Part shown: piece after piece, positions 1-56,419 of the stretch | Layout: each line of letters opens with the position of its first letter | Numbering within the stretch: the stretch's first letter is position 1 | Source of the DNA: an uncultured Candidatus Sumerlaeota bacterium | GTDB taxonomy: Bacteria > Sumerlaeota > Sumerlaeia > SLMS01 | Assembly (NCBI GenBank): GCA_964420455.1 | Contig: CAYQTO010000007.1 | Location: 1-56,419 of the forward strand | DNA: 56,419 bases | Reading direction: 5' to 3' | The notes under the pieces: generated by a model | Told to the model about the DNA's origin: nothing | Seen by the model: the letters and a program-made list of their open reading frames with translations, nothing else | Database searches by the model: none | Made by a program: the position numbers and the translations under genes

Positions 1-23
1 GACCCTCCGCACGGGAACGCGAC

Positions 24-347
24 ATGGCCATGGCGGCCCACCTGTCCGCCACCGGGGGTCTCCTTCTCGCCGGATTCGCGTGGGTCGGTCCCCTGATTCT
101 GCTCCTGTGGAAGGGATCGGAATCCGACTTTATCCGCGCCCACAGCATGAGCGCCCTCATCTCGAGCATCATCTACGTCATTTGCACGCTGCTGTTGGTG
201 TTACTGGGCATGTGCACGCTGCCGCTGTTCGGCCTTGGGGTGATCTTCCTTCTGATGGCCGTGGCGCTCTTCCTCGCCGAGCTCGTCTTCAGCATCATGA
301 GCGCGATCAAGGCGCATCAGGGAGAACCGCCGCTCCTTTTTGGGTGA
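24..347 (+). CDS. small polytopic membrane protein, DUF4870-like
   Basis: 107-aa ORF with three hydrophobic helices. The C-terminal AIKAHQGEPP segment resembles DUF4870-type proteins. The frame stays open to the window edge, so the true start may lie upstream. Confidence 0.5.
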   Translation: MAMAAHLSATGGLLLAGFAWVGPLILLLWKGSESDFIRAHSMSALISSIIYVICTLLLVLLGMCTLPLFGLGVIFLLMAVALFLAELVFSIMSAIKAHQGEPPLLFG

Positions 348-440
348 GCGCGAGCGGCGTGGCGCTGGTCGGGCAACTGACATGTTGGGCTGGACAGAAA
401 CCGATCGAGTGCCCGATTCAGAGAGAGAGGAGGCCCGTCC

Positions 441-836
441 ATGGCCATTCGTGCGATCTACGAGAATGGAGTGTTCCGGCCGCTGGATGACGTCCCTCTT
501 GCGGAGAAGACGGAAGTCCTCGTGGAGGCGGTGGAGGGCCGCCCCCGATCGCGCGAGGCTTTGCTGGCAGTGATTCGGGCGGAGTTGCCGCGGCTGCGCG
601 AGCGCCACCATGTTTCACGGCTGATTCTCTTCGGCTCGGGAGCGCGCGACGAACTCACTGCCGAAAGCGATGTCGATTTCGCTGTTGAGTTGGATGAAGA
701 CGGTACATTCGAGGATCTCGTCGATGTCGCCGGGGAGTTGACGCTTCTCCTCGGTCGGTCGGCGGATGTGGTTTCGCTCCGAAATCTGAAGCCGGGCATC
801 CGCGCAGCTGTAGATCAGGAGGGCCTCACCCTATGA
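441..836 (+). CDS. mntA: minimal nucleotidyltransferase antitoxin (MntA-like) with an N-terminal DUF104-like segment
   Basis: LFGSGARDE...SDVDFAV matches the GSX(n)DXD minimal NTase motif. N-terminal AIYENGVFRPLD resembles DUF104 antitoxin-type domains. The stop overlaps the next start (ATGA at 833-836). Confidence 0.75.
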   Translation: MAIRAIYENGVFRPLDDVPLAEKTEVLVEAVEGRPRSREALLAVIRAELPRLRERHHVSRLILFGSGARDELTAESDVDFAVELDEDGTFEDLVDVAGELTLLLGRSADVVSLRNLKPGIRAAVDQEGLTL

Positions 837-1210
837 GGGCACGACGCTGGTCGGACTGCGTCCAGCCTCTCGAGGACATGAAGGCAACCATTTCCAAGAC
901 CATGGAACTTCTTGAGGGGGCCGCCGAAGACTGGTGGGAGTCCGAGGAGATGCGGCGATTGGCCATTCTCCATCTCGTCCAGGTGGTGGGTGAAGCAGCT
1001 CGCCGCGTCCCCTCGCCCGCTCGTGAATTGGCCCCGGGCATTCCCTGGAACCGCATCGTGGGAATCAGAAGCTTCATCGTTCATGAGTACGACCAGCTTG
1101 ATCCAATGATTCTCAAGGATGTTGTTACAAACCGGTTTCCGGCCCTCCTCGGGCAGATCGATGCCTTGCTTGCGGTCGTGAGGGAGCGCGGTGAGGGGCC
1201 TCTCTCCTAG
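833..1210 (+). CDS. hepT: HEPN-domain toxin, DUF86/HepT family
   Basis: 125 aa. RSFIVHEY is the Rx4H HEPN catalytic motif. Translationally coupled to the upstream NTase gene, the classic MNT-HEPN pair arrangement. Confidence 0.8.
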   Translation: MRARRWSDCVQPLEDMKATISKTMELLEGAAEDWWESEEMRRLAILHLVQVVGEAARRVPSPARELAPGIPWNRIVGIRSFIVHEYDQLDPMILKDVVTNRFPALLGQIDALLAVVRERGEGPLS

Positions 1211-1463
1211 TCCTGCCATGGCCTCCCCTCTCGGCGGGGAATGCGGCTGGACATGGGCGCCGGGGGAGGAGGAGTTAGTCGCCGGTCACAGACCGTTCAA
1301 GCCGGTGGCACTTGCCATGGATCCAATGATCGGGATCATGCTGCGCACGCTTGTGATGCTGGTGGCCGGGGGCGTGGCGCCGAGGGACGTGGTCTGGCGA
1401 GGGTAGGATGCCCAGCGGCGGAGCCCTGCTCCCCGACGGGCGTCCCGAGAAAGGGAAACGCCG

Positions 1464-1838
1464 ATGCTTTGGCTCGCCGACGTCGTCGCCCTGCTTGTTG
1501 GTCTGACGTGTCTGTTTGCCGCGGGGAGCCTCTGGCGGGATCTGAGGCGGCGCTCCGCGAGGGCCGCGGGCGAGGTGGTGGGGCGGGAGTATGTCGACGG
1601 GGACCGTCACGACAGGGTGCGGTTTCGAACGGCGACCGGCGAGGAGCAGGACTTTGTGGAGGAGATTCGGGGGATATGGAAGCGCGAGGTCGGCTCGCGG
1701 GTCCGCGTGCGGTATTGCCCGACGCGACCGGAGGACGCCTCGGTAATCGATCCCGTAAACGCGCTCCGTGTTCCGGGCCTGCTGGTCGCGGGGATTGTCT
1801 TCGCGGCGGCGGGAATTCTCCGGCTGGCGATGGGGTAG
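1464..1838 (+). CDS. DUF3592-like two-TM membrane protein
   Basis: 124 aa. An N-terminal and a C-terminal hydrophobic helix flank a soluble beta-rich core (VVGREYVDGDRHDRVRFRTATGEEQDF...VRVRYCP), the typical DUF3592 layout. High-GC native codon usage. Confidence 0.5.
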   Translation: MLWLADVVALLVGLTCLFAAGSLWRDLRRRSARAAGEVVGREYVDGDRHDRVRFRTATGEEQDFVEEIRGIWKREVGSRVRVRYCPTRPEDASVIDPVNALRVPGLLVAGIVFAAAGILRLAMG

Positions 1839-1847
1839 GGGGGGATA

Positions 1848-2672
1848 ATGGGTTTGGTGAGATTCCTTCGTTTTCTGGTCGCGCTGTTTTTCGATCCCAA
1901 AAGTGCCAAAGGGATTCTTGGCGAGTTTCGGACGACTGCTGCTCTTCGACGGTCACTCGATAATAGTGTGTATAGGCAAATCGATAATGTGACACTCCTG
2001 ATGGACGATGGGACGACGCAAATTGACCATGTGATTGTCTCCCCTTACGGGGTTTTCGTGATCGAGACCAAGAATATGACTGGCTGGATTTTCGGATCAG
2101 AGCGACAGGCAACTTGGACCCAGGTGTTGGGTCGCCAAAAAAACACCTTTCAGAACCCACTGAGGCAGAATTACAGGCATGTCTGGGCACTCTCTGAAGT
2201 CCTTGGAATACCGAAAGAGGCACTGATCTCGATTGTCATCTTTGCGGGCTCAGCAGAGTTCAAGACGGAGATGCCTTCAAATATCGTTAAAATCCGTGGT
2301 GCCGTGCGATTGATCAAGTCATACACGACTCCGATCTTCACGGAATCGGAGATCGTTGGATTTTTGGCAACCTTGGAACAATCCCGAATGAAGGAAGGGT
2401 GCCAAACGGACCGGGAGCATTTGGCTAGCCTGCGGAAAAGGCACGGGTCGGACCGTGAAGTGGAAAAGGTGGGGATGGCAAGAGCTCAGAGCGGAGGAGC
2501 AGAGATCGAAAAAGCGAATGAGGAGCTCGCGAACCCCGATCTGGTGATTTGCCCGATCTGTGGTGCGCCGATGGTAATGAGAAATGCAAGAAGGGGGGAC
2601 CGGGCGGGGAAGAACTTCTGGGGTTGCAGTAGGTTTCCGAAGTGCCGGGGAACCCGTAGCGAGGACAAGTAG
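1848..2672 (+). CDS. NERD-domain nuclease-like protein with C-terminal topoisomerase-type C4 zinc finger
   Basis: IDHVIVSPYGVFVIETKNMTGWIFG matches the NERD D...ExK core. C-terminal CPICGAPMV...FWGCSRFPKCRGT is a topo-IA-type zinc ribbon. GC drops sharply at the start codon, which lies 9 nt after the upstream stop. Confidence 0.8.
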   Translation: MGLVRFLRFLVALFFDPKSAKGILGEFRTTAALRRSLDNSVYRQIDNVTLLMDDGTTQIDHVIVSPYGVFVIETKNMTGWIFGSERQATWTQVLGRQKNTFQNPLRQNYRHVWALSEVLGIPKEALISIVIFAGSAEFKTEMPSNIVKIRGAVRLIKSYTTPIFTESEIVGFLATLEQSRMKEGCQTDREHLASLRKRHGSDREVEKVGMARAQSGGAEIEKANEELANPDLVICPICGAPMVMRNARRGDRAGKNFWGCSRFPKCRGTRSEDK

Positions 2673-2772
2673 TTCCCGATACCCGTTGCTATTTCTTTAT
2701 TCGGCAAGAAGCAAATCGTTGTTCGTCAAAATGGTTGGGCATCCCAGGGGGTGCTGATTTGTCGGGGCGGCC

Positions 2773-2811
2773 TTAAATCCTTACTACACAATGGATGCGT
2801 TGAGGATTTAA
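2773..2811. terminator. inverted repeat between the convergent islet genes (possible bidirectional terminator)
   Basis: TTAAATCCT (2773-2781) pairs with AGGATTTAA (2803-2811). It is a perfect 9-bp stem with a 21-nt loop, in the 203-nt gap between two convergent stops. No clear U-tract. Confidence 0.3.
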
Positions 2812-2875
2812 AGAATATCGCTTCCTTAAAGGTGGCTGCTAGTCGTTCATAGCCATTCCCCCAATCATCGCTCTC

Positions 2876-3826
2876 CTAATAAATCCCGATAGCCAGCCTT
2901 TTGCGGCCAGAAGCCTTTATTGAATTAATGATGTGCTCATCGTGCTCCTTGCTCAAGCTGTGCCCCAGGATTACCAAAGGGTCCTCGGACTCGCGGAACA
3001 ATCTATTGACGTATGTGAGATATTTGGAGTTTCCGATCGACGCCTGTTTCGATGCCGGAGTGCCTTCTGAAACAATTAGTGGGTATTTGCGCCGGTGGTA
3101 GGGTGTGCTGGTTTCAATTTCGCCTTTTGTGTAGTGATTTTTGATAGTATCTAGTATTGTTTGTGCCTCGTTGCCCGTTATTTTGCGTTCAATGGGCTCG
3201 CCGCTGACTTTGTCGTGGTCTTTGCACAAGAATATGGCGCCATGCAGATAGCAGACGAAGTCTCTCACTGAAGGGAATACTTCGTCTTCGCAAAAGGGTT
3301 TTCCAAAAAAAAAGTCAACATGCGGTCGCTTAAGCATCATCAACGCCCAGTACACAAGTGCGTCGTAGTTGGTGGTGTAAATATGGTGATACTCGCTGAG
3401 TGCATCAGAAAAGGTCTTTATGTTTTCAGAGATGTCGGCGTGTCTTGGGTGTATGGCGATGATTGAGTCGATTAGCCCCTCCCTGATGCGGTCCCTTGCC
3501 TGCACGATTTGCTCCCCTATGTATTCTTTTGCGGCCCTGATTTGCTTATTGAGGGCCTTCTGGTTAAACGTATCAAGAACGGAAGCCGCTGTTTCGAGGC
3601 TTGAAAGGACTCTTTCGAAGTTCCCGGTTCCTCCGAATTTCTCGAACAATGAGTTTGTGGGCAGCTTTTGTTCGTTTGGGTTCCCATTTGGGTTCCATTT
3701 ATGGTATAGGCTTCTATACGTAAAATCGGAGCAAAGGTTGATGCTTACACCATTGCCGATAAGAATACTGGTCCAATCTCCCATCTTGTGAACCTCATTC
3801 CAATCAAGTAGGGGAGGATACGTCAT
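2876..3826 (-). CDS. SIR2-superfamily protein, DUF4917-like (candidate NAD-consuming effector)
   Basis: 316 aa. N-terminal ILIGNGVSIN glycine loop, IYTTNYDALVYW (the TNYD motif of SIR2_2/DUF4917 proteins), CYLHGAI (the LHG His motif), and later PLIVSEGT and VILGHSLSKEHDEHI. Low GC. Starts 6 nt after the moeA stop on the same strand. Confidence 0.6.
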   Translation of the reverse strand: MTYPPLLDWNEVHKMGDWTSILIGNGVSINLCSDFTYRSLYHKWNPNGNPNEQKLPTNSLFEKFGGTGNFERVLSSLETAASVLDTFNQKALNKQIRAAKEYIGEQIVQARDRIREGLIDSIIAIHPRHADISENIKTFSDALSEYHHIYTTNYDALVYWALMMLKRPHVDFFFGKPFCEDEVFPSVRDFVCYLHGAIFLCKDHDKVSGEPIERKITGNEAQTILDTIKNHYTKGEIETSTPYHRRKYPLIVSEGTPASKQASIGNSKYLTYVNRLFRESEDPLVILGHSLSKEHDEHIINSIKASGRKRLAIGIY

Positions 3827-3832
3827 GTTGTT

Positions 3833-5062
3833 CTACCCCACAACCCCGAGGCCTCTGAGGATCGGGTGAACGAGGATTTCGGTGCCGGCCTCGAGGGGGT
3901 CGGGGCCGGGGGGGGCGAGGGCCAGGGCGTTGCTCCTCGCCGGGTTGAGCAGGTTCGCGCTGTTCTGGTTGTCGTAGGGGTGGGCGAAGAGCGCGCCGTC
4001 CTCGACCACGAGGCGTGTATAGACAAAGAAAAGGCGGTCCGGGTCGCGGGGGCAGTCGACGGCGAGGTGGGCGCGGAGGGTGGGGGCGTGGGCGGGCTCG
4101 ATGCCGTAGCACCGCCGGAGGAAGGGTTTGAGGAAGATCTCGGCGTTGCAGATGGTGGAGACCGGGTTGCCGGGGAAGCCGAAGTGGGGGGTGCCGTTGA
4201 TGGTGGCAAGGAGCATGGGCTTGCCGGGGCGGACGCGGACTCTCCAGAAGTGGATGGTGGCGCCGAGTTGTTCGAGGGCGCGGCCGACGACGTCGTGTTC
4301 GCCGACGGAGACGCCGGCGGTGGTGACGGCGATGTCGCACCAGTCGAGCATTTCGGCGAAGCGTTTGCGGAAGTCGGCGGGGTCGTCGTGGGCGATGCCG
4401 AAGAGGTGGGGCTCGCAGGCGCAGTCGCGGAGGGTCTGCTCGAGGTAGTAGAGGCTGGAGCCGATGATCTGGCTGCCGATGGGGGATTGGCCGTGGGCGA
4501 GGATTTCGTCGCCGCTGGTGAGGATGCCGACGCGCAGGGGGCGGTAGACGTTGAGGGTGGGGAGGTTGAAGCTGGCGAGGAAGGAGAGGACCTCGGGGGT
4601 GATGGGGGTGCCGGGGGGGAAGAGGGGGGCGTCGTGCTGGACGTCGGAGCCATGGCGGCGGACGTTTTGGCGTTGGGCGGGGGGGGAGGTGAAGACGACC
4701 CAGTCGTCCTCGCGGCGGACGGCCTCGAAGGGGACGACGGCGTCGGCGCCGGCGGGGAGGCGGGCGCCGGTGCTGATGCGGACGGTTTCGCCCGGTTCGA
4801 GGGGGTGCTCGTAGGCGTGGCCGGCGGCGCTTTCGCCGGCGATGGCGAGGAAGTCCGGGGTGGTGCTGCTGGCGGAGGCCAGATCGCCGGCGCGGACCGC
4901 GTAGCCGTCCATGGCGGAGTTGTCAAATCGGGGCATCGCCCAGGGGGCGCGGGCGGATTCGGCGAGGATGCGTCCGGCGGCCTTCAGGAGCGGGACGCGC
5001 TCGCTGGTGGGGGGCTTGGCCAGGGCCAGGATGCGCTCGAGCGCAACTCCGTAATCGATCAT
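3833..5062 (-). CDS. moeA: molybdopterin molybdenumtransferase MoeA
   Basis: 409 aa. FDNSAMDGYAV motif and typical MoeA domain order and length. Confidence 0.9.
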   Translation of the reverse strand: MIDYGVALERILALAKPPTSERVPLLKAAGRILAESARAPWAMPRFDNSAMDGYAVRAGDLASASSTTPDFLAIAGESAAGHAYEHPLEPGETVRISTGARLPAGADAVVPFEAVRREDDWVVFTSPPAQRQNVRRHGSDVQHDAPLFPPGTPITPEVLSFLASFNLPTLNVYRPLRVGILTSGDEILAHGQSPIGSQIIGSSLYYLEQTLRDCACEPHLFGIAHDDPADFRKRFAEMLDWCDIAVTTAGVSVGEHDVVGRALEQLGATIHFWRVRVRPGKPMLLATINGTPHFGFPGNPVSTICNAEIFLKPFLRRCYGIEPAHAPTLRAHLAVDCPRDPDRLFFVYTRLVVEDGALFAHPYDNQNSANLLNPARSNALALAPPGPDPLEAGTEILVHPILRGLGVVG

Positions 5063-5086
5063 GGGCTGTCGGGATTCCTCCTTGCC

Positions 5087-6469
5087 ATGGGGACGTGGCC
5101 GGACACACTCGCCGCAACCCGACGCTTGGAGTCAACCGCGCCCGTGTTTGATGACGTCCCCACTTATCCCTTGGACCGCCCGGCGGTCCGCCCCCTCGAG
5201 GTGATCCCCATCCGCGCCCAGGAGCAGAACATGCTCATGGTTCGCGATCCGCTGGGGTTGATCGAGGGGGTGGCGCTGCTCCCGCCGGACCCGATGCTGC
5301 TGATGTTCCTCCAGATGGCCGACGGCAAGACCACAACCGGCGAGATGGCCCACCGCGTGACCCAGCTCTCGGGGCAGATCATCCCGGCGGGCATGTTCGA
5401 CAGCATGGTGCAGCAGCTGGACGAGGCGTTGCTGCTCCAGAGCGAGCGCTTCGTGGAGGCGCTGCGCAAGAAGTACGAGGATTTCATGGCGAGCCCAACG
5501 CGTCCGTACCGGGTGTTCCGGATGGATGGCCAGGACCGGCTGGCGATGATGAAGGAGCTGGGGGACGAATTCCGGCGCCACCGGATGAGCAGCCTGTCGC
5601 CGCCGGAGCGGCTCGACCTGCCGGCGAGGAGCGTGCAGGCGATCCTCTCGCCGCATATCGATTACCAGCGCGGGGGCGAGGTGTACGCCTGGGCCTACAA
5701 GGCGCTGAAGGAGCACGGGACGGGGGCGCGGACCCTCGTGGTGCTGGGAACGTCGCACCGGCCGACGAGCCACCGCTTTGTGGCCACGGCGAAGGACTAC
5801 GACACGCCGCTCGGCACCGTCGGGACGGACAAGGAACTGCTCGAGGAATTGCGCGAGGCGTTCGATGGCGAGCTGTGGCAGGATGAGTACATCCATGCGG
5901 ACGAGCACGCGATCGAGCTGCAGGCGATGTACCTCAAGCACATGTTTGGGGACGAGTGTCCGCGGATTGTGCCGATCCTGGTGGGCAGCTTCGACGACTA
6001 CCTGGAGGACGGCACCGGCCCGAAGGACGACGAGGAGATCCAGGCCTTCATCAAGGCGTTGCGGTCGGTGCTGGACAAGCACGGCAACGCGGTGGGGGTG
6101 ATCGGCGGGGTGGACTTTTCGCACTGCGGGCCGGAGTTCGGCCACGAGGAGCTGAACGAGGACGAGCGGGTGAAGGAGATCGAGGATTCGGACCGGGCGG
6201 TTCTCGACGCGATCGAGGCGGGCGACCCGGATGCCTTCTTCGACGTGTTCCGCAAGGACGGCAACGGGACCAACGTTTGCAGCATTGCGCCGATCTACTG
6301 CGTGATGGCGGCGATGCGCGACCGGGCGAAGGCGCGGGTGCTGAAGTACAACAAGGACAATTCGCCGGACAAGACGTGCCTGGTGAGCTTTGCGAGCGTG
6401 GCCTACTTGGACAAGGACGTCGCGGACACGGGCGGGGGCGCGCCAAAGATCATCCTGGTCAGCCGCTGA
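5087..6469 (+). CDS. MEMO1 / AmmeMemoRadiSam system protein B family, with a ~135-aa N-terminal extension
   Basis: SPHIDYQRGG, VVLGTSH, HAIELQAMYL and GGVDFSHCG are the Memo-family metal-site motifs. The 3866-5086 part of the tracked ORF is antisense to moeA and is rejected. The first in-frame ATG after moeA is 5087, so the start is uncertain. Confidence 0.8.
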   Translation: MGTWPDTLAATRRLESTAPVFDDVPTYPLDRPAVRPLEVIPIRAQEQNMLMVRDPLGLIEGVALLPPDPMLLMFLQMADGKTTTGEMAHRVTQLSGQIIPAGMFDSMVQQLDEALLLQSERFVEALRKKYEDFMASPTRPYRVFRMDGQDRLAMMKELGDEFRRHRMSSLSPPERLDLPARSVQAILSPHIDYQRGGEVYAWAYKALKEHGTGARTLVVLGTSHRPTSHRFVATAKDYDTPLGTVGTDKELLEELREAFDGELWQDEYIHADEHAIELQAMYLKHMFGDECPRIVPILVGSFDDYLEDGTGPKDDEEIQAFIKALRSVLDKHGNAVGVIGGVDFSHCGPEFGHEELNEDERVKEIEDSDRAVLDAIEAGDPDAFFDVFRKDGNGTNVCSIAPIYCVMAAMRDRAKARVLKYNKDNSPDKTCLVSFASVAYLDKDVADTGGGAPKIILVSR

Positions 6470-6609
6470 GGCGAGCGAGGCCGGGGACACAGCAACGGGC
6501 GGAAAGACATCCGGGCCGCGAGAGCGGCCCGGCACGGTGCGTTCGCCCGCCACACCACCCACGGGGTCCGTCATTGCCCACCGTTTCACCACCACAGGTC
6601 TTCCACCGC

Positions 6610-9600
6610 GTGCTCGCGGAACGCTCGGAGCCGCTCGCCAAGGTGCTGGGCGAACTGCGGGAGGGGAAACGCACGGTGCTGCTGGAGCAGCTGCCGGGCT
6701 CGTCGCTTCCGTTTGTCCTGTCGGAAATCGTCCGGGCCGAGCGGCGTCCGCTGGTGGTCCTTACCGCCGGGGGCGAGCGGGCCGAGGACCTGACCGGCGA
6801 CTTCGAGTTTTTCGGCCTTCAGCCGGCGCTCCACTTCCCCAAGTGGGAGGTGCTGCCTTACGACAGCGAGCCGCTCTCGATCGAGGTGACGGCGAAGACC
6901 CTGGACGCCTTCGAGGCGATCCTTCGGCGAAAGGCGGACGCGGACGCGCCCCCGTTCGTGCTGTGTGCGCCGGTCGACGCCATGATGCTGCGGGTGCTGC
7001 CGACGGAGCGGCTCGAGGAGTTGACCGTCCGGATCGAGTGGGGGGCGACGGTGGATCCGGCGGAGTTGGGCGAGCGGCTGTCGAGTGCGGGATATTCACG
7101 GGAGCCCCTGGTGGAGGCCCGCGGCGAGTTCTCGATCCGCGGCGGAATCATCGACATCTATCCGCTCAACGCGGAGAACCCGATCCGCATCGATCTGTTC
7201 GGCGACGAGATCGAATCGATCCGGACGTTTGACGTATCGACGCAGCGGAGCCTGGAAGATCTGGGGACCGAGGCGTCGCTGGTGGTGCCGCCGGCGCGGC
7301 TCAAGAGCCACATCGAGGAGGCCGTCCGCGAAGGGGCGCCGCTCGACACGTTTTTCCAGCACCTGCCGGAGGACACGATTGTGGTGCTGGAATCGCCGGA
7401 GCGGTTCCCCGAGGTGTGCGAGTATTTCGAGTCGGCGGTGGCGCGCCAGCACGAGATCGCGGAGAAGGCGAGCGGCGGGAGCCTTCCCTCGCCCGAGAAG
7501 ATCATCATCCCGGCGGCGGAACTGGTGGCACACCTCGAGCCGTTCCGCCGGCTGGAACATTCGCTGAATCCAACGGAAGGCGATCGCAAGTCGGTCCGCG
7601 TGCGGTTTCCCGCCCAGCACTATGGGCCGGAGGCGAGCGACCTGCCGTCATGGATGGCGCAGATCCGCAAGCTCCAGTCGCAGGACTACCTCGTGGTGGT
7701 GGTTTGCGACAACGACGGCCAGGTCCAGCGTTTCGACGAGTTGCTCCGCGAGGAGGAGATCAGCGCCGTCTCCGTGTTCGAGCAGGGGTGGACGGAGGGC
7801 TTCGAACTGAAGGGGGTGCTCGAGGGATATCAGGATGTATTGCTGATGGTTGGGGGCGTGCAGACGGGTTTCGCGCTGCCGGATATACGCCTGTGCGTGA
7901 TCACGGACCGCGAGATCTTCGGCCGCTACAAGCGGCGCTATGTCTACAAGAAGATCTACAAGGGCAAGCCGGTGCAGTCCTCGTCGGAGATCCGGCGGGG
8001 GGACTTCGTCGTGCACGTGGACCACGGGATCGGCCGTTTCCTGGGGATGCGGGTGCAGGAGATCGACGGGCGGAAGGTGGACCTGATCGAGATCGAGTAC
8101 GCGGACGAGAACAAGCTGCTGGTGCCGGTGGACAAGATCCACAAGGTGCAGAAGTACTCGGGGCCGGAATCGGCGGAGCCGTCGCTGGACAAGCTGGGCA
8201 GTACGAAATGGGCAAAGCGGCGCAAGAAGCACAGCGAGGAGATCGAAAAGATCGCGGACGAGCTGCTCGAGCTGTACGCGGCGCGGGACCTCGCCCGGCG
8301 GCCGGAGCACACGCCGGACACGCACCTCCAGCGGGAGTTCGAGGCGAGCTTCCTGTATCAGGAGACGCCGGACCAGCTCCAGGCGATCCGGGACACGAAG
8401 AAGGACATGGAGCAGCCGCGGCCGGCGGACCGGTTGGTCTGTGGCGACGTCGGCTACGGAAAGACCGAGGTGGCCATCCGGGCGATCTTCAAGTGCGTCC
8501 AGAGCGGCCGCCAGGCCGCCGTCCTTTGCCCGACGACGATACTCGCCCAGCAGCATTACAACACGTTCCGCGAACGATTCGCGGACTACCCCGTGCGTCT
8601 CGACATGATCTCGCGATTCCGCAAGCCCCAGGAATCGCGCGAGGTGAAGCGCAAGGCAAAGGCCGGGGAACTGGACGTGGTGGTGGGGACCCACGCGCTG
8701 CTGGCGAAGGACATGGCGTTCAAGGACCTGGGGTTGGTGGTGGTGGACGAGGAGCAGCGCTTTGGCGTGAAGGCGAAGGAGCGGCTGAAGGAAATGCGGA
8801 CCGAGGTGGACATGGTAACGCTGAGTGCGACGCCGATCCCGCGCACGCTGCACATGGCGCTGAGCGGTCTCCGCGACCTGTCGATCATCACGACCCCACC
8901 GCCGGACCGCCAACCCATCAAGACCCGCATTATCCAGTTCGACGAGGAGCAGATCGCCGAGGCGATCCTGCGCGAGCTGAACCGAGGCGGCCAGGTGTAC
9001 TTCGTCCACAACCGCATCAACACCATGGACGAGGTGGTGCGCCGCCTGCGCGAGATCGTGCCCCATGCGCGCATCGTCCCTGCCCACGGCCAGATGAAGG
9101 AGTCGGAGCTCGAGGAGACCATGCTGAAGTTCATCGACCGCGAGTTCGACATCCTGGTTTCCACGACGATCATCGAAAGCGGCGTGGACATCCCGAACTG
9201 CAACACGATCATCATCAACCGGGCGGACGCGTTCGGGCTGGCGCAGTTGTACCAGTTGCGGGGCCGCGTCGGCCGCGAGCGGCGCCGGGCGTATGCCTAC
9301 CTGATTGTCCCCCAGGGCCGGGCCATCACCGAGACGGCGGTGAAGCGGCTAGCCGCGATCGAGGAGTTCGCGGAGCTTGGCGCCGGATTCTCCATCGCCA
9401 TGCGCGACCTCGAGATTCGCGGCGCCGGTGACCTCCTCGGAAAGCAGCAGCACGGCACCATCACCGAGATCGGGTTCGAGCTCTTCTGCGAGCTGCTCGA
9501 GGAGAAAGTCTCGGAAAAACGCCAGGACGTCCGGCCGCGCTTTCACGATGTCGACATCCGATGGGACGCAAGTGCGTACCTCCCTCCCGCGTATATCCCC

Positions 9601-10026
9601 CTGGAGGCGCAGCGGGTCACATTTTACAAGCGATTCGCGGGAGTGCGGACGGAAGGGGAACTGGACGAGCTGGTGGGGGAGATGCGCGACCGTTTCGGGG
9701 AGCTGCCGGTGGAGGCGCAGCAGCTGGCGGAGTCGTACCGGCTTCGGATCGCCTGCCAGGGGCCGCGGGTGGGGGCGGTGAAGAAAAGCCTCCAGAAGGT
9801 GCGGCTGACGCTGATCGAGCCAAAGGCGCAGGAGCAGGCGGACGCGTGGCGGGCGGCCGCGGCCGAGACCGCGGGCGTGGCCACCGCCGTGGCGGATACC
9901 TTCGACCAGGTGGTGCTCACCCTTGATTCCGGGGTCACGCCGGGGGAAGCGTATCCGGCGGTGACGGCGCTATTGCGCGGCGTCGCCGGGCGGATCCAGG
10001 CCGAAAGCAACGGAGGAGCCCCATGA
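6610..10026 (+). CDS. mfd: transcription-repair coupling factor Mfd
   Basis: GDVGYGKTEVA Walker A, VVDEEQRFG DEEQ box, helicase motifs and a C-terminal TRCF domain. No ATG lies near the N-terminus. Candidate starts are GTG 6610 or TTG 6574. Confidence 0.9.
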   Translation: MLAERSEPLAKVLGELREGKRTVLLEQLPGSSLPFVLSEIVRAERRPLVVLTAGGERAEDLTGDFEFFGLQPALHFPKWEVLPYDSEPLSIEVTAKTLDAFEAILRRKADADAPPFVLCAPVDAMMLRVLPTERLEELTVRIEWGATVDPAELGERLSSAGYSREPLVEARGEFSIRGGIIDIYPLNAENPIRIDLFGDEIESIRTFDVSTQRSLEDLGTEASLVVPPARLKSHIEEAVREGAPLDTFFQHLPEDTIVVLESPERFPEVCEYFESAVARQHEIAEKASGGSLPSPEKIIIPAAELVAHLEPFRRLEHSLNPTEGDRKSVRVRFPAQHYGPEASDLPSWMAQIRKLQSQDYLVVVVCDNDGQVQRFDELLREEEISAVSVFEQGWTEGFELKGVLEGYQDVLLMVGGVQTGFALPDIRLCVITDREIFGRYKRRYVYKKIYKGKPVQSSSEIRRGDFVVHVDHGIGRFLGMRVQEIDGRKVDLIEIEYADENKLLVPVDKIHKVQKYSGPESAEPSLDKLGSTKWAKRRKKHSEEIEKIADELLELYAARDLARRPEHTPDTHLQREFEASFLYQETPDQLQAIRDTKKDMEQPRPADRLVCGDVGYGKTEVAIRAIFKCVQSGRQAAVLCPTTILAQQHYNTFRERFADYPVRLDMISRFRKPQESREVKRKAKAGELDVVVGTHALLAKDMAFKDLGLVVVDEEQRFGVKAKERLKEMRTEVDMVTLSATPIPRTLHMALSGLRDLSIITTPPPDRQPIKTRIIQFDEEQIAEAILRELNRGGQVYFVHNRINTMDEVVRRLREIVPHARIVPAHGQMKESELEETMLKFIDREFDILVSTTIIESGVDIPNCNTIIINRADAFGLAQLYQLRGRVGRERRRAYAYLIVPQGRAITETAVKRLAAIEEFAELGAGFSIAMRDLEIRGAGDLLGKQQHGTITEIGFELFCELLEEKVSEKRQDVRPRFHDVDIRWDASAYLPPAYIPLEAQRVTFYKRFAGVRTEGELDELVGEMRDRFGELPVEAQQLAESYRLRIACQGPRVGAVKKSLQKVRLTLIEPKAQEQADAWRAAAAETAGVATAVADTFDQVVLTLDSGVTPGEAYPAVTALLRGVAGRIQAESNGGAP

Positions 10027-10421
10027 GCGAGCTGCAGGACCTGATGAAGAAGACCTTCGGCATGAAAAGGTGGGCGGTTGTGGGTGCCCATGAGGACCCG
10101 GCGCGATACGGATACAAGCTGTTCCGCGTGCTGAAGGACCGGGGATACAACGTGGCGCCGGTGCATCCCCGGCTGAAGGAAATCGACGGCGACACCGTCT
10201 ATACGAAGCTGGCGGAGATCCCGGAGCCCCCGGAGGTCGTCGACATGGTCGTCAACCCGGACCGCGGCATCCGGGTCATGGAGGAAATCCGCGACCTGGG
10301 CATCAAGTACGTCTGGATGCAGCCGGGGACGCGCAGTGACGAGATTCGCCAGTTCGCCGACGAGAACGGCATCACGCTGATCGAGGACTGCGTGCTGACG
10401 CGGATCGACCGGTTCATCTGA
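10023..10421 (+). CDS. CoA-binding domain protein (YccU-like)
   Basis: 132 aa. WAVVGAHEDPARYGYK...GYNVAPVHP...VWMQPG pattern of small CoA-binding proteins. Start overlaps the mfd stop (ATGA). Confidence 0.75.
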   Translation: MSELQDLMKKTFGMKRWAVVGAHEDPARYGYKLFRVLKDRGYNVAPVHPRLKEIDGDTVYTKLAEIPEPPEVVDMVVNPDRGIRVMEEIRDLGIKYVWMQPGTRSDEIRQFADENGITLIEDCVLTRIDRFI

Positions 10422-10451
10422 CCCCACGGAAACGAGGCATTACGCACGGGC

Positions 10452-11786
10452 ATGGCAGCGACGAAGGCACCCAACATCCGGTCGATCCGCGGCATGGGCG
10501 ACATCCTCCCGGTGGGCCAGAAGCAGGTCATCTATCAGTCGCACCGTTGGACGTGGGTGCGCGACCAGTTCGCCCGATGGGTGGAGACGCACGGCTATCA
10601 ATATATCGAGACGCCGGTGATCGAGGAACTCGAGCTGTTCAAGCGGACGAGCGGCGAGACGTCGGACATCGTGGGGAAGGAGATGTATCTGGTGCGGCGT
10701 TCCTCCGGCGTGGCGGAGGAGGCGGAGGACACGCTGGCGCTGCGGCCGGAGGGGAGCGCGGGGGTCGCCCGGGCCGTCGTCGAGCACGGGCTCGCCCGGA
10801 GCCAGACGGGCCTTAAGTTCTACTATGTGGCGCCCATGTTCCGGAGCGAACGCCCCCAGCGCGGTCGATACCGTCAGCATACGCAGGTGGGCGTGGAGTT
10901 GTTCCGCGAGGACGCGCCGGCCGCGGACGTGGAGGTGATCGCGCTGCTGTCCGGCTTCTATACACGTTTGGGCCTCCGCGACTGCGTCGTGCAGCTGAAC
11001 ACGGTCGGGGACGCGGAATGCCGCCCACGCTATCGCGAGGCGCTTGTCGCCTTCCTCGAGCAATACCGGGACGAAATGAGCGAGGAGTCGCGCAACCGTC
11101 TCGACGTCAATCCCATGCGATGCCTCGATTCGAAGGACGAGAAGGACCAGGAGCTCTTTCGCGATGCGCCGACCCTTCTCGACTACCTGAACACGGAATG
11201 CGCGGACCACTTCGACGAGGTGCGGCGCGGGCTGGATGCACTTGGTGTTCGCTACGAGGTGAACCCGCGGCTGGTGCGCGGACTGGACTACTACACGAAA
11301 ACGGCGTTCGAGGTGCGTTGCGAGACGCTGGACGGGGCGATCAAGACAATCGGCGGCGGGGGACGCTACGACGGATTGGTGGAACTGCTCGGCGGGCCGC
11401 CGACGCCGGGAATCGGGTTTGGGTCGAGCGTCGAGCGCATTCTTCTCGCCCTCGAGTCGCAGGGGATCGAGCCCCCCGCCGCCCCCTCGCCCCGGGCCCT
11501 TGTGGCCTACATGGATGCCGGGGTTAAGTATGACGCGCTCCGGATCACGCAGGACCTTCGCTCACGCGGTGTCTCTACCGAGTTCCTCTACCACGCGAAG
11601 AACCTCGGCAAGCAATTGAAGGAGGCGGGGCAGCGCGACGTGGAATACGTGGTGATTGTTGGGGGCGAGGAGTGGGACCGGTGCGAGGTGATGATCAAGA
11701 ACTACCGGACGCGCGACCAGGTGACCGTTGCCGTGGCGGAGGCCGTGGGCACGCTGCTGGACCGGCTGGGGGCGGGGGCGCCATGA
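10452..11786 (+). CDS. hisS: histidine--tRNA ligase
   Basis: 444 aa. RGMGDILP, FRSERPQRGRYRQH and GGGGRYDGL class-II HisRS motifs, with a C-terminal anticodon-binding domain. Confidence 0.95.
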   Translation: MAATKAPNIRSIRGMGDILPVGQKQVIYQSHRWTWVRDQFARWVETHGYQYIETPVIEELELFKRTSGETSDIVGKEMYLVRRSSGVAEEAEDTLALRPEGSAGVARAVVEHGLARSQTGLKFYYVAPMFRSERPQRGRYRQHTQVGVELFREDAPAADVEVIALLSGFYTRLGLRDCVVQLNTVGDAECRPRYREALVAFLEQYRDEMSEESRNRLDVNPMRCLDSKDEKDQELFRDAPTLLDYLNTECADHFDEVRRGLDALGVRYEVNPRLVRGLDYYTKTAFEVRCETLDGAIKTIGGGGRYDGLVELLGGPPTPGIGFGSSVERILLALESQGIEPPAAPSPRALVAYMDAGVKYDALRITQDLRSRGVSTEFLYHAKNLGKQLKEAGQRDVEYVVIVGGEEWDRCEVMIKNYRTRDQVTVAVAEAVGTLLDRLGAGAP

Positions 11787-12898
11787 TTCATCACGAGGTG
11801 ATCGTGGACCTGGCAGACCGGAGCTACCCGATCCTCCTGGGGAAGGAGCTCCTGGGCGACGCGACGCGTTTTCTTGCCCATCGCCTGCGGTCCCATCGGC
11901 TGTTCTGCGTTTGGGATGCAAACGTGGCGGTGCACGCGCGGCGGCTTATGGAGACGCTGGACGGGCGCTTCGAGGTTCACGGGCTCGAGTTGCCGCCGGG
12001 CGAGACCACCAAGTCGGTCCGCCATCTCGAGGAGCTTTGGGACGCCCTGTCGCAACGTCATTTCGGGCGCGACACGGCGCTGGTGGCAATCGGGGGTGGC
12101 GTGATCGGCGACCTCGCGGGCTTTGCCGCCGCCACCTACCTTCGCGGGATCGACTTCATCCAGGTACCGACGTCGCTCCTGGCCATGGTGGATTCGAGCG
12201 TCGGCGGCAAAACCGGCATCAACAATCGGTTTGGGAAGAACCTGCTCGGGGCGTTCTGGCAGCCGAGGCTGGTCCTTGCCGATCTTGACGCGCTCGAGAC
12301 ATTGCCGGATGCTGAGCTCGTCAGCGCCCTCGCCGAGATCATCAAGTACGGGGTGATCTACGACGCGGATTTCTTCGCCTGGTCCGAGGCAAACATTGCG
12401 GCCATGCGGGCGCGCGACGGCAAGGCGCTGGCCTACGCGGTCAAGCACTCCTGTCTGATCAAGGCGGAAGTGGTGCGGCAGGACGAACGGGAGAGCGGGC
12501 TGCGGGAAATCCTGAACTTTGGCCATACGATCGGGCACGCGATCGAAAATGCGGCGGGCTATGGACGGCTCCGTCACGGCGAGGCGATCGCGATTGGCAT
12601 GCTGGCGGAGTCGCAACTAGCGCTGGCGATTGAGGGAACCCGGTGGACGGCGCGGGACCACGAGCGCCTCGGTGCCCTGGTCGAGGCCGCCGGACTGCCT
12701 ACCCGCATCCCGGAGGATCTCGAACTGACGACCGCCCGGCTGATGGAAACCGCCCGGTCCGACAAGAAGGCGCGCGCCGGGGCGATCCGCTACGCCCTTC
12801 CCACCGCCATGGGCACCACGTGCAGCCACGCCCTCGCCGACGAGCAGGTCATCCCCATCCTTGTTCGCCATGGCGCCCGGGAGGCCGCTGCCCCATGA
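11783..12898 (+). CDS. aroB: 3-dehydroquinate synthase
   Basis: GGGVIGDLAGFAAATYLRGIDFIQVPTSLLAMVDSSVGGKTGIN and the HGEAIAIG motif. ATG 11783 overlaps the hisS stop. Confidence 0.9.
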   Translation: MIHHEVIVDLADRSYPILLGKELLGDATRFLAHRLRSHRLFCVWDANVAVHARRLMETLDGRFEVHGLELPPGETTKSVRHLEELWDALSQRHFGRDTALVAIGGGVIGDLAGFAAATYLRGIDFIQVPTSLLAMVDSSVGGKTGINNRFGKNLLGAFWQPRLVLADLDALETLPDAELVSALAEIIKYGVIYDADFFAWSEANIAAMRARDGKALAYAVKHSCLIKAEVVRQDERESGLREILNFGHTIGHAIENAAGYGRLRHGEAIAIGMLAESQLALAIEGTRWTARDHERLGALVEAAGLPTRIPEDLELTTARLMETARSDKKARAGAIRYALPTAMGTTCSHALADEQVIPILVRHGAREAAAP

Positions 12899-13350
12899 TC
12901 CTCGATCATCTGAACAACTGGGCCTTGTACTTCTCACGCGATTCGCCGGTCTCCCGCGGCATGCGATGGCTCGGGCGCGAGGCCCACCCGGATCTGCCGG
13001 ATGGCCGCGTCGACATCGACGGCGAGCGCCTCTTCGCCCTCGTCCAAACATACCCCACGCGCCATCCCGCCCACTGCCGCTTCGAGGCCCACCGCGACTA
13101 TCTAGATATACAGTACATCGTCCGCGGCGCCGAGGCCATCGGCTGGTTTCCCACCCACGTGCTCGACATCAACGAGCCCTACGACGAGAAGCGCGACATC
13201 ATTTTCTTCGAAACCCCGGGGAGCTATACGACGCTCGAGGTGTTCGCCGGGGGCTTCGCGCTCTTTTATCCCGGCGACGCCCACATGCCCGGCATGCAGA
13301 TGATTGGGCACGAGGAAGTAAAGAAGGTCGTGGTAAAGGTGCGCTTGTGA
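12895..13350 (+). CDS. YhcH/YjgK/YiaL (DUF386) family protein
   Basis: 151 aa. FEAHRDYLDIQYIVRGAE...FALFYPGDAHMP pattern of the cupin-like YhcH family. ATGA overlap with aroB. Confidence 0.7.
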   Translation: MILDHLNNWALYFSRDSPVSRGMRWLGREAHPDLPDGRVDIDGERLFALVQTYPTRHPAHCRFEAHRDYLDIQYIVRGAEAIGWFPTHVLDINEPYDEKRDIIFFETPGSYTTLEVFAGGFALFYPGDAHMPGMQMIGHEEVKKVVVKVRL

Positions 13351-13697
13351 GAATCGTGTCGTTGGTCGCGGTGTGTGCGATGCTGCTGGCGGGATGCGCC
13401 ACGCGCGAACCGGGGCGGCTGCTGTTTGTCGTGCCGGATACCCTGCCGGACGGGACTCCGGCGACGGAGGCCCGCGCCGCGCTCGAGGTGTACCTTGCGG
13501 AAACCGCCGGAGGATACACGCGCCTCGACGAGGTGACCGGCGGCTGGATGTCTCCCGCCGGGGTCGTGGTCACCGAGCCCAACGACCTGTACCTCGTCTC
13601 GCCCGGCGGGGCCGACCCTGCGGAACTCCGGGCGGAAATCGAACGGCGAATCCTCGAGGACTTCGACCAACAGGCGGCCTACATCGAACGGTGGTGA
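13347..13697 (+). CDS. small lipoprotein, unknown function
   Basis: GTG start overlapping the upstream stop. Signal peptide ending in the lipobox LLAGC. Confidence 0.45.
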   Translation: MRIVSLVAVCAMLLAGCATREPGRLLFVVPDTLPDGTPATEARAALEVYLAETAGGYTRLDEVTGGWMSPAGVVVTEPNDLYLVSPGGADPAELRAEIERRILEDFDQQAAYIERW

Positions 13698-13802
13698 CCG
13701 CCGGGAAAAGCCGATGTCAACCTCCTGTCACACGGCACGGCTTGACCGATTACGGCGCTTCCTGAACCTTTTCCTCATCCTGCACCCGAGGTTATCCCCA
13801 AC

Positions 13803-15215
13803 ATGGAACTTTCGAGGCGATCGTTTCTCAAGGCCGCCGGCGCCGTATCGGTCGGCTTCGCCGGCATCAAGGTGGCCGGCTCCACAAGCCGCGCCCAGGC
13901 CGCCACGGTAACCGCCACCGGCAGCGGGCCGGGCTACGGCGAACTCCTTCCCGACCCCAACAAGATCTTCGACCTCCCCCAGGGCTTCTCCTACAAGGTC
14001 ATCTCGACGGTGGGAGACGAAATGAGCGACGGCTTCCTCGTCCCCGGCAAGGCCGACGGCATGGCGACCTTTCCCGCCCCCAATGGCCGCGTCGTTGTCG
14101 TCCGCAACCACGAGCTCATGCCCGACTCGATCGACATTGGCCCCTTCGGCCCGAACTTCGAACGCGTTTCGCGCCTCGCCAGCGACGACATTTACGACAT
14201 GGCGAAGGGCAAGCCCTGCATCGGCGGCACCACCAACATCACCTTTAATGAGGAAACGATGCAGGTGGAGGAGGAGCGCCTGAGCATTGTGGGCACGATC
14301 CGCAACTGCGCGGGCGGCCCGACGCCGTGGAACTCCTGGATTACCTGCGAGGAGACGGTGATGCGGCGGGGTGACGTGCTCGAGGAAACCGGCCAGGAAT
14401 TGGAAGTCGACCATGGCTACAATTTCGAGGTGCCGTCGTGGCTGGGCCAGCGGGTGGCGCGACCGATTCCGCTGAAGGCCATGGGGCGTTTCAACCACGA
14501 GGCGGTCGCCGTCGATCCCCACTCGGGTATCGTCTATCAGACCGAGGACTCGAGCGACGGCCTGATCTATCGCTACATCCCGAACCAGCCGGGCGCGATG
14601 GCCGCGGGCGGTGTGCTCCAGGCGCTGGTCATCCGCGAGCAGAAGAGCCTCGTGACGCGCAACTGGCCCGGCGAGCCGGAGATCCCCGTCGGCAAGAAGT
14701 TCGAATGTGAATGGATCACGATGGACAACGTGGAGGCGCCGGACAACGACCTGCGCAAGCGCGGCCATGCGGCGGGCGCGGCCATGTTCGCCCGCGGCGA
14801 GGGCATGTGGTACGGCAACGGCGAGGTGTACTTCGCCTGCACGAATGGTGGAAAGGCGCGCAAGGGCCAGATCTGGCGCTACGTCCCCAGCCCGTACGAG
14901 GGGACCTCGCGCGAGGCAGACCAGCCCGGCACGATCGAACTCTTTGTTGAGCCGAACGACGGCAGCATCGTCGACAACGCGGACAACCTGTGCGTCTCGC
15001 CCTGGGGCGACGTGATTGTCTGCGAGGACGGCTCGGCGCCGGACCAGTTCCTTCTCGGCGTCACCCCGAAGGGCGACGTGTACCGTATCGGACGGAACGC
15101 AAAGTCCAGTTCCGAGCTGGCGGGCGTCTGCTTCTCCCCTTCGGGCAAGACACTCTTTGTCAACATCCAGCACGACGGGTTGACTCTGGCGATCACGGGT
15201 CCGTGGCGCGGCTGA
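13803..15215 (+). CDS. PhoX/DUF839-family secreted protein with twin-arginine signal (candidate alkaline phosphatase)
   Basis: MELSRRSFLKAAGA Tat signal. NCAGGPTPWNSWITCEET and surrounding beta-propeller-like repeats are typical of PhoX/DUF839. Confidence 0.7.
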   Translation: MELSRRSFLKAAGAVSVGFAGIKVAGSTSRAQAATVTATGSGPGYGELLPDPNKIFDLPQGFSYKVISTVGDEMSDGFLVPGKADGMATFPAPNGRVVVVRNHELMPDSIDIGPFGPNFERVSRLASDDIYDMAKGKPCIGGTTNITFNEETMQVEEERLSIVGTIRNCAGGPTPWNSWITCEETVMRRGDVLEETGQELEVDHGYNFEVPSWLGQRVARPIPLKAMGRFNHEAVAVDPHSGIVYQTEDSSDGLIYRYIPNQPGAMAAGGVLQALVIREQKSLVTRNWPGEPEIPVGKKFECEWITMDNVEAPDNDLRKRGHAAGAAMFARGEGMWYGNGEVYFACTNGGKARKGQIWRYVPSPYEGTSREADQPGTIELFVEPNDGSIVDNADNLCVSPWGDVIVCEDGSAPDQFLLGVTPKGDVYRIGRNAKSSSELAGVCFSPSGKTLFVNIQHDGLTLAITGPWRG

Positions 15216-15301
15216 CCGGCCCGAAGTTTGCCTCTGTTTACTCATGGATGGGCCGTGGACACTCCCACGGCCCATTCTCTATCTTCCGAAGGATTTCTTC
15301 T

Positions 15302-15625
15302 GTGAGTATCAAACGATCCGCCTCCTTCCTTGCTGTCCTCGCCGCGCCGCTACTCCTCGCCGGTTGTGTCTTCGCTCCGGTGGTTCCCCCGCGGGGGCTT
15401 CTTTATACCGACCAGTCGTCCCCGCTCTTTCGCGGTGGCGGCCCCGGGGAAAAGACTGGCGAAGCCAGCGCCCACAATATCCTTTTCCTGGTCGGCTGGG
15501 GGGACGCCTCCCTTAACGCCGCGATCGAGGATGGCGACCTCAACTCTGTCTCCTTCGCCGACTACCGGTTCGTGAACTACTTCATTTTCTACCAGAAGTT
15601 CACTCTGATCCTCCACGGGAACTGA
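15302..15625 (+). CDS. TRL-like family lipoprotein
   Basis: GTG 15302 gives the signal peptide ...LLLAGC. GLLYTD...ASAHNILFLVGWGDASLNAA resembles the TRL-like lipoprotein family. An alternative ATG lies at 15248. Confidence 0.5.
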   Translation: MSIKRSASFLAVLAAPLLLAGCVFAPVVPPRGLLYTDQSSPLFRGGGPGEKTGEASAHNILFLVGWGDASLNAAIEDGDLNSVSFADYRFVNYFIFYQKFTLILHGN

Positions 15626-15627
15626 GC

Positions 15628-16125
15628 ATGCGGCTCCTTTCCCTGCTGCTGACGCTGGCGTTGCTCCTGGGTGCGACCGCCTGTACCCGGATGGGTGTGG
15701 GCATGCCGCGGGCCTATCTTTACAAGGATGTGCGTACCCCCGCCTTCATGCGCGCCCCGAACAAGCCCGAGGAATTCCGCCGAGGCACAATCAACCTGCC
15801 GGAATCGATGATCAGCGTCGAAGTCCCTGCCTACCGGATCGACTTTGCAGGCTGGATTCCGCCCGGGCTCGACCTCTTTGCGTTCCCAATCGCCGCGGGA
15901 CCCCTCTCGCCAAGCCTCGGTTGGGGATACCTCGACCAGGAGCGCCTCGAGGAGCTTTCCGGACTCGAGGTCATCACTTACGCGGACTACCGCGAGATTA
16001 CCATCCTGGGCGTGTTCGAGCGCCATTCGTACGTGCTGTACGGTGATCCCAACGAGAAGCTGCCGGAACGTCCGATCGACGCGTCGCCGGAACGAGGCTC
16101 CCGCACGGGGCGCTATGGCGATTGA
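15628..16125 (+). CDS. secreted protein or lipoprotein, unknown function
   Basis: 165 aa. N-terminal signal peptide LLTLALLLGATAC. Tightly packed between the TRL-like and M14 genes. Confidence 0.45.
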   Translation: MRLLSLLLTLALLLGATACTRMGVGMPRAYLYKDVRTPAFMRAPNKPEEFRRGTINLPESMISVEVPAYRIDFAGWIPPGLDLFAFPIAAGPLSPSLGWGYLDQERLEELSGLEVITYADYREITILGVFERHSYVLYGDPNEKLPERPIDASPERGSRTGRYGD

Positions 16126-17287
16126 GTTCGACAGCGCGATCGAGTCGGGCAACGGCGTCGGGTTCGAGCCGGCGGGAGACGGTGTCTATACATTCCGCCT
16201 GAGGCCGGACACCAACTCCGACGACCGCCAGTGGTTTCACTTCCGTATTTCCGGGGCCATGGGCAGCGCGCTGACGCTCCGGCTCGAGGGCACCACGGAC
16301 TGCAACGTGCCGAGCCACTTTGCCTTCGCCCGCCCGGTGGTCTCCCACGACGGCGGCACGACCTGGCATCACGTGGGCGGGGACTGCACCCATGATCCCG
16401 CGGCGGGGACGTTCACCTTTTCCGTCGCCCCCCGGAGCGATGACTGCCGGGTCGCCCTCGCGGTTCCGTATACACACAGCGACGTCCAGCGGGCGATCCG
16501 CCGGTGGACGCAGCACCCGTTCGTCCGCCACGCGGTTGTTGGCGCTTCCATCGAGGGGCGCGACATCGACTATCTGCGCCTCGACCCGCCAGAGGTTGCC
16601 GGATCGCCGCGGCAACCGTCGGTCTGGCTCACCGCCCGCCAGCACGCCGGAGAGACACCCGCCTCCTTCACCTTCGAGGGCCTGGCGGACTTCCTCGTCT
16701 CCGACGATCCCCGCGCCGCGGGCCTGCGCGAACGCGTGCCCCTCCACATCCTCCCCATGCTGAACCCCGACGGCGTGGTGGCCGGAAACTATCGCGACAA
16801 CGCGGCGGGCACGAACCTCAACCGCACCTGGAAAAGTCCTGACCCCGCCACCGCCCCCGAGATTCATGCGGTCCACGCGCTCATGGAGCGGTGGGAGGAT
16901 TCCGGCGGGTCCGTCGACTTCTTCATCGACTTCCATAGTGACTCCTTCGCGCGCGAGCACTACGCCTTCCACGCGGCGCCGGGGGCCGATCCTCCCCGCT
17001 ATCCCGCGCCGGAGGAATACCATGCGGACAGCGCCCGGTTCCTCCGGCTCGTCGCCGCCCAGGCACGCCTCTTTCTCCCCGGCAAGGGTGCCTCCTACAG
17101 CGAAGACGAGGGCATCAGCTATCACTATATACGCAACCGCTTCGGCTGCCTCGCCTTCATTCCCGAATCCGGCTACTCCTTCGTCAGCCACGGGCCTATG
17201 GCCGGCAAGCTGATGACTCCCGACGACCACCGGGCCGTCGGACGCGCGTTCGGCCTGGCGCTGGCCCATCACTTCTCGCCGGACTGA
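16115..17287 (+). CDS. M14-family zinc carboxypeptidase (cytosolic-carboxypeptidase-like subfamily)
   Basis: N-terminal FDSAIESGN beta-sandwich signature, then LTARQHAGETPAS (HxxE zinc site) and FIDFHSD. ATG 16115 overlaps the upstream gene end. Confidence 0.7.
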   Translation: MAIEFDSAIESGNGVGFEPAGDGVYTFRLRPDTNSDDRQWFHFRISGAMGSALTLRLEGTTDCNVPSHFAFARPVVSHDGGTTWHHVGGDCTHDPAAGTFTFSVAPRSDDCRVALAVPYTHSDVQRAIRRWTQHPFVRHAVVGASIEGRDIDYLRLDPPEVAGSPRQPSVWLTARQHAGETPASFTFEGLADFLVSDDPRAAGLRERVPLHILPMLNPDGVVAGNYRDNAAGTNLNRTWKSPDPATAPEIHAVHALMERWEDSGGSVDFFIDFHSDSFAREHYAFHAAPGADPPRYPAPEEYHADSARFLRLVAAQARLFLPGKGASYSEDEGISYHYIRNRFGCLAFIPESGYSFVSHGPMAGKLMTPDDHRAVGRAFGLALAHHFSPD

Positions 17288-19161
17288 AAGCGGAAGACGC
17301 GGCCGCCGAGCGGGTCGCGCCGGATTTCCTCCAAATAGGTCTCGCGGAACCGCGCCGCCTCGCCTCCGTCGAGCGGTTCCAGCGTATACACATGTGTCCA
17401 GCCGCGATGGTGGAAGACGGCCGCCATCTCCGCCGCGGAATGGCCCGTCTCCTCGAGTGTGGTGATGACCTCGCGCGCGATGCAGGGAGCGTTGGGCGTG
17501 CAGCGCACGCGGAGCAGCGGCAGCGTGGGGATGGCGCGCGACGCCAGCAGGCGATCCTCCGGCCCGAGCGTGCCATTGATCCAGTCGATTGTCGTCGCGG
17601 TGGGGGCATGGGCCGCGTACCATTCCCCGGCTTGGGCGCTTGTCAGTACGGGTGCCACCGGCGGCGTGGCGATCGCCTTGCGCCCGAACTGTCTATACAG
17701 GGCGAAGTCATATGCGTTTCGTGCGCCGTGGGTGACCGCCCCGGCCAGCAGGAGCGTCGCCATCCAGGGCATCCCGGAGCGGGCGGTGATTCGGACCAGT
17801 TCGTTTCCGGCGGCCAGCACCGCAATCGGGTAGAGCGGGTAGAGGAAGCGCCAGAACGGAGCGAAGACAAGAGGCACCACCGCCAGGCAAAGCCAGAGGG
17901 AAAGGAGCAGCCGGAAGCCCCCCTGCGCGGGGTCCGTCCGTCGCAACAGCAGCCAGCCGAGCAGGGCCCCGGGACCCAGAAACAGGATCCCCGTCACGCT
18001 CGACAGCTTCGCGTTCGAGTTCAACACGTAGAGATGGTCGATGGTGAGGGCCGATCCGCCGGGTCCCCCCTCGCCGTAGGCGTAGTAGCGGGCAAAGAAG
18101 GTCATGCCTACCCGCACGTCGTCGAAGGGTGGAAAAACGTCGACCAGAAAGGGAAAGAAAGGGCTTCCTGTATAGACGGTGTTCTTGAGCCACCAGGGCA
18201 CCGAGGGGGGGGCCATCGCCACGCCGAGGAGGATCGTGCGCGCGAACACCGGACGCCACTCCTCGCGACGGACCACGATGCAGGCGACGGGATAGGCGAG
18301 CCATGCCGGCAGGAGGAGCGCGGCGCCGGTTTGCTTGACGGCGGCAAGACAGCCGAGAAGGAGGCCGGCAAGCACGAGGCTTTTGCGGCTGCCATTCTCG
18401 GTCGCCCCCGCCAGGGCGATGGCGCCCGCTACGGCATACAGCATGCCGCCGGCATCGACATGGGCGGTCACCCCGTAGCGGCCGACGTCCTCGCTCGCGA
18501 GGACGAGGAACGCGGCCGTATAGCCAAGCGCGCGGCCTTGGAGCCAGCGCCCAAGCCCCGCCACGCCAATCGCGGCACCAACACAGCGGCCGAGCTCCAT
18601 CAACTTGGCAACAATGACCCCCCCGGGCTCGATCGCCAACGCCCAAAGGTAGGTCATCTGCGAGAGGAAATGCCAGTTCGAGTGGGGCTCGTAGGGGAAG
18701 CGGACGATGGCGCCTTCGTTGAGCCAGGCCGCGGGGACGGAGAGGTGATAGACAATCGAGTCGATCTCGAGCTCCGGGCTGAAGGTCATCCAGAGCAGGA
18801 GGACGAGCGGGGAGCCGGCGAGGAGAAAGCCCGCCGCGTCCCACGCGTCGAGGCTGCGGAGCGAGGCCAGAAGGGGAGCTCTCAGGAGAACAGTCGTATA
18901 GACAAGGAAGCCCGCGAGGAGCAGGGCGATGAGGGAGACCATCCAGCCGGGTGGGAGGACGAGGACGCCAATGGCAAGGGTGAGGGTGGAGAGAAGCGCC
19001 TGGCCCGCGGAGAGGAGAACGCAGGCAGCCATGAGGAGGCGGGCGGCCGGATCGGCACCATCGGGCAGGGCGGAAAGGAGGAGGCGGCGGAGGGGCGGCC
19101 ACGCGACGCCGGCGCCAAGGCAGGCGCCGTGGAGCAGCAACGCAAGGGCGAGCCAGTCCAC
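17269..19161 (-). CDS. polytopic membrane protein, GT-C-type (family 39/ArnT-like) glycosyltransferase candidate
   Basis: 630 aa. More than 10 predicted TM helices followed by a soluble C-terminal domain. Similarity to PMT_2-type enzymes is judged only from topology and loop motifs. Confidence 0.4.
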   Translation of the reverse strand: MDWLALALLLHGACLGAGVAWPPLRRLLLSALPDGADPAARLLMAACVLLSAGQALLSTLTLAIGVLVLPPGWMVSLIALLLAGFLVYTTVLLRAPLLASLRSLDAWDAAGFLLAGSPLVLLLWMTFSPELEIDSIVYHLSVPAAWLNEGAIVRFPYEPHSNWHFLSQMTYLWALAIEPGGVIVAKLMELGRCVGAAIGVAGLGRWLQGRALGYTAAFLVLASEDVGRYGVTAHVDAGGMLYAVAGAIALAGATENGSRKSLVLAGLLLGCLAAVKQTGAALLLPAWLAYPVACIVVRREEWRPVFARTILLGVAMAPPSVPWWLKNTVYTGSPFFPFLVDVFPPFDDVRVGMTFFARYYAYGEGGPGGSALTIDHLYVLNSNAKLSSVTGILFLGPGALLGWLLLRRTDPAQGGFRLLLSLWLCLAVVPLVFAPFWRFLYPLYPIAVLAAGNELVRITARSGMPWMATLLLAGAVTHGARNAYDFALYRQFGRKAIATPPVAPVLTSAQAGEWYAAHAPTATTIDWINGTLGPEDRLLASRAIPTLPLLRVRCTPNAPCIAREVITTLEETGHSAAEMAAVFHHRGWTHVYTLEPLDGGEAARFRETYLEEIRRDPLGGRVFRFQSGEK

Positions 19162-19175
19162 GGCGCCCCTCTGGG

Positions 19176-21791
19176 TCAGCGGCGGTGGAGCGTTATCGCG
19201 AAGATATACGCGCCGCGGTCGAACTCGGGCATGCGGACGGCCTCCAGTGCGCGGTCCGGGTCAACGTCCCAGGTCCAGGTGAACATCTCCGTCGGCGGAT
19301 GGGCGTTGCCATAGGGGACATAGCGGTGGGGGGCACGGAACGCCCGGGCGAAACCCGGCGGCGGCGGCGTGCACCATTCTGGAATCTGCGAGTCGATGGC
19401 TTCCGTTGATCCGTCTGTATAGACGAGTTCCCAGGTGCCGGGGTGCTTGCCGTCGTGGCCGAAGCCGATCATCGAAATCGCGGCATACTCGTCCTCGGGG
19501 ACGGCGATGAGCTGGCCCTTGGGCAGCAGGGCGTTCAGCTTGCCGTCCTCGAGCGAGGGCATCCGAAACGGTACGCCGTGGGTGCGCAGCTCCCGGTCCG
19601 ACGGCGTGAAGTCCGCGGGATAAATGAACATGCCCATTTCCTTCGTATAGTCGTCGCGGTTGGTGGCGAAGGAAACGGCGTCGTAGTTGAAGTCGTCCGT
19701 GAGGTCGAGCATCACCGCGTCGCTCACCGCGGGCCTGTCGACGACGGTCACGGTGAAGGGGACCCTGCTGATGGCACCGAGAAAGCGGACCTCGATCTCG
19801 CCCGTGTGGTCGCCGGGGGGCGTGCTTCCGGAAAGGGAGAGCGGAAAACGTTCACGGAGGCGCTCGCCGGGTTGGAGGGTACGGTTTGGCGGTGCTGTTC
19901 CGGCATCGATGGGGCCGGCGATTTCGAAACCATAGGAAAGGTCGATCGGTTCACTGCTGGTGTTGCGGAGCTGGAGCTCGACCAGGTTGGGCTCGCCGGG
20001 CACCGCATAGACGGGTGTGGGGACGACCTGCGTCTCGAGGGGACTGCGGACGGGAATCGTGAGGGGAATCGACCGGGTGACGTCGAGCGTGTCGTCGCCG
20101 GGTGCGGGGACGAACTCGGCGTAGGGGGAGATGCGACCGTCGAGGACCACGGACTCGGCGGTAAGTGTATAGACAAGTTCGGTCCGCGCGCCGGGCTCCA
20201 GGGCGATGTCGGTGCCGCCCTGCGGCTCGAGAGTCCAATCGCCGGGAACGCGCTTGAGGGTCACCGTTCCGCGGAGGGAGGTGTGGCGGGCGTTGAGGAC
20301 GGACACGCGGAGCTGGCGCTCGTCGCCGAGGGAAAGTGGCTCGTCATTCCCCCAAAGGTCGAGCGCGGGTCCCCGCTGGTGGTTCATGTCGGAAAAGGCG
20401 AAGTGGGGCTTGCCGGCGGTGGTGACCGTATAGGCGCGGGCCTCGCCGGGGTCGAGTTGTGCGGTGAGGACAAGCTGGCGGCCGGAGACCGGCGTCGCCG
20501 TGTAGGTGCCCTGGTAGTCGGGGACGAGCCGGTCGACGAGGAGCACGGCGGGCCCGGAGACGTCGGGGAGGGTGAGCCGTAGTTCCACCTCGCGGGACTC
20601 CTCCGCCCGGTTGCGGACAACCGCCGTCGAGAGCTGCGAGTCGCCACGGGTGTCGCTGCTGGCGGTCACCTGGATGTCCGGGGCCTGTTCCCCCTCCGCG
20701 AGCGTATAGACGTGTTCGCCGGCGAGGTTGCGAAACAGCCAGTAGGGCCGATACGTCCCCGGGATGATGCCGCCCATCTTGTCAACGAGGCCAAAGGAGT
20801 AGTTCCCCGATTCGTTGTACTCCATGCAGCAGAAGTGGTGGACGGCGAGGAGGAGATTCTGGATGGAGAGGAAGGCGAACTGGCGGTCGAGGATGAACTG
20901 CATCTTGTCCCAGCCCTGAAACCAGGCGTCGGTTTCGGTGATCATCACGCGGCCGTTTTCCTTGCCGGGGAGCTGTCGGAACATTTCGGCGTACTTGCGG
21001 ACGGATTCGACGAGGATCTCGTGGCCCTGGCCCTGTGGTCCGTAGTGATGAAAGATGAGGTAGTCGGCGTTCGGGCCGCATTCGGCGACAAAGTCGCGCA
21101 TCCATCCCTCGGGGTCGTCGCCGCTGTGGGTGATGGTGGGGCCGCCGATCATCACGCCGGGGTAATCGCGGCGGATGCGGTCGGCCACGGTGTTGTACAG
21201 GTCGAAGTAGGACTGGCGCGTGCCCTGGTAGAACATGCCCATGTTGGGCTCGTTCCAGACCTGGAGGTACTTGAGGTTGGGGGCGTAGTCCGGGCCGCGC
21301 CGGCCGTTGTAGTGCTCCACCACGGCGGCGGCGAATTCCGCCCACTCCTCGTTGTCGCTGATGGTGGTGTTCGCGTCGTTGTCCGACAGCCAGTCCACCC
21401 CATAGCCGAGTAGGACCAGGGGCTCCATGCCGAGTCTGTCTTTATAGACATCCTCGAAGGCGCCGATGTCCTCGATGAAGCGGATCATGCGGTCCGTGTG
21501 GAGGCGGTCCCAGTCGAAGGTCTCCGGATCGTCATTGTCGTTTTCCGGTTCGAGGCGGGAGATCCAGGTCTCGAGCCGGGTCTGCGTCCCCTCGGGGTTC
21601 AGCCGGGCGAAGGTCTCCATGACCATTGGGTCGGGCTCGACGTAGACTTGCATGAATCCCTGGGTGCTGAAGAGGGCACGGTTCACCCGGCCGGTGGGGT
21701 GGGTCCAGTCAACGGTGATGGTGGCATCGGGGGCGGCCGGGATGGTGGGGGCCAGTGCGGCCAGGATGGCGACAATCGCGAGGCAGCGCAT
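19176..21791 (-). CDS. secreted clan GH-A glycoside hydrolase with C-terminal beta-sandwich domains
   Basis: Start chosen at MRCLAIVAILAALAP (signal peptide). YLQVWNEPN is the acid/base NEP motif, and VMITETDAW is the nucleophile Glu motif of (beta/alpha)8 GH-A enzymes. The upstream 55 codons of the tracked ORF are rejected. Confidence 0.6.
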   Translation of the reverse strand: MRCLAIVAILAALAPTIPAAPDATITVDWTHPTGRVNRALFSTQGFMQVYVEPDPMVMETFARLNPEGTQTRLETWISRLEPENDNDDPETFDWDRLHTDRMIRFIEDIGAFEDVYKDRLGMEPLVLLGYGVDWLSDNDANTTISDNEEWAEFAAAVVEHYNGRRGPDYAPNLKYLQVWNEPNMGMFYQGTRQSYFDLYNTVADRIRRDYPGVMIGGPTITHSGDDPEGWMRDFVAECGPNADYLIFHHYGPQGQGHEILVESVRKYAEMFRQLPGKENGRVMITETDAWFQGWDKMQFILDRQFAFLSIQNLLLAVHHFCCMEYNESGNYSFGLVDKMGGIIPGTYRPYWLFRNLAGEHVYTLAEGEQAPDIQVTASSDTRGDSQLSTAVVRNRAEESREVELRLTLPDVSGPAVLLVDRLVPDYQGTYTATPVSGRQLVLTAQLDPGEARAYTVTTAGKPHFAFSDMNHQRGPALDLWGNDEPLSLGDERQLRVSVLNARHTSLRGTVTLKRVPGDWTLEPQGGTDIALEPGARTELVYTLTAESVVLDGRISPYAEFVPAPGDDTLDVTRSIPLTIPVRSPLETQVVPTPVYAVPGEPNLVELQLRNTSSEPIDLSYGFEIAGPIDAGTAPPNRTLQPGERLRERFPLSLSGSTPPGDHTGEIEVRFLGAISRVPFTVTVVDRPAVSDAVMLDLTDDFNYDAVSFATNRDDYTKEMGMFIYPADFTPSDRELRTHGVPFRMPSLEDGKLNALLPKGQLIAVPEDEYAAISMIGFGHDGKHPGTWELVYTDGSTEAIDSQIPEWCTPPPPGFARAFRAPHRYVPYGNAHPPTEMFTWTWDVDPDRALEAVRMPEFDRGAYIFAITLHRR

Positions 21792-21852
21792 CGGGTGGGT
21801 TCCTTCCCTCGGGGGGATTGCTGGGGTGGAGGATGGGGCGGGGGTCAACGTC

Positions 21853-22599
21853 CTAGCCGTTGGGGTGTTGTCGGCCATGGTAGCGCCAGTGCCAGGGCTC
21901 GCTGATGTAGCCCGTCTCGGCGGTGTTGTCGTCCGTATAGCTCCTCCGAAAGCCAAAGGAGGCGGCGTTTGCGGCGAGCCACTGCCCCTGGGGCGTGTCC
22001 TGGAAGGCGTGCTCGAAGTTGTACCGCTGGTCGGGATCGGTGAGGTCGACGGTGGTGCCGAGCTGGTGTTCGCTGTGGCCGGGGCGGGCGCTGTAACGCT
22101 GGCCGTTGCCGTCGCGGTCGCACGCGGCGAGATAGAGGGCGCGCTGGCGGATGCCGGGGCGATAGGCGGAGATGATGCGCATGTCGACGTCGTCGTTCGC
22201 AGCCGCCTCGAGCATTTTCAGGACGGCGGCGAGCGCCTCGCGGCGCAGGCGGTAGTCCTTGCCGTCGGGAATCGTCCAATTGGGTGGGATGGGTTCAAGA
22301 TCGCCGGGCTCGTACTCAATGGGCACGCCCCACCACCGGTCGACTACTTCCCTGCCGATGGCCAGGTCGCCGTCCTGGAGGTTGTCCGGGTGGACACGGA
22401 GGAGGGCCGTCATGGAGACGAAGGCGGGGCTTCCGTCGATCTCCGTCTCGAGCCACTCCTCGTCCGTTTCCGGGTTCACGTGGATGGCGGTGCCGGTCAC
22501 CTGCAGGCCGGCTGTATAGACGCGGCAGACTCCCGAGGCGTCTGTGGGCTGCTCGCGGGCGAGGGTATCCGCAAAGAGGGTGTAGGGGGCGTCTTGCAT
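21853..22599 (-). CDS. M15-family D-Ala-D-Ala carboxypeptidase (VanY-like)
   Basis: SAYRPG, GHSEHQLGTTVDL and EPWHWRY zinc-site motifs. No signal peptide on the longest possible ORF. Confidence 0.8.
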   Translation of the reverse strand: MQDAPYTLFADTLAREQPTDASGVCRVYTAGLQVTGTAIHVNPETDEEWLETEIDGSPAFVSMTALLRVHPDNLQDGDLAIGREVVDRWWGVPIEYEPGDLEPIPPNWTIPDGKDYRLRREALAAVLKMLEAAANDDVDMRIISAYRPGIRQRALYLAACDRDGNGQRYSARPGHSEHQLGTTVDLTDPDQRYNFEHAFQDTPQGQWLAANAASFGFRRSYTDDNTAETGYISEPWHWRYHGRQHPNG

Positions 22600-22617
22600 A
22601 CTGGGATCCTTGTCCGG

Positions 22618-22914
22618 TCAGTCGCGATCCATCGGATGTTCGGGGCGCTCGATCGGTTGGTCCTTCAGCTCCTCCGCCTTCTCCTTGAAGAGGGCGTCGA
22701 GCTTTGAGAACCGTTCTGCCTCCCGCTTCTTTGCGTCGGCAAAGCGCTTCTCGGCCCGTTCCTTCGCGGAGAGGACGCGCTGGCGGGCATCCTCAAAGCG
22801 GTCGCCGCTGCTCTCCTCCACGATGGGCTTGCGCGACTCGAGGAGCTTGCCCGTCTTCCGGTCGATCACGAGGACCGTGTCGCAACCGGGGCATTTCACT
22901 TCCCAGACTTCCAT
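22618..22914 (-). CDS. small zinc-ribbon protein with charged coiled tail
   Basis: 98 aa. N-terminal CPGC followed by a beta-hairpin, then a Lys/Glu/Arg-rich helix. Only one CxxC is visible, so metal binding is uncertain. Confidence 0.45.
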   Translation of the reverse strand: MEVWEVKCPGCDTVLVIDRKTGKLLESRKPIVEESSGDRFEDARQRVLSAKERAEKRFADAKKREAERFSKLDALFKEKAEELKDQPIERPEHPMDRD

Positions 22915-22988
22915 GGGGGCGCGTCTCCCGGGATCAAGATGGTGGCACGCTCGCCCGGGGATTTCGCCCGGTCAAGTGCTGGGGCGTT

Positions 22989-23504
22989 TCAGACAGCCTT
23001 GCGCTTGCGCCAGGCGGCGGTCTCCTCGCGCCACTGGCCGGCGTCCAGCCGCGCGGGAAGGAACGCCTCGAACAACTCGTCCACGAGGAGGTAGGCGCGC
23101 ATGATGGCCTCGGCGCGCATGGCGAGGTAGGCCTCGGGGTCGGGCACCGGAGGCACCGGCACGCGGAGCGAGCGCAGGTCGAAAGTCTCCGCATCGAGCG
23201 TGAACCGCCACTGGTCCTCCATGCAGTTGAGGAGGACCTTCGCGCGGGTGAGCTTCTTGCCCTGGCGGAGGGCGCTGATGACCTCCGGGGCCACGGCGGC
23301 CTCGTCACCGGCGAGGGTCACCTTGCTCGCCTCGGCGCCATCGCCGGTGAAGACCAGCGGCCCCTGGATGTCGACCTGAAGGCCGGGTTCCGACGGCGGG
23401 GCAGGAAGGTCGTCGTCGAGCACGCGCACCAACAGCCAGGTAAGGAAGTCGGGCCCGAGGGCGGCGTAGCGCTGGAAGGCCTCGAGCGGGGCGAGTTGTT
23501 CCAT
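22989..23504 (-). CDS. RdgC C-terminal-half-like protein
   Basis: Last 172 codons of tracked ORF 22989..24680. The ATG at 23504 overlaps the stop of the upstream gene (ATGA). FLTWLL..., KVTLAGD...ALRQGKKLTRAKVLL...WRFTLDAETFDLRSLRV resembles the C-terminal part of RdgC. Confidence 0.45.
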   Translation of the reverse strand: MEQLAPLEAFQRYAALGPDFLTWLLVRVLDDDLPAPPSEPGLQVDIQGPLVFTGDGAEASKVTLAGDEAAVAPEVISALRQGKKLTRAKVLLNCMEDQWRFTLDAETFDLRSLRVPVPPVPDPEAYLAMRAEAIMRAYLLVDELFEAFLPARLDAGQWREETAAWRKRKAV

Positions 23505-24127
23505 CAGGCCTTCTTCCCTTCCGCGGCGGAGGCGAGGTGGAATTCCTCCTCGAGCCCCTGGCCGGCAATGAACTCGGCGCCGCTGACGGCGGGAAACATC
23601 GGCCGCAGGTGCAGGTCGAAGGTCGCCTCGAAGAGCTCCTGCATGCGCTCGCACAAGGCGTTGGCCGTCGCCCCCATCAACACAATGCCCGAGTTCATGT
23701 CCCACAGGAGTTCGCTGAAGGCACTCGCGGGAGAAGTCTCCTTGAGCATCTCGACAGTGAGTTCCTCCTCGATGGCGAGCCGCTGCTGGCGAGAGAGCTT
23801 GGCGATGCCACGGTCCTCGCGGATGGTGGCGATGCGGTCGTCGCGGCGGGCGCGAAAGAGGACCGGGGAGAAGGCCTTCCGGTCGCGCCGCACGCCGAGG
23901 AGCACATAGGGCGTGATGAGAACATCGTCCCAGGTGAACTGCTGGTCGAGAACCCGGCGCGGATTGACCCAGCCAAAGCTTTCCTTCTCGCCGCGGTTGT
24001 CGTCGATGGGGCGCCAGGCATAGCGGCGCATGGCGAGGGTGGCGGTCTGGTCGAGGGTTCGCGGGGGATCCTCGACAACGCGGTATCGGCGGACGCTCAG
24101 GGCGCCGGAGGTAAACGGCATGGGCAA
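23504..24127 (-). CDS. RdgC-like recombination-associated protein (N-terminal two-thirds)
   Basis: 207 aa. The pattern FTSGALSVRRYRV...ESFGWVNPRRVL...VLLGVRRDRKAFSP...LTVEMLKETSPASAFSELLWDMNSGIVLMG parallels the RdgC family N-terminal and central regions. Confidence 0.55.
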   Translation of the reverse strand: MPMPFTSGALSVRRYRVVEDPPRTLDQTATLAMRRYAWRPIDDNRGEKESFGWVNPRRVLDQQFTWDDVLITPYVLLGVRRDRKAFSPVLFRARRDDRIATIREDRGIAKLSRQQRLAIEEELTVEMLKETSPASAFSELLWDMNSGIVLMGATANALCERMQELFEATFDLHLRPMFPAVSGAEFIAGQGLEEEFHLASAAEGKKA

Positions 24128-24311
24128 CTCGCGAGGGAACGGTCAATCCTGCGCGACGCCACGAGAGCCGCGCCGCAATCCGGGAGAAATCGTCGACCGC
24201 GGCCCGCAGGTCAAGGGCGAGCCCCCATGCACCTTTGATTGCCTTTTTCCCCTGCCATTGGTCCGTTCTTCGCCAAGAGTTTGGCAACTCATCGCACGGA
24301 GGCGACCAATC

Positions 24312-24665
24312 ATGGACGAGACAAGGAAGCCGGAGGACCGTGCTGGCGGAGGCGACGGCTCCAGAACGCACCGGTTTACGCGCCTGCGGAGCGACTTCGC
24401 CTCGCCGCGACTGACCGTCGGGACATTGGCCTGCGCCGCGCGTGATAGCCTCCGCAAGGCGGAGGAAACCTTCATGGCTTTCTTTCCGCCCGCAGTCACG
24501 GAGCACCTCGTGAGGGCACAGGCGGAGGCGGTCCGCGCAGGCCAGCGACTCGGTGACCTCGCGATCGAGAACCTCGAACGCAAGGCCTCGCGGGCGCACG
24601 AACTCCACGAGCAGGTCCGCAACCAGCGGCCGCGCTCGATCCCCGTCCGGCGTGCGCAAGATTAA
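24312..24665 (+). CDS. hypothetical helical protein (weak call)
   Basis: 117-aa sub-ORF of 24030..24665, starting at [12 protein letters not shown]3-rich codons. No recognisable motif. Lies in the 750-nt gap upstream of acpP. Confidence 0.3.
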
Positions 24666-24877
24666 CAGCTTCGATGTCACAGGGCCGGGGAATTCCCTTG
24701 CCCATGCTTTCTCTGGTTTGCCTTTTCGCTTGCCGCTTTGGAGTTCGTCCTCCTAAAGGGACGGATGCTTGTCGAGCAGGGCAGCCACTGGATCGCCTCG
24801 GCGGTTCCGCCCTCGAGGGAAGCCACCGTGCGGCATCATCAAATTTTCCGACCCGAAGACCCAGGAGACCACTGCGC

Positions 24878-25117
24878 ATGGCCACCATTGAAGAAAAAGT
24901 GAAGGAATGCATTGTCAGCCAGCTCGGCGTGAATGAGGACGAGGTGACCCCCGAGGCGTCGTTCATCGACGATCTCGGCGCCGACTCGCTCGACATCGTG
25001 GAGTTGGTGATGGCTTTCGAGGAGAAGTTCGAGGTGACGATTCCCGACGAGGACGTCGAAAAGCTCCGCACAGTGGGGGACGCGGTCAAATACGTGCAGG
25101 AGAAGTCGGGCCAGTAG
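24878..25117 (+). CDS. acpP: acyl carrier protein
   Basis: 79 aa. [13 protein letters not shown] phosphopantetheine-attachment motif. The upstream part of the tracked ORF is rejected. Confidence 0.95.
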
Positions 25118-25177
25118 TCGCCCAGGCGGTCTGCACCCGCCCCTGTCTCCAACCCCTTTGCGAGTTAGCGTTCCAGC

Positions 25178-26419
25178 ATGAGTCTACACCGCGTGGTGAT
25201 TACCGGCCTTGGTGCGATCACTCCGATCGGCAACAACGTGGCCGACTATTGGCAGGGCCTTCTCGACCGGCGATCGGGCGCGGGCCCGATCACTCGATTC
25301 GACCCGTCCGGCTTCAAGGTCAACTTCGCCTGCGAGGTGAAGGGCTTCGATCCCCTCGAACACTTCGACCGCAAGGAGGCGCGACGCCTCGAGCTCTTCG
25401 TCCAGTACGCGATCGTCGCTGCCCGCCAAGCCCTCGAGGCGAGCGGACTCGACATCGACGAGGTCGGCGCGGAGAACATCGGTGCCATGATCGGGTCCGG
25501 CATCGGCGGCCTCCAGGCCATGGAGGAGCAGGTCGGCATCCTCATCGAGAAAGGTCCCGACCGCGTCGCGGCCACGCTCATTCCCCGCATGATCGCCAAC
25601 ATGTCCGCCGGGATGGTGGGTATCCACCTGGGTCTCAAGGGTCCCAACAGCTGCCCCGTCACCGCCTGCGCCACCAGCACCAACGCCATTGGCGATGCCT
25701 ACAAGGTGATCCAGCGCGGCCAGGCCGTTGCCATGATCGCCGGCGGCACCGAATCCACGATCACCAAGCTGGGCGTGGCCGGCTTCCAGAACATGAAGGC
25801 CCTCAGCGAAAGGGCCGACGACCCCGCCACCGCCAGCCGCCCCTTCAGCGTCGACCGCGACGGCTTCGTCATGGGCGAGGGAGCCGGCATCCTCGTCCTC
25901 GAGGAGTACGAACACGCCAAGGCCCGCGGCGTGCCCATCCTCGCCGAGATCGTTGGCTATGGCATGACCTGCGACGCCCACCACATCACGGCACCCGCTC
26001 CCGACGGCGAGGGCCTCCAGCGCTGCATGCGCATGGCCCTCAGGGACGCCGGCCTCACACCGGGTGACGTCGGCTACATCAACGCCCACGGCACCAGCAC
26101 TCCCCTCAACGACAAGCTGGAGACGGCCGCCATCAAGGCGGTCTTCGGCGAACTCGCTCCCGGCATCCCCGTCAGCTCCAACAAGGGCTGCATTGGCCAC
26201 CTCCTTGGTGCCGCCGGGGCGGTCGAGTCCATTGCCTCAATCCGCACCCTCCAGACCAACACCCTCGCGCCAACCGCCAACTACAGCCAGCCCGACCCCG
26301 AGTGCGACCTCGACTACATCGTCGAGGGGCCGAGGCAGAAGGAAGTCGAGGTGGTCATGACCAACAACAGCGGCTTTGGCGGCCATAACGCTTCCCTCGT
26401 GTTTCGAAAGGCCACCTGA
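25178..26419 (+). CDS. fabF: 3-oxoacyl-ACP synthase II
   Basis: 413 aa. ACATSTNAIG active-site Cys, HGTSTPLND and GHLLGAAG His motifs. Confidence 0.95.
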   Translation: MSLHRVVITGLGAITPIGNNVADYWQGLLDRRSGAGPITRFDPSGFKVNFACEVKGFDPLEHFDRKEARRLELFVQYAIVAARQALEASGLDIDEVGAENIGAMIGSGIGGLQAMEEQVGILIEKGPDRVAATLIPRMIANMSAGMVGIHLGLKGPNSCPVTACATSTNAIGDAYKVIQRGQAVAMIAGGTESTITKLGVAGFQNMKALSERADDPATASRPFSVDRDGFVMGEGAGILVLEEYEHAKARGVPILAEIVGYGMTCDAHHITAPAPDGEGLQRCMRMALRDAGLTPGDVGYINAHGTSTPLNDKLETAAIKAVFGELAPGIPVSSNKGCIGHLLGAAGAVESIASIRTLQTNTLAPTANYSQPDPECDLDYIVEGPRQKEVEVVMTNNSGFGGHNASLVFRKAT

Positions 26420-26485
26420 TCACCGGGCTACCCCGGAAAGATCAGAGATTTGGACAGGAACGGGGGTCCTGAGCGATCCGGGCCC

Positions 26486-27562
26486 TCAACCTTTTCTGGC
26501 CAGCAGATAGAGGAAGAACGGCGCACCCACCAACGCCGTGACGATCCCCACGGGCAGCTCCGCCGCTCCCGATCCCGTCACCCACCCGAGGGCGAGGCGC
26601 CCCACGGCGTCGCACACCGGCAGGAACGCCGCCCCCCCCAGCAGGCACGCCGGCAACAGCGCCACATGCCCCGCCCCGAACACCCGCCGCATCGCATGGG
26701 GCACCACCAGCCCCACAAAGCCGATCGGCCCCGCGAACGCCACTACCACCGCCGTGACAAACGACGCCGCCCCCAGCCCCAGAAGCCGCACCCGCTCCAC
26801 CGGCACCCCAAGGTTATGCGCCGACTCCTCGCCAAACGTCAGCAGGTCCAGCGGCCTTGCCAGGATCATCAGCACCACCGCCACCGCCACTAGCACGAGC
26901 GCCACGCCCTGCACGATCTCCAGGGAGGCCACGTCCAGCCCTCCCATCATCCACCGCAGCAACATCAGCGTCTGGTACGGGTCGCTGATGTACTGTACCA
27001 GGAGGATACCGGCGGCGAAGAAGACATTGAGCGTGACCCCGGCAAGGAGAAGGGTCGCGGGCGAACGCATGGTGCCCCGCATCCTCGCCAGGGCATTGAT
27101 GGCCGCGACCGCCACGGCGGCGCCGGCGAAGCCCCCTGCCGGAAGCGTATAGACACCCGCCCAGGCCGGCCCGAGGTTCAGGAAAAGCAGCGCCCCGAGA
27201 GCCCCGCCCGTCGCCACGCCAAGGGAGAACGGTTCCGCCAGGTCATTGCGGAGGATCGCCTGGTAGACCGCGCCGGCAATCGCCAGTGCCGCCCCGGCAA
27301 CCAGAGCGAACAGCACCCGTGGCAGCCGCGCATCAAACAAGAGGAACGCGTCAACGTTGGGCCCTTGCACCTCCACCAACCCAAGCGCGCGGCCATAGTC
27401 GATCGACTCGGTGCCCACCAGCGGCGTCAGCACCGCCGCAGACCCCACCAACGCCAGCAACACAGCCCACCGGCCCCACGAGCGACGACCGCGAGATGCA
27501 TTTCCTTCGTCCCCCCCGCCGGAGGGCAAGCCGTCCAGCAACGCCTCGCGAACCGTGCTCAT
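26486..27562 (-). CDS. FecCD-family ABC importer permease (BtuC/HmuU-like)
   Basis: 358 aa, about 10 TM helices. Typical FecCD central and C-terminal GxxPFxGL-like region (GPIGFVGLVVPH). Confidence 0.9.
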   Translation of the reverse strand: MSTVREALLDGLPSGGGDEGNASRGRRSWGRWAVLLALVGSAAVLTPLVGTESIDYGRALGLVEVQGPNVDAFLLFDARLPRVLFALVAGAALAIAGAVYQAILRNDLAEPFSLGVATGGALGALLFLNLGPAWAGVYTLPAGGFAGAAVAVAAINALARMRGTMRSPATLLLAGVTLNVFFAAGILLVQYISDPYQTLMLLRWMMGGLDVASLEIVQGVALVLVAVAVVLMILARPLDLLTFGEESAHNLGVPVERVRLLGLGAASFVTAVVVAFAGPIGFVGLVVPHAMRRVFGAGHVALLPACLLGGAAFLPVCDAVGRLALGWVTGSGAAELPVGIVTALVGAPFFLYLLARKG

Positions 27563-28344
27563 CGCACCAGCCCCAGCATCGGGGCGCCATCCGGCCGGGT
27601 GGCCGTCGTCAGCCGAGTCCCGTAAACCGGCTCCAGAACCTCCGGCCGCAGGACCTCCTCCGGCGATCCATCCGCTGCAATCCGTCCGCCAGCCATCACC
27701 GCCAGTCGCGAGCAGTACAGCCCCGCCAGGTTGATGTCATGGGAGACCACGAGGATCGTGAGTCCGCCCTCCGAATGGAGCCGGTCGAGCAACTGGAACA
27801 GGGTGCGCTGGTGGGCGGGATCGAGGAAGGTCGTCGGCTCGTCGAGGAGGAGGACTTCGGGGCACTGGGCGAGGGCGCGGGCGAAGAGGACCAACTGGCG
27901 TTCGCCACCGGACATTTCCGCAAGGCGGCGGGTACCAAAATCCTCGAGGCCCACCAGCCGCAGCACCGCCTGCGCAATGCGCCGGTCCTCCTCGTCGTCG
28001 GTCCCGCTCAGGAGGAACTGATGCGGGTAACGTCCCATGCGGACGACCTCGCTCGCGGTAAAGGGAAACAGGCCTTCCTCGCGCTGGGGGACGACGGCGA
28101 CCTCCCGGGCAAAGGCACGCCGATTCCACGAACCGACCGGCCGCCCCTTGTAGCGGAGGGATCCCTCCACCGGCACGAGCCACCCGCTCATCAACCGCAG
28201 CAGCGTCGACTTCCCCACGCCATTCGGCCCGATCAGCGCCGCGAAGTCCCCCCGCCGCAGGTCCCAGTCCAGACCCTCCAGCACCCGCCGCCCCTGTCTA
28301 TACCGATGAACGACGTTCCGGGCCTCAAACAGCGGCGTGGTCAT
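27559..28344 (-). CDS. ABC importer ATP-binding protein (BtuD/FecE/HmuV-like)
   Basis: GPNGVGKSTLL Walker A, MSGGERQ signature, LLLDEPT Walker B. ATGA-type overlaps on both sides. Confidence 0.9.
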   Translation of the reverse strand: MTTPLFEARNVVHRYRQGRRVLEGLDWDLRRGDFAALIGPNGVGKSTLLRLMSGWLVPVEGSLRYKGRPVGSWNRRAFAREVAVVPQREEGLFPFTASEVVRMGRYPHQFLLSGTDDEEDRRIAQAVLRLVGLEDFGTRRLAEMSGGERQLVLFARALAQCPEVLLLDEPTTFLDPAHQRTLFQLLDRLHSEGGLTILVVSHDINLAGLYCSRLAVMAGGRIAADGSPEEVLRPEVLEPVYGTRLTTATRPDGAPMLGLVR

Positions 28345-29219
28345 GGGGCGGGCGCGGGTTCCCTCTTGGCGAGAAGCGACTGGAGACGCCGGGCGCTGGC
28401 AACGACACCCGGCCCGGGAATCGTCAGATGCGGGTCGTTGAGAAAGAGGATCCGCGTGCCGGTGGCCCCGGGGCCAAGGGCGCGCTTCCAGGCAACCCGG
28501 GCCTCCTCCTTCTCCGCCTCCGTATAGTCCAGTTCGCCGGATCGCGTCTCCACCACCACGTCTGGCGGGTTGGCGATCAGGAACTCGCGCGAGACGGTGG
28601 GGTAGGGGACCTTTGTCCCCTCGAGGACGTTGCGGGCGCCGGCGGCCGTCATCAGTTCATCGACGAAGGTCCCCGGCCCCGCGCTGAAGATTTCCCGAAC
28701 CGGCCCCATCGGGCGGCCAAGAACGAGCAGGACGCGCGGCTCGCCAAGTTCCCGTCCCGCTTCGCGGAGCGCGGCCAACTCCCCCTCGAATGTCTGGACG
28801 GCCCCCTTCGCCTCCTCCTCGTGGCCGAGTTCCCTGCCGATCGCGAGCAGGCCCTCGCGGATATCCGCCAGCGTCTCTGTCCGCACGGCTACCGTCCGGA
28901 TCCCGGCGCCGCCAAGACGCCGATCCAGGTCCGTCTCGCCCGGTGTCAGCAGCGCCACCGTTGGCCGAAGCGCCACCATCCGTTCGAAGTTTGGATTCAG
29001 GTAGCCGCCAACCTTGGGCTTTTCGGCCGCCTCCTGCGGAAATCGGCAGTAGTCCGTGACCCCCACCACCAGATCGCCCGCATCCAGTGTATAGACCATC
29101 TCGGTGATGCTGGGCGCGAGCGACAGAACCCGGGGGGGATCCTCGCTCCGGGCAGGCAGGAGAAGCAGGCAGAACAGAACAACCAGAAGCGGACGCATGG
29201 GGTGGCTTTCCTCGGGCAT
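28341..29219 (-). CDS. periplasmic substrate-binding protein, class III (BtuF/cobalamin or siderophore type)
   Basis: Signal peptide, then RVLSLAPSITEMVYTLDAGDLVVGVTDYC, typical of BtuF-like binding proteins. Confidence 0.8.
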   Translation of the reverse strand: MPEESHPMRPLLVVLFCLLLLPARSEDPPRVLSLAPSITEMVYTLDAGDLVVGVTDYCRFPQEAAEKPKVGGYLNPNFERMVALRPTVALLTPGETDLDRRLGGAGIRTVAVRTETLADIREGLLAIGRELGHEEEAKGAVQTFEGELAALREAGRELGEPRVLLVLGRPMGPVREIFSAGPGTFVDELMTAAGARNVLEGTKVPYPTVSREFLIANPPDVVVETRSGELDYTEAEKEEARVAWKRALGPGATGTRILFLNDPHLTIPGPGVVASARRLQSLLAKREPAPAP

Positions 29220-29323
29220 GGACCCACAAGGCGGGAAAGAAGGGCGAAAGACAAGCCGAGCCGTGGGGGAGACGGCCCGGCTCCAAGCATTTCACCGACC
29301 GGATGGCGCAGGGAGAGCGGTGT

Positions 29324-31228
29324 CTAGAGACCGCGGCGCTTCTTTCGCGCCTCCTCCAACATCGCCCGGACTTCCTTGTCGCTGGGCTTCAGGCTTGCCG
29401 CCACGCTGAGGCATTGGACGGCCTTGCCGAATTCTCCGGCTTCGAGGGCCGCCTTCCCCGCCGTCCGCTGGCGCTCGAACATCGTTTGCTTTGGCTTCTC
29501 GGCGATCACCGTCGACTCGGACGCCTCCGCTTCGGCCTTCGGGGCCTCGGCCCTCCTCTCCCCGCCGGGGGCCTTGCTCATGTCGAGCATCACAGTCTTC
29601 TCTTCCGAAATGTCCTGCTTTCCACTTTCCTCGCCACCGGTACCTTCGAAGAGCGGGGTCGAATCGGCCACCCCCTTGGACGATTCCGCCATTGGGTTGA
29701 GGAAGACTGTCTGCTCCTCCTCGGCGGGCGCGGGCTGGTGCGAGGCAGCCGGCGCATCCGGGTCCACACCGGGCATCTTTGTCTCTTCCACTCCCTCGCC
29801 AAACATGACCGAGGAGTACTCGCGGTCGAAACTGGTCAGCGTGAGGTCCTCGCCCTCGCCCTTCTCCGCGTCGGTTTCGGCCGCGGCGGGCTTCTCCTCC
29901 GTCTCGCCGGTACCGCCACCGAACATGAGCGAATTGAAGGTCAGCGCGTCATCCTGCTCGGAGGACTCCGGCGCGTGGGGCTGGCTGGAGGGTGACGACG
30001 CCTCGAACAGGGGGGCGGCCGTCTGGCTGATATCCACGGCGTCCTGGTCGCCTTGGGAACGCGGCGGCGCGGAGGACTCGTCGCCGATGGGCGAAAGGCT
30101 GATCGTTTCCTCGGCCGGCGGCTCGGCTGCCGCGCTGATGTCGATGTCTTCCCTCGAGGACACGCCGGGGTGATACTTCTGCTCGGCGGTGTCCGCCACC
30201 AAGGGTTCTTCGCCGGTTGCGGACGACACATCGAGTGCCTCCTCCGGCGGGCCACCAGTCGCCTTCTCTGCAGGGGCACTGGCAAACGCGTCACCCTTCG
30301 TCTGGTAGGCATCATCGGCCTGGCTGGCGGAGTAGGCCGAATCGTCGGCGCTTGAATAGTCGATGCCCAGATTCCCGAACTCCCCGGACTTCTGTTCCCG
30401 GTCCGGCTTTTCCTCCACAACGAGGTTGTCGAAACGAAGGTTGTCGTCATCGGCGAGAGCAGGCTCGGTCGGGGCCGAAGCGGCGGCTGGGGGGGAGTCT
30501 TGCTCCTCCTCCTCGTCCTCGACGGCGGTCACCTGGTCATGGACGACATACCCGCGGCTTGGAGCCGGCATTCCCCCGCCTGCGTTGGCCAGCCCCGTGG
30601 CCGCCGCGGCCGGGGCGGGCGCGAGCGGCGCCTCCCGGCGACCTCCCCGCATCCATCGAAACAGAACGATGAGGACAATGGCGAGGAGGAGCACGGCTCC
30701 GCCAATGATGAATGCCATGAGGGGGAGGCCAAAGGCCAGCGAGGGACCGGAGGAGCGGACGGGGGCGGGGGCCGGAGTGGGGCGAGCAGGCGCCGCAATG
30801 TCTACCTGGCGGATCCCCGATTCCACAGGTCCGGACGAGGTCTCGGCAATGTTCTGGCGGATTTGTGCTATATCGACGGGTGTCAGCTCGCGGGCCGTTT
30901 CCTCGGCGCGATCCGGGGTGCCGGTCTCGCCCGCCGCAAGGCGCCGCTCCGCGATGTCCTTGTTCATCAGCGCCGTGCTGTTGTTCGGGTCGATCGCGAG
31001 GAGCGCCTCCGCCTCGCGGATCGCCTCCACGTACTTGCCCTGGCTGTTGAGCAGGCGAATCCGCTGCTGCATGGTGAGGATGTCCCGGTCGCGGACGAGT
31101 TCCTCCTGCTCCTCGAGGTTCTGCACCTCCTGTGCGGCCGCGGGGAAAACCGCAACCAGCAGCGCCACGACAAGCAGCAGGCTCCAACCCCTCCAGATTC
31201 TCCGGGACAACACTGATTCCGTCACCAT
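29324..31228 (-). CDS. bitopic membrane protein: periplasmic TPR-like module, second TM, long acidic disordered tail, C-terminal TPR-like helix pair
   Basis: Start chosen at MVTESVLSRRIWRGWSLLLVVALLV (signal anchor). The tail is ~420 aa, rich in Asp/Glu/Ser/Ala/Pro, with recurring hydrophobic-F-x-x-hydrophobic-FG(E/G)G-like short motifs. The upstream 177 codons overlap the divergent gene and are rejected. Confidence 0.5.
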   Translation of the reverse strand: MVTESVLSRRIWRGWSLLLVVALLVAVFPAAAQEVQNLEEQEELVRDRDILTMQQRIRLLNSQGKYVEAIREAEALLAIDPNNSTALMNKDIAERRLAAGETGTPDRAEETARELTPVDIAQIRQNIAETSSGPVESGIRQVDIAAPARPTPAPAPVRSSGPSLAFGLPLMAFIIGGAVLLLAIVLIVLFRWMRGGRREAPLAPAPAAAATGLANAGGGMPAPSRGYVVHDQVTAVEDEEEEQDSPPAAASAPTEPALADDDNLRFDNLVVEEKPDREQKSGEFGNLGIDYSSADDSAYSASQADDAYQTKGDAFASAPAEKATGGPPEEALDVSSATGEEPLVADTAEQKYHPGVSSREDIDISAAAEPPAEETISLSPIGDESSAPPRSQGDQDAVDISQTAAPLFEASSPSSQPHAPESSEQDDALTFNSLMFGGGTGETEEKPAAAETDAEKGEGEDLTLTSFDREYSSVMFGEGVEETKMPGVDPDAPAASHQPAPAEEEQTVFLNPMAESSKGVADSTPLFEGTGGEESGKQDISEEKTVMLDMSKAPGGERRAEAPKAEAEASESTVIAEKPKQTMFERQRTAGKAALEAGEFGKAVQCLSVAASLKPSDKEVRAMLEEARKKRRGL

Positions 31229-31383
31229 AGACGCCGCTTTCTCCCCAATGGACAATCTTGTGGACAATACGCCCCAGACAAAGGTGCCATCGGAGTCTCC
31301 GCAACGGATTTCTCTGGTTTCTTCCCCCCCGCTGGTCATGGTTCCGTCGCTGGGAACAATGCCTTTCAGGAGTCTGATCGCCG

Positions 31384-32625
31384 ATGACCTTTCACCGTTG
31401 CCTTTGGATGCTGGCGCTGGCCGGCCTGCCCCTGGTCCCCGCCGGGCCGTCGCCCCTGCAGGCCCAGGAGACGCTCGGTCCGGATCTCGATGCGGTGGGG
31501 CTCCTCCGCTCCCAGATCGACCGCGGGGTCCACGGCACGCTCGAGGTGACGGAACAGGAGGCCGAGGCGATCCTGGAGGTGAACGGGGAGGCGATGGCCG
31601 GCGGGGCGCCGCGGGCGGTCTTCGTCGAGCCCGGCGAGGAGGTCGCCCTGGGGGTGCGCCTTGGTGAGACCCCCGGCCCTGAACTGCTCTCTCCTGACTC
31701 CGGCCTGTCGCTCCTTCGCCGGACCACTGTCGGGGAAGTCCTCTGGGAGGGCGAATCAAACGATCGTCTGGGTGACGCTCGTGGCGGGGAAGTGTCCTGG
31801 CGTTCCGGCAACGACGAGGGTCGGGCCAGCTACATCCGCGCGACGGTTGCCCGACTGGAGATCGTCCGCGATGCGACCCTCGCCGCCAGCCCCGAGGCCG
31901 CTGCCCCCGCTACCCTCTCCAACGCCACCGCAGGCGTCCTCCTCCTCCCCGCGGTCTTCTTCGACCGCGATGGCGACGGGCTCCTGCTGGGCCGCAACAT
32001 CGGCATTTATCCCAACGAGCGCGGCACCGCCGTCCCCCGCGTCATCGCCGAGAACCGCGACCACTACCTCCCCCCCAAGGCTTTCTACCGCGTCCAGGAG
32101 CCCCAGTCCCGGGCGCTGGTCACCTCCACCCTGACCCTCGCGGAACTGGTCCCCCCGGTCTTTCCCGACGAGGCAGACAGCAGCTTCCGCCTCGCACCCG
32201 TGTCCTCCCGGCTGGTGACTTACCTCAACGCCTTCGAGGCGTCGCTCCGGCGCGCCGGCCATCGTCCCGAGAACCTGCACATTCTCCGCGGGTTCGTTTC
32301 TCCCACGGACCGCCGCCGGCTCGAGCGCCTCGGCGTTCCCCTCGCCGATTTTACCCGCTTTCAATATGGCGACGCCGTCGCTCTCGTCCTTGCCGAATCG
32401 CCCCAGGCCGATCCTCCCCGGATGGCGGACATCAACGGCGACGGGGTGATCGACATCGCCGATTCCGAGGCGCTCGCCGAGTTCGCCAAGCAGACCATGG
32501 ACGATCTCGGCATGTACGGCGGTCTTGGCGTCGCCGCCCGCTACGAAGGGCCCGGCCCCAGCACCGGGTCCCCCTACGTTCACATTGACCTGAGGGGCTG
32601 GTATGCCCCTTTCCGTCAGGAATAA
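31384..32625 (+). CDS. secreted protein with C-terminal peptidase-M15A/DUF882-like region carrying a dockerin/EF-hand-like insert
   Basis: Signal peptide. C-terminus LHILRGFVSP...RFQYGDAVAL...DINGDGVIDIADSEAL...PYVHIDLRGW resembles SGYRS...SxHxxGxAxD...HxD of M15A. The first zinc His position reads Gln. Confidence 0.4.
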   Translation: MTFHRCLWMLALAGLPLVPAGPSPLQAQETLGPDLDAVGLLRSQIDRGVHGTLEVTEQEAEAILEVNGEAMAGGAPRAVFVEPGEEVALGVRLGETPGPELLSPDSGLSLLRRTTVGEVLWEGESNDRLGDARGGEVSWRSGNDEGRASYIRATVARLEIVRDATLAASPEAAAPATLSNATAGVLLLPAVFFDRDGDGLLLGRNIGIYPNERGTAVPRVIAENRDHYLPPKAFYRVQEPQSRALVTSTLTLAELVPPVFPDEADSSFRLAPVSSRLVTYLNAFEASLRRAGHRPENLHILRGFVSPTDRRRLERLGVPLADFTRFQYGDAVALVLAESPQADPPRMADINGDGVIDIADSEALAEFAKQTMDDLGMYGGLGVAARYEGPGPSTGSPYVHIDLRGWYAPFRQE

Positions 32626-32646
32626 TCTCAACACGGAATATCGACC

Positions 32647-33720
32647 ATGAAACGACTCCGGCGTATCCTCTTCATCTTCGGTGGCTTGGTGCTGGCCGTG
32701 GTGCTTCTCGTCGCCATCGGCCTCGCCTACGTCTACTTCAACCGCAACGAATTGATCCGCACAAACCTCGAGAGCACCCTGAGCTGGGTGCTGGTCAACG
32801 AGACCACCGTCGGCAGCGTCAACCTCCAGCCCTTCGCCGGGGAACTCGTCATCGAGGAACTCTTCATCGGAAACCCCGAGGGCTTCGAATCCGTGCATGC
32901 CATGCGGTTTGGCAAGATCGAGGTGGCCCTCGACATGGAGACCCTTGGCACCGAGCTGCTCACCATCAACCACATTCGGATCACCGAGCCGGACATCAAC
33001 TACGACCGGAAGATGCGCGATTCGAACCTGAATCGGCTGGTGGCGAATGCCTCGCGTTTTCAGACCCCCCCCGGCGAGGAGGAGCCCCCACCCGCCGAAG
33101 AGCCTGCGCCAGAAGGATCCCAGCAGCAGGTCCTCATCCGCGAGATTTCCGTGATTTCCCCCCGCATTCGCCTGACGATCCCGGTGTTGAATGAAAGCCC
33201 GTCGGTCCAGGTGGCCGACATCGTCATGCGGGACGTGGGCGCGGCGGAGGAGGACGAACCGGCGACCCCCGCGGAGGTGCTCCAGCAGTTCTTCAACTTC
33301 ATCATCCGTGATGGCGTTGGGGCGGCGGTGGAGAAGGCGGGAGTGCCCGTGGGCGAGGTGGCGGGGCTGGCGGCGGACTTGGGGCGCGGGGCCTTTGCCA
33401 CGGGACGCCAGTTGGGTGAAGGTGCCGTCGGCACCGCTCGCGATGTGGGGGAGGGAGCAGTGGGCGCCGCGAGGGACGTCGGCGGAGCTGCCACCGGGGC
33501 CGTTAGGGATGTCGGCGAAGGGACCGTCGGCGCCGCCAGGGATGTCGGTGGGGCGGCCGCCGGAGCCGCGAGGGACGTTGGCGAGGGCGCCGTGGGGGCG
33601 GCACAGGACGCCGGCCGCGGAATCGGCCGCGCAGTCGGAGGGCTCTTCGGCCGGAACTCCGATAACGACGAACAGCCAGCGGCAACGCCCGAGCCCACCC
33701 CGGAACCCGCCACGGAGTAA
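32647..33720 (+). CDS. membrane-anchored AsmA/DUF748-like protein with C-terminal 11-residue tandem repeats
   Basis: N-terminal TM helix, an AsmA-like beta-rich region, then repeats of G-E-G-A-V-G-A-A-R-D-V. Confidence 0.45.
   Translation: MKRLRRILFIFGGLVLAVVLLVAIGLAYVYFNRNELIRTNLESTLSWVLVNETTVGSVNLQPFAGELVIEELFIGNPEGFESVHAMRFGKIEVALDMETLGTELLTINHIRITEPDINYDRKMRDSNLNRLVANASRFQTPPGEEEPPPAEEPAPEGSQQQVLIREISVISPRIRLTIPVLNESPSVQVADIVMRDVGAAEEDEPATPAEVLQQFFNFIIRDGVGAAVEKAGVPVGEVAGLAADLGRGAFATGRQLGEGAVGTARDVGEGAVGAARDVGGAATGAVRDVGEGTVGAARDVGGAAAGAARDVGEGAVGAAQDAGRGIGRAVGGLFGRNSDNDEQPAATPEPTPEPATE
33415..33612 (+). repeat. in-frame tandem repeat, 33-nt period, six clear copies
   Basis: Units begin at 33415, 33448, 33481, 33514, 33547 and 33580. 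They encode GEGAVGTARDV / GEGAVGAARDV / GGAATGAVRDV / GEGTVGAARDV / GGAAAGAARDV / GEGAVGAAQDA. Degenerate copies flank on both sides. Confidence 0.85.
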
Positions 33721-33723
33721 TTC

Positions 33724-35181
33724 TTGACGGATCGTTCCTTTCTGCCCAACCGGCTGCCCCGGCCATGGATCCCGGGGCAGCCGGATTGGGTGGACGCCTA
33801 CCACGCGGCCTGGGCAACCGCCGCCCGGCGTGGCCTCCGCCGGGCGCCAGCATTCGCATCCCGTCGCGCTTCAGTGCTTGACGCCTGCTTTTCTGAAAAC
33901 TTCTTCCAGTGGGACTCCTGCTTCGTCGCCCTCTGGGCCCGCTATTCCCAGGGCGCCTTCCCCGAACTGACACCAGATCCCCTCAGCAACCTCGACCTGT
34001 TCTACGACTCCCAGGACCCGGATGGGGCCATCAGCCGGGAGATACGGCCCAATGGCACCTCCGCTCCCAACCGCACCGCCGCTGGGGACACCCCCGACAC
34101 GCCGCCCTTCTGGCGCTCCACCGCGTTCTCCAACCCTCCCCTCTTCTCCTGGGCCGAGTGGACCTACTACACGACGACGGGCGACGATTCACGCCTCCCT
34201 CGCATCTATCCTCATCTCGTCAAGTACCATGACTGGACGATTGCCGAACGGCGTCGAACCAACGGTGGCTTCTTCAACGACTCCTTCGGCTGCGGGATGG
34301 ACAATCTGCCGCGCGTCGAGGCCGTCACGTGGGTCGATGCCACCGCGCAGATGGCCCTCGATTGCGAGTGCCTCGCCCAGATGGCACTGTTTCTCGACCG
34401 CGAGACGGACGCCCGGGCCTTCTCCGCCCGATACCTCGAGTTGCAGGAATTCCTGAACGAGCGCTGCTGGGACCAGTTCCGCGAGTGCTACGTTGATCTC
34501 GATGAGGATGACCTCTGGGCGGGCCCGATGCACGTGGGCGCGTTCTGGCCGCTTGCGGCGGGCGTGGTGCCCCCGGAGCGCGCCCGCCGGATGGCGCTCC
34601 ATCTCAAGACGCCCCGGGTCTTCGGCCGCAAGCACCTCGTCCCTTCCCTCGCGGCAAACTCGCGGGAGTTTCGGTCCACGGGCGACTACTGGCGCGGGGG
34701 GGTCTGGCCTCCCACCACCTACATGGTGATCCGGGGGCTGGCGCGTTCCGGCCTTCGGAGCGAGGCGGTCGACGTTGCCCGCAACCACGTGGATGCGGTG
34801 GCAGCGGTCTTCCGGGAAACGGGTACCTTTTGGGAGAATTACGCCCCGGACGCGTTGGCGCCCGGGGAGCCTGCCAAGCCTGATTTCTGTGGCTGGTCGG
34901 CGCTGGGGCCCGTTGCGGTGCTGATCGAGACTCTCCTCGGGCTGCGCGTGTCCGGTCAGCTGGAGCGGCTGGAATGGACTCCCGCGCTGGAGGAAGCCCA
35001 CGGGATCGAGAATCTGCGGGTGGGGCGGGCGACGGTGGACCTGAAGGCGGAGCGGGCCGGGCGGGGATGGCGCGTGACGGTCTCCTCCGATGCGCCGGTG
35101 GAGGTGCTGCTCCATGGCGCCGCGGGTACCCATCCCGTTGAATTCGATGGGGCAGGACGGGAAATCGCCACGCTCGAGTAA
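33724..35181 (+). CDS. (alpha/alpha)6-barrel glycoside hydrolase, GH63/MGH1- or trehalase-like
   Basis: FQWDSCFVALW and DYWRGGVWPPTTYMVIRGL motifs are typical of GH63/GH37-type barrels. TTG start as in the ORF track. Confidence 0.55.
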   Translation: MTDRSFLPNRLPRPWIPGQPDWVDAYHAAWATAARRGLRRAPAFASRRASVLDACFSENFFQWDSCFVALWARYSQGAFPELTPDPLSNLDLFYDSQDPDGAISREIRPNGTSAPNRTAAGDTPDTPPFWRSTAFSNPPLFSWAEWTYYTTTGDDSRLPRIYPHLVKYHDWTIAERRRTNGGFFNDSFGCGMDNLPRVEAVTWVDATAQMALDCECLAQMALFLDRETDARAFSARYLELQEFLNERCWDQFRECYVDLDEDDLWAGPMHVGAFWPLAAGVVPPERARRMALHLKTPRVFGRKHLVPSLAANSREFRSTGDYWRGGVWPPTTYMVIRGLARSGLRSEAVDVARNHVDAVAAVFRETGTFWENYAPDALAPGEPAKPDFCGWSALGPVAVLIETLLGLRVSGQLERLEWTPALEEAHGIENLRVGRATVDLKAERAGRGWRVTVSSDAPVEVLLHGAAGTHPVEFDGAGREIATLE

Positions 35182-35212
35182 TCAGGCCCCCTCCTTGCCC
35201 CTGCTGTCTTCC

Positions 35213-36193
35213 ATGAACGGGCTTGCAAACTATCTCGGCGCGATCTGCCTCATGTTGTTGGTCCTGCAGGGGGCCCCGGCCCAGACATTGGCGCCGCTCG
35301 AGGAATCGCTGAAGTACGAGATTGTGGGCCTGGACGACCGCCCGGCTTTGTACGACGCCGTGAGGCTGTCGCTCCAACGCGCCCGGGCAACCCTCGCGGA
35401 GCAGACCCACCACGAATGGACCGGGACTCTTGTCGTGGTCTGGGCAGAGGAGGAGCTTTACGAGGAGAAGACGGGCTTTCAGGCGGAAAACACCGCCGCG
35501 GCGGCCTCGCCCTCCCAAATGACCATCTGGATCAACGCACGGGCGTGGAGCCGGACGCCGGAATCCGAGCGCCAGCGCACGATGACCCACGAGTGCGCCC
35601 ATATCCTCCTCGGGAGCCTTCCCGGCGGCCAGAATCTTCCCCTCTGGGCCAACGAGGGGATCGTCATGCACCTCGCCGACCAGTTCAACTGGCGCGACCA
35701 CACCACATTGCTGACTGCCCACGCCTTCGGCCAGTTGCCGAATCTTGCGGACCTGGAAAGGGGATTTCCCCGCGGTGGCCAGGCGCAAACGCTGGCCTAC
35801 CGGATGAGCTACTCGGCGGTGGGGGTGGTGGCGGAGAACTACGGCGACCGGCCGGGATCGGTCCGCCGGTTGGTACACCGATTGGCGGACCCGGAGGCGG
35901 GGCCGGCTACCGCCCGCGAGTTTTGGGATGAATTCCGCCGCGATGGATGGCAACTGGCCACCGAACACTCCCTCGGGTCGCGCTTCTCCAGCCTGATCAT
36001 TCTCATGTCCAGCACCGGCGCCATTTTCGCCCTCATTACCATCCTCTTCCTCGTCACCTCCGTGATCGTCCGGAAGCGACGGGCGGAGCAGCGCCGTGCC
36101 TGGGAGGAGGAAAAGGAGGCATGGGAGGAATCACTGACCGACGAGGATGTGCAGGACATTTATGGCGATCGCGAGGACCGTTGGTCATCCTGA
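35213..36193 (+). CDS. peptidase-MA-like metalloprotein with C-terminal TM anchor
   Basis: Signal peptide, THECAHILLG (HExxH), later NEGIVMHLAD, a C-terminal TM helix and an acidic tail. Confidence 0.5.
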   Translation: MNGLANYLGAICLMLLVLQGAPAQTLAPLEESLKYEIVGLDDRPALYDAVRLSLQRARATLAEQTHHEWTGTLVVVWAEEELYEEKTGFQAENTAAAASPSQMTIWINARAWSRTPESERQRTMTHECAHILLGSLPGGQNLPLWANEGIVMHLADQFNWRDHTTLLTAHAFGQLPNLADLERGFPRGGQAQTLAYRMSYSAVGVVAENYGDRPGSVRRLVHRLADPEAGPATAREFWDEFRRDGWQLATEHSLGSRFSSLIILMSSTGAIFALITILFLVTSVIVRKRRAEQRRAWEEEKEAWEESLTDEDVQDIYGDREDRWSS

Positions 36194-36328
36194 GCCACCG
36201 GGCGATGCCGCACTACGGTCCAAGAGACTGGTCGTGCGACTTTTTTCCTTGAATTCTCCTTACAGCTTCTTCAGGTCATCAAATTAACACTCCCAACTCA
36301 CTTTCTTTCCCGAAGGAGAATCAGCACC

Positions 36329-37306
36329 ATGCGTCATTCGGTTTTTCTGGCGGGGGCCCTTTTGGCCAGCGCCTCTCTCCTGCCCGCCCAGGGGACTCTG
36401 CAAGCCATCAGCATCGGGTCCGGTGCCGGATCCCTCGATCTGGACCTCGCCTATACGACCGGTCATGTGGACGGTGATTCGGGCACCTTCGATCCAGGCG
36501 CCAGTGTGCCCGCCGGCACCACCATCTGGAACATCGGCTTCCTGTTCTACGACGGCACGACGGACGTCTGGGCCGACAATGGCTTCCTCGGCCATACCAA
36601 CCAGATTGCCGACGGCACCGTGAGCAACACCGCCTCCTCCATCACGAATACCGGCATGACCTTTCCCGGCATCACGGGCCTGACCGGAAACCTCCAGATG
36701 GAGCTGTCCCAGCCCAACCCCAACCCTCAGAACATCGTTACCTGCACATGGTCGTGGACGTTGATCAACGCCAACCCCGCGGAGCTCCCCCTCAACGTCA
36801 CCTGGTTCGTCGACATGGATTCCTACGTCGACACCAACGATTTCGTGGACGACGTGGTGGCGTTCAAGAACAGCCTGAGCAATTACACCTTTGGCAACTC
36901 CCTGGGCGGCATCGTCATGGGGAATGCGTCCGGTGGTGGCGTCGACCTGAACAGCGGTGTCGTCATGGACGTGTTGGGCGCGGACATCACGGATATGCGT
37001 GGTATTTCCTACACGGCGGGCTCGGCCGGTTCCTCGTTCTTCTGGTCGGATTCGGATTCCTACGCGGGCCAGGGACCGGAGAGCACCGGCTTTATTCTCG
37101 GTGGCGACTTCGTGATGGACAACGATGTGAATACCGATTTCCTCAGCGACGACGGGCGGGATGCCGGCGGCGCGATCCAGACCGACGTGGTGGTGCCGGC
37201 CAGTGGCCAACTGGTTTTCCAGCACGTCATGACGTGGGGCATCGACGAGGTCGCGACCGCAGGGTTTGTTCTCCCGACGTCGGTTGAGGACTGGACTCTC
37301 TATTGA
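36329..37306 (+). CDS. secreted hypothetical protein
   Basis: 325 aa with signal peptide MRHSVFLAGALLASASLLPAQG. AAGGAGA ribosome-binding site 8 nt upstream. Preceded by an unusually AT-rich 135-nt spacer. No motif recognised. Confidence 0.5.
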   Translation: MRHSVFLAGALLASASLLPAQGTLQAISIGSGAGSLDLDLAYTTGHVDGDSGTFDPGASVPAGTTIWNIGFLFYDGTTDVWADNGFLGHTNQIADGTVSNTASSITNTGMTFPGITGLTGNLQMELSQPNPNPQNIVTCTWSWTLINANPAELPLNVTWFVDMDSYVDTNDFVDDVVAFKNSLSNYTFGNSLGGIVMGNASGGGVDLNSGVVMDVLGADITDMRGISYTAGSAGSSFFWSDSDSYAGQGPESTGFILGGDFVMDNDVNTDFLSDDGRDAGGAIQTDVVVPASGQLVFQHVMTWGIDEVATAGFVLPTSVEDWTLY

Positions 37307-37342
37307 GTCTCACCCCTCGGACGCCATGAAGGGATGGTTCCG

Positions 37343-37376
37343 CTCCCCCCGGCGCTCGTCGGGGGGAGTGGTGTTT
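37343..37376 (+). terminator. GC-rich hairpin plus partial U-tract between convergent genes
   Basis: CTCCCCCC (37343-37350) pairs with GGGGGGAG (37361-37368). 10-nt loop, followed by TGGTGTTTGG. Confidence 0.45.
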
Positions 37377-37468
37377 GGAGGATCCTTTCAGGAGGCGGCG
37401 TCTCCCGGCCTTGATGCCGAACATCGCGTTCCCATTTCAGGGACTGTGTTGGGGGACCTGAGCCGGGG

Positions 37469-38491
37469 TTACGTTGCCGCGTATCGACCGATCTCGAGCG
37501 CGGTCTTCACCATCGCGACGTAGTTTTCGAGCTTGGCGTAGTCGGGCACGGAGTTGCTCGACCCGAGGCAATAGCCGCCGCCGGGGGCGGCGCGCTCGAT
37601 GCGGTCGCGCACCTGGCGGACGATTTCGGCTTCGTCGGCCCGGGCGAGCGCATCCACCTCGATGTTGCCGCAAAGGCAGAGCCGGTCGCCGACGCGGGCC
37701 TTCACCTCGGCGATGTCCATGGCCTTCGGCTCGATCGGGTGCTGGGCCTTCACCCCGGTCGCGATGATGTCGTCGAAGACCTCCCACAGAACGCCGTCGG
37801 TGTGGTAAAGCAGGGGGATGCCGCGAGCCTTGGCGAGGGAACCGATGTGCGCGAGACAGGGAAAGAACTTTTCCCGGAGCCAGTCGGGACCCACCATCAG
37901 GCCCTGTGTATACGCGATGTCGTCGCTGAACCAGAGCGCGCCCACCCATTCCATGGAGGCCATGGTGTCAAACATGCCGAGGATAAGGCTGCTCACGCGG
38001 TCGAAGAGGGCATCGATCAGCTCGGGGTCCTCGTAGATGCCCATGGCGAAATTCTCGAAGCCCATCATCTCCCAGACGGTCGTAAAGATGTCGCCGTACT
38101 GGCCGATGATGCCCATGCCGTCGGGAAGGAGGTGGCGGGCCTTCTCGAAATTGGAATAATCGATGTCCTCGGGGCGGGGCCAGGGGTAGGACTCAATGTC
38201 CTCCATGGACCGGATGACGCCCTCGTGTTCGGAAGCCCAGGCGCGGTCGGGGGAATCCCCCTTGGTGCGTCCGAGTTCCATGCGAAAGCGGGGCTGAATC
38301 TTGACGAAGTCGTAGCCCATGGAGGCCATGAAGGCGATGTCGTCGGCGACGGTGGCGATCGGTCGCCCGAGGAGGGCTTCCTTGATTTTGGGATGGATGC
38401 CGAGTTCGATGAGGGGGACGGCGTCGGCCTGGCCGCCATGGAGGGTTGTTGTCAGCCGGGCGAAGTCCGGCCTGCGGAGGTGGGCAAACAT
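37469..38491 (-). CDS. uroporphyrinogen-decarboxylase-family protein (MtaA/CmuA-type methylcobamide methyltransferase candidate)
   Basis: 340 aa with URO-D (beta/alpha)8 fold signatures, e.g. GYDFVKIQP, LLYHTDG, CLCGNIE, GGGYCLGSSNSVP. Immediately downstream of a corrinoid protein gene. Confidence 0.75.
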   Translation of the reverse strand: MFAHLRRPDFARLTTTLHGGQADAVPLIELGIHPKIKEALLGRPIATVADDIAFMASMGYDFVKIQPRFRMELGRTKGDSPDRAWASEHEGVIRSMEDIESYPWPRPEDIDYSNFEKARHLLPDGMGIIGQYGDIFTTVWEMMGFENFAMGIYEDPELIDALFDRVSSLILGMFDTMASMEWVGALWFSDDIAYTQGLMVGPDWLREKFFPCLAHIGSLAKARGIPLLYHTDGVLWEVFDDIIATGVKAQHPIEPKAMDIAEVKARVGDRLCLCGNIEVDALARADEAEIVRQVRDRIERAAPGGGYCLGSSNSVPDYAKLENYVAMVKTALEIGRYAAT

Positions 38492-38518
38492 GGGGTCTCC
38501 GGAGGGGAGTGTGGTGGG

Positions 38519-39193
38519 CTAGACGGCGATGCCGGCAAGTTGCTTGGCGAGGGAGGGGGCTCCGGACGCATCGGGGGCGTAGCCGTCGGCGCCGATCTCC
38601 GTGGCAAAGGCCTGGGTAACGGGGGCGCCACCGACCATGACCTTGTTCTCGAGGCCAGCCTCGCGAAGGGCGTCGATGGTCGTCTTCATCTTCTCCATGG
38701 TGACGGTCAGAAGGGCGGAAAGACCGATGAGGGCGTCGGGGTTCTCGCGCGCCTTTTCGACGAAGACGGTTGGCGCGGTGTTTGTCCCAAGGTCAATGAC
38801 CTCAAACCCGGCCCCTTCGAGCATCATGCCGACAAGGTTCTTGCCGATGTCGTGCATGTCGCCCTCAACGGTGCCGAGGATGACCGTGCCGATGGTCATG
38901 GAGGCGCCTTCGGCGAGTTGGGCGCGGAGCAGCTCGAGGCCGCCCTTCATGGCCTTGGCGGACATGAGCATTTCAGGGACAAAGTATTCGCCATCGCTGA
39001 ACTTCTTGCCGGTCACTTCCATGCCGGCGATGAGGCCCTGCTTGAGGATTTCATCGGCGCCATGTCCCTCCGCGAGGGCCTGCTCCACGAGTTCCTTCAC
39101 GCCCGGCTGGTCCCGCATGTCCTTGGGATACTTGGCCTTGGCGTCGATATGGCCGCGAATCACACAGTGGGTGATCTGTTCGATGAGGGACAT
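38519..39193 (-). CDS. corrinoid (B12-binding) protein, MtaC/MtbC-like
   Basis: Start at MSLIEQ (ATG 39193). N-terminal helical cap, then GTVEGDMHDIGKN (DxHxxG lower-ligand motif) and a Rossmann-like B12-binding domain (GLSALLT...VMVGGAP). Confidence 0.85.
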   Translation of the reverse strand: MSLIEQITHCVIRGHIDAKAKYPKDMRDQPGVKELVEQALAEGHGADEILKQGLIAGMEVTGKKFSDGEYFVPEMLMSAKAMKGGLELLRAQLAEGASMTIGTVILGTVEGDMHDIGKNLVGMMLEGAGFEVIDLGTNTAPTVFVEKARENPDALIGLSALLTVTMEKMKTTIDALREAGLENKVMVGGAPVTQAFATEIGADGYAPDASGAPSLAKQLAGIAV

Positions 39194-39440
39194 GGGGGAG
39201 GAGACCTCGGGAGGAATCGGTGGCTCCGACGGCGCGGAGGAGGAGTTGGCTTTCTCCCCGTATCGGAAACGACCAATCGTTGACTGACAGAGAATGAATG
39301 CGTTTGCAAGCTCTTTCCGGACACAAGACGTCCGTAGGCGCGTTTTCCCGGGATTTCTTCGTTGCCATGCCGCGATTGGGTCGCTAGCACTCCGCGCATC
39401 CCACAAGGGCTTGGACTTACGTCCCGCCCTCCTGCGGCCG

Positions 39441-40736
39441 ATGAAGAACCCCGCCAGCCGTGCCCTTAAAATTCACGAGAAGTTACGCCGCCGCCAGCGT
39501 CCCCACAGCGGCCCGCGGACCGGTGTTGCGCAAATCAAGCGCAAACCCATCACCGATTGGGTGAACGGCAAAGCGTTCTCGATCGTTCACAAGAACAATC
39601 TCGTTTACAATACCTGCTGGGAGGATCCCCGTCTCGATCTCGAGGCGCTGGAGCTGACGCCCAACGATACGGTCGCCATGATCACCTCGGCGGGATGCAA
39701 CGCGCTTGATTACGCGATCGAGGGCCCCCGGCGCATCCATGCGATTGACATGAACCCGCGCCAAAACGCGGTGCTCGAGATGAAGATCGCCGGAATCCGC
39801 GAACTGGAGTACGAGCGCTTCTTCGAGATGTTCGGCCGCGGGCGCCTCGCGGACTTCGACCAGGTCTACCGCCGCCAGCTCCGCCGTCACCTCTCTCCCT
39901 GGGCCCGCCGCTACTGGGATCGCCATTCCAAGTTCTTCACGGGCCGCAAGTCCTTCTACTTCTGCGGCTCCTCGGGTACCGTGGCCCGCTTCTGCAATTA
40001 CTACATCGACAAGGTGGCCAAGATCCGCGAGGACGTGGACCTGTTGCTGGAGGCGAAGACCCTCGAGGAACAGAAGGTCATCTACGATCGGTCCCTGCGC
40101 ATCGCCTTCTGGACGAAGTTCATGAAGCGATTTGTTGGGAGCGGCACCACGCTGTCGATGCTGGGGGTGCCTCGCCAGCAGCGCCAGCAGGTGGAGCTCC
40201 ACTTCGGCGGCGGAATCGCCGGCTTTATCGAGGATTCCATCGAGACCGTCTTCACCCGACTTCCGCTGCACGACAACTACTTCTGGCGGGTGTACCTCAA
40301 GGGCGCCTACTCGGAGAGCTGCTGCCCGCGCTACCTCTCGCGCGAGGGCTTCGAGAAGCTGCAGGGCGGCGCCGTCGACTGTATAGACATTCACACGAAT
40401 ACGATCGAGGGGTTCCTCCGCTCGACCGACGAGCCCGTATCGCGGTTTATCCTCCTGGACCACATGGACTGGTTGAGCACGTTCAAGTACGGTGCGCTGG
40501 TTTCGGAATGGCAGGCGATCGTGGACCGGGCCGCGCCGAAATCGCGGGTGCTGTTTCGCAGCGGCGGGCTCAAGGTCGAGTTCGTGGACCCGATCGAGGT
40601 GAAGGTAAACGGTACACGCACGCGTCTCGGCGAGATGCTTTCCTACCAGAAGGAAAAAGCGGAGCGCCTCCACGCGGTCGACCGGGTGCATACCTACGGC
40701 AGCTTCTACATCGCGGACCTGGCGCCGGCGGGATGA
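39441..40736 (+). CDS. btaA: S-adenosylmethionine:diacylglycerol 3-amino-3-carboxypropyltransferase BtaA (DUF3419)
   Basis: [14 protein letters not shown] and [11 protein letters not shown] are DUF3419/BtaA signatures. Start chosen at MKNPASR (39441). Confidence 0.8.
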
Positions 40737-41461
40737 GCCTGCTGTCCGACGCCCGCATCCTCTATCATCTTGTCTTTCATCGCGCCGGTGGCGAGGACCA
40801 CCAGCAGCGGCTCGAGAACTTCTATTCGGGCCAGGCTTCGGGGTATGATGACTTCCGGCGGCGGCTGCTGAAGGGGCGCGAAGCGTTGTACCGCTCGATC
40901 CCCGTGCCCGACGGGGGTGTGTGGCTCGACATGGGGGGCGGGACTGGGGCGAATCTCGAGGCAGTCGCGGACCGTATCCCGAGGTTGTCGAAGGTGTATG
41001 TTGTGGACCTGTCGACGTCGCTGCTGGAGGTGGCGCGGGCACGCATCGCCCGCGAGGGCTGGACGAACGTCGAGGCCGTCGAGGCCGACGTCACGACCTT
41101 CCGGCCCCCGGAGCAGCGTATAGACGTGGTCACCTTTTCTTACTCGCTGACGATGATCCCGGACTGGTTTGCAGCGGTGGATCACGCGGCGGACCTGCTC
41201 GCCCCCGGTGGGCACATCGGCGTGGTGGACTTCTTCGTGTCGCGCAAGTATCCCGGCGAGGGGCTGCGACGCCACGGATGGTTTACGCGGCACTTGTGGC
41301 CGACCTGGTTCGCGAGCGACAACGTGTTCCTGTCGCCGGACCACGTGCCTTACCTGCAGCGGCGGTTCGAGACGGCGAGGCTCGCTCAACGGCGCGGCGC
41401 GGTGCCGTACATGATGGGGCTGACGGTGCCCTATTATCAGTTCCTGGGTCGCAAGCGGTAG
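40733..41461 (+). CDS. btaB: diacylglycerylhomoserine N-methyltransferase BtaB
   Basis: Class I SAM motif [11 protein letters not shown]. Length and ATGA coupling to btaA are typical of btaAB operons. Confidence 0.8.
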
Positions 41462-43056
41462 AAGAACACGGGCCATCCCTGGTAGTTGTCAAAGACGTCG
41501 TAGGCGCGGATTTCCTCGATCCCGGCGTAGTGGTCGTTGAGGGCCTTCCAGCGGAGGCCGCCCTCGCCGGCGGTGGCGGTCTGGTGCTGGTCGAGGTGGT
41601 CGCGCGAACGGACGTCGCTTTCAGTGACGAGATAGCGGGGTTCCCAGAGGTCGAGGCGTTCGTCGAGCGGCGAGGGAGCAAAGCGGTCGTTGACGGGTAT
41701 GAGATCGGTATAGAGGGCGAAGGTGGTGGAGAAGTGGCCGAGGAGGATCGGGGGGGCGTCGGGGTCCGCGGCGATGGTGGCCTCCACGTCGCGGGCCATC
41801 TCGGCAAAGGAGTAGCTGATGTTGGCCTGGTAGGAGGCGAGGTCGCGGAGGCTCCGGCCGAGGGAGAGGACCAGCGCGCCTGTATAGACAATTACGAGCG
41901 TGTGGCGCAGCCAAGGGGGGCGGGCATCGGTGAGGAGGTACTTCAGGCCGAGGGCAATTAGCGTCCCCGCGGGGAGATACAGCGGCGCCCAGTAGCGCGG
42001 ACGGAAGTTCACGTAGAAGCTGAACATGGCAATATAGACGGCCAGCCAGGCGATGGCAAAGAGAACGAGGGGGCTGCGGCGGAAGCCGGGGGAAAAGAGG
42101 AGGAGGAGGGGCACGGCCACGATGACGACCCGGTACATGACCTTGTCGATGAGAAGCATGTGGTCGATCATGTGGAGGGCGAAGTCGGCGACGACGGCGA
42201 GGTCCATCTTGGCGTTCATGCCGACATTGAGAGTGAGGAAGTAGCGGTAGTCCTCGGCGTAGGGGAGGGCGAGGAGAAGGGTGTGGAGGAGGACGACGGC
42301 GGCGGCGCCGGCGGCGAGGGCGAGGGGAACAAGCCAGCGGTCGCGGCCGGAGCGCCAGTGGACCCAGAGGGCGGCGGCGCCCAGAAGGGGGACGGCGAAG
42401 AGGGCGCTGGTCTTGGTATAGAAGGCGAGGGCCCAGGCGACTCCGGCGAGGACGGCGTAGAGGCGCGGGCGGCGGTCTCCGGAAAGCACCAGCAGGTAGA
42501 ACGCGAGGAGGACGAAGAAGCCCATGGGAATCTCGCCGAGGGCGATACGGCTGTATTGATAGAAGAAGAAGTTGGAAACGGGCCAGGCGACGGCGAGGAG
42601 GGCGGTCCAGGGGTCCTCGAAGCGCCGGACAAGAAGGAAGAGGAGGACGAGGGAGCCGGCCATGCAGAGGATGATGGTGGTCCGGGCGGCGATGATATTC
42701 ACGCCGAGAAGGGCGAAGGTGCCTACGTGGAGGATCTGGAGGACGGGGAGGTTGACGGCGAAGTTGAGCTCGCCGGGCCGGTACCACTGGCCGGTCTGAT
42801 AGAGGGCGATGGCGTTGTTGGCGTACCATCCCTCGTCGGTGTAGAGGACGCCGTCGCGGGTGTACTTCTTGTCGCTGATGAAGTCGGCGCCGAGATGGAC
42901 GAAGCGAAAGGCAAAGAGCAGGAGAACGAGGCCGAGGGCCGTAGCGAAGACCCAGCGTTCGCGGTTCCAGCGGGGGCTTTCGGCGGGCTCCTGGCTCATG
43001 TGACGGGGGGCTGGTTGCCTTTTCTTGACGCTGTCTGGCGGGGTCACTTCGATCAA
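41437..43056 (-). CDS. GT-C glycosyltransferase, family 39 / ArnT-like
   Basis: 539 aa, multi-TM. The first periplasmic loop [25 protein letters not shown] matches the PMT_2/ArnT acidic loop. Confidence 0.6.
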
Positions 43057-43112
43057 AAGCGTTCCCGTTCGAGTCTATCCCGACCCATTTCTGTCTCCAG
43101 GAGCCCTCGCCC

Positions 43113-43814
43113 ATGAGTTACACGCTCACCGTCGTCATCCCTGTCTTCAACGAGCGCGAGACCCTCGAGGCGATCATTGATGCCACCCGGTCCGTCGCGT
43201 TGCCGAACGACGGCAAGATGGAAATCATCGTCGTGGACGACGGGAGCACGGACGGGACGCGGGACCTGTATCCGCTCGTGAAGGACAAGGTGGAGAAGGT
43301 GGTTCTTCATAAGCGGAACAAGGGGAAGGGGGCGGCGATCCGGACCGGGTTCCAGGAGGCGACGGGGGATTTCGTGATCGTGCAGGACGCAGACCTCGAG
43401 TATGATCCAAAGGAGTTTCCGATTCTGTTGGGCCCGTTGCTGAGCGGCAAGGCGGACGTGGTTTACGGCTCGCGGTTTCTCGGCGGGTCGGAGCGGCGCG
43501 TGCTGTACTTCTGGCACCGGCTGGGGAACGGCTTCCTGACGGCCCTTTCCAACATGTTCACGGACCTGAATTTGACGGACATGGAGACATGCTACAAGGT
43601 TTTCCGGCGGTCGGTGATTCAGGGCATCCGGATCGAGGAAGATCGGTTCGGGTTTGAACCGGAGATCACGGCGAAGCTGGCAAAGAAGAAGGTGCGCTTC
43701 TACGAGGTGGGCATCAGCTACCACGGGCGCACGTACGAGGAAGGGAAGAAGATCGGGATGAAGGACGGCTTCCGGGCGCTGTTCTGCATCCTGCGCTACT
43801 CGATGTTCCGCTAG
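43113..43814 (+). CDS. family 2 glycosyltransferase, polyprenyl-phosphate sugar synthase type (ArnC/GtrB/Dpm1-like)
   Basis: [18 protein letters not shown] and [10 protein letters not shown] motifs, 233 aa. Divergent from the GT-C gene. Confidence 0.85.
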
Positions 43815-43860
43815 GGGGGCGTGCGGCGCCCCTCCCCGAGGCCACGCCCTCGCTGTCACG

Positions 43861-43880
43861 CCGCCTGCGGGGGCAGGCGG
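43861..43880. terminator. perfect 8-bp GC hairpin between convergent genes
   Basis: CCGCCTGC-GGGG-GCAGGCGG. A second hairpin GCGCC-TCGG-GGCGC follows about 13 nt later. No U-tract. Confidence 0.3.
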
Positions 43881-43914
43881 ACGTGCCAGCGCTGCGCCTC
43901 GGGGCGCCGCGGCG

Positions 43915-44856
43915 TTAGCGGAGGGGTCCGGGGGGGGCGGTTTTCTGCTTCAGGTCGGCGATGACGTTGGCGAGGGGGAGGTCCTCGTCGAAGTGGGCCA
44001 GGCCGCGCTCGGCGAGGTCGAGGGCCTCCCGATAGTTGTCGCGTTCGCGTTCCATGAAGACCGCCATGCGGACCACGCCGCGGGCGTCGTCCTCGACGTA
44101 GTCCGTCCACCAGGGGATGTTTTCGACGTCCATGCCCTGGGGACGCTGTTCGAAGACGAGTTCGGCGCCTTTGCGGAAGGCCTCCATGGCGAGTTCCTCG
44201 TGGACGGCGGCCTCCGTGAGGCCCGTGACGGTGCCTGCCTCGCGGAGACGGAGGGCCTTCTGGCGGTGGAGGCGCCCGTGCATGAGGTAGATCTGAAACG
44301 CGTCGGGGTTATTCTTGATCCCTTCCTCGGTGAACTTGATGCCCTCGTCGATGTTGTGGTTTTTGAGCCACCAGCCACCGAGGAGGTAGGCGCGGACGTA
44401 GTGGGGGTCGCTGATGGTCATGAGGCGGTACCAGGGGAGGAGCTCGGACCCGTCGGAGTGGATGTGGGGCTCCTCGGGATCGCGCCAGGGCTTCACTTCG
44501 CGTTCGAGATAACCGACAAAGCCGCGGAAGTCGTTTTCGTTGTCGCGGATAAGGGTGGGGGTGCCGCGGTGGTCGCCGGCGGTATCCTCGGCGGAGACAA
44601 TATGAGCGGCATAGCCCACGCCGTTGTGGAGGTAGCGCTCGGTCTTGATGAACATGATGTCACTGGCGGAGGTGCGGAGCTCGCCAAGGACGCGGGAGAT
44701 GGCGGAGGTGTTGCGTTCGCGGCTGGCGACCTCGTCCTTGCTGTAGCCTCCCCGGTAGCGATTGGGGTCGATGCCGTAAAATAGCGCCGGGACAAAGAGG
44801 AAGAGCGTGCCGCAGAGGATCAGGCCGGTGAGGGCAAGACGGTTGCGTGTGATCAT
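43915..44856 (-). CDS. membrane-anchored helical-repeat (TPR-like) protein, unknown function
   Basis: 313 aa with an N-terminal TM helix and helical repeats. Last gene of the ABC-2 cluster. Confidence 0.45.
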   Translation of the reverse strand: MITRNRLALTGLILCGTLFLFVPALFYGIDPNRYRGGYSKDEVASRERNTSAISRVLGELRTSASDIMFIKTERYLHNGVGYAAHIVSAEDTAGDHRGTPTLIRDNENDFRGFVGYLEREVKPWRDPEEPHIHSDGSELLPWYRLMTISDPHYVRAYLLGGWWLKNHNIDEGIKFTEEGIKNNPDAFQIYLMHGRLHRQKALRLREAGTVTGLTEAAVHEELAMEAFRKGAELVFEQRPQGMDVENIPWWTDYVEDDARGVVRMAVFMERERDNYREALDLAERGLAHFDEDLPLANVIADLKQKTAPPGPLR

Positions 44857-44868
44857 GGGAGGCTCCGC

Positions 44869-45669
44869 TTAGAGGGGCTTGCGTTCGAACAGGAGGGCGC
44901 CGGCGGAGAGGGCCAGGCCCGTATAGATGGCGGCGTAGGCGATGAGGGCGAGGAACTCGCCCGGGGCGAGGGCCTCGATACCGTCGGTATAGCGGGTGAT
45001 GATATTGAGGTGGGAGAAGTTGGGGAGATAGTGGAGGGTCCATTCGACCAGGCGGGCAAAGCCACCGTCGCCAACGAGGCGGGTGCCGAGGCCCACCACC
45101 GTGTCCGTGCCCGCGACCAGCATCGCGAGGACGAGGAGGTTTACGGGAACCGGCAGCAGGAGCGAGAGAGTGAGCGCGAGGGAGGTGACAGCGAGGACGG
45201 CGAGAATCGCGAGGGTAAGGGTCTGGGCGAGAAGGGCGGGACTGGTTTGCGAGAGACGGGGAGCCACACCATAGGCGAGGGCGGTCAGGACCGCGAGGGT
45301 GACCACCCCAATGGTGGCGCTGGCGGCCCACTTGCCAAGGAAGTAGGACCCGCGGGCGAGGGGCTTGCCGAGGAGCGGGTAAAGGGTGCGCTGCTCGAGC
45401 TCCGTGGGAATCTGGCGGGCGGCGGTCAGGCCGCTGAGCAGGAGCGCCGCATAGAAGGCGAGGACCATCCCGAGGTTCAGCACGGCGGCCGAGACGGATT
45501 CGCTCTCGACCCCGACCAGGCGGACGATCAACGCGCCCATGACATAGAGCATCATGAGAATCGACAGGACATAGAGTTCCTTGCGGCGGAGGACCTCGAT
45601 AAAGACGCCGCGAGCAACGAGACCAATGGCGCGCCAGGCGGGGATGGGCGAGGTTGGGGCGGTGGTCAT
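44869..45669 (-). CDS. ABC-2 family permease (NosY/YhaP-like)
   Basis: Start at MTTAPTS (45669), overlapping the upstream stop. Six TM helices and the ELEQRTLYPLLGKPLARGSYFLGK motif. Confidence 0.65.
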   Translation of the reverse strand: MTTAPTSPIPAWRAIGLVARGVFIEVLRRKELYVLSILMMLYVMGALIVRLVGVESESVSAAVLNLGMVLAFYAALLLSGLTAARQIPTELEQRTLYPLLGKPLARGSYFLGKWAASATIGVVTLAVLTALAYGVAPRLSQTSPALLAQTLTLAILAVLAVTSLALTLSLLLPVPVNLLVLAMLVAGTDTVVGLGTRLVGDGGFARLVEWTLHYLPNFSHLNIITRYTDGIEALAPGEFLALIAYAAIYTGLALSAGALLFERKPL

Positions 45670-46454
45670 AGCGCGCGCCTCCGGAACAGGATCAGGGCCG
45701 CGACGAAAAACAAGCCTGCCCAGAAGAGCCCGTAGGCCGTCAGTATGGCCATCGGCTGGAGCCCGATGGGGCCCCACATCTCCCCCGCGTGCACCGTCTT
45801 CTCCGACAGGTCGAACAGGGCCAGCTGGGGGATTGCGTAGTTGGCCACCTGCATCGCGAACTGGCCCGGGCGCGACGCGAAGTCGTACAGGTTGCTGATG
45901 ATCGACATGATCGTCGAACTGATGAGGTAGAACAGCGTGCCGATCGTGATCGCCGCGTCGAGGTTCATGACCATCGACAGCCAGAAGCTGAGCGTCGCCA
46001 GGATCAGCATCATGAACATCTGGAGGTAGATATACTGAAAGAAGATCCCCCAGGGGATGGACTGGCCGAGGTAAAGGGATCCGGCGATATAGACACCCAT
46101 GAACAGGGCGAAGCAGAAGGCGGCGGCGAGCATGACGCCGAGGAGCTTGCCGCCGAGGAAGGTCAGGCGACTGATTGGCTTGGCGAGGAGCGGGTAGATG
46201 GTGCGATGCTGGAACTCGCGGGGGAGCTGGCGGGAGGCCAGCACGATCACCGTCAGCGCCGTGGCGGGACTCATGATCTTGAGCGCCACCTCGCGGTAGA
46301 ACTTGTACAGATCGTCGAGATTGAAGAAGTCCACGGTCATCACTGCCCCGATGATCAGGACGGTGATCATGACGATGGCGTAGATTTCCCGGCGGCGGAC
46401 CGCCTCGATCAGGACCGACCAGGCGATGAGCCAGGTCGCACGGAGGTGAGTCAT
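45666..46454 (-). CDS. ABC-2 family permease (NosY/YhaP-like), paralog
   Basis: 262 aa, six TM helices, EFQHRTIYPLLAKPISRLTFLGGK motif. Confidence 0.65.
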   Translation of the reverse strand: MTHLRATWLIAWSVLIEAVRRREIYAIVMITVLIIGAVMTVDFFNLDDLYKFYREVALKIMSPATALTVIVLASRQLPREFQHRTIYPLLAKPISRLTFLGGKLLGVMLAAAFCFALFMGVYIAGSLYLGQSIPWGIFFQYIYLQMFMMLILATLSFWLSMVMNLDAAITIGTLFYLISSTIMSIISNLYDFASRPGQFAMQVANYAIPQLALFDLSEKTVHAGEMWGPIGLQPMAILTAYGLFWAGLFFVAALILFRRRAL

Positions 46455-46481
46455 TCGAATGCCTCCGACGGGTTGCGGGGC

Positions 46482-47012
46482 TCAGGAATCGCGGGCCCCG
46501 CCCCCCCCGCTGGTGGTCTCGGTTTCCTGCCCGGAATTGTCGGCGTCGTTCTCATGGTCGTGATCTCGCGTTTCGCCCATGTCATGGCGCTCGTGGTCGC
46601 TTTCCATCACGAGATGCACCACGTCGTGGAGGCGCGAGACAAACCGTTCAAAGCCGCCGCGGGAAAAGGTGATCTCGTTGCCGATAAAGCCCATGTCAAG
46701 AAGGTGCTCCTCGGTGAGGATTTCGGCGAACTGGTCGCTGACCTTCACGTAGATCTGGTCGCCCTGTTCGAGGATCTGAATATCGGAATCGGGGTCGGCG
46801 CCGAAGACGATGTCGTGTTCCTCGGCGATGTGGAGGAGTTCGCCGTGGCGGAGGGGATCGAAGTCGGCCTGGGGGGCGCCGGCGGGCTGGGTGGTGGGTG
46901 CGGAAGTACCATTTGCCTCCGTTTCCTGCTCGGGGGCGGGGCCGCACCCGGCGACGACGAGTGTTCCAGCAAGCAACAGGGGAAGGATGAAAACTGGCCG
47001 GATCTGAGCCAT
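46482..47012 (-). CDS. lipoprotein with His/Asp/Glu-rich C-terminal tail (candidate metal-binding)
   Basis: Start at MAQIRPVFILPLLLAGTLVVAGC (lipobox). Tail HDVVHLVMESDHERHDMGETRDHDHENDAD. Confidence 0.5.
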   Translation of the reverse strand: MAQIRPVFILPLLLAGTLVVAGCGPAPEQETEANGTSAPTTQPAGAPQADFDPLRHGELLHIAEEHDIVFGADPDSDIQILEQGDQIYVKVSDQFAEILTEEHLLDMGFIGNEITFSRGGFERFVSRLHDVVHLVMESDHERHDMGETRDHDHENDADNSGQETETTSGGGGARDS

Positions 47013-47086
47013 GGTGGCAACCTCCTCAATGGTGGAGAGGGAAGGGTGCAGGAGAAGGGCCAAGGGCTTGTTGTTGAGGCGTGAAC

Positions 47087-47114
47087 TTGACGTAAGGGTG
47101 ACGGTGTGTATCAT
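47087..47114 (+). promoter_or_regulatory. sigma70-like promoter candidate for the metal-uptake operon
   Basis: TTGACG (47087-47092), 16-nt spacer, TATCAT (47109-47114). About 140 nt upstream of the substrate-binding-protein start. Confidence 0.35.
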
Positions 47115-47117
47115 GTC

Positions 47118-47149
47118 CCCCTAAATTTAGTTCATGGTACAAATAGGGG
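47118..47149. promoter_or_regulatory. AT-rich palindromic operator candidate in the divergent intergenic region
   Basis: Perfect 10-bp palindrome CTAAATTTAG (47121-47130), nested in CCCCTA(47118-47123)...TAGGGG(47144-47149). It lies just downstream of the putative -10 and is the most AT-rich spot in an otherwise GC-rich spacer. Confidence 0.4.
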
Positions 47150-47253
47150 TTGCGTGGGAGTGGGATTCTGCCGCAATCCCAACGCGCCGCCGGGCAGGAG
47201 GGAGCCGCCTGCCGGCCCGCCTGGCGAATTCCCCCCTCGGAGGATCCCGAGCG

Positions 47254-48213
47254 ATGTCCCTTCGTCTTCTTCTTGTGGTGCTCCTGTTTGCGCTGCTGCC
47301 GGCGGGCAGCCGGGCAGCCTATCAGGGCGAGTATCCTTACTCGATCGTCGCGAGCACCGGCATGGTTGCCGACGTTGTGATGCAGGTGGCCGGCGAACGC
47401 GCCGACGTGACAACGATCATCTCGGCGGGGCTCGATCCCCACCTGTACAAGCCGAGCCGCAGTGACGTCATGAACATGTCGCGTGCGGATCTGATCTTCT
47501 ACAACGGGCTGCTGCTGGAAGGACAGATGGGCGATGTGTTCGTGCGGATGGCTCGCCAGCGGCCGGTCTATGCGGTCACGGAACTGCTCGACGAGTCCAC
47601 TCTGCTCCAGGACGGGGAATACAACGACCCGCATGTCTGGATGAACGTTCGCAAGTGGATGCTGGCGACGGAGGTGGTGCGGGATGCGTTGATCGCCTTC
47701 GACCCGGAAAACGCCGAGGAATACCGGGCGAACGCGGCAGACTACCGGGCCGAACTGGAGCAGCTCCATGCCTATGTCGAGCGGGTGCTCGGATCAATTC
47801 CCGAGGAAAAGCGGGTGCTGATCACCGCCCACGATGCGTTCAACTATCTGGGCGCGGAATATGGCCTTGAAGTGATGGGCATCCAGGGGCTTTCGACCGA
47901 ATCGGAGGCGGGCCTCCAGGACATCAACCAGCTGGTGGATCTGATCGTCGAGCGCGGCATCGGGGCTGTCTTTATCGAGACGACGATCAACGACAAGAAT
48001 GTGCGGGCGTTGATCGAGGGGGCGGCCTCGCGGGGCCACACGGTCACCATCGGCGGGGAGCTCTTCTCGGATGCCATGGGCAGCCAGGGAACCTACGAGG
48101 GGACCTACATCGGCATGATCGACCACAACGCGACGGTGATCGCCCGGGCGCTGGGCGGCGAGGCCCCGCCCCGCGGCATGAACAACAAGCTCGCGGTGGA
48201 GAACGGAATCTGA
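47254..48213 (+). CDS. metal ABC transporter substrate-binding protein (TroA/ZnuA/MntC cluster)
   Basis: Signal peptide, then IVASTGMVADVV...LDPHLYKPSRSD...DPHVWMN...ITAHDAFNY, the metal-ligand motifs of cluster A-I binding proteins. Confidence 0.85.
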   Translation: MSLRLLLVVLLFALLPAGSRAAYQGEYPYSIVASTGMVADVVMQVAGERADVTTIISAGLDPHLYKPSRSDVMNMSRADLIFYNGLLLEGQMGDVFVRMARQRPVYAVTELLDESTLLQDGEYNDPHVWMNVRKWMLATEVVRDALIAFDPENAEEYRANAADYRAELEQLHAYVERVLGSIPEEKRVLITAHDAFNYLGAEYGLEVMGIQGLSTESEAGLQDINQLVDLIVERGIGAVFIETTINDKNVRALIEGAASRGHTVTIGGELFSDAMGSQGTYEGTYIGMIDHNATVIARALGGEAPPRGMNNKLAVENGI

Positions 48214-48238
48214 ATCCGAACCCGAAGGAGTCCGCTAC

Positions 48239-49087
48239 ATGGCTGTGGCCGAGTTGATCAACCGGACGGAGGAAACTAAAACGACACCCCATCGCGCACA
48301 CAGCAACGGCAGAAGGATGGCGGCGGATCACTCCGCCGCCTCGCCCCTTTCCATCCACGACATGACGGTGGCGTATCACCGTCGGCCGGTTCTCTGGGAT
48401 GTGGACCTGGACCTGCCGGATCGTCAGTTGATTGCCCTGGTGGGGCCAAACGGGGCGGGCAAGAGCACGATGCTCAAGGCTGCGCTCGAACTCGTGCCCC
48501 GGGCCTCCGGTGACGTGCGTGTTTACGGCAAACCTTACGGACGCCAGCGCCATCTGGTGGCGTACGTGCCCCAGCGGGAATCGGTCGACTGGGACTTCCC
48601 GGTGACCGCACTGGATGTGGTGACGATGGGGCGCTACCGCCAGGCGGGATGGTTCTGGCCGGTGGGGCGCGCACATCGCGATGCTGCCCGGGATGCCCTC
48701 GCCAAGGTGGGTCTGGAGGGGTTTGCGAACCGCCAGATCAATCAGCTTTCCGGCGGCCAGCAGCAGCGCGTGTTCCTCGCGCGGGCCCTCGCCCAGGACG
48801 CCCGCCTGTACCTGATGGACGAGCCCTTCTCGGGCGTGGATGCCGCCACGGAACGGGCGATCGTCACCCTCCTGCACGAACTGCGCGAGCAGGGAAAGAC
48901 CGTCCTCGTCGTCCATCACGACCTCCAGACGGTTCCCCAGTACTTCAACTACGTCGTCATGCTGAACATGCGCGTGGTGGCCCACGGGCCGGTGGACGAG
49001 GTCTTCACTGAGGAGAACCTTCGGAAGACCTACGGCGGCAAGCTGACGCTGCTGACGGCGGCGGCGGAGGCGTTCGCGAAACGTTGA
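48239..49087 (+). CDS. metal ABC transporter ATP-binding protein (TroB/ZnuC-like)
   Basis: GPNGAGKSTML, LSGGQQQRV and LMDEPFSGVD. The start may be the internal Met at MAADHS. Confidence 0.9.
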   Translation: MAVAELINRTEETKTTPHRAHSNGRRMAADHSAASPLSIHDMTVAYHRRPVLWDVDLDLPDRQLIALVGPNGAGKSTMLKAALELVPRASGDVRVYGKPYGRQRHLVAYVPQRESVDWDFPVTALDVVTMGRYRQAGWFWPVGRAHRDAARDALAKVGLEGFANRQINQLSGGQQQRVFLARALAQDARLYLMDEPFSGVDAATERAIVTLLHELREQGKTVLVVHHDLQTVPQYFNYVVMLNMRVVAHGPVDEVFTEENLRKTYGGKLTLLTAAAEAFAKR

Positions 49088-50538
49088 GAACGGCGCCGGC
49101 CATCCGCAGTTCGCTCACGTCGCTTCTTGCCGGCCTCCTCGGTCTGGTGGGCCTTCCGCTTACCGCATGGGCCGACGTGGCCGGAGGGGGCGAAAGCTTC
49201 CTCCCGGATTCGGCGCGGGTCTTCCGCGTCCTCCTGCTCCAGGACTACAACACCCAGGTGGTGCTGGCGGCGACGACGATTCTCGGGGTCGCCTCGGGAT
49301 TCGTCGGCACCCTGCTGCTGCTGCGCAAGCGGGCGCTGCTGAGCGACACGGTCAGCCACGCGACCCTGCCGGGGATCGCCCTTGGGTTCATCCTGCTCGT
49401 CTCGCTCGGGTTTGAAGGAAAGGACTTCTTTGCCCTGATTCTGGGGGCGCTGGCAACCGGCGCCCTCAGCGTGTTGTGTGTGCAGGCGATCCGGGCAGGC
49501 ACACGGCTGAAGGACGACGCGGCACTCGCCATCGTGTTGAGCGGCTTCTTTGCGCTGGGGCTGGTGTTCCTGGGGTTCGCGACGCGGCTGGAGGGAGGGA
49601 GCGCGGCAGGCCTGACCGGGTATATCTACGGCAAAACCGCCTCGATGATCCTGCGCGACATGCAGTTGATCGGCGCGGTGGCGCTGGTGTGCGCGGCGGT
49701 CTGCGGGCTGCTGCTGAAGGAGTTCACCATTCTTTGCTTCGATGCGGAATTCGCCGCGTCACAGGGATGGCCGGTCTACTGGCTGGACCTGTTGCTGATG
49801 ACGCTGATTGTGGTGGTGACGGTGATCGGAATCCAGTCGGTCGGCCTGATCCTGGTGGTGGCGATGCTGGTGATTCCGGCGGCGGCGGCGCGTTTCTGGA
49901 CCGACGAGCTCGGGCCGATGATGCTGATTGCGGGGGGGATTGGCGGCGCGAGCGGCTTCGTTGGAACCTTGTTGAGCGCGCTTTTCCGCGACATGCCGGC
50001 GGGGGCGATCATCGTGCTATCGGCGACCGCCCTGTTCGTCGTGAGTCTTTTTCTTGGTACGCGGCGTGGGGCGCTGCTGCGCTGGTGGGGCCAGCTAAGG
50101 CTGACCAGGCGCGTGCAGCGGCAGCACCTTCTGCGGGCGGCCCTGGAGTTCGAGGAGACGCACGGCCGCCGGGCCTTTGGGTCCGAGGACCTGATGGCCT
50201 ACCGGTCCTGGAAAGGGGCCGTGCTCCGGCGCATCCTCGGCCGGGCGACCCGGCGGGGTGATGTCCAGCGCCAGCCCGATGGCACCTTCACCCTTTCGGA
50301 GGAGGGGCGGCGCGACGCCGTGCGCTTTGTCCGCAACCACCGCCTCTGGGAGACCTATCTGATCGCCTTCGCCGATGTGGCGCCAAACCACGTGGACCGC
50401 GACGCGGATGCGATCGAGCATGTGCTCGACCCCGACATGATCCAGCACTTGGAGGGAATCGTGGAGGGCGAGGACAAGGCACGTCCGTTTCCGGCGAGCC
50501 CCCACCGCCTCGCCGACGAGGGAGCGGCGCCCGCATGA
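49084..50538 (+). CDS. metal ABC transporter permease fused to a C-terminal DtxR/MntR-like domain
   Basis: TroC/ZnuB-type permease core (~330 aa). The C-terminal ~140 aa carries a winged-helix-like segment and NHRLWETYL...VDRDADAIEHVLDP, the DtxR dimerisation/metal-site signature. TTG start overlaps the upstream stop, so the start is uncertain. Confidence 0.8.
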   Translation: MRTAPAIRSSLTSLLAGLLGLVGLPLTAWADVAGGGESFLPDSARVFRVLLLQDYNTQVVLAATTILGVASGFVGTLLLLRKRALLSDTVSHATLPGIALGFILLVSLGFEGKDFFALILGALATGALSVLCVQAIRAGTRLKDDAALAIVLSGFFALGLVFLGFATRLEGGSAAGLTGYIYGKTASMILRDMQLIGAVALVCAAVCGLLLKEFTILCFDAEFAASQGWPVYWLDLLLMTLIVVVTVIGIQSVGLILVVAMLVIPAAAARFWTDELGPMMLIAGGIGGASGFVGTLLSALFRDMPAGAIIVLSATALFVVSLFLGTRRGALLRWWGQLRLTRRVQRQHLLRAALEFEETHGRRAFGSEDLMAYRSWKGAVLRRILGRATRRGDVQRQPDGTFTLSEEGRRDAVRFVRNHRLWETYLIAFADVAPNHVDRDADAIEHVLDPDMIQHLEGIVEGEDKARPFPASPHRLADEGAAPA

Positions 50539-51845
50539 TCTGGACGATGTTCGATACGTGGATCGTGCTGGCGGGGGCGCTGCCGGCGATGGCGTGCGCG
50601 CTCCTGGGATGCTTTCTGGTGCTCCGGCGGATGTCGATGATGGGCGATGCGATCAGCCACACGGTGCTGCCCGGGATCGCCGTGGGGTTCATGATCACGG
50701 GAGCGCGGACCGACTGGCCGATGTTCCTTGGGGCCTGCCTTGCGGGAGTGGTGACGGTGGTGCTGATCCAGTTCGTCCGCCGACTCGGTCAGGTGGAGGA
50801 GGGCGCCGCGATGGGTGTCATCTTCACCGCCTTGTTCGCGGTCGGATTGATCCTCATCCGGTGGGTGGCCGACCGCCACCGGGTGGACCTGGACCCGGAC
50901 TGCGTCCTGTATGGCCAGGTGGAACTGACGCCCCTCTACACGGTGACCTTGTGGGGTTTCGAGGTGCCAAAGGCGGTGTTCGTGGGGGCACTGTTCCTCG
51001 CGATCAATCTCCTCTTTGTGGGGATGTTCTATAAAGAGCTTAAAATTGTCAGCTTTGATCCGGACTTCGCGACCACTCAGGGCTTTTCGTCTCAAGCGCT
51101 TCACTATATTCTCATGGTGTTGATTGCGGCGACGGTGGTGGCGGCCTTCGAGGCGGTCGGAAGCATCCTGGTCATTGCCATGCTGGTGATCCCGGGGGCG
51201 GCCGCCTACCTGCTGACGGATCGACTGCCGGTGATGCTGGTGCTGAGCGTGCTGATCGCCGGGTTTGGAGCGTTCCTCGGCCACGCGGCCTCCATCGCGA
51301 TCCCCCACGTGTTCAACGTCCCGGAAACGTATTCGGCGGGCCTGATGGGGGTGGCCGTGTTGGGCCTTTTCGTGGTCGCGATGGCGTTCTCGCCGAAGTA
51401 CGGGGTCCTCGCCCGGCTGGTTGCCCGGCTGCGGCTAAGTCTCAAGATTACAAGGGACGACGTGCTCGGTCTCTTGTACCGGCATGACGAGTTGGACCCC
51501 GGTGATGCGTTGCGCATGACCCCGCACCGGATCCGCGAGGCGCTCGATCGTGGATGGCTCACGGGCCTCGCGTTGCGCCGGCTTCAAGCGGCGGGAATGG
51601 TCGCCCGGCACGGGGATCAGTTTGAACTGACCGTGCCGGGGCGGGAACAGGCCCGCGAGGTGGTCCGCTCCCATCGCCTTTGGGAGTCCTATCTGGTCGA
51701 ACGGTTGGGGTTGAAGGCGGACCACGTCCACGCGCCGGCGGAGCGGTTGGAACACATCACCGACAGGACCATGCGCGAGCGCCTTGCGGAGGTCGTCCAG
51801 GACCCGAGACACGATCCGCATGCTCGGGATATTCCCCCGGAGTAA
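50535..51845 (+). CDS. second metal ABC transporter permease, also fused to a C-terminal DtxR/MntR-like domain
   Basis: TroD-type permease core. C-terminal ...LRRLQAAGMVARHGDQFELT...SHRLWESYLVERLGLKADHVHAPAERLEHITD. ATGA overlap with the upstream permease. Confidence 0.8.
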   Translation: MIWTMFDTWIVLAGALPAMACALLGCFLVLRRMSMMGDAISHTVLPGIAVGFMITGARTDWPMFLGACLAGVVTVVLIQFVRRLGQVEEGAAMGVIFTALFAVGLILIRWVADRHRVDLDPDCVLYGQVELTPLYTVTLWGFEVPKAVFVGALFLAINLLFVGMFYKELKIVSFDPDFATTQGFSSQALHYILMVLIAATVVAAFEAVGSILVIAMLVIPGAAAYLLTDRLPVMLVLSVLIAGFGAFLGHAASIAIPHVFNVPETYSAGLMGVAVLGLFVVAMAFSPKYGVLARLVARLRLSLKITRDDVLGLLYRHDELDPGDALRMTPHRIREALDRGWLTGLALRRLQAAGMVARHGDQFELTVPGREQAREVVRSHRLWESYLVERLGLKADHVHAPAERLEHITDRTMRERLAEVVQDPRHDPHARDIPPE

Positions 51846-51955
51846 GGACTGCCTTGACTGGGACCCGGCGTCTCTCACTCTGAATTCACTTCAGCGAAGT
51901 TACCATCATTCTACCCCTCGCCACCGAGGCCCCGCTCCGGAGACCCCACCCAGCC

Positions 51956-53272
51956 ATGCGGTTCCTCTTCATCAACCAGTATTATGCGCCGGATTACGCG
52001 GCGACCGCCCAGTTCCTCGCGGACATGTGCGAAAGCCTCGCGGCCATGGGCCACGACGTCCATGTGCTGGCCAGCCGCTCCGTGTATGACGGACGGGATC
52101 TGGAACTGCCGGCGTACGAGAGGCGCAACGGCGTCCACGTTCACCGGATCGACATCGCGAGCGGCGAGCGGGCCCGCTTTCGCGACCGGATGAAGGGGTA
52201 CCTTTCGTTCTATTTGAACTCGTTTCTGGCCGTGCACCGGGTGCCGCGGGCGGATGTGGTGGTGGCGCTGACCACGCCGCCGCTGATTGGCCTTCTTGGG
52301 GCGTACCTGCGCGTGGTGCGTCGGTCGCGCCTCGTGCTTTGGACGATGGATGTGTACCCGGAGATTGCCGTCCGCGCCGGGGTGCTTCCCCGAATCGGCA
52401 TCCTCACGGCGCTCTGGTCCCTTCTGGCCTCCGTCTGCCACCGGCTGGCGAACCGGGTTGTGGTCCTCGGCGGCGACATGGCGGACGAACTGCGCCGAAA
52501 GGGAGTGCCCCAGTCCAAGATCGACGTGGTCACCTGTTGGGCAAATGCGGACGAGGTTTTTCCCGTGGCCGAGGAGCGGAACGACTTCCGCCGGACGCAC
52601 TTTCCAGGTGACGATTTCGTCCTCATGTACTCGGGCAACATGGGCAGCTGCCATGAGTTCCGGACGCTGGCGGGGGCGCTCAAAAGCCTTCGGGGGAAGG
52701 GCGGGTCGTTCTTCCGGACGGCTCTGGTGGGCGGCGGCAAGGGGCGCCACTACCTCGAGGAGCAACTCACCAGTCCCGAGGACCGGGCGACCTTCCTGCC
52801 CTACCAGGAGCGCGAGGCGCTTTGCGAGTCCCTCTCGGCGGCGGACGCCCACCTGATTTCCCTCCAGCCGAAGTACGACGGCCTGCTGGTTCCGAGCAAG
52901 TTGTACGCGATCATGGCGGTGGCGCGGCCGGTGTTGTTTGTCGGTTCGCGGCGCAACCACATCGCCCGGGTGATCGAGGAGGCCGGATGCGGCATCGTGG
53001 TGACTCCGGGAGACGAGGCGGGGCTGCTCGCGGCGGTCCGGCGTCTGGCGGAAGACCGGAACCAGGCCCGGGCGATGGGCGACCGGGGCCGCGAGTACTT
53101 CCAGCGTCACTTTGATCGCGATCCGGTCTGCCACGAGTTCGCACTGCTGCTCGAGCGGGAGGCGTCGGCCCCTGGGCTGCGGGGTCGCCGGCGTCTTTCC
53201 CACGCCGCACGGGTCTTCGATCCGGAGACCGGCACACGGCTCGACACGGAGCCCCTTCGCGGCACCTATTGA
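51956..53272 (+). CDS. family 4 (GT-B) glycosyltransferase, WcaI-like
   Basis: MRFLFINQYYAPDYAATAQ N-terminus is typical of WcaI-type GT4 enzymes. C-terminal EGLLVPSKLY-type sugar-nucleotide site. Confidence 0.8.
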   Translation: MRFLFINQYYAPDYAATAQFLADMCESLAAMGHDVHVLASRSVYDGRDLELPAYERRNGVHVHRIDIASGERARFRDRMKGYLSFYLNSFLAVHRVPRADVVVALTTPPLIGLLGAYLRVVRRSRLVLWTMDVYPEIAVRAGVLPRIGILTALWSLLASVCHRLANRVVVLGGDMADELRRKGVPQSKIDVVTCWANADEVFPVAEERNDFRRTHFPGDDFVLMYSGNMGSCHEFRTLAGALKSLRGKGGSFFRTALVGGGKGRHYLEEQLTSPEDRATFLPYQEREALCESLSAADAHLISLQPKYDGLLVPSKLYAIMAVARPVLFVGSRRNHIARVIEEAGCGIVVTPGDEAGLLAAVRRLAEDRNQARAMGDRGREYFQRHFDRDPVCHEFALLLEREASAPGLRGRRRLSHAARVFDPETGTRLDTEPLRGTY

Positions 53273-53328
53273 CGTTCCCGGGCGTGGCGGTCGCCGCCCG
53301 GTAATCCCCATGTGGGGGCGTCGTCGCG

Positions 53329-54567
53329 GTGCCGGAGATCCTGACACGCGTTGTTCTTCTTGGGGCGGCGGCCTGCCTGCTGCTGTGGGCTTTTGCCTTC
53401 CATTCGGATGTTTCGCGGGAGTCCCGCTGGCAGGCGAGACTCGCGGAGCGGGGACCGGCGGCGGTGGCCGAAGCGGATCCGGAGGGCCTCCCGGGGCGAC
53501 TGTATGTACGCCTGCGGATGGCGGAGTTTGCCGTCCGCGAGGTGTTTCCGCCCAACCGGACGGCGGCGCTGGCGGTGCTCGAGCCGGGGCTTCGCTTCCT
53601 CCCCTTCGACGCGCGCCTCTGGACAATGACGGCGCGGCTCCGGCTGGCCTCCGGTGAGGATGAAGGTGCCCGCGCGGCCCTCGCCTTCGCCTCCGGACTC
53701 AACCCGCGCTTCCCCGCCGGACGACTGAACATGATTCCGCTTTGGCGGCTGCTCGGCGAGGAGGAGCGGGCGCTCCGCCTCGCCCAGGATGTGGCAGCGC
53801 TCGATGATCGCGGGCGGACGGAGGCGGCGCTGGCCCTCGCAAGCAGCGGCTTCGACGACCCCGAGATATACAGACTGTTGGGTGGCGAGGACTGGCCCGC
53901 GGCGACTGTCTCTCGGTTTCTCCGCACCATGCCGGTGGCGGATGGCGGCAAAAGGCTCCTTCTTGCGCGGGCGATCGAGCCACGGCTCGGGGACGAGCCC
54001 ACCCTCAGGCCGGTGCTCGTCGATTACTTGCTCGAGGGGGATCAGGTGGCGGAGGCGCTGCGGCTTTGGGCCGGGTCCAGAGATCCGGTTGCCTTCCACG
54101 CCGGCCCCGGATGGCCCCGGGAAAACCCACTGGGGCGCGAGACCGGGTCGCTTGGCTTTCAGAACCCGGTGCAGCGACCGGGCGTCCACGTCATCTGGCG
54201 TGATGGGGCGGCGGAGATGCGATTCCGGCCTATGTTGATGAGTAGCCCCACCTGGCATCGTTGGCGGTTGTATCGGCTGCCGGCGCTGCCGGAGGCGGGT
54301 GGGGTGCGCGTGGAGATGGAGGTGTCGACCGACCGGCCCCGGTCGTCCCGCGTCGCGCTTGTGGTGCGTGGGCGCGATCGCGAGTTCCCAAGCGAGGAGT
54401 ATGACCGGGAGAAGGGGGGACGGCAGCTGCTGGCGGTCGACGTACCACAAGTGGAATCGCCCCAGGTGCTCGATGTGATCCTCCTGCGCGAGCCGGTCCG
54501 CGACGAAGCGGCGGGGGCGATCGCCGTGACGGTGCACGACCTGAGGATGGAGGCGCCGGGGACATGA
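53329..54567 (+). CDS. membrane-anchored hypothetical protein with helical repeats
   Basis: 412 aa with an N-terminal TM helix and Ala/Leu/Arg-rich TPR-like helices. Overlaps the next gene by 4 nt. Confidence 0.4.
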   Translation: MPEILTRVVLLGAAACLLLWAFAFHSDVSRESRWQARLAERGPAAVAEADPEGLPGRLYVRLRMAEFAVREVFPPNRTAALAVLEPGLRFLPFDARLWTMTARLRLASGEDEGARAALAFASGLNPRFPAGRLNMIPLWRLLGEEERALRLAQDVAALDDRGRTEAALALASSGFDDPEIYRLLGGEDWPAATVSRFLRTMPVADGGKRLLLARAIEPRLGDEPTLRPVLVDYLLEGDQVAEALRLWAGSRDPVAFHAGPGWPRENPLGRETGSLGFQNPVQRPGVHVIWRDGAAEMRFRPMLMSSPTWHRWRLYRLPALPEAGGVRVEMEVSTDRPRSSRVALVVRGRDREFPSEEYDREKGGRQLLAVDVPQVESPQVLDVILLREPVRDEAAGAIAVTVHDLRMEAPGT

Positions 54568-55949
54568 TTGCGCGGGGGGGATTCGTCCGTGCGGCGCGCC
54601 TCGCGGTGGGGGGGCTGCTGGCGTTGGTCTTTCTTGGCGGAATGGTGACCCGGGGGTACGCGGGGGCGGCGACGGATCAGTTGTGGGCGGCGATGGCGGT
54701 GGTGCTGGCGGGGGGCGTGTCACTTGTCGTGTGGGCCACCATGCCGGAGGCACGTCCCGCCCGCCGGGCGCCGCGGGTGTTTCTTGCGACTCTTGGAGCC
54801 ATCACGGCCTGGGCTTTCGCCGCCTTGGCGTGGTTACCGACGGGGTTGGTGGAGTCGCTGACGCCGTGGGGCAAGGCGCTGGAGGCGGCGCGGGGATCGG
54901 GATTTGCCGTCCCCGAATGGCTGCCGATCAGCACGGCACCGGAGCGCACCTGGCTGGCGGCGAGCCAATGGGCGGTCGCCTTCGGCTTCGCGGCGGGGGC
55001 GGTGTTCGCGGCGGAGGAGCGTGTCGTCGCCCGATGGTTGGTGGGTCTTGTCGCCGGGTTGACGGTGGTGGAGGGAGTCCTGGGACTGCTGGCCTTTGGG
55101 CTCGGCGGCGCCCCCCGGGCGAGCGGGGTCCTTTATAATCCGAATCACCACGCGGCGGCGGTCGTGATGGGGTTTCCGTTGGTGGCAGCGTTGGGGCTAA
55201 GACTTCACCGGCCGTCGGCGGGCCGTTCGGCGGCTGGACGGGACCGCGAGCGGCTCGTGGCGTTGGTGCTGACGGCGGTGCTGATGGGGTGGGTGGCGTC
55301 GTTCTCGCGTGCGTCGCTGGCCACCGGCTTGCCCGTGCTCCTGCTTTGGATGGCTTGGGAGGCGCGGGTGGCGGCGAGGCGCGGCCGGGGGCGGTTGCCC
55401 ATGAGGACGGTGGGAGCGGTTCCCTTGGTCGTGTTGGCGGTGGTTGGGGCGGAAGGGTGGCGGGCGCGGTCGCAGATCGAGGGGGACCTGCCCGGGCGGA
55501 CGGCGATCTGGGCGGCAACATGGTACGGCTTTCTCGAGGCGCCGCTCACCGGCCTCGGCGCGGGAGGAGCGGAGTACGCCATCAATCGCCACACCACGGG
55601 CATCGCCCTGCGCTCCGTCCCGATCTATACACACAATGACTGGCTCCAGTTTCTGGCGGATCAGGGAATCGTGGGGGCGCTGCTGCTGGTCGCCGGGGCT
55701 GGGGCGACGGTCGGGGTGTGGTGGCGGGAATCCGGGGGTGCGGCGCACCTGGCGGTGAGGAGGGCGGCGGCGCTCGAACGGGCCGCCGCCGCCGGACTGG
55801 TTGCCGCCGCCCTCCATGCCTTCTTCGAATTCCACCTGCGGATCCCCCTGGTGGCCTTCGAGGCGTTGACGCTTATCGCCTTGCTTTCCACCGGGGCGCT
55901 TCCCACGTTGGCACTTCGACCCCCGGAGAGCGCCCGCGAACAAAGTTGA
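54564..55949 (+). CDS. O-antigen ligase/polymerase-like (Wzy_C) membrane protein
   Basis: 461 aa, ~10 TM helices. IYTHNDWLQFLADQGIVGALLL is the O-antigen ligase-domain motif. Confidence 0.65.
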   Translation: MIARGGFVRAARLAVGGLLALVFLGGMVTRGYAGAATDQLWAAMAVVLAGGVSLVVWATMPEARPARRAPRVFLATLGAITAWAFAALAWLPTGLVESLTPWGKALEAARGSGFAVPEWLPISTAPERTWLAASQWAVAFGFAAGAVFAAEERVVARWLVGLVAGLTVVEGVLGLLAFGLGGAPRASGVLYNPNHHAAAVVMGFPLVAALGLRLHRPSAGRSAAGRDRERLVALVLTAVLMGWVASFSRASLATGLPVLLLWMAWEARVAARRGRGRLPMRTVGAVPLVVLAVVGAEGWRARSQIEGDLPGRTAIWAATWYGFLEAPLTGLGAGGAEYAINRHTTGIALRSVPIYTHNDWLQFLADQGIVGALLLVAGAGATVGVWWRESGGAAHLAVRRAAALERAAAAGLVAAALHAFFEFHLRIPLVAFEALTLIALLSTGALPTLALRPPESAREQS

Positions 55950-56419
55950 TGTCCGAGAGAACTCCCTCTTTCCCGGCGATTGCCCGCGAGGCCCAAGGCC
56001 CCTCCGGCCTCCGTCACGTCCTCCGACCCCTCAAGGACGATCGGCCCGACGATGGGTTGATTGTCCGCATCCTTTGGAACCGGCGATACCTGATCGGGTT
56101 CTGCGTGATGGCGATGGGGCTGCTGGCGCTGGTGCACCTGCGCTATGCCGAGCGGCTATACACGTCGACGGCGCTCCTGAAATACGAGCCGGGTGGGCGC
56201 GAGATCGTCGACTTTGGTGGCGAGCGGTCGACGATCCTCTACCAGCGCGACGAAATCAAGACGGCGGTGGAATTGATCGAAAGCCCGCGCATGGCCCTGG
56301 CAGTGCTGGACGCGTTGGGGGTGGAGGAGCCGGAGGAGGCGCCAGCGCCGGCGAGTCCCCTTTCCCGGGCCCTGGCGACGGTCCGGCCCGACGTCGAGGA
56401 GCTCCAGTCACGCATCGCG
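55949..56419 (+). CDS. Wzz/GumC-like polysaccharide chain-length determinant, 5-prime partial (runs off the window)
   Basis: ATG 55949 overlaps the upstream TGA. RILWNRRYLIGFCVMAMGLLALVHLRYAERLYTSTALLKYEP is a typical Wzz N-terminus with a TM helix. Not in the ORF track because no stop is reached. Confidence 0.55.
   Translation, partial: MSERTPSFPAIAREAQGPSGLRHVLRPLKDDRPDDGLIVRILWNRRYLIGFCVMAMGLLALVHLRYAERLYTSTALLKYEPGGREIVDFGGERSTILYQRDEIKTAVELIESPRMALAVLDALGVEEPEEAPAPASPLSRALATVRPDVEELQSRIA

Follow-up and report, generated by a model that had tools for sequence, protein, structure and literature searches.

A low-GC, probably inserted stretch between DUF3592 and moeA in a Sumerlaeota contig carries an intact NERD gene and a probably inactive SIR2-like DUF4917 gene

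Results

Gene content around the islet

The DNA analysed here, referred to as the window, is the whole stretch of 56,419 nucleotides of contig CAYQTO010000007.1 from an uncultured Candidatus Sumerlaeota bacterium; the nearest relatives of its MoeA protein belong to Candidatus Sumerlaeota. Close to the left end, two genes are enclosed by a gene for a DUF3592 membrane protein (1464–1838, plus strand; Pfam DUF3592 1.1e-5) and by moeA (3833–5062, minus strand). The latter codes for a molybdopterin molybdotransferase and matches the Pfam families MoeA_N, MoCF_biosynth and MoeA_C as well as the NCBIfam model MoeA (3.1e-86). A Memo-like gene at about 5600–6469 (6.1e-39) is divergent from moeA as in relatives, and the Memo-moeA pair was also found in the related loci L002, L004 and L218.

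Upstream of DUF3592, positions 441–836 (plus strand) code for an MntA-like nucleotidyltransferase antitoxin that carries an AF2212-like domain at its N-terminus (Pfam Polbeta 1.1e-12, NTP_transf_2 2.7e-9, AF2212-like 1.4e-10; PADLOC PDC-S09 3.7e-21). The gene of a HepT-like RNase toxin (833–1210, plus strand; Pfam HepT-like 7.5e-17) overlaps the MntA stop by 4 nt, as in an overlapping operon. Judged by these domains, 441–1210 is a type VII MntA/HepT toxin-antitoxin pair, with membership at the domain level only, because the NCBIfam equivalog scores fall below their cutoffs (MntA_antitoxin 54.9 bits, cutoff 60; HepT_toxin 24.4 bits). The presence of such a pair close upstream of the islet, as stated in the first-pass annotation, is corroborated by the Pfam domains.

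Composition and borders of the islet

The GC content of 200-nt windows is 0.62–0.71 at positions 1201–1900, drops to 0.44–0.58 at 1801–3800 and is 0.67–0.73 from 3801 onwards. The islet as a whole (1839–3832) has a GC content of 0.491, compared to 0.660 ± 0.024 for 1-kb windows elsewhere on the contig (z = -7), and is the sole stretch in 56 kb with a value below 0.58. The same picture emerges from the individual genes, whose GC/GC3 values are 0.683/0.81 for DUF3592 and 0.704/0.92 for moeA, both of native composition, and 0.521/0.60 and 0.469/0.565 for the two genes in between. These data confirm the earlier proposal of a low-GC islet that ends sharply at two native stop codons; the range of 43–50% given at that time is slightly too low for the first gene.

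The two open reading frames of the islet are located at 1848–2672 (plus strand, 274 aa) and 2876–3826 (minus strand, 316 aa). They are convergent and therefore cannot belong to one operon. At the left junction, 9 nt (GGGGGGATA) lie between the stop codon TAG of DUF3592 (1836–1838) and the ATG at 1848. At the right junction, 6 nt separate the minus-strand stop codon TAG of moeA (3833–3835) from the ATG at 3826–3824. As had been claimed, gaps of this size leave no room for a promoter. Furthermore, no sigma-70-like promoter site was found within the islet, and its number of terminator-like sites equals the shuffled expectation. The ancestral intergenic spacer between the convergent genes (2673–2725, 53 nt) shows folding z values of +0.7 and +0.2 and contains neither a terminator-like site nor a convincing terminator. 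A hairpin at 2773–2815 (z = -2.7) falls within the coding sequence of a gene remnant described below and is probably incidental. No tRNA, tmRNA or Rfam family was found in the window, which leaves a tRNA/att-type integration without support, and no integrase or transposase is among the islet genes.

The islet is bracketed by a 13-nt direct repeat (repeat family D14), whose left copy GTAGGGGGGGATA lies at the left border (1835–1847) and whose right copy GTAGGGGAGGATA (3808–3820) falls within the 5' end of the minus-strand frame, reported as 4–16 nt inside. The copies match in 12 of 13 positions, conform to the consensus GTAGGGG(G/A)GGATA and enclose a unit of 1,973 bp. Among 5000 shuffles, none gave a 12/13 match between the border windows; of 5000 random pairs of native windows, 23 (0.5%) gave one. 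The repeat is short, and by our estimate about three of such quality are expected by chance in a region of 3.1 kb. Taken at face value, this sequence feature suggests a single insertion event.

An empty site was found in none of the closest usable MoeA relatives (L001–L004, L218 and L219), and neither DUF3592 nor the islet occurs in them; they are too distant to decide the matter. The closest relatives are 52–58% identical, with none above 58% among 5.8 billion proteins, and in those examined moeA is followed downstream by a Metallophos gene, a transporter gene or an unknown gene. It is this distance, together with the different downstream genes, that explains why no empty site was found.

The NERD gene is intact

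The plus-strand gene (1848–2672) was assigned to the NERD family (PF08378; 4.7e-30, 104.8 bits with a cutoff of 22.1) and contains in addition a Zn_ribbon_Top1 domain (PF01396; 2.3e-10, 40.5 bits with a cutoff of 32). All 51 invariant columns of the family are retained, including D60, E73, K75 and the cysteines C235, C238, C260 and C266, and the family profile matches the zinc ribbon of human TOP3A (4cgy, E 0.0027). Pfam and the conserved residues agree with the initial assignment as a NERD protein with a topoisomerase-type C4 zinc ribbon. According to these sequence features, the protein is a PD-(D/E)xK nuclease-like core combined with a four-cysteine Top1-type ribbon; the ribbon would bind nucleic acid and the NERD core would cleave it.

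More than 7,000 homologues were found, the best of which are 48% identical and stem from other phyla. Stand-alone NERD plus Zn_ribbon_Top1 proteins share the two-domain architecture and the length of the islet gene. Compared to most members, the islet protein belongs to a minority subgroup having a short N-terminus and no hydrophobic leader. Such proteins are named "NERD domain-containing protein", and a JGI label reads "restriction system protein". The family is uncharacterised and part of no named defence system, and PADLOC gave only a weak, domain-level match to the NERD domain of PglW. The NERD-domain RNA endonuclease ZwsA (Zowangsin) is active against RNA phages as a stand-alone effector (bioRxiv 10.64898/2026.04.06.716636). 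ZwsA has the NERD catalytic domain and the stand-alone action in common with the islet gene. The likeness concerns the NERD domain; the architecture of ZwsA is VHS-DUF647-NERD-S4 and lacks the Top1 zinc ribbon.

The second gene codes for a SIR2-like protein of the DUF4917 family

The 316-aa protein matches Pfam DUF4917 (PF16263) with 8.5e-40 and 137.5 bits (gathering score 28) over profile positions 1–276 of 311, and the PADLOC profile PDC-S21 with 7.5e-66, both of which confirm the earlier DUF4917 call. The match to Pfam SIR2_2 (1.3e-4, 22.6 bits) is just under the gathering score of 24.5. All 21 invariant residues of the DUF4917 family alignment are retained, and the family-invariant motifs G24-N25-G26-x-S28, T151-T152-N153-Y154-D155 and H195-G196 are intact. 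GNG, TTNYD and LHG are the counterparts of the NAD-binding and catalytic Asn, Asp and His residues of sirtuins.

An AF2 model of the protein reached a pLDDT of 77.7 and a pTM of 0.78. A Foldseek search of the PDB with this model gave as best match the SIR2 domain of SIR2-HerA (E 2e-7), followed by DSR2, KomC, SPARSA and SIRT1; with the model of a full-length homologue, SIR2-HerA (E 2e-10) was again followed by DSR2 and KomC. The family profile also matches the PDB SIR2 chain 8w9l at 5e-6, with TTNYD and LHG aligned. Fold, motifs and profile match thus agree with the first-pass placement in the SIR2 superfamily, and by its model the 316-aa protein is of the defence-type SIR2 fold. The best known DUF4917 homologue is at most 35% identical and comes from another phylum, and the islet protein carries two lineage-specific insertions. 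A database gene call of 302 aa, which starts at Met15 behind GAGG, was rejected because the family-conserved motif LLDWNEV precedes Met15; the same motif backs the start at 3826.

The DUF4917 gene is cut by a nonsense codon

The open reading frame at 2876–3826 (minus strand) corresponds to the N-terminal 86% of a DUF4917/PDC-S21 SIR2-like gene. It ends at a premature in-frame amber codon (TAG, codon 317, 2876–2878, minus strand), beyond which same-frame translation yields a cut-off 3' remnant of 49 in-frame codons (2726–2875, minus strand; ESDDW...IFFKSSTHPLCSKDL...) that includes the original TGA at 2726–2728. The ancestral frame thus comprises 365 codons, from 3826 to this TGA. When the profile is made from the homologues alone, its alignment stays colinear across the TAG up to position 334 of 338 and scores 262.7 instead of 243.3 bits (+19). 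The first-pass annotation had described a 316-aa gene; the reading frame exists, but it is not a complete gene.

The C-terminal segment is kept in 128 of the 131 DUF4917 relatives. In the model of homologue P0007 it forms a helix (307–320) and a strand (325–330) with pLDDT values of 93–96. It also contains the conserved motif FFxxxTHPL (segment FFDAxTHPLG), which is encoded beyond the TAG and is missing from the 316-aa protein. With a core helix, a core strand and this motif lost to the TAG, the copy is most likely inactive or decaying, i.e. its function was probably lost. The TAG is the only lesion and the remaining gene is undamaged, so that inactivation, if real, would be recent.

Recoding of the TAG, by pyrrolysine or suppression, was considered and rejected because the same codon terminates neighbouring native genes: on this contig it is a genuine stop that ends DUF3592, moeA and three of 18 native-like open reading frames. 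With no tRNA of any kind in the window, neither a suppressor nor a pyrrolysine tRNA was found there.

Neighbourhoods and spread of the two families

DUF4917/PDC-S21 is spread over more than 10 phyla, and relatives are found in 35 plasmid records and on 51 viral contigs, the latter prophage-like. The gene is embedded in Hma systems at five loci and lies beside a type I restriction enzyme at one; other neighbours include integrases, Shedu, DISARM and toxin-antitoxin genes. NERD-zinc-ribbon genes are found next to restriction-modification, Fic, UvrD, conjugative-element and transposase genes. Both families occur in defence or mobile-element surroundings of various kinds, without a conserved partner. 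All-against-all clustering of the open reading frames within 4 kb on either side of 80 DUF4917 loci yielded only shadow ORFs and Pseudomonas-specific synteny, and no neighbour family recurs across phyla at these loci.

A NERD gene lies near DUF4917 at one of 80 genome loci and at none of 51 viral loci (1/131 in total). Seen from the NERD side, DUF4917 is nearby at none of 80 metagenome loci and none of two further loci (0/82 in total). The sole other adjacency is that of locus L040 (Shewanella jiangmenensis), where the genes are about 400 nt apart and arranged in tandem, not convergently. As the DUF4917 gene of L040 lies in a patch of 0.40 GC and the NERD gene is host-like (GC 0.47–0.54), the two arrived there separately. 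The frequency of this pair exceeds naive random expectation. With such counts, NERD and DUF4917 do not make up a recurrent pair, and the missing co-occurrence bears out the fallback offered at first pass, namely that the genes are independent single-gene units. The two islet genes are unrelated stand-alone units and constitute no system.

Comparison with known SIR2 systems

The first-pass annotation was right in stating that the pair belongs to no named defence system, but had missed that DUF4917 is already listed in PADLOC as PDC-S21. It is one of the 145 candidates of the PDC set, which were nominated through embedding in known defence systems. The islet copy resembles PDC-S21 in its strong profile match, in possessing all invariant residues and in standing alone, and relatives of PDC-S21 are embedded in Hma or type I restriction-modification systems. 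It differs in stopping, owing to the TAG, at position 276 of the 311 profile positions, in being at most 35% identical to known members and in lying outside any known system.

The SIR2 NADases of SIR2-HerA (Nezha), DSR2, ThsA and SPARSA share the fold of the islet protein (Foldseek E 2e-7 to 2e-10, TM about 0.5–0.63), and the motifs FTTNYDLL and LHGS of SIR2-HerA align with TTNYD and LHG of the islet protein, whereas sequence identity to these defence NADases is 14–17%. In contrast to Thoeris, SIR2-HerA, DSR and SPARSA, the islet encodes a bare SIR2-like domain lacking HerA, ThsB/TIR, pAgo or a fused sensor domain. The PADLOC models of the partners HerA, ThsB/TIR and pAgo had no match in the five genes from the left end of the contig to moeA. 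By analogy with ThsA, DSR1/2 and SIR2-HerA, intact members of the DUF4917 family may consume NAD+ when triggered.

The only DUF4917 member with experimental data is SliP of Campylobacter jejuni (CJJ81176_0779), a "secreted sirtuin" for which a host-directed sirtuin deacetylase activity has been reported (PMC10421069). SliP and the islet protein share the Pfam family, which is a statement on the family and not on aligned sequences. In an environmental, Sumerlaeota-like bacterium such a host-directed role, reported from a pathogen, is implausible, and the sliP gene adjoins the gene of a type I restriction R-subunit.

Discussion

We consider it likely, with a probability of roughly 70%, that the islet is an insert of about 2 kb which was acquired horizontally and contains two unrelated stand-alone genes, an intact NERD gene and a probably inactive DUF4917 gene, which form no system. 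The stretch 1848–3832 would have been lodged between the 3' ends of the convergent genes DUF3592 and moeA, with its genes drawn from the pool of mobile and defence-island genes. Gene 2 (3826–2726, minus strand) carries an in-frame TAG in this genome and is thereby most likely inactive or decaying. The islet may have replaced the terminator region between the native genes, as was suggested initially, and would be read through from both sides, so that the insert genes could be expressed from DUF3592 and moeA.

That nothing was inserted at all, the islet being an assembly chimera or a pair of native genes of atypical composition, is highly improbable. The contig does look metagenome-assembled, with the islet close to its left end, and no empty site was found among the relatives examined. 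A chimera, however, would need two exact joins 6–9 nt from stop codons with two reading frames kept; both flanks are native in composition, the right one (Memo-moeA) is syntenic with relatives, and both gene families are patchy across phyla. We give equally little credence to the idea that the NERD-zinc-ribbon and DUF4917 genes arrived as one cassette and make up a two-gene defence system, consisting of a nuclease or sensor and a NAD-depleting effector. Adjacency, a low GC content in both genes, joint bracketing by the 13-nt repeat, the second instance in Shewanella jiangmenensis and the defence-type neighbourhoods of both families are in line with it. Nevertheless, adjacency at merely 1/131 DUF4917 and 0/82 NERD loci, the tandem orientation and differing GC in L040, which point to separate arrivals, and the treatment of PDC-S21 as a single-gene candidate in PADLOC argue for independent genes. 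Very unlikely, too, is the more elaborate version, according to which a 1,973-bp cassette devoid of promoter and integrase was caught exactly between the two convergent stop codons and owes its expression to read-through from both host genes, with NERD and the SIR2-like protein cooperating as a nuclease/NADase pair; the association seen in Shewanella jiangmenensis touches on this version as well.

Two further alternatives concern the DUF4917 gene itself. There is a small but appreciable chance that it is still functional, either because the TAG stems from an assembly, sequencing or consensus error or represents a minority allele or strain polymorphism, or because the 316-aa product is active: there is a single lesion, the invariant residues are all present upstream of it, the 49 downstream codons are still in frame with their motif preserved, and the truncated model still folds (pTM 0.78). 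The lesion is, however, a substitution-type stop and not the homopolymer indel that is typical of sequencing errors, and what is lost is a core helix and strand, modelled with high confidence and kept by nearly all relatives; moreover, TAG serves as a stop on this contig, and the window holds no tRNA. Rather improbable is a role of DUF4917 as a NAD+-dependent protein deacetylase, or another function outside defence, in place of a NAD-depleting antiphage effector. Sirtuin catalytic motifs are common to deacetylases and NADases. The sole characterised member, SliP, is reported to have deacetylase activity (PMC10421069). Against such a role stand the structural neighbours, which are SIR2-HerA, DSR2, KomC and SPARSA with SIRT1 far behind, the Hma and type I restriction-modification systems in which the family is embedded, its occurrence on plasmids and prophage-like contigs, and the location of sliP itself beside a type I restriction gene.

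Since NERD and the truncated DUF4917 are unrelated, the preferred reading of a horizontally acquired insert describes an ordinary, partly decayed acquisition and not a new defence system. Judged by its sequence, the locus probably comprises a divergent, defective version of a defence candidate that is already catalogued, beside one representative of an abundant, uncharacterised nuclease family. The locus itself is thus of little importance. It would, however, document a defence-type gene at the first step of decay, namely a single nonsense codon. If the location of foreign genes 6–9 nt from host stop codons proved to be general, this would bear on how promoter-less defence genes are expressed. 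The DUF4917/PDC-S21 family, a bare SIR2-fold candidate present in more than 10 phyla, is a good target for an experiment combining phage challenge and NAD+ measurement.

Composition and borders of the islet

The GC content per 200-nt window is 0.62–0.71 until about position 1900, 0.44–0.58 over 1801–3800, and 0.67–0.73 beyond 3801. With a value of 0.491, the islet (1839–3832) deviates by z = -7 from the remaining contig, whose 1-kb windows outside the islet have a GC content of 0.660 ± 0.024 and are all at 0.595 or higher. The step is also seen for individual genes: GC and GC3 are 0.683 and 0.81 for DUF3592 (1464–1838, plus strand), 0.521 and 0.60 for the NERD gene (1848–2672, plus strand, 274 aa), 0.469 and 0.565 for the DUF4917 gene (2876–3826, minus strand, 316 aa), and 0.704 and 0.92 for moeA (3833–5062, minus strand). 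At the left junction, the TAG of DUF3592 is followed after 9 nt by the ATG of the NERD gene at 1848; at the right junction, read on the minus strand, the TAG of moeA is followed after 6 nt by the ATG of the DUF4917 gene at 3826. The first-pass annotation had described a low-GC islet with two ORFs and exactly these gaps between two native stop codons, and our data confirm this description.

The islet is flanked by DUF3592 and a bona fide moeA, and profile matches support the proposed MntA/HepT pair upstream of the islet (441–1210). The ORF at 441–836 carries an N-terminal AF2212-like domain (residues 2–35, 1.4e-10) fused to the MntA-like nucleotidyltransferase, which is unusual for such a pair. 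The nearest MoeA relatives, annotated as Candidatus Sumerlaeota or Sumerlaeia, are just 50–58% identical; the organism is therefore without a close sequenced relative. These relatives share the Memo-moeA arrangement of the right flank, and in three of their loci (L002, L004, L218) synteny stops exactly at the moeA stop codon. The genes downstream of moeA differ in the relatives, and DUF3592 is there in none of those examined. No empty site of the islet was found in public data. Non-syntenic is the whole segment left of moeA up to the contig end (1–3832), which comprises DUF4870, MntA/HepT, DUF3592 and the islet. Because the GC3 of MntA/HepT is also slightly low (0.68–0.71), the variable region may be larger than the low-GC islet. 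As had been suggested, the left 3.8 kb with MntA/HepT, NERD and DUF4917 looks like a small variable or defence region; it abuts the contig end and may extend further.

That the islet was acquired horizontally is supported by its composition and by phyletic distance. Its borders carry a 13-nt direct repeat (GTAGGGGGGGATA at 1835–1847 and GTAGGGGAGGATA at 3808–3820); none of 5000 shuffles gave an equally good match between the border windows, and 0.5% of native window pairs drawn at random did. The repeat suggests, but does not prove, a single insertion event via target duplication or microhomology. An integrase, transposase, tRNA or terminal inverted repeat was looked for and not found.

The DUF4917 gene encodes a SIR2-like protein and appears to be truncated

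The ORF at 2876–3826 matches Pfam DUF4917 (8.5e-40) and the PADLOC single-gene defence candidate PDC-S21 (7.5e-66), and weakly SIR2_2 of Pfam and the SIR2 models of PADLOC. A word-indexed search reached just 22 relatives, all at most 35% identical, and a pattern scan of GTDB genomes gave more than 570. The best structural match of the predicted model (pLDDT 77.7, pTM 0.78) is the SIR2 subunit of E. coli SIR2-HerA (E 2e-7, TM about 0.5), followed by DSR2, KomC, SPARSA and SIRT1; the model of the full-length homologue P0007 matches the same structures with E 2e-10 and TM 0.55–0.63. The family profile matches the SIR2-like PDB chains 8w9l (5e-6) and 8j4u (0.011), aligning TTNYD with FTTNYDLL and LHG with LHGS. 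Invariant in the family are G24-N25-G26, T152-N153-Y154-D155 and H195-G196, which we take to be the NAD loop, the catalytic Asn/Asp and the His of sirtuins. Predicted structure, profile and motifs thus support the initial SIR2-superfamily reading of the protein. The sole studied DUF4917 protein, SliP from C. jejuni, was reported as a secreted deacetylase, and its gene adjoins a type I R-subunit gene (PMC10421069).

A start at Met15 (302 aa), which is the database gene call and lies behind a GAGG Shine-Dalgarno-like motif, was rejected. The start at 3826, which has no obvious ribosome-binding site, is preferred because the family-conserved LLDWNEV precedes Met15 (3782–3826).

At its other end, the ORF is present as annotated, but it is not a complete gene, which the first-pass annotation had missed. 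In the alignment of homologues, the protein ends about 40 residues early and lacks the consensus FFDAxTHPLG end. Translation in the same frame beyond the stop gives 49 further codons (ESDDWGNGYERLAATFKEAIFFKSSTHPLCSKDLRPPRQISTPWDAQPF) up to a TGA at 2726–2728. A homologue-only profile runs colinearly across the stop, reaching position 334 of 338, and scores 262.7 bits through the stop vs 243.3 bits for the 316-aa ORF. Family members are usually 325–370 aa long. Of the 131 relatives, which come from genomes and from viral contigs, just 3 lack the C-terminal segment, and two of these 3 (loci L134 and L059) are truncated or split themselves. In the AlphaFold model of P0007 (pLDDT 88, pTM 0.87), the missing part forms a helix (307–320) and a strand (325–330) with pLDDT 93–96, both of which belong to the core of the sheet. 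In the window, TAG functions as a stop codon: it ends DUF3592, moeA, and 3 of 18 native-like ORFs. Taken together, the in-frame codons, the profile, the relatives, the homologue model and the TAG usage indicate that the 316-aa ORF represents the N-terminal 86% of a gene of 365 codons that one nonsense codon interrupts. This codon is either a recent inactivation or a consensus error, and the copy in the window is probably dead. The convergent genes are really separated by 53 nt, not by 203 nt.

Disrupted copies exist elsewhere (L059, 9974–11041; L134, 2811–3698): one has been split into pieces of 172 and 119 aa, the other ends at profile position 280. Occasional decay of DUF4917 is thus not confined to the window. 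The cut-off coding remnant contains, over the codons for FKSSTHPLCSKDL, a perfect 10-bp inverted repeat at 2773–2815 (TTAAATCCTT / AAGGATTTAA; hairpin -18.6 kcal/mol, z = -2.7 on the minus strand). The hairpin is probably incidental, although it could now terminate the truncated gene.

The NERD gene belongs to a large family

The ORF at 1848–2672 matches the Pfam profiles NERD (4.7e-30) and Zn_ribbon_Top1 (2.3e-10), in agreement with the initial call of a NERD domain with a topoisomerase-type zinc ribbon. This architecture defines a very large family of more than 7,000 matches, many from Aeromonas and methanotroph Gammaproteobacteria; the closest is 48% identical. Its short N-terminus places the protein in a minority subgroup. 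It has retained all family-invariant residues, including D60, E73-T-K75 and four cysteines, and the gene looks intact. PADLOC has no model of this architecture, and its sole match is a weak one to the PglW NERD domain. ZwsA, recently reported as an anti-RNA-phage endonuclease, shares the NERD domain but differs in architecture (bioRxiv 10.64898/2026.04.06.716636).

NERD and DUF4917 do not belong together

The two genes had been considered either as a pair or as independent systems. A profile search found a NERD-zinc-ribbon neighbour in one of 80 DUF4917 genome loci and in none of 51 DUF4917 viral contigs; conversely, the DUF4917 profile had no match in 80 metagenome and two further NERD-zinc-ribbon-centred loci, many of them on short contigs. 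When every ORF up to 4 kb on either side of DUF4917 was clustered for the 80 loci, no partner emerged that is conserved across phyla. Adjoining genes were found in just one other genome, that of Shewanella jiangmenensis (L040, 9974–12166). There, the genes stand in tandem, with DUF4917 in a 0.40-GC patch and the NERD gene at a host-like GC of 0.47–0.54, which points to separate histories; their adjacency may be a coincidence or reflect a preferred landing site. In the loci surveyed, NERD and DUF4917 thus behave as independent genes, and the proposed pairing is not supported.

The survey of homologues did reveal defence and mobile neighbours for each family. The 115 immediate neighbours of DUF4917 match 108 different Pfam families and include integrases, transposases, toxin-antitoxin components, type I restriction-modification, Shedu, DISARM-like helicases and PD-Lambda-1. 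Hma genes flank or adjoin DUF4917 in five loci of about 10 kb each, with HmaA upstream (L005, L028) or HmaB, with or without HmaC, downstream (L024, L048, L053); ORF boundaries abut in L024 and L053. The direct neighbour of DUF4917 in L042 is a type I restriction enzyme. These arrangements match exactly the embedded-defence pattern ("guilt-by-embedding") from which the 145 PDC candidates of PADLOC were derived (bioRxiv 10.1101/2024.01.29.577857). In addition, 35 plasmid records and 51 IMG/VR contigs carry DUF4917 relatives.

The neighbours of NERD-zinc-ribbon genes are equally varied, comprising TraC/DUF1525 conjugative-element genes, Fic/SoFic, methyltransferases, BglII, HNH, UvrD-type helicases, transposases, and also housekeeping genes; two inspected loci resemble defence islands. 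TraC_F_IV and DUF1525 genes, which are typical of integrative conjugative elements, flank several marine-metagenome NERD genes (L146, L154, L158, L164 and others in L138–L217; loci assigned from ORF sizes). Part of the family evidently travels on such elements.

Expression and possible function

No sigma-70-like site was found inside the islet and no convincing terminator between the convergent genes. Since gaps of 9 and 6 nt are too short to hold promoters, the simplest assumption is that read-through from DUF3592 and moeA would drive the islet genes; promoters within the upstream coding regions may do so instead. Judged from its domains, the NERD protein would probably bind nucleic acid via the Top1-type ribbon and cleave it with its PD-(D/E)xK core. 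By analogy to other defence SIR2s, intact DUF4917 proteins would probably consume NAD+ when triggered. The locus is not a new kind of system: its DUF4917 copy adds a divergent, damaged member to an already catalogued candidate family, and its neighbour comes from the common NERD-zinc-ribbon family.

Follow-up and report, generated by a model that had tools for sequence, protein, structure and literature searches.

Functional DNA words that are hyper-represented are seldom encountered, and they are informative. Those of the Neisseriaceae (DUS, a 12-mer with dialects) and the Pasteurellaceae (USS, with a 9-mer core) revealed sequence-specific transformation, Chi revealed the control of RecBCD, and the function of HIP1 is still debated. 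The 10-base word described here, YGTCTATACR, was encountered in a window of 56,419 bases, the whole stretch of DNA that was analyzed, which is an entire contig of a Candidatus Sumerlaeota MAG. It has an information content of approximately 18 bits and occurs at about 100 times its expected frequency in the window organism and several relatives. An earlier note on this DNA knew of no described motif with this sequence; consistent with this, a full-text literature search for the word returned only eukaryotic papers.

Like DUS and USS, the word is short, asymmetric and present in about 100-fold excess. As with these sequences, it lies mostly within genes in the cheapest reading frame, distorts tripeptide usage at weakly constrained positions, occurs in both orientations, and is accompanied by lineage-specific one-base dialects and moderately enriched one-mismatch variants. 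It differs from them in being clumped, unrelated in sequence, A/T-rich and sparser (1 per 1.6-5 kb, as opposed to about 1 per kb), and it forms none of the inverted pairs that Neisseria DUS form in terminators. Its host belongs to a different, uncultured phylum. HIP1 of the cyanobacteria (GCGATCGC) and the alternate HIPs are also hyper-abundant octamers (15-300x) imposed on coding sequence, with a patchy phylogenetic distribution, variants that replace one another and deviations biased to the outer positions. However, HIPs are fully palindromic and linked to orphan methyltransferases. The present word lacks this symmetry, and neither the window nor the fetched loci showed a cognate methyltransferase. 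With Chi of E. coli (GCTGGTGG; Firmicutes Chi-like motifs have 5-8 nt), the word shares an asymmetric 8-base core, a frequency of around one per 3.5-5 kb, over-representation in core genes and absence from a foreign-looking islet. Unlike Chi, it has conserved flanks, a much stronger compositional excess and protein cost, and is absent from a nested relative (L030), and no leading-strand polarity is evident for it in the fragments analyzed. In KOPS and architecture-imparting sequences, a very strong strand skew of about 90% reverses at the origin and at dif, compared to a majority-strand share of about 73% for the word. In magnitude and information content, the word resembles DUS/USS and HIP1 (PMC5861425) more than E. 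coli Chi (PMC8022716).

Copies of the word in the window

The octamer core of the word, GTCTATAC, is present in 16 exact copies, precisely where the earlier note had placed them (Table 1); the + strand carries four of these and the - strand 12. Each lies in coding sequence, 12 in sense and four in antisense orientation, within host genes verified with Pfam. The two 12:4 splits, by strand and by sense:antisense, comprise different sets of copies. An expectation of well under one copy had been estimated. Expected counts were 0.10 copies in dinucleotide shuffles (0 of 100 shuffles reached 16), 0.16-0.97 in Markov models of order 0-3 and 0.31 in a codon-order shuffle. Only a synonymous shuffle that kept all protein sequences gave more, at 1.84 copies (maximum 7 in 500). 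In the window, the enrichment stands under both the codon-preserving and the order-3 nulls that had been proposed as checks, and GTCTATAC is the most over-represented 8-mer of the window (Poisson P ~1e-14). The claimed flanks were also recovered: a Y occupies base -1 in all but one of the 16 copies, and base +9 is A in 10, G in five and C in one. All of the near-matches listed in the note exist, among 28 one-mismatch variants in total; exact and one-mismatch matches together number 44, against approximately 8.5 expected. One-mismatch variants are 4-9x enriched at the outer positions, with no enrichment at the central TAT.

Table 1. Exact copies of GTCTATAC in the window, with the residues encoded and the host genes
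Position	Strand	Orientation	Residues	Codons	Host gene
4017..4024	-	sense, frame 1	FFVYTRL		moeA (3833-5062 -)
10197..10204	+	sense, frame 1	DTVYTKL		CoA_binding_2 gene (10023-10421 +)
16184..16191	+	sense, frame 1	DGVYTFR		M14 carboxypeptidase gene
17691..17698	+	antisense	LYRQ	TAT-AGA, rare AGA	PMT_2-like membrane protein gene (17269-19161 -)
18170..18177	-	sense, frame 1	NTVYTGS		PMT_2-like gene (17269-19161 -)
18896..18903	-	sense, frame 1	FLVYTTV		PMT_2-like gene (17269-19161 -)
19417..19424	-	sense, frame 1	ELVYTDG		GH39-like glycoside hydrolase gene (19176-21791 -)
20167..20174	-	sense, frame 1	ELVYTLT		GH39-like gene (19176-21791 -)
20704..20711	-	sense, frame 1	EHVYTLA		GH39-like gene (19176-21791 -)
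22514..22521	-	sense, frame 1	CRVYTAG		VanY-type carboxypeptidase gene
27147..27154	-	sense, frame 1	AGVYTLP		FecCD permease gene
28296..28303	+	antisense	RYRQ	TAT-AGA, rare AGA	ABC ATPase gene (27559-28344 -)
29089..29096	-	sense, frame 1	EMVYTLD		periplasmic binding protein gene
40381..40388	-	antisense	CID	ATA-GAC, rare ATA	DUF3419/BtaA gene (39411-40736 +)
41118..41125	-	antisense	RID	ATA-GAC, rare ATA	SAM methyltransferase gene (40733-41461 +)
41882..41889	-	sense, frame 1	VIVYTGA		PMT/GT-C glycosyltransferase gene (41437-42999 -)

The copies are clumped: eight fall within 6.3 kb, and the final 14.5 kb has no copy; as the note had stated, exact copies are missing from mfd, the low-GC islet (1848-3826) and everything beyond 42 kb. 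The genome around this A/T-rich word has a GC content of 62-66%. A search of the window against Rfam gave no matches. An open reading frame at 3866-6469 on the + strand was dismissed as a shadow ORF over moeA that arose from GC3-only gene calling; Pfam assigns moeA instead. A likeness of the word to the Nextera/Tn5 mosaic end (CTGTCTCTTATACACATCT) was likewise judged coincidental, given that the flanks are unconserved, no reading frame is disrupted and independent assemblies contain the word.

Reading frames and imprint on proteins

All 12 sense copies share the frame GTC-TAT-ACN (Val-Tyr-Thr), as the note had read them. The tripeptide VYT occurs 13 times in the window compared to 1.88 expected (about two had been predicted), making it the top over-represented tripeptide, and 12 of the 13 are spelled with GTCTATAC using the minor codons TAT and ACA. 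The four antisense copies were found to fall on rare codons, also as described. Relative to expectation, the octamer is enriched approximately 47x in the sense frame and 90-130x in two antisense frames. Since the antisense enrichment is as high as the sense, the force acts on DNA; the sense bias can be explained by coding cost, and the ratio of sense to antisense copies agrees with the expectation from codon usage. When 44 copies from six organisms were pooled, 30 were in sense frame 1, five in other sense frames, seven antisense and two intergenic. Across relatives, five of the six reading frames are thereby represented, along with intergenic DNA.

A signal at the level of peptide or mRNA, be it the Val-Tyr-Thr tripeptide or an RNA motif GUCUAUAC, or else chance or a side effect of codon-pair bias, would fit the 30 of 44 pooled copies that encode VYT in the sense frame. 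However, copies that are antisense, in other frames or intergenic are enriched at least as strongly, 12 of 13 VYT share a single spelling with minor codons, codon-order and synonymous shuffles yield 0.3 and 1.8 copies against 16, and the same word is present in independent NCBI, JGI and Logan assemblies. This reading is extremely improbable and, as far as the data go, is refuted by the antisense and alternative-frame copies.

Homologous proteins have other residues at the positions of the word. The three GH39 sites have almost no VYT among 53 homologs, which carry HYA, AYx, RFR and similar instead: mostly HYA or HYT at 19417, RFR, SFR, TFE and similar at 20167, and mostly AYx or AHx at 20704. 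The BtaA site at 40381 reads CID in the window as opposed to RIS, RIT or RVS in homologs. Most orthologous sites differ between relatives, and between loci L023 and L027, seven of eight L027 sites are multi-substitution gains. Most sites are lineage-specific, and two, a small number, were found to be shared between genomes: the copy at 10197, with identical codons at the orthologous position in the relative L016, and L023:16664, which equals L027:16586 over 16 identical nt in a gene of 57% nucleotide identity. There is strong support for the proposal that the DNA word as such is subject to selection or another force, to which coding sequence has had to yield; this support comes from the antisense enrichment, the other frames, the variable residues of homologs and the independent assemblies of relatives.

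Relatives, dialects and strand use

Searches of genome and metagenome contigs with Mfd gave only five close relatives; the counts rest on contig fragments and loci, approximately 150 kb from six organisms including that of the window. The suggested count in relatives showed the word to be hyper-represented in their independent assemblies, with 44 copies of GTCTATAC in the pooled 150 kb compared to 0.45 expected (observed/expected: window 16/0.18; Ga0105049 6/0.10; L023 6/0.06; L027 13/0.05; L028 3/0.06). It emerged de novo as the top or near-top 8-mer in four organisms (that of the window and three others) and was enriched in a fourth relative. Because independent NCBI, JGI and Logan assemblies carry it, the word is not an assembly artifact. 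Densities range from one per 1.6 to one per 5 kb, with 1 per 3.5-5 kb in most and up to 0.6 copies per kb in L027. Base +9 is G in 6/6 copies of Ga0105049 and A in 6/6 of L023; the window and L027 have a mixture. In a lower-GC relative, the 48% GC MAG GCA_964437365.1, the variants TGTCTATA (14/0.91 observed/order-2 expectation) and TGTCTATAA (8/0.54 observed/order-3 expectation) are found instead. TCTATA does not occur at all in the fetched loci of the relatives L030, L011 and L014; L030 is a syntenic relative, and a BtaA tree nests it inside the motif clade. The two intergenic copies in relatives are single and adjoin terminator-like hairpins rather than lying within them.

This patchy distribution with variant replacement recalls the alternate HIPs (PMC4390886), and the fold-enrichment is comparable to the 15-300x of HIP1 (PMC5861425). 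A HIP1-like word would be the target of an orphan DNA methyltransferase, of a sequence-biased mismatch repair that turns near-matches into matches, or a nucleoid-organizing site, kept for chromosome structure or epigenetics and not for uptake. The clustering of one-mismatch deviations at outer positions, as reported for HIP1, and the few sites conserved between divergent genomes (10197/L016 and the 16-nt L023/L027 site) are consistent with such a role. A single base pair keeps YGTCTATACR from being a palindrome, pointing to a dimeric binder of double-stranded DNA. Nonetheless, the reverse complement of GTCTATAC is GTATAGAC, and symmetry is confined to the frame GT-N-TA-N-AC and the Y/R flanks; the window contains neither of the perfect palindromes GTATATAC and GTCTAGAC. 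In addition, the window has no DNA methyltransferase gene, one-mismatch neighbors are enriched rather than depleted, contrary to a simple repair-conversion model, and most sites are unconserved between relatives. A HIP1-like role is considered unlikely.

The specific, near-symmetric 10-base site and its enrichment in long envelope, glycan and surface-protein genes (GH39, PMT, VanY, C25 peptidase) could also be reconciled with densely arrayed sites bound by a nucleoid-associated protein or by a segregation or transcription-elongation factor, e.g., Noc/SlmA/ParB-like or RfaH/ops-like. The known systems of this kind have tens of sites per genome rather than one per 2-5 kb. The equal antisense enrichment argues against a signal specific to the transcribed strand, and the fast gain and loss of copies also weighs against this reading, which is improbable.

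With respect to polarity, the note had seen in the 12:4 strand bias a possible sign of a Chi- or KOPS-type motif. This was not upheld, as orientation follows the genes and has no consistent relation to GC skew. Strand splits within loci (12:4, 9:4, 4:2, 3:1 and 2:0) are inseparable from effects of gene orientation, both strands are used in every locus of at least 20 kb, and the pooled majority-strand share of about 73% compares to about 63% by chance at these sample sizes. Orientation flips with gene orientation inside the 21 kb loci L023 and L027. Local GC skew around the copies has opposite signs in the window and L023, and the 14 TGTCTATA copies in three loci of GCA_964437365.1 use the strands about equally; there is therefore no usable polarity signal. 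Within the window, two sense copies lie in 32.5 kb of + strand genes and 10 in 19.7 kb of - strand genes, an approximately 8x higher density in the latter (p ~0.002), and this asymmetry could hint at polarity. Antisense copies on the minority strand are enriched approximately 140x, like the rest. The orientation of the word can be explained by coding cost, and replication polarity is not evident in the fragments.

These observations bear on the possibility that the word is a Chi-like recombination hotspot, which the clade's RecBCD or AddAB would read as single-stranded DNA, switching from degradation to RecA loading and marking self DNA; selection through double-strand-break repair would then maintain its high frequency in core genes. 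A motif of this kind is needed by nearly all bacteria, and for Sumerlaeota none is known. The asymmetric 8-base core, a frequency of about one per 3.5 kb compared to 1 per 5 kb for E. coli Chi (PMC8022716), the absence from the low-GC islet, the predominance of one strand within single loci (12:4, 9:4, 4:2) and the denser sense copies in - strand genes would all be in keeping with it. Against this stand the flips of orientation in L023 and L027, the equal enrichment of minority-strand antisense copies, the inconsistent GC skew and the evenly used strands of GCA_964437365.1. Moreover, the ~100x enrichment, the 0.6 copies per kb of L027, the 10-mer flanks and the heavy distortion of the proteome exceed what is described for Chi, and it would be surprising for an essential repair signal to be missing altogether from the nested L030, unless its motif has changed in that relative. 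A Chi-like function for the word is rather unlikely, both as a reading of the DNA and for the repair selection that it entails.

A candidate uptake signal and its meaning

YGTCTATACR is very probably a recognition word on which, within one branch of Candidatus Sumerlaeota, a process specific to that clade acts at the level of double-stranded DNA. With the same high confidence, this process drives the word to ~100x expectation in opposition to base composition, to codon usage and to the protein sequences. Each gain of a copy takes several substitutions, at protein positions that tolerate them and that usually have a conserved Tyr/Phe or Ile/Val amid variable residues; the word is absent where the process appears lost.

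The most likely identity of this process, proposed tentatively from the sequence data, would be self-recognition for natural transformation of the DUS/USS type. A DNA receptor on the surface or in the periplasm would prefer fragments that bear the word, and these would be taken up and recombined more often. The word would then spread by molecular drive until balanced by selection at the protein level, and drift of receptor specificity between lineages would generate the dialects. Type IV pilus genes have been reported in all Sumerlaeota MAGs (PMC8092238), and coding cost has been reported to explain the orientation of uptake sequences as well (PMC2346458). Prepilin-type N_methyl genes are present in L013 and L023. 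The suggested search for competence genes was negative, with no comEC, dprA, comEA or pilQ in the 56 kb window. The window also has no recBCD, addAB or DNA methyltransferase genes, the only methyltransferase being of a BtaB-like, small-molecule type, and no DNA methyltransferase gene occurs in the fetched loci of relatives. Known uptake sequences are rather evenly spaced, in contrast to the clumped word of the window. Uptake that depends on sequence is not known outside two families of Proteobacteria, and the prior for an uptake signal is therefore low.

YGTCTATACR is a new word of the hyper-represented class, in a phylum without cultured members, and its strength is such that Val-Tyr-Thr exceeds all other tripeptides in over-representation. 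As a tentative proposal, this Sumerlaeota branch may possess its own sequence-specific DNA uptake or self-recognition system, with YGTCTATACR and its dialects as the signal. This would be the first of the DUS/USS type outside the Proteobacteria, rewriting hundreds of protein positions per genome and lost in some lineages. The dialects and the absence from close relatives provide a contrast with which the protein reading the word can be sought by phylogenetic profiling. The word also provides a practical marker for binning and for the detection of foreign DNA in these genomes, and a natural experiment on how far drive at the level of DNA overrides selection at the level of protein.

Frequency and coding context of the octamer

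The octamer GTCTATAC has 16 copies in the window (56,419 bases), 12 of them on the - strand and 4 on the + strand; recounting agreed exactly with the copy number and coordinates of an earlier note, which had claimed that the word is over-represented and imposed on coding sequence. It ranks first for over-representation among all 8-mers of the window (Poisson P ~1e-14). Expected numbers were 0.16-0.97 under Markov models of order 0-3, 0.10 in dinucleotide-preserving shuffles (0/100 reached 16), 0.31 on shuffling codon order, and 1.84 on synonymous shuffling with all protein sequences kept (maximum of 7 in 500 shuffles). Similarity between the flanks of the copies is confined to base -1, a pyrimidine in 15/16, and base +9 (A in 10, G in 5, and C in 1), and hence GTCTATAC is a word and not a mobile repeat. 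With these flanking bases the consensus becomes YGTCTATACR, symmetric at all but one base pair; neither perfect palindrome, GTATATAC or GTCTAGAC, is present in the window. One-mismatch variants number 28 and include every near-match listed earlier; with the exact copies they total 44 compared to ~8.5 expected. Other words in excess in the window are TGGACCTG/CAGGTCCA (12 vs 2.0) and GGCTAGCC (4 vs 0.13).

All 16 copies lie within coding sequence. The host genes, checked with Pfam, encode MoeA, a CoA-binding protein, an M14 peptidase, a PMT_2-like membrane protein, a GH39-like hydrolase, VanY, FecCD, an ABC ATPase, a periplasmic binding protein, DUF3419/BtaA, a SAM methyltransferase, and a PMT/GT-C protein. 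As the earlier note had it, 12 copies are in sense, each in the frame GTC-TAT-ACN (Val-Tyr-Thr, VYT), 4 are antisense and bring in the rare codons AGA or ATA, and VYT is in excess: with 13 occurrences compared to 1.88 expected it is the top over-represented tripeptide of the window, and 12 of the 13 are spelled by the word. When chance expectations were computed for each frame from the codon usage of the window, enrichment was ~47x for sense frame 1 (12 observed, 0.255 expected), ~130x for antisense G-TAT-AGA-C (2 and 0.015), and ~90x for antisense GT-ATA-GAC (2 and 0.022). Because antisense enrichment at least equals that in sense, the force acts on duplex DNA, in line with the selection on the DNA word that the earlier note had proposed, and a peptide signal, an mRNA signal, and a codon-pair artefact are ruled out; explanations at the level of peptide or RNA, or by codon bias or artefact, can in effect be set aside as refuted. 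The sense bias of the copies is simply the cheapest way of carrying the word.

Presence, dialects, and turnover in relatives

The window is one whole contig of a Candidatus Sumerlaeota (BRC1) bacterium, and the proteins nearest to its Mfd (70-74% identical) come from Sumerlaeota MAGs. Related loci were retrieved with Mfd, the GH39-like protein, and BtaA as queries, and their counts were set against order-2 Markov expectations.

Copies of GTCTATAC in the window and in related loci (L numbers)
Source	Length (kb)	Observed	Expected
Window	56	16	0.18
JGI Ga0105049 (L016+L020)	30	6	0.10
SRR14932676 (L023)	21	6	0.06
GCA_964269675.1 (L027)	21	13 (one per 1.6 kb)	0.05
GCA_016125005.1 (L028)	21	3	0.06
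L001	17	2	0.11
L003	8	1	0.02

By de novo k-mer ranking, GTCTATAC is first in the window, Ga0105049, and L027, and narrowly second in L023; in L027, TCTATA does not occur outside the full word. Base +9 is G in 6/6 copies of Ga0105049 and A in 6/6 copies of L023, and these lineage differences are dialects. GCA_964437365.1, a 48% GC MAG (L004+L013+L026), has a variant in place of the word: TGTCTATA is its top 8-mer (14 copies, 0.91 expected at order 2), and TGTCTATAA is present 8 times (0.54 expected at order 3). Replacing C by A at position 3 of the word gives the palindrome GTATATAC, found 8 times compared to 0.32 expected in the motif-bearing loci L016, L020, L023, L027, and L028 pooled; it may represent either a second dialect or a variant that is tolerated. 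Also in excess are the palindromes AGAGCTCT (16 vs 3.1) and GCAATTGC (8 vs 1.2) in GCA_964437365.1 and several 8-9-mers in L027, such as CGAGATGCT with 11 copies; our guess is that the latter derive from repeated protein domains.

No copy was found in L030 (GCA_020848155.1), L011, L014, or an Armatimonadota control, and the three Sumerlaeota loci L030, L011, and L014 also have no TCTATA hexamer. L030 (JADLAR010000047.1; 21 kb), in which a transposase fragment adjoins gyrA, is syntenic with L023 and L027 (BtaA, methyltransferase, HU, C25 peptidase, aminotransferase), and a rough neighbour-joining tree of BtaA nests it within the motif-bearing group; if this tree is right, the word would have been lost there. 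L030 would serve well as a negative genome in a search for the word-reading protein.

Among 44 copies pooled from six organisms, 30 are in sense frame 1, 5 in other sense frames, and 7 antisense, with Y at base -1 in 40/44 and R at base +9 in 42/44; the remaining 2 are intergenic, both directly beside terminator-like hairpins with convergent genes on either side. Forms of the word with one mismatch show 4-9x enrichment when the mismatch falls at an outer position, and none when it falls in the central TAT. The GH39-like protein of the window has three VYT; its 53 homologs have 0-1 each, and at the three sites they show HYA/HYT, AYx/AHx, and RFR-like residues. The antisense copy in BtaA gives CID, shared with a 97%-identical relative, where homologs have RIS, RIT, or RVS. 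In L016 the word lies in another frame of mfd, GTG-TCT-ATA-CGC (VSIR), where the window Mfd has VRIE; the copy in the CoA-binding gene is common to L016 and the window, codon for codon. Of eight genic sites of L027 compared with L023, seven are multi-substitution gains (IHA, RFV, AYD to VYT), and the one site common to both spans 16 identical bases in a gene of 57% nucleotide identity. Copies cluster in large, weakly conserved exported proteins (GH39, PMT-like, C25 peptidase); conserved genes, among them the window mfd, HU, and an aminotransferase, have none.

Other features of the window

Coordinates of further features in the window
Feature	Position	Strand	Remark
Low-GC islet	441-3826		~51% GC vs ~66% elsewhere; defence-like genes
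MNT/HepT-type nucleotidyltransferase-ribonuclease pair	441-1210		in islet
NERD nuclease domain fused to topoisomerase-type zinc ribbon	1848-2672		in islet
DUF4917/SIR2-like protein	2876-3826		in islet
Open frame, 867 codons	3866-6469	+	gene-like codon statistics
PhoX alkaline phosphatase	13803-15215
RdgC-like protein (weak; recombination-associated, DNA-binding)	23504-24121	-	just downstream of densest motif cluster
DUF3419/BtaA, then methyltransferase	39411-41461
Two neighbouring ABC-3 (Mn/Zn-type) permeases	49084-51845		both with C-terminal DtxR-type Fe_dep_repr_C metal-binding/dimerisation domain

The low-GC islet holds no exact copy of GTCTATAC, and no evidence was found tying the RdgC-like protein to the word. 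The long open frame misled two simple gene callers; it begins as a shadow of moeA, which is encoded on the opposite strand, and a real gene, Memo-like, takes up no more than its last ~300 codons. DUF3419 is BtaA (S-adenosylmethionine-diacylglycerol 3-amino-3-carboxypropyl transferase) according to several sources, and with the methyltransferase, in synteny kept across relatives, it looks like the BtaA/BtaB betaine-lipid (DGTS) pair; together with PhoX, this suggests adaptation to phosphate limitation. The ABC-3 permeases, adjoined by ZnuA and ABC ATPase genes, represent an unusual transporter-repressor domain fusion.

Polarity and possible function of the word

From the 12:4 strand split, the earlier note had considered a polar motif of the Chi or KOPS type. 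In L023 and L027, copy orientation tracks gene orientation exactly, and the sign of the skew differs: the 12 - strand copies of the window face a + strand of mostly positive GC skew, whereas 6/6 copies of L023 lie on the locally G-rich strand. The strand split is therefore no good evidence of such polarity, and strong KOPS-type polarity is excluded; complete replicons might yet show a Chi-type polarity of ~75%. Sense copies number 10 in 19.7 kb of - strand genes vs 2 in 32.5 kb of + strand genes (p ~0.002); since the antisense copies of the minority strand show enrichment equal to that of every other class, the deficit would belong to the + strand genes, of which many are conserved and have housekeeping roles, rather than to the strand. 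A Chi-like (RecBCD/AddAB) site, which the density and asymmetry of the word would fit and which would entail leading-strand polarity, is doubtful (for the defining criteria, PMC8022716).

A clade-specific process at the DNA level keeps this ~10-base word at ~100x its expected frequency, counter to base composition, codon usage, and protein sequence, with fast turnover of copies, lineage dialects, and absence from some relatives. Drive appears to be favoured over site-by-site selection: the excess is ~100x, with a density reaching 0.6 copies per kb, the word carries ~18 bits of information, and every copy has a cost, when any one copy could add little benefit. Ranked first, as a tentative reading, the word may be an uptake or self-recognition signal of the DUS/USS type of Neisseriaceae and Pasteurellaceae, because these signals match it best in magnitude, information content, and per-copy cost, as well as in cost-set orientation, graded enrichment of near-matches, and dialects (PMC3630211, PMC2346458, PMC1939737), and all Sumerlaeota MAGs reportedly carry genes for type IV pili (PMC8092238). 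A methylation, repair, or nucleoid word like the cyanobacterial HIP1, with which the fold-excess and patchiness agree (PMC5861425, PMC4390886) but from which the non-palindromic form departs, is unlikely, and a dense array of protein-binding sites as the reason for so many copies is very improbable.

The earlier note knew of no described motif with this sequence, and a literature search likewise found no paper giving it as a bacterial motif and no comparable motif reported for Sumerlaeota. With it, the small group of hyper-represented functional DNA words gains a new member, from a phylum that has no cultured representatives.
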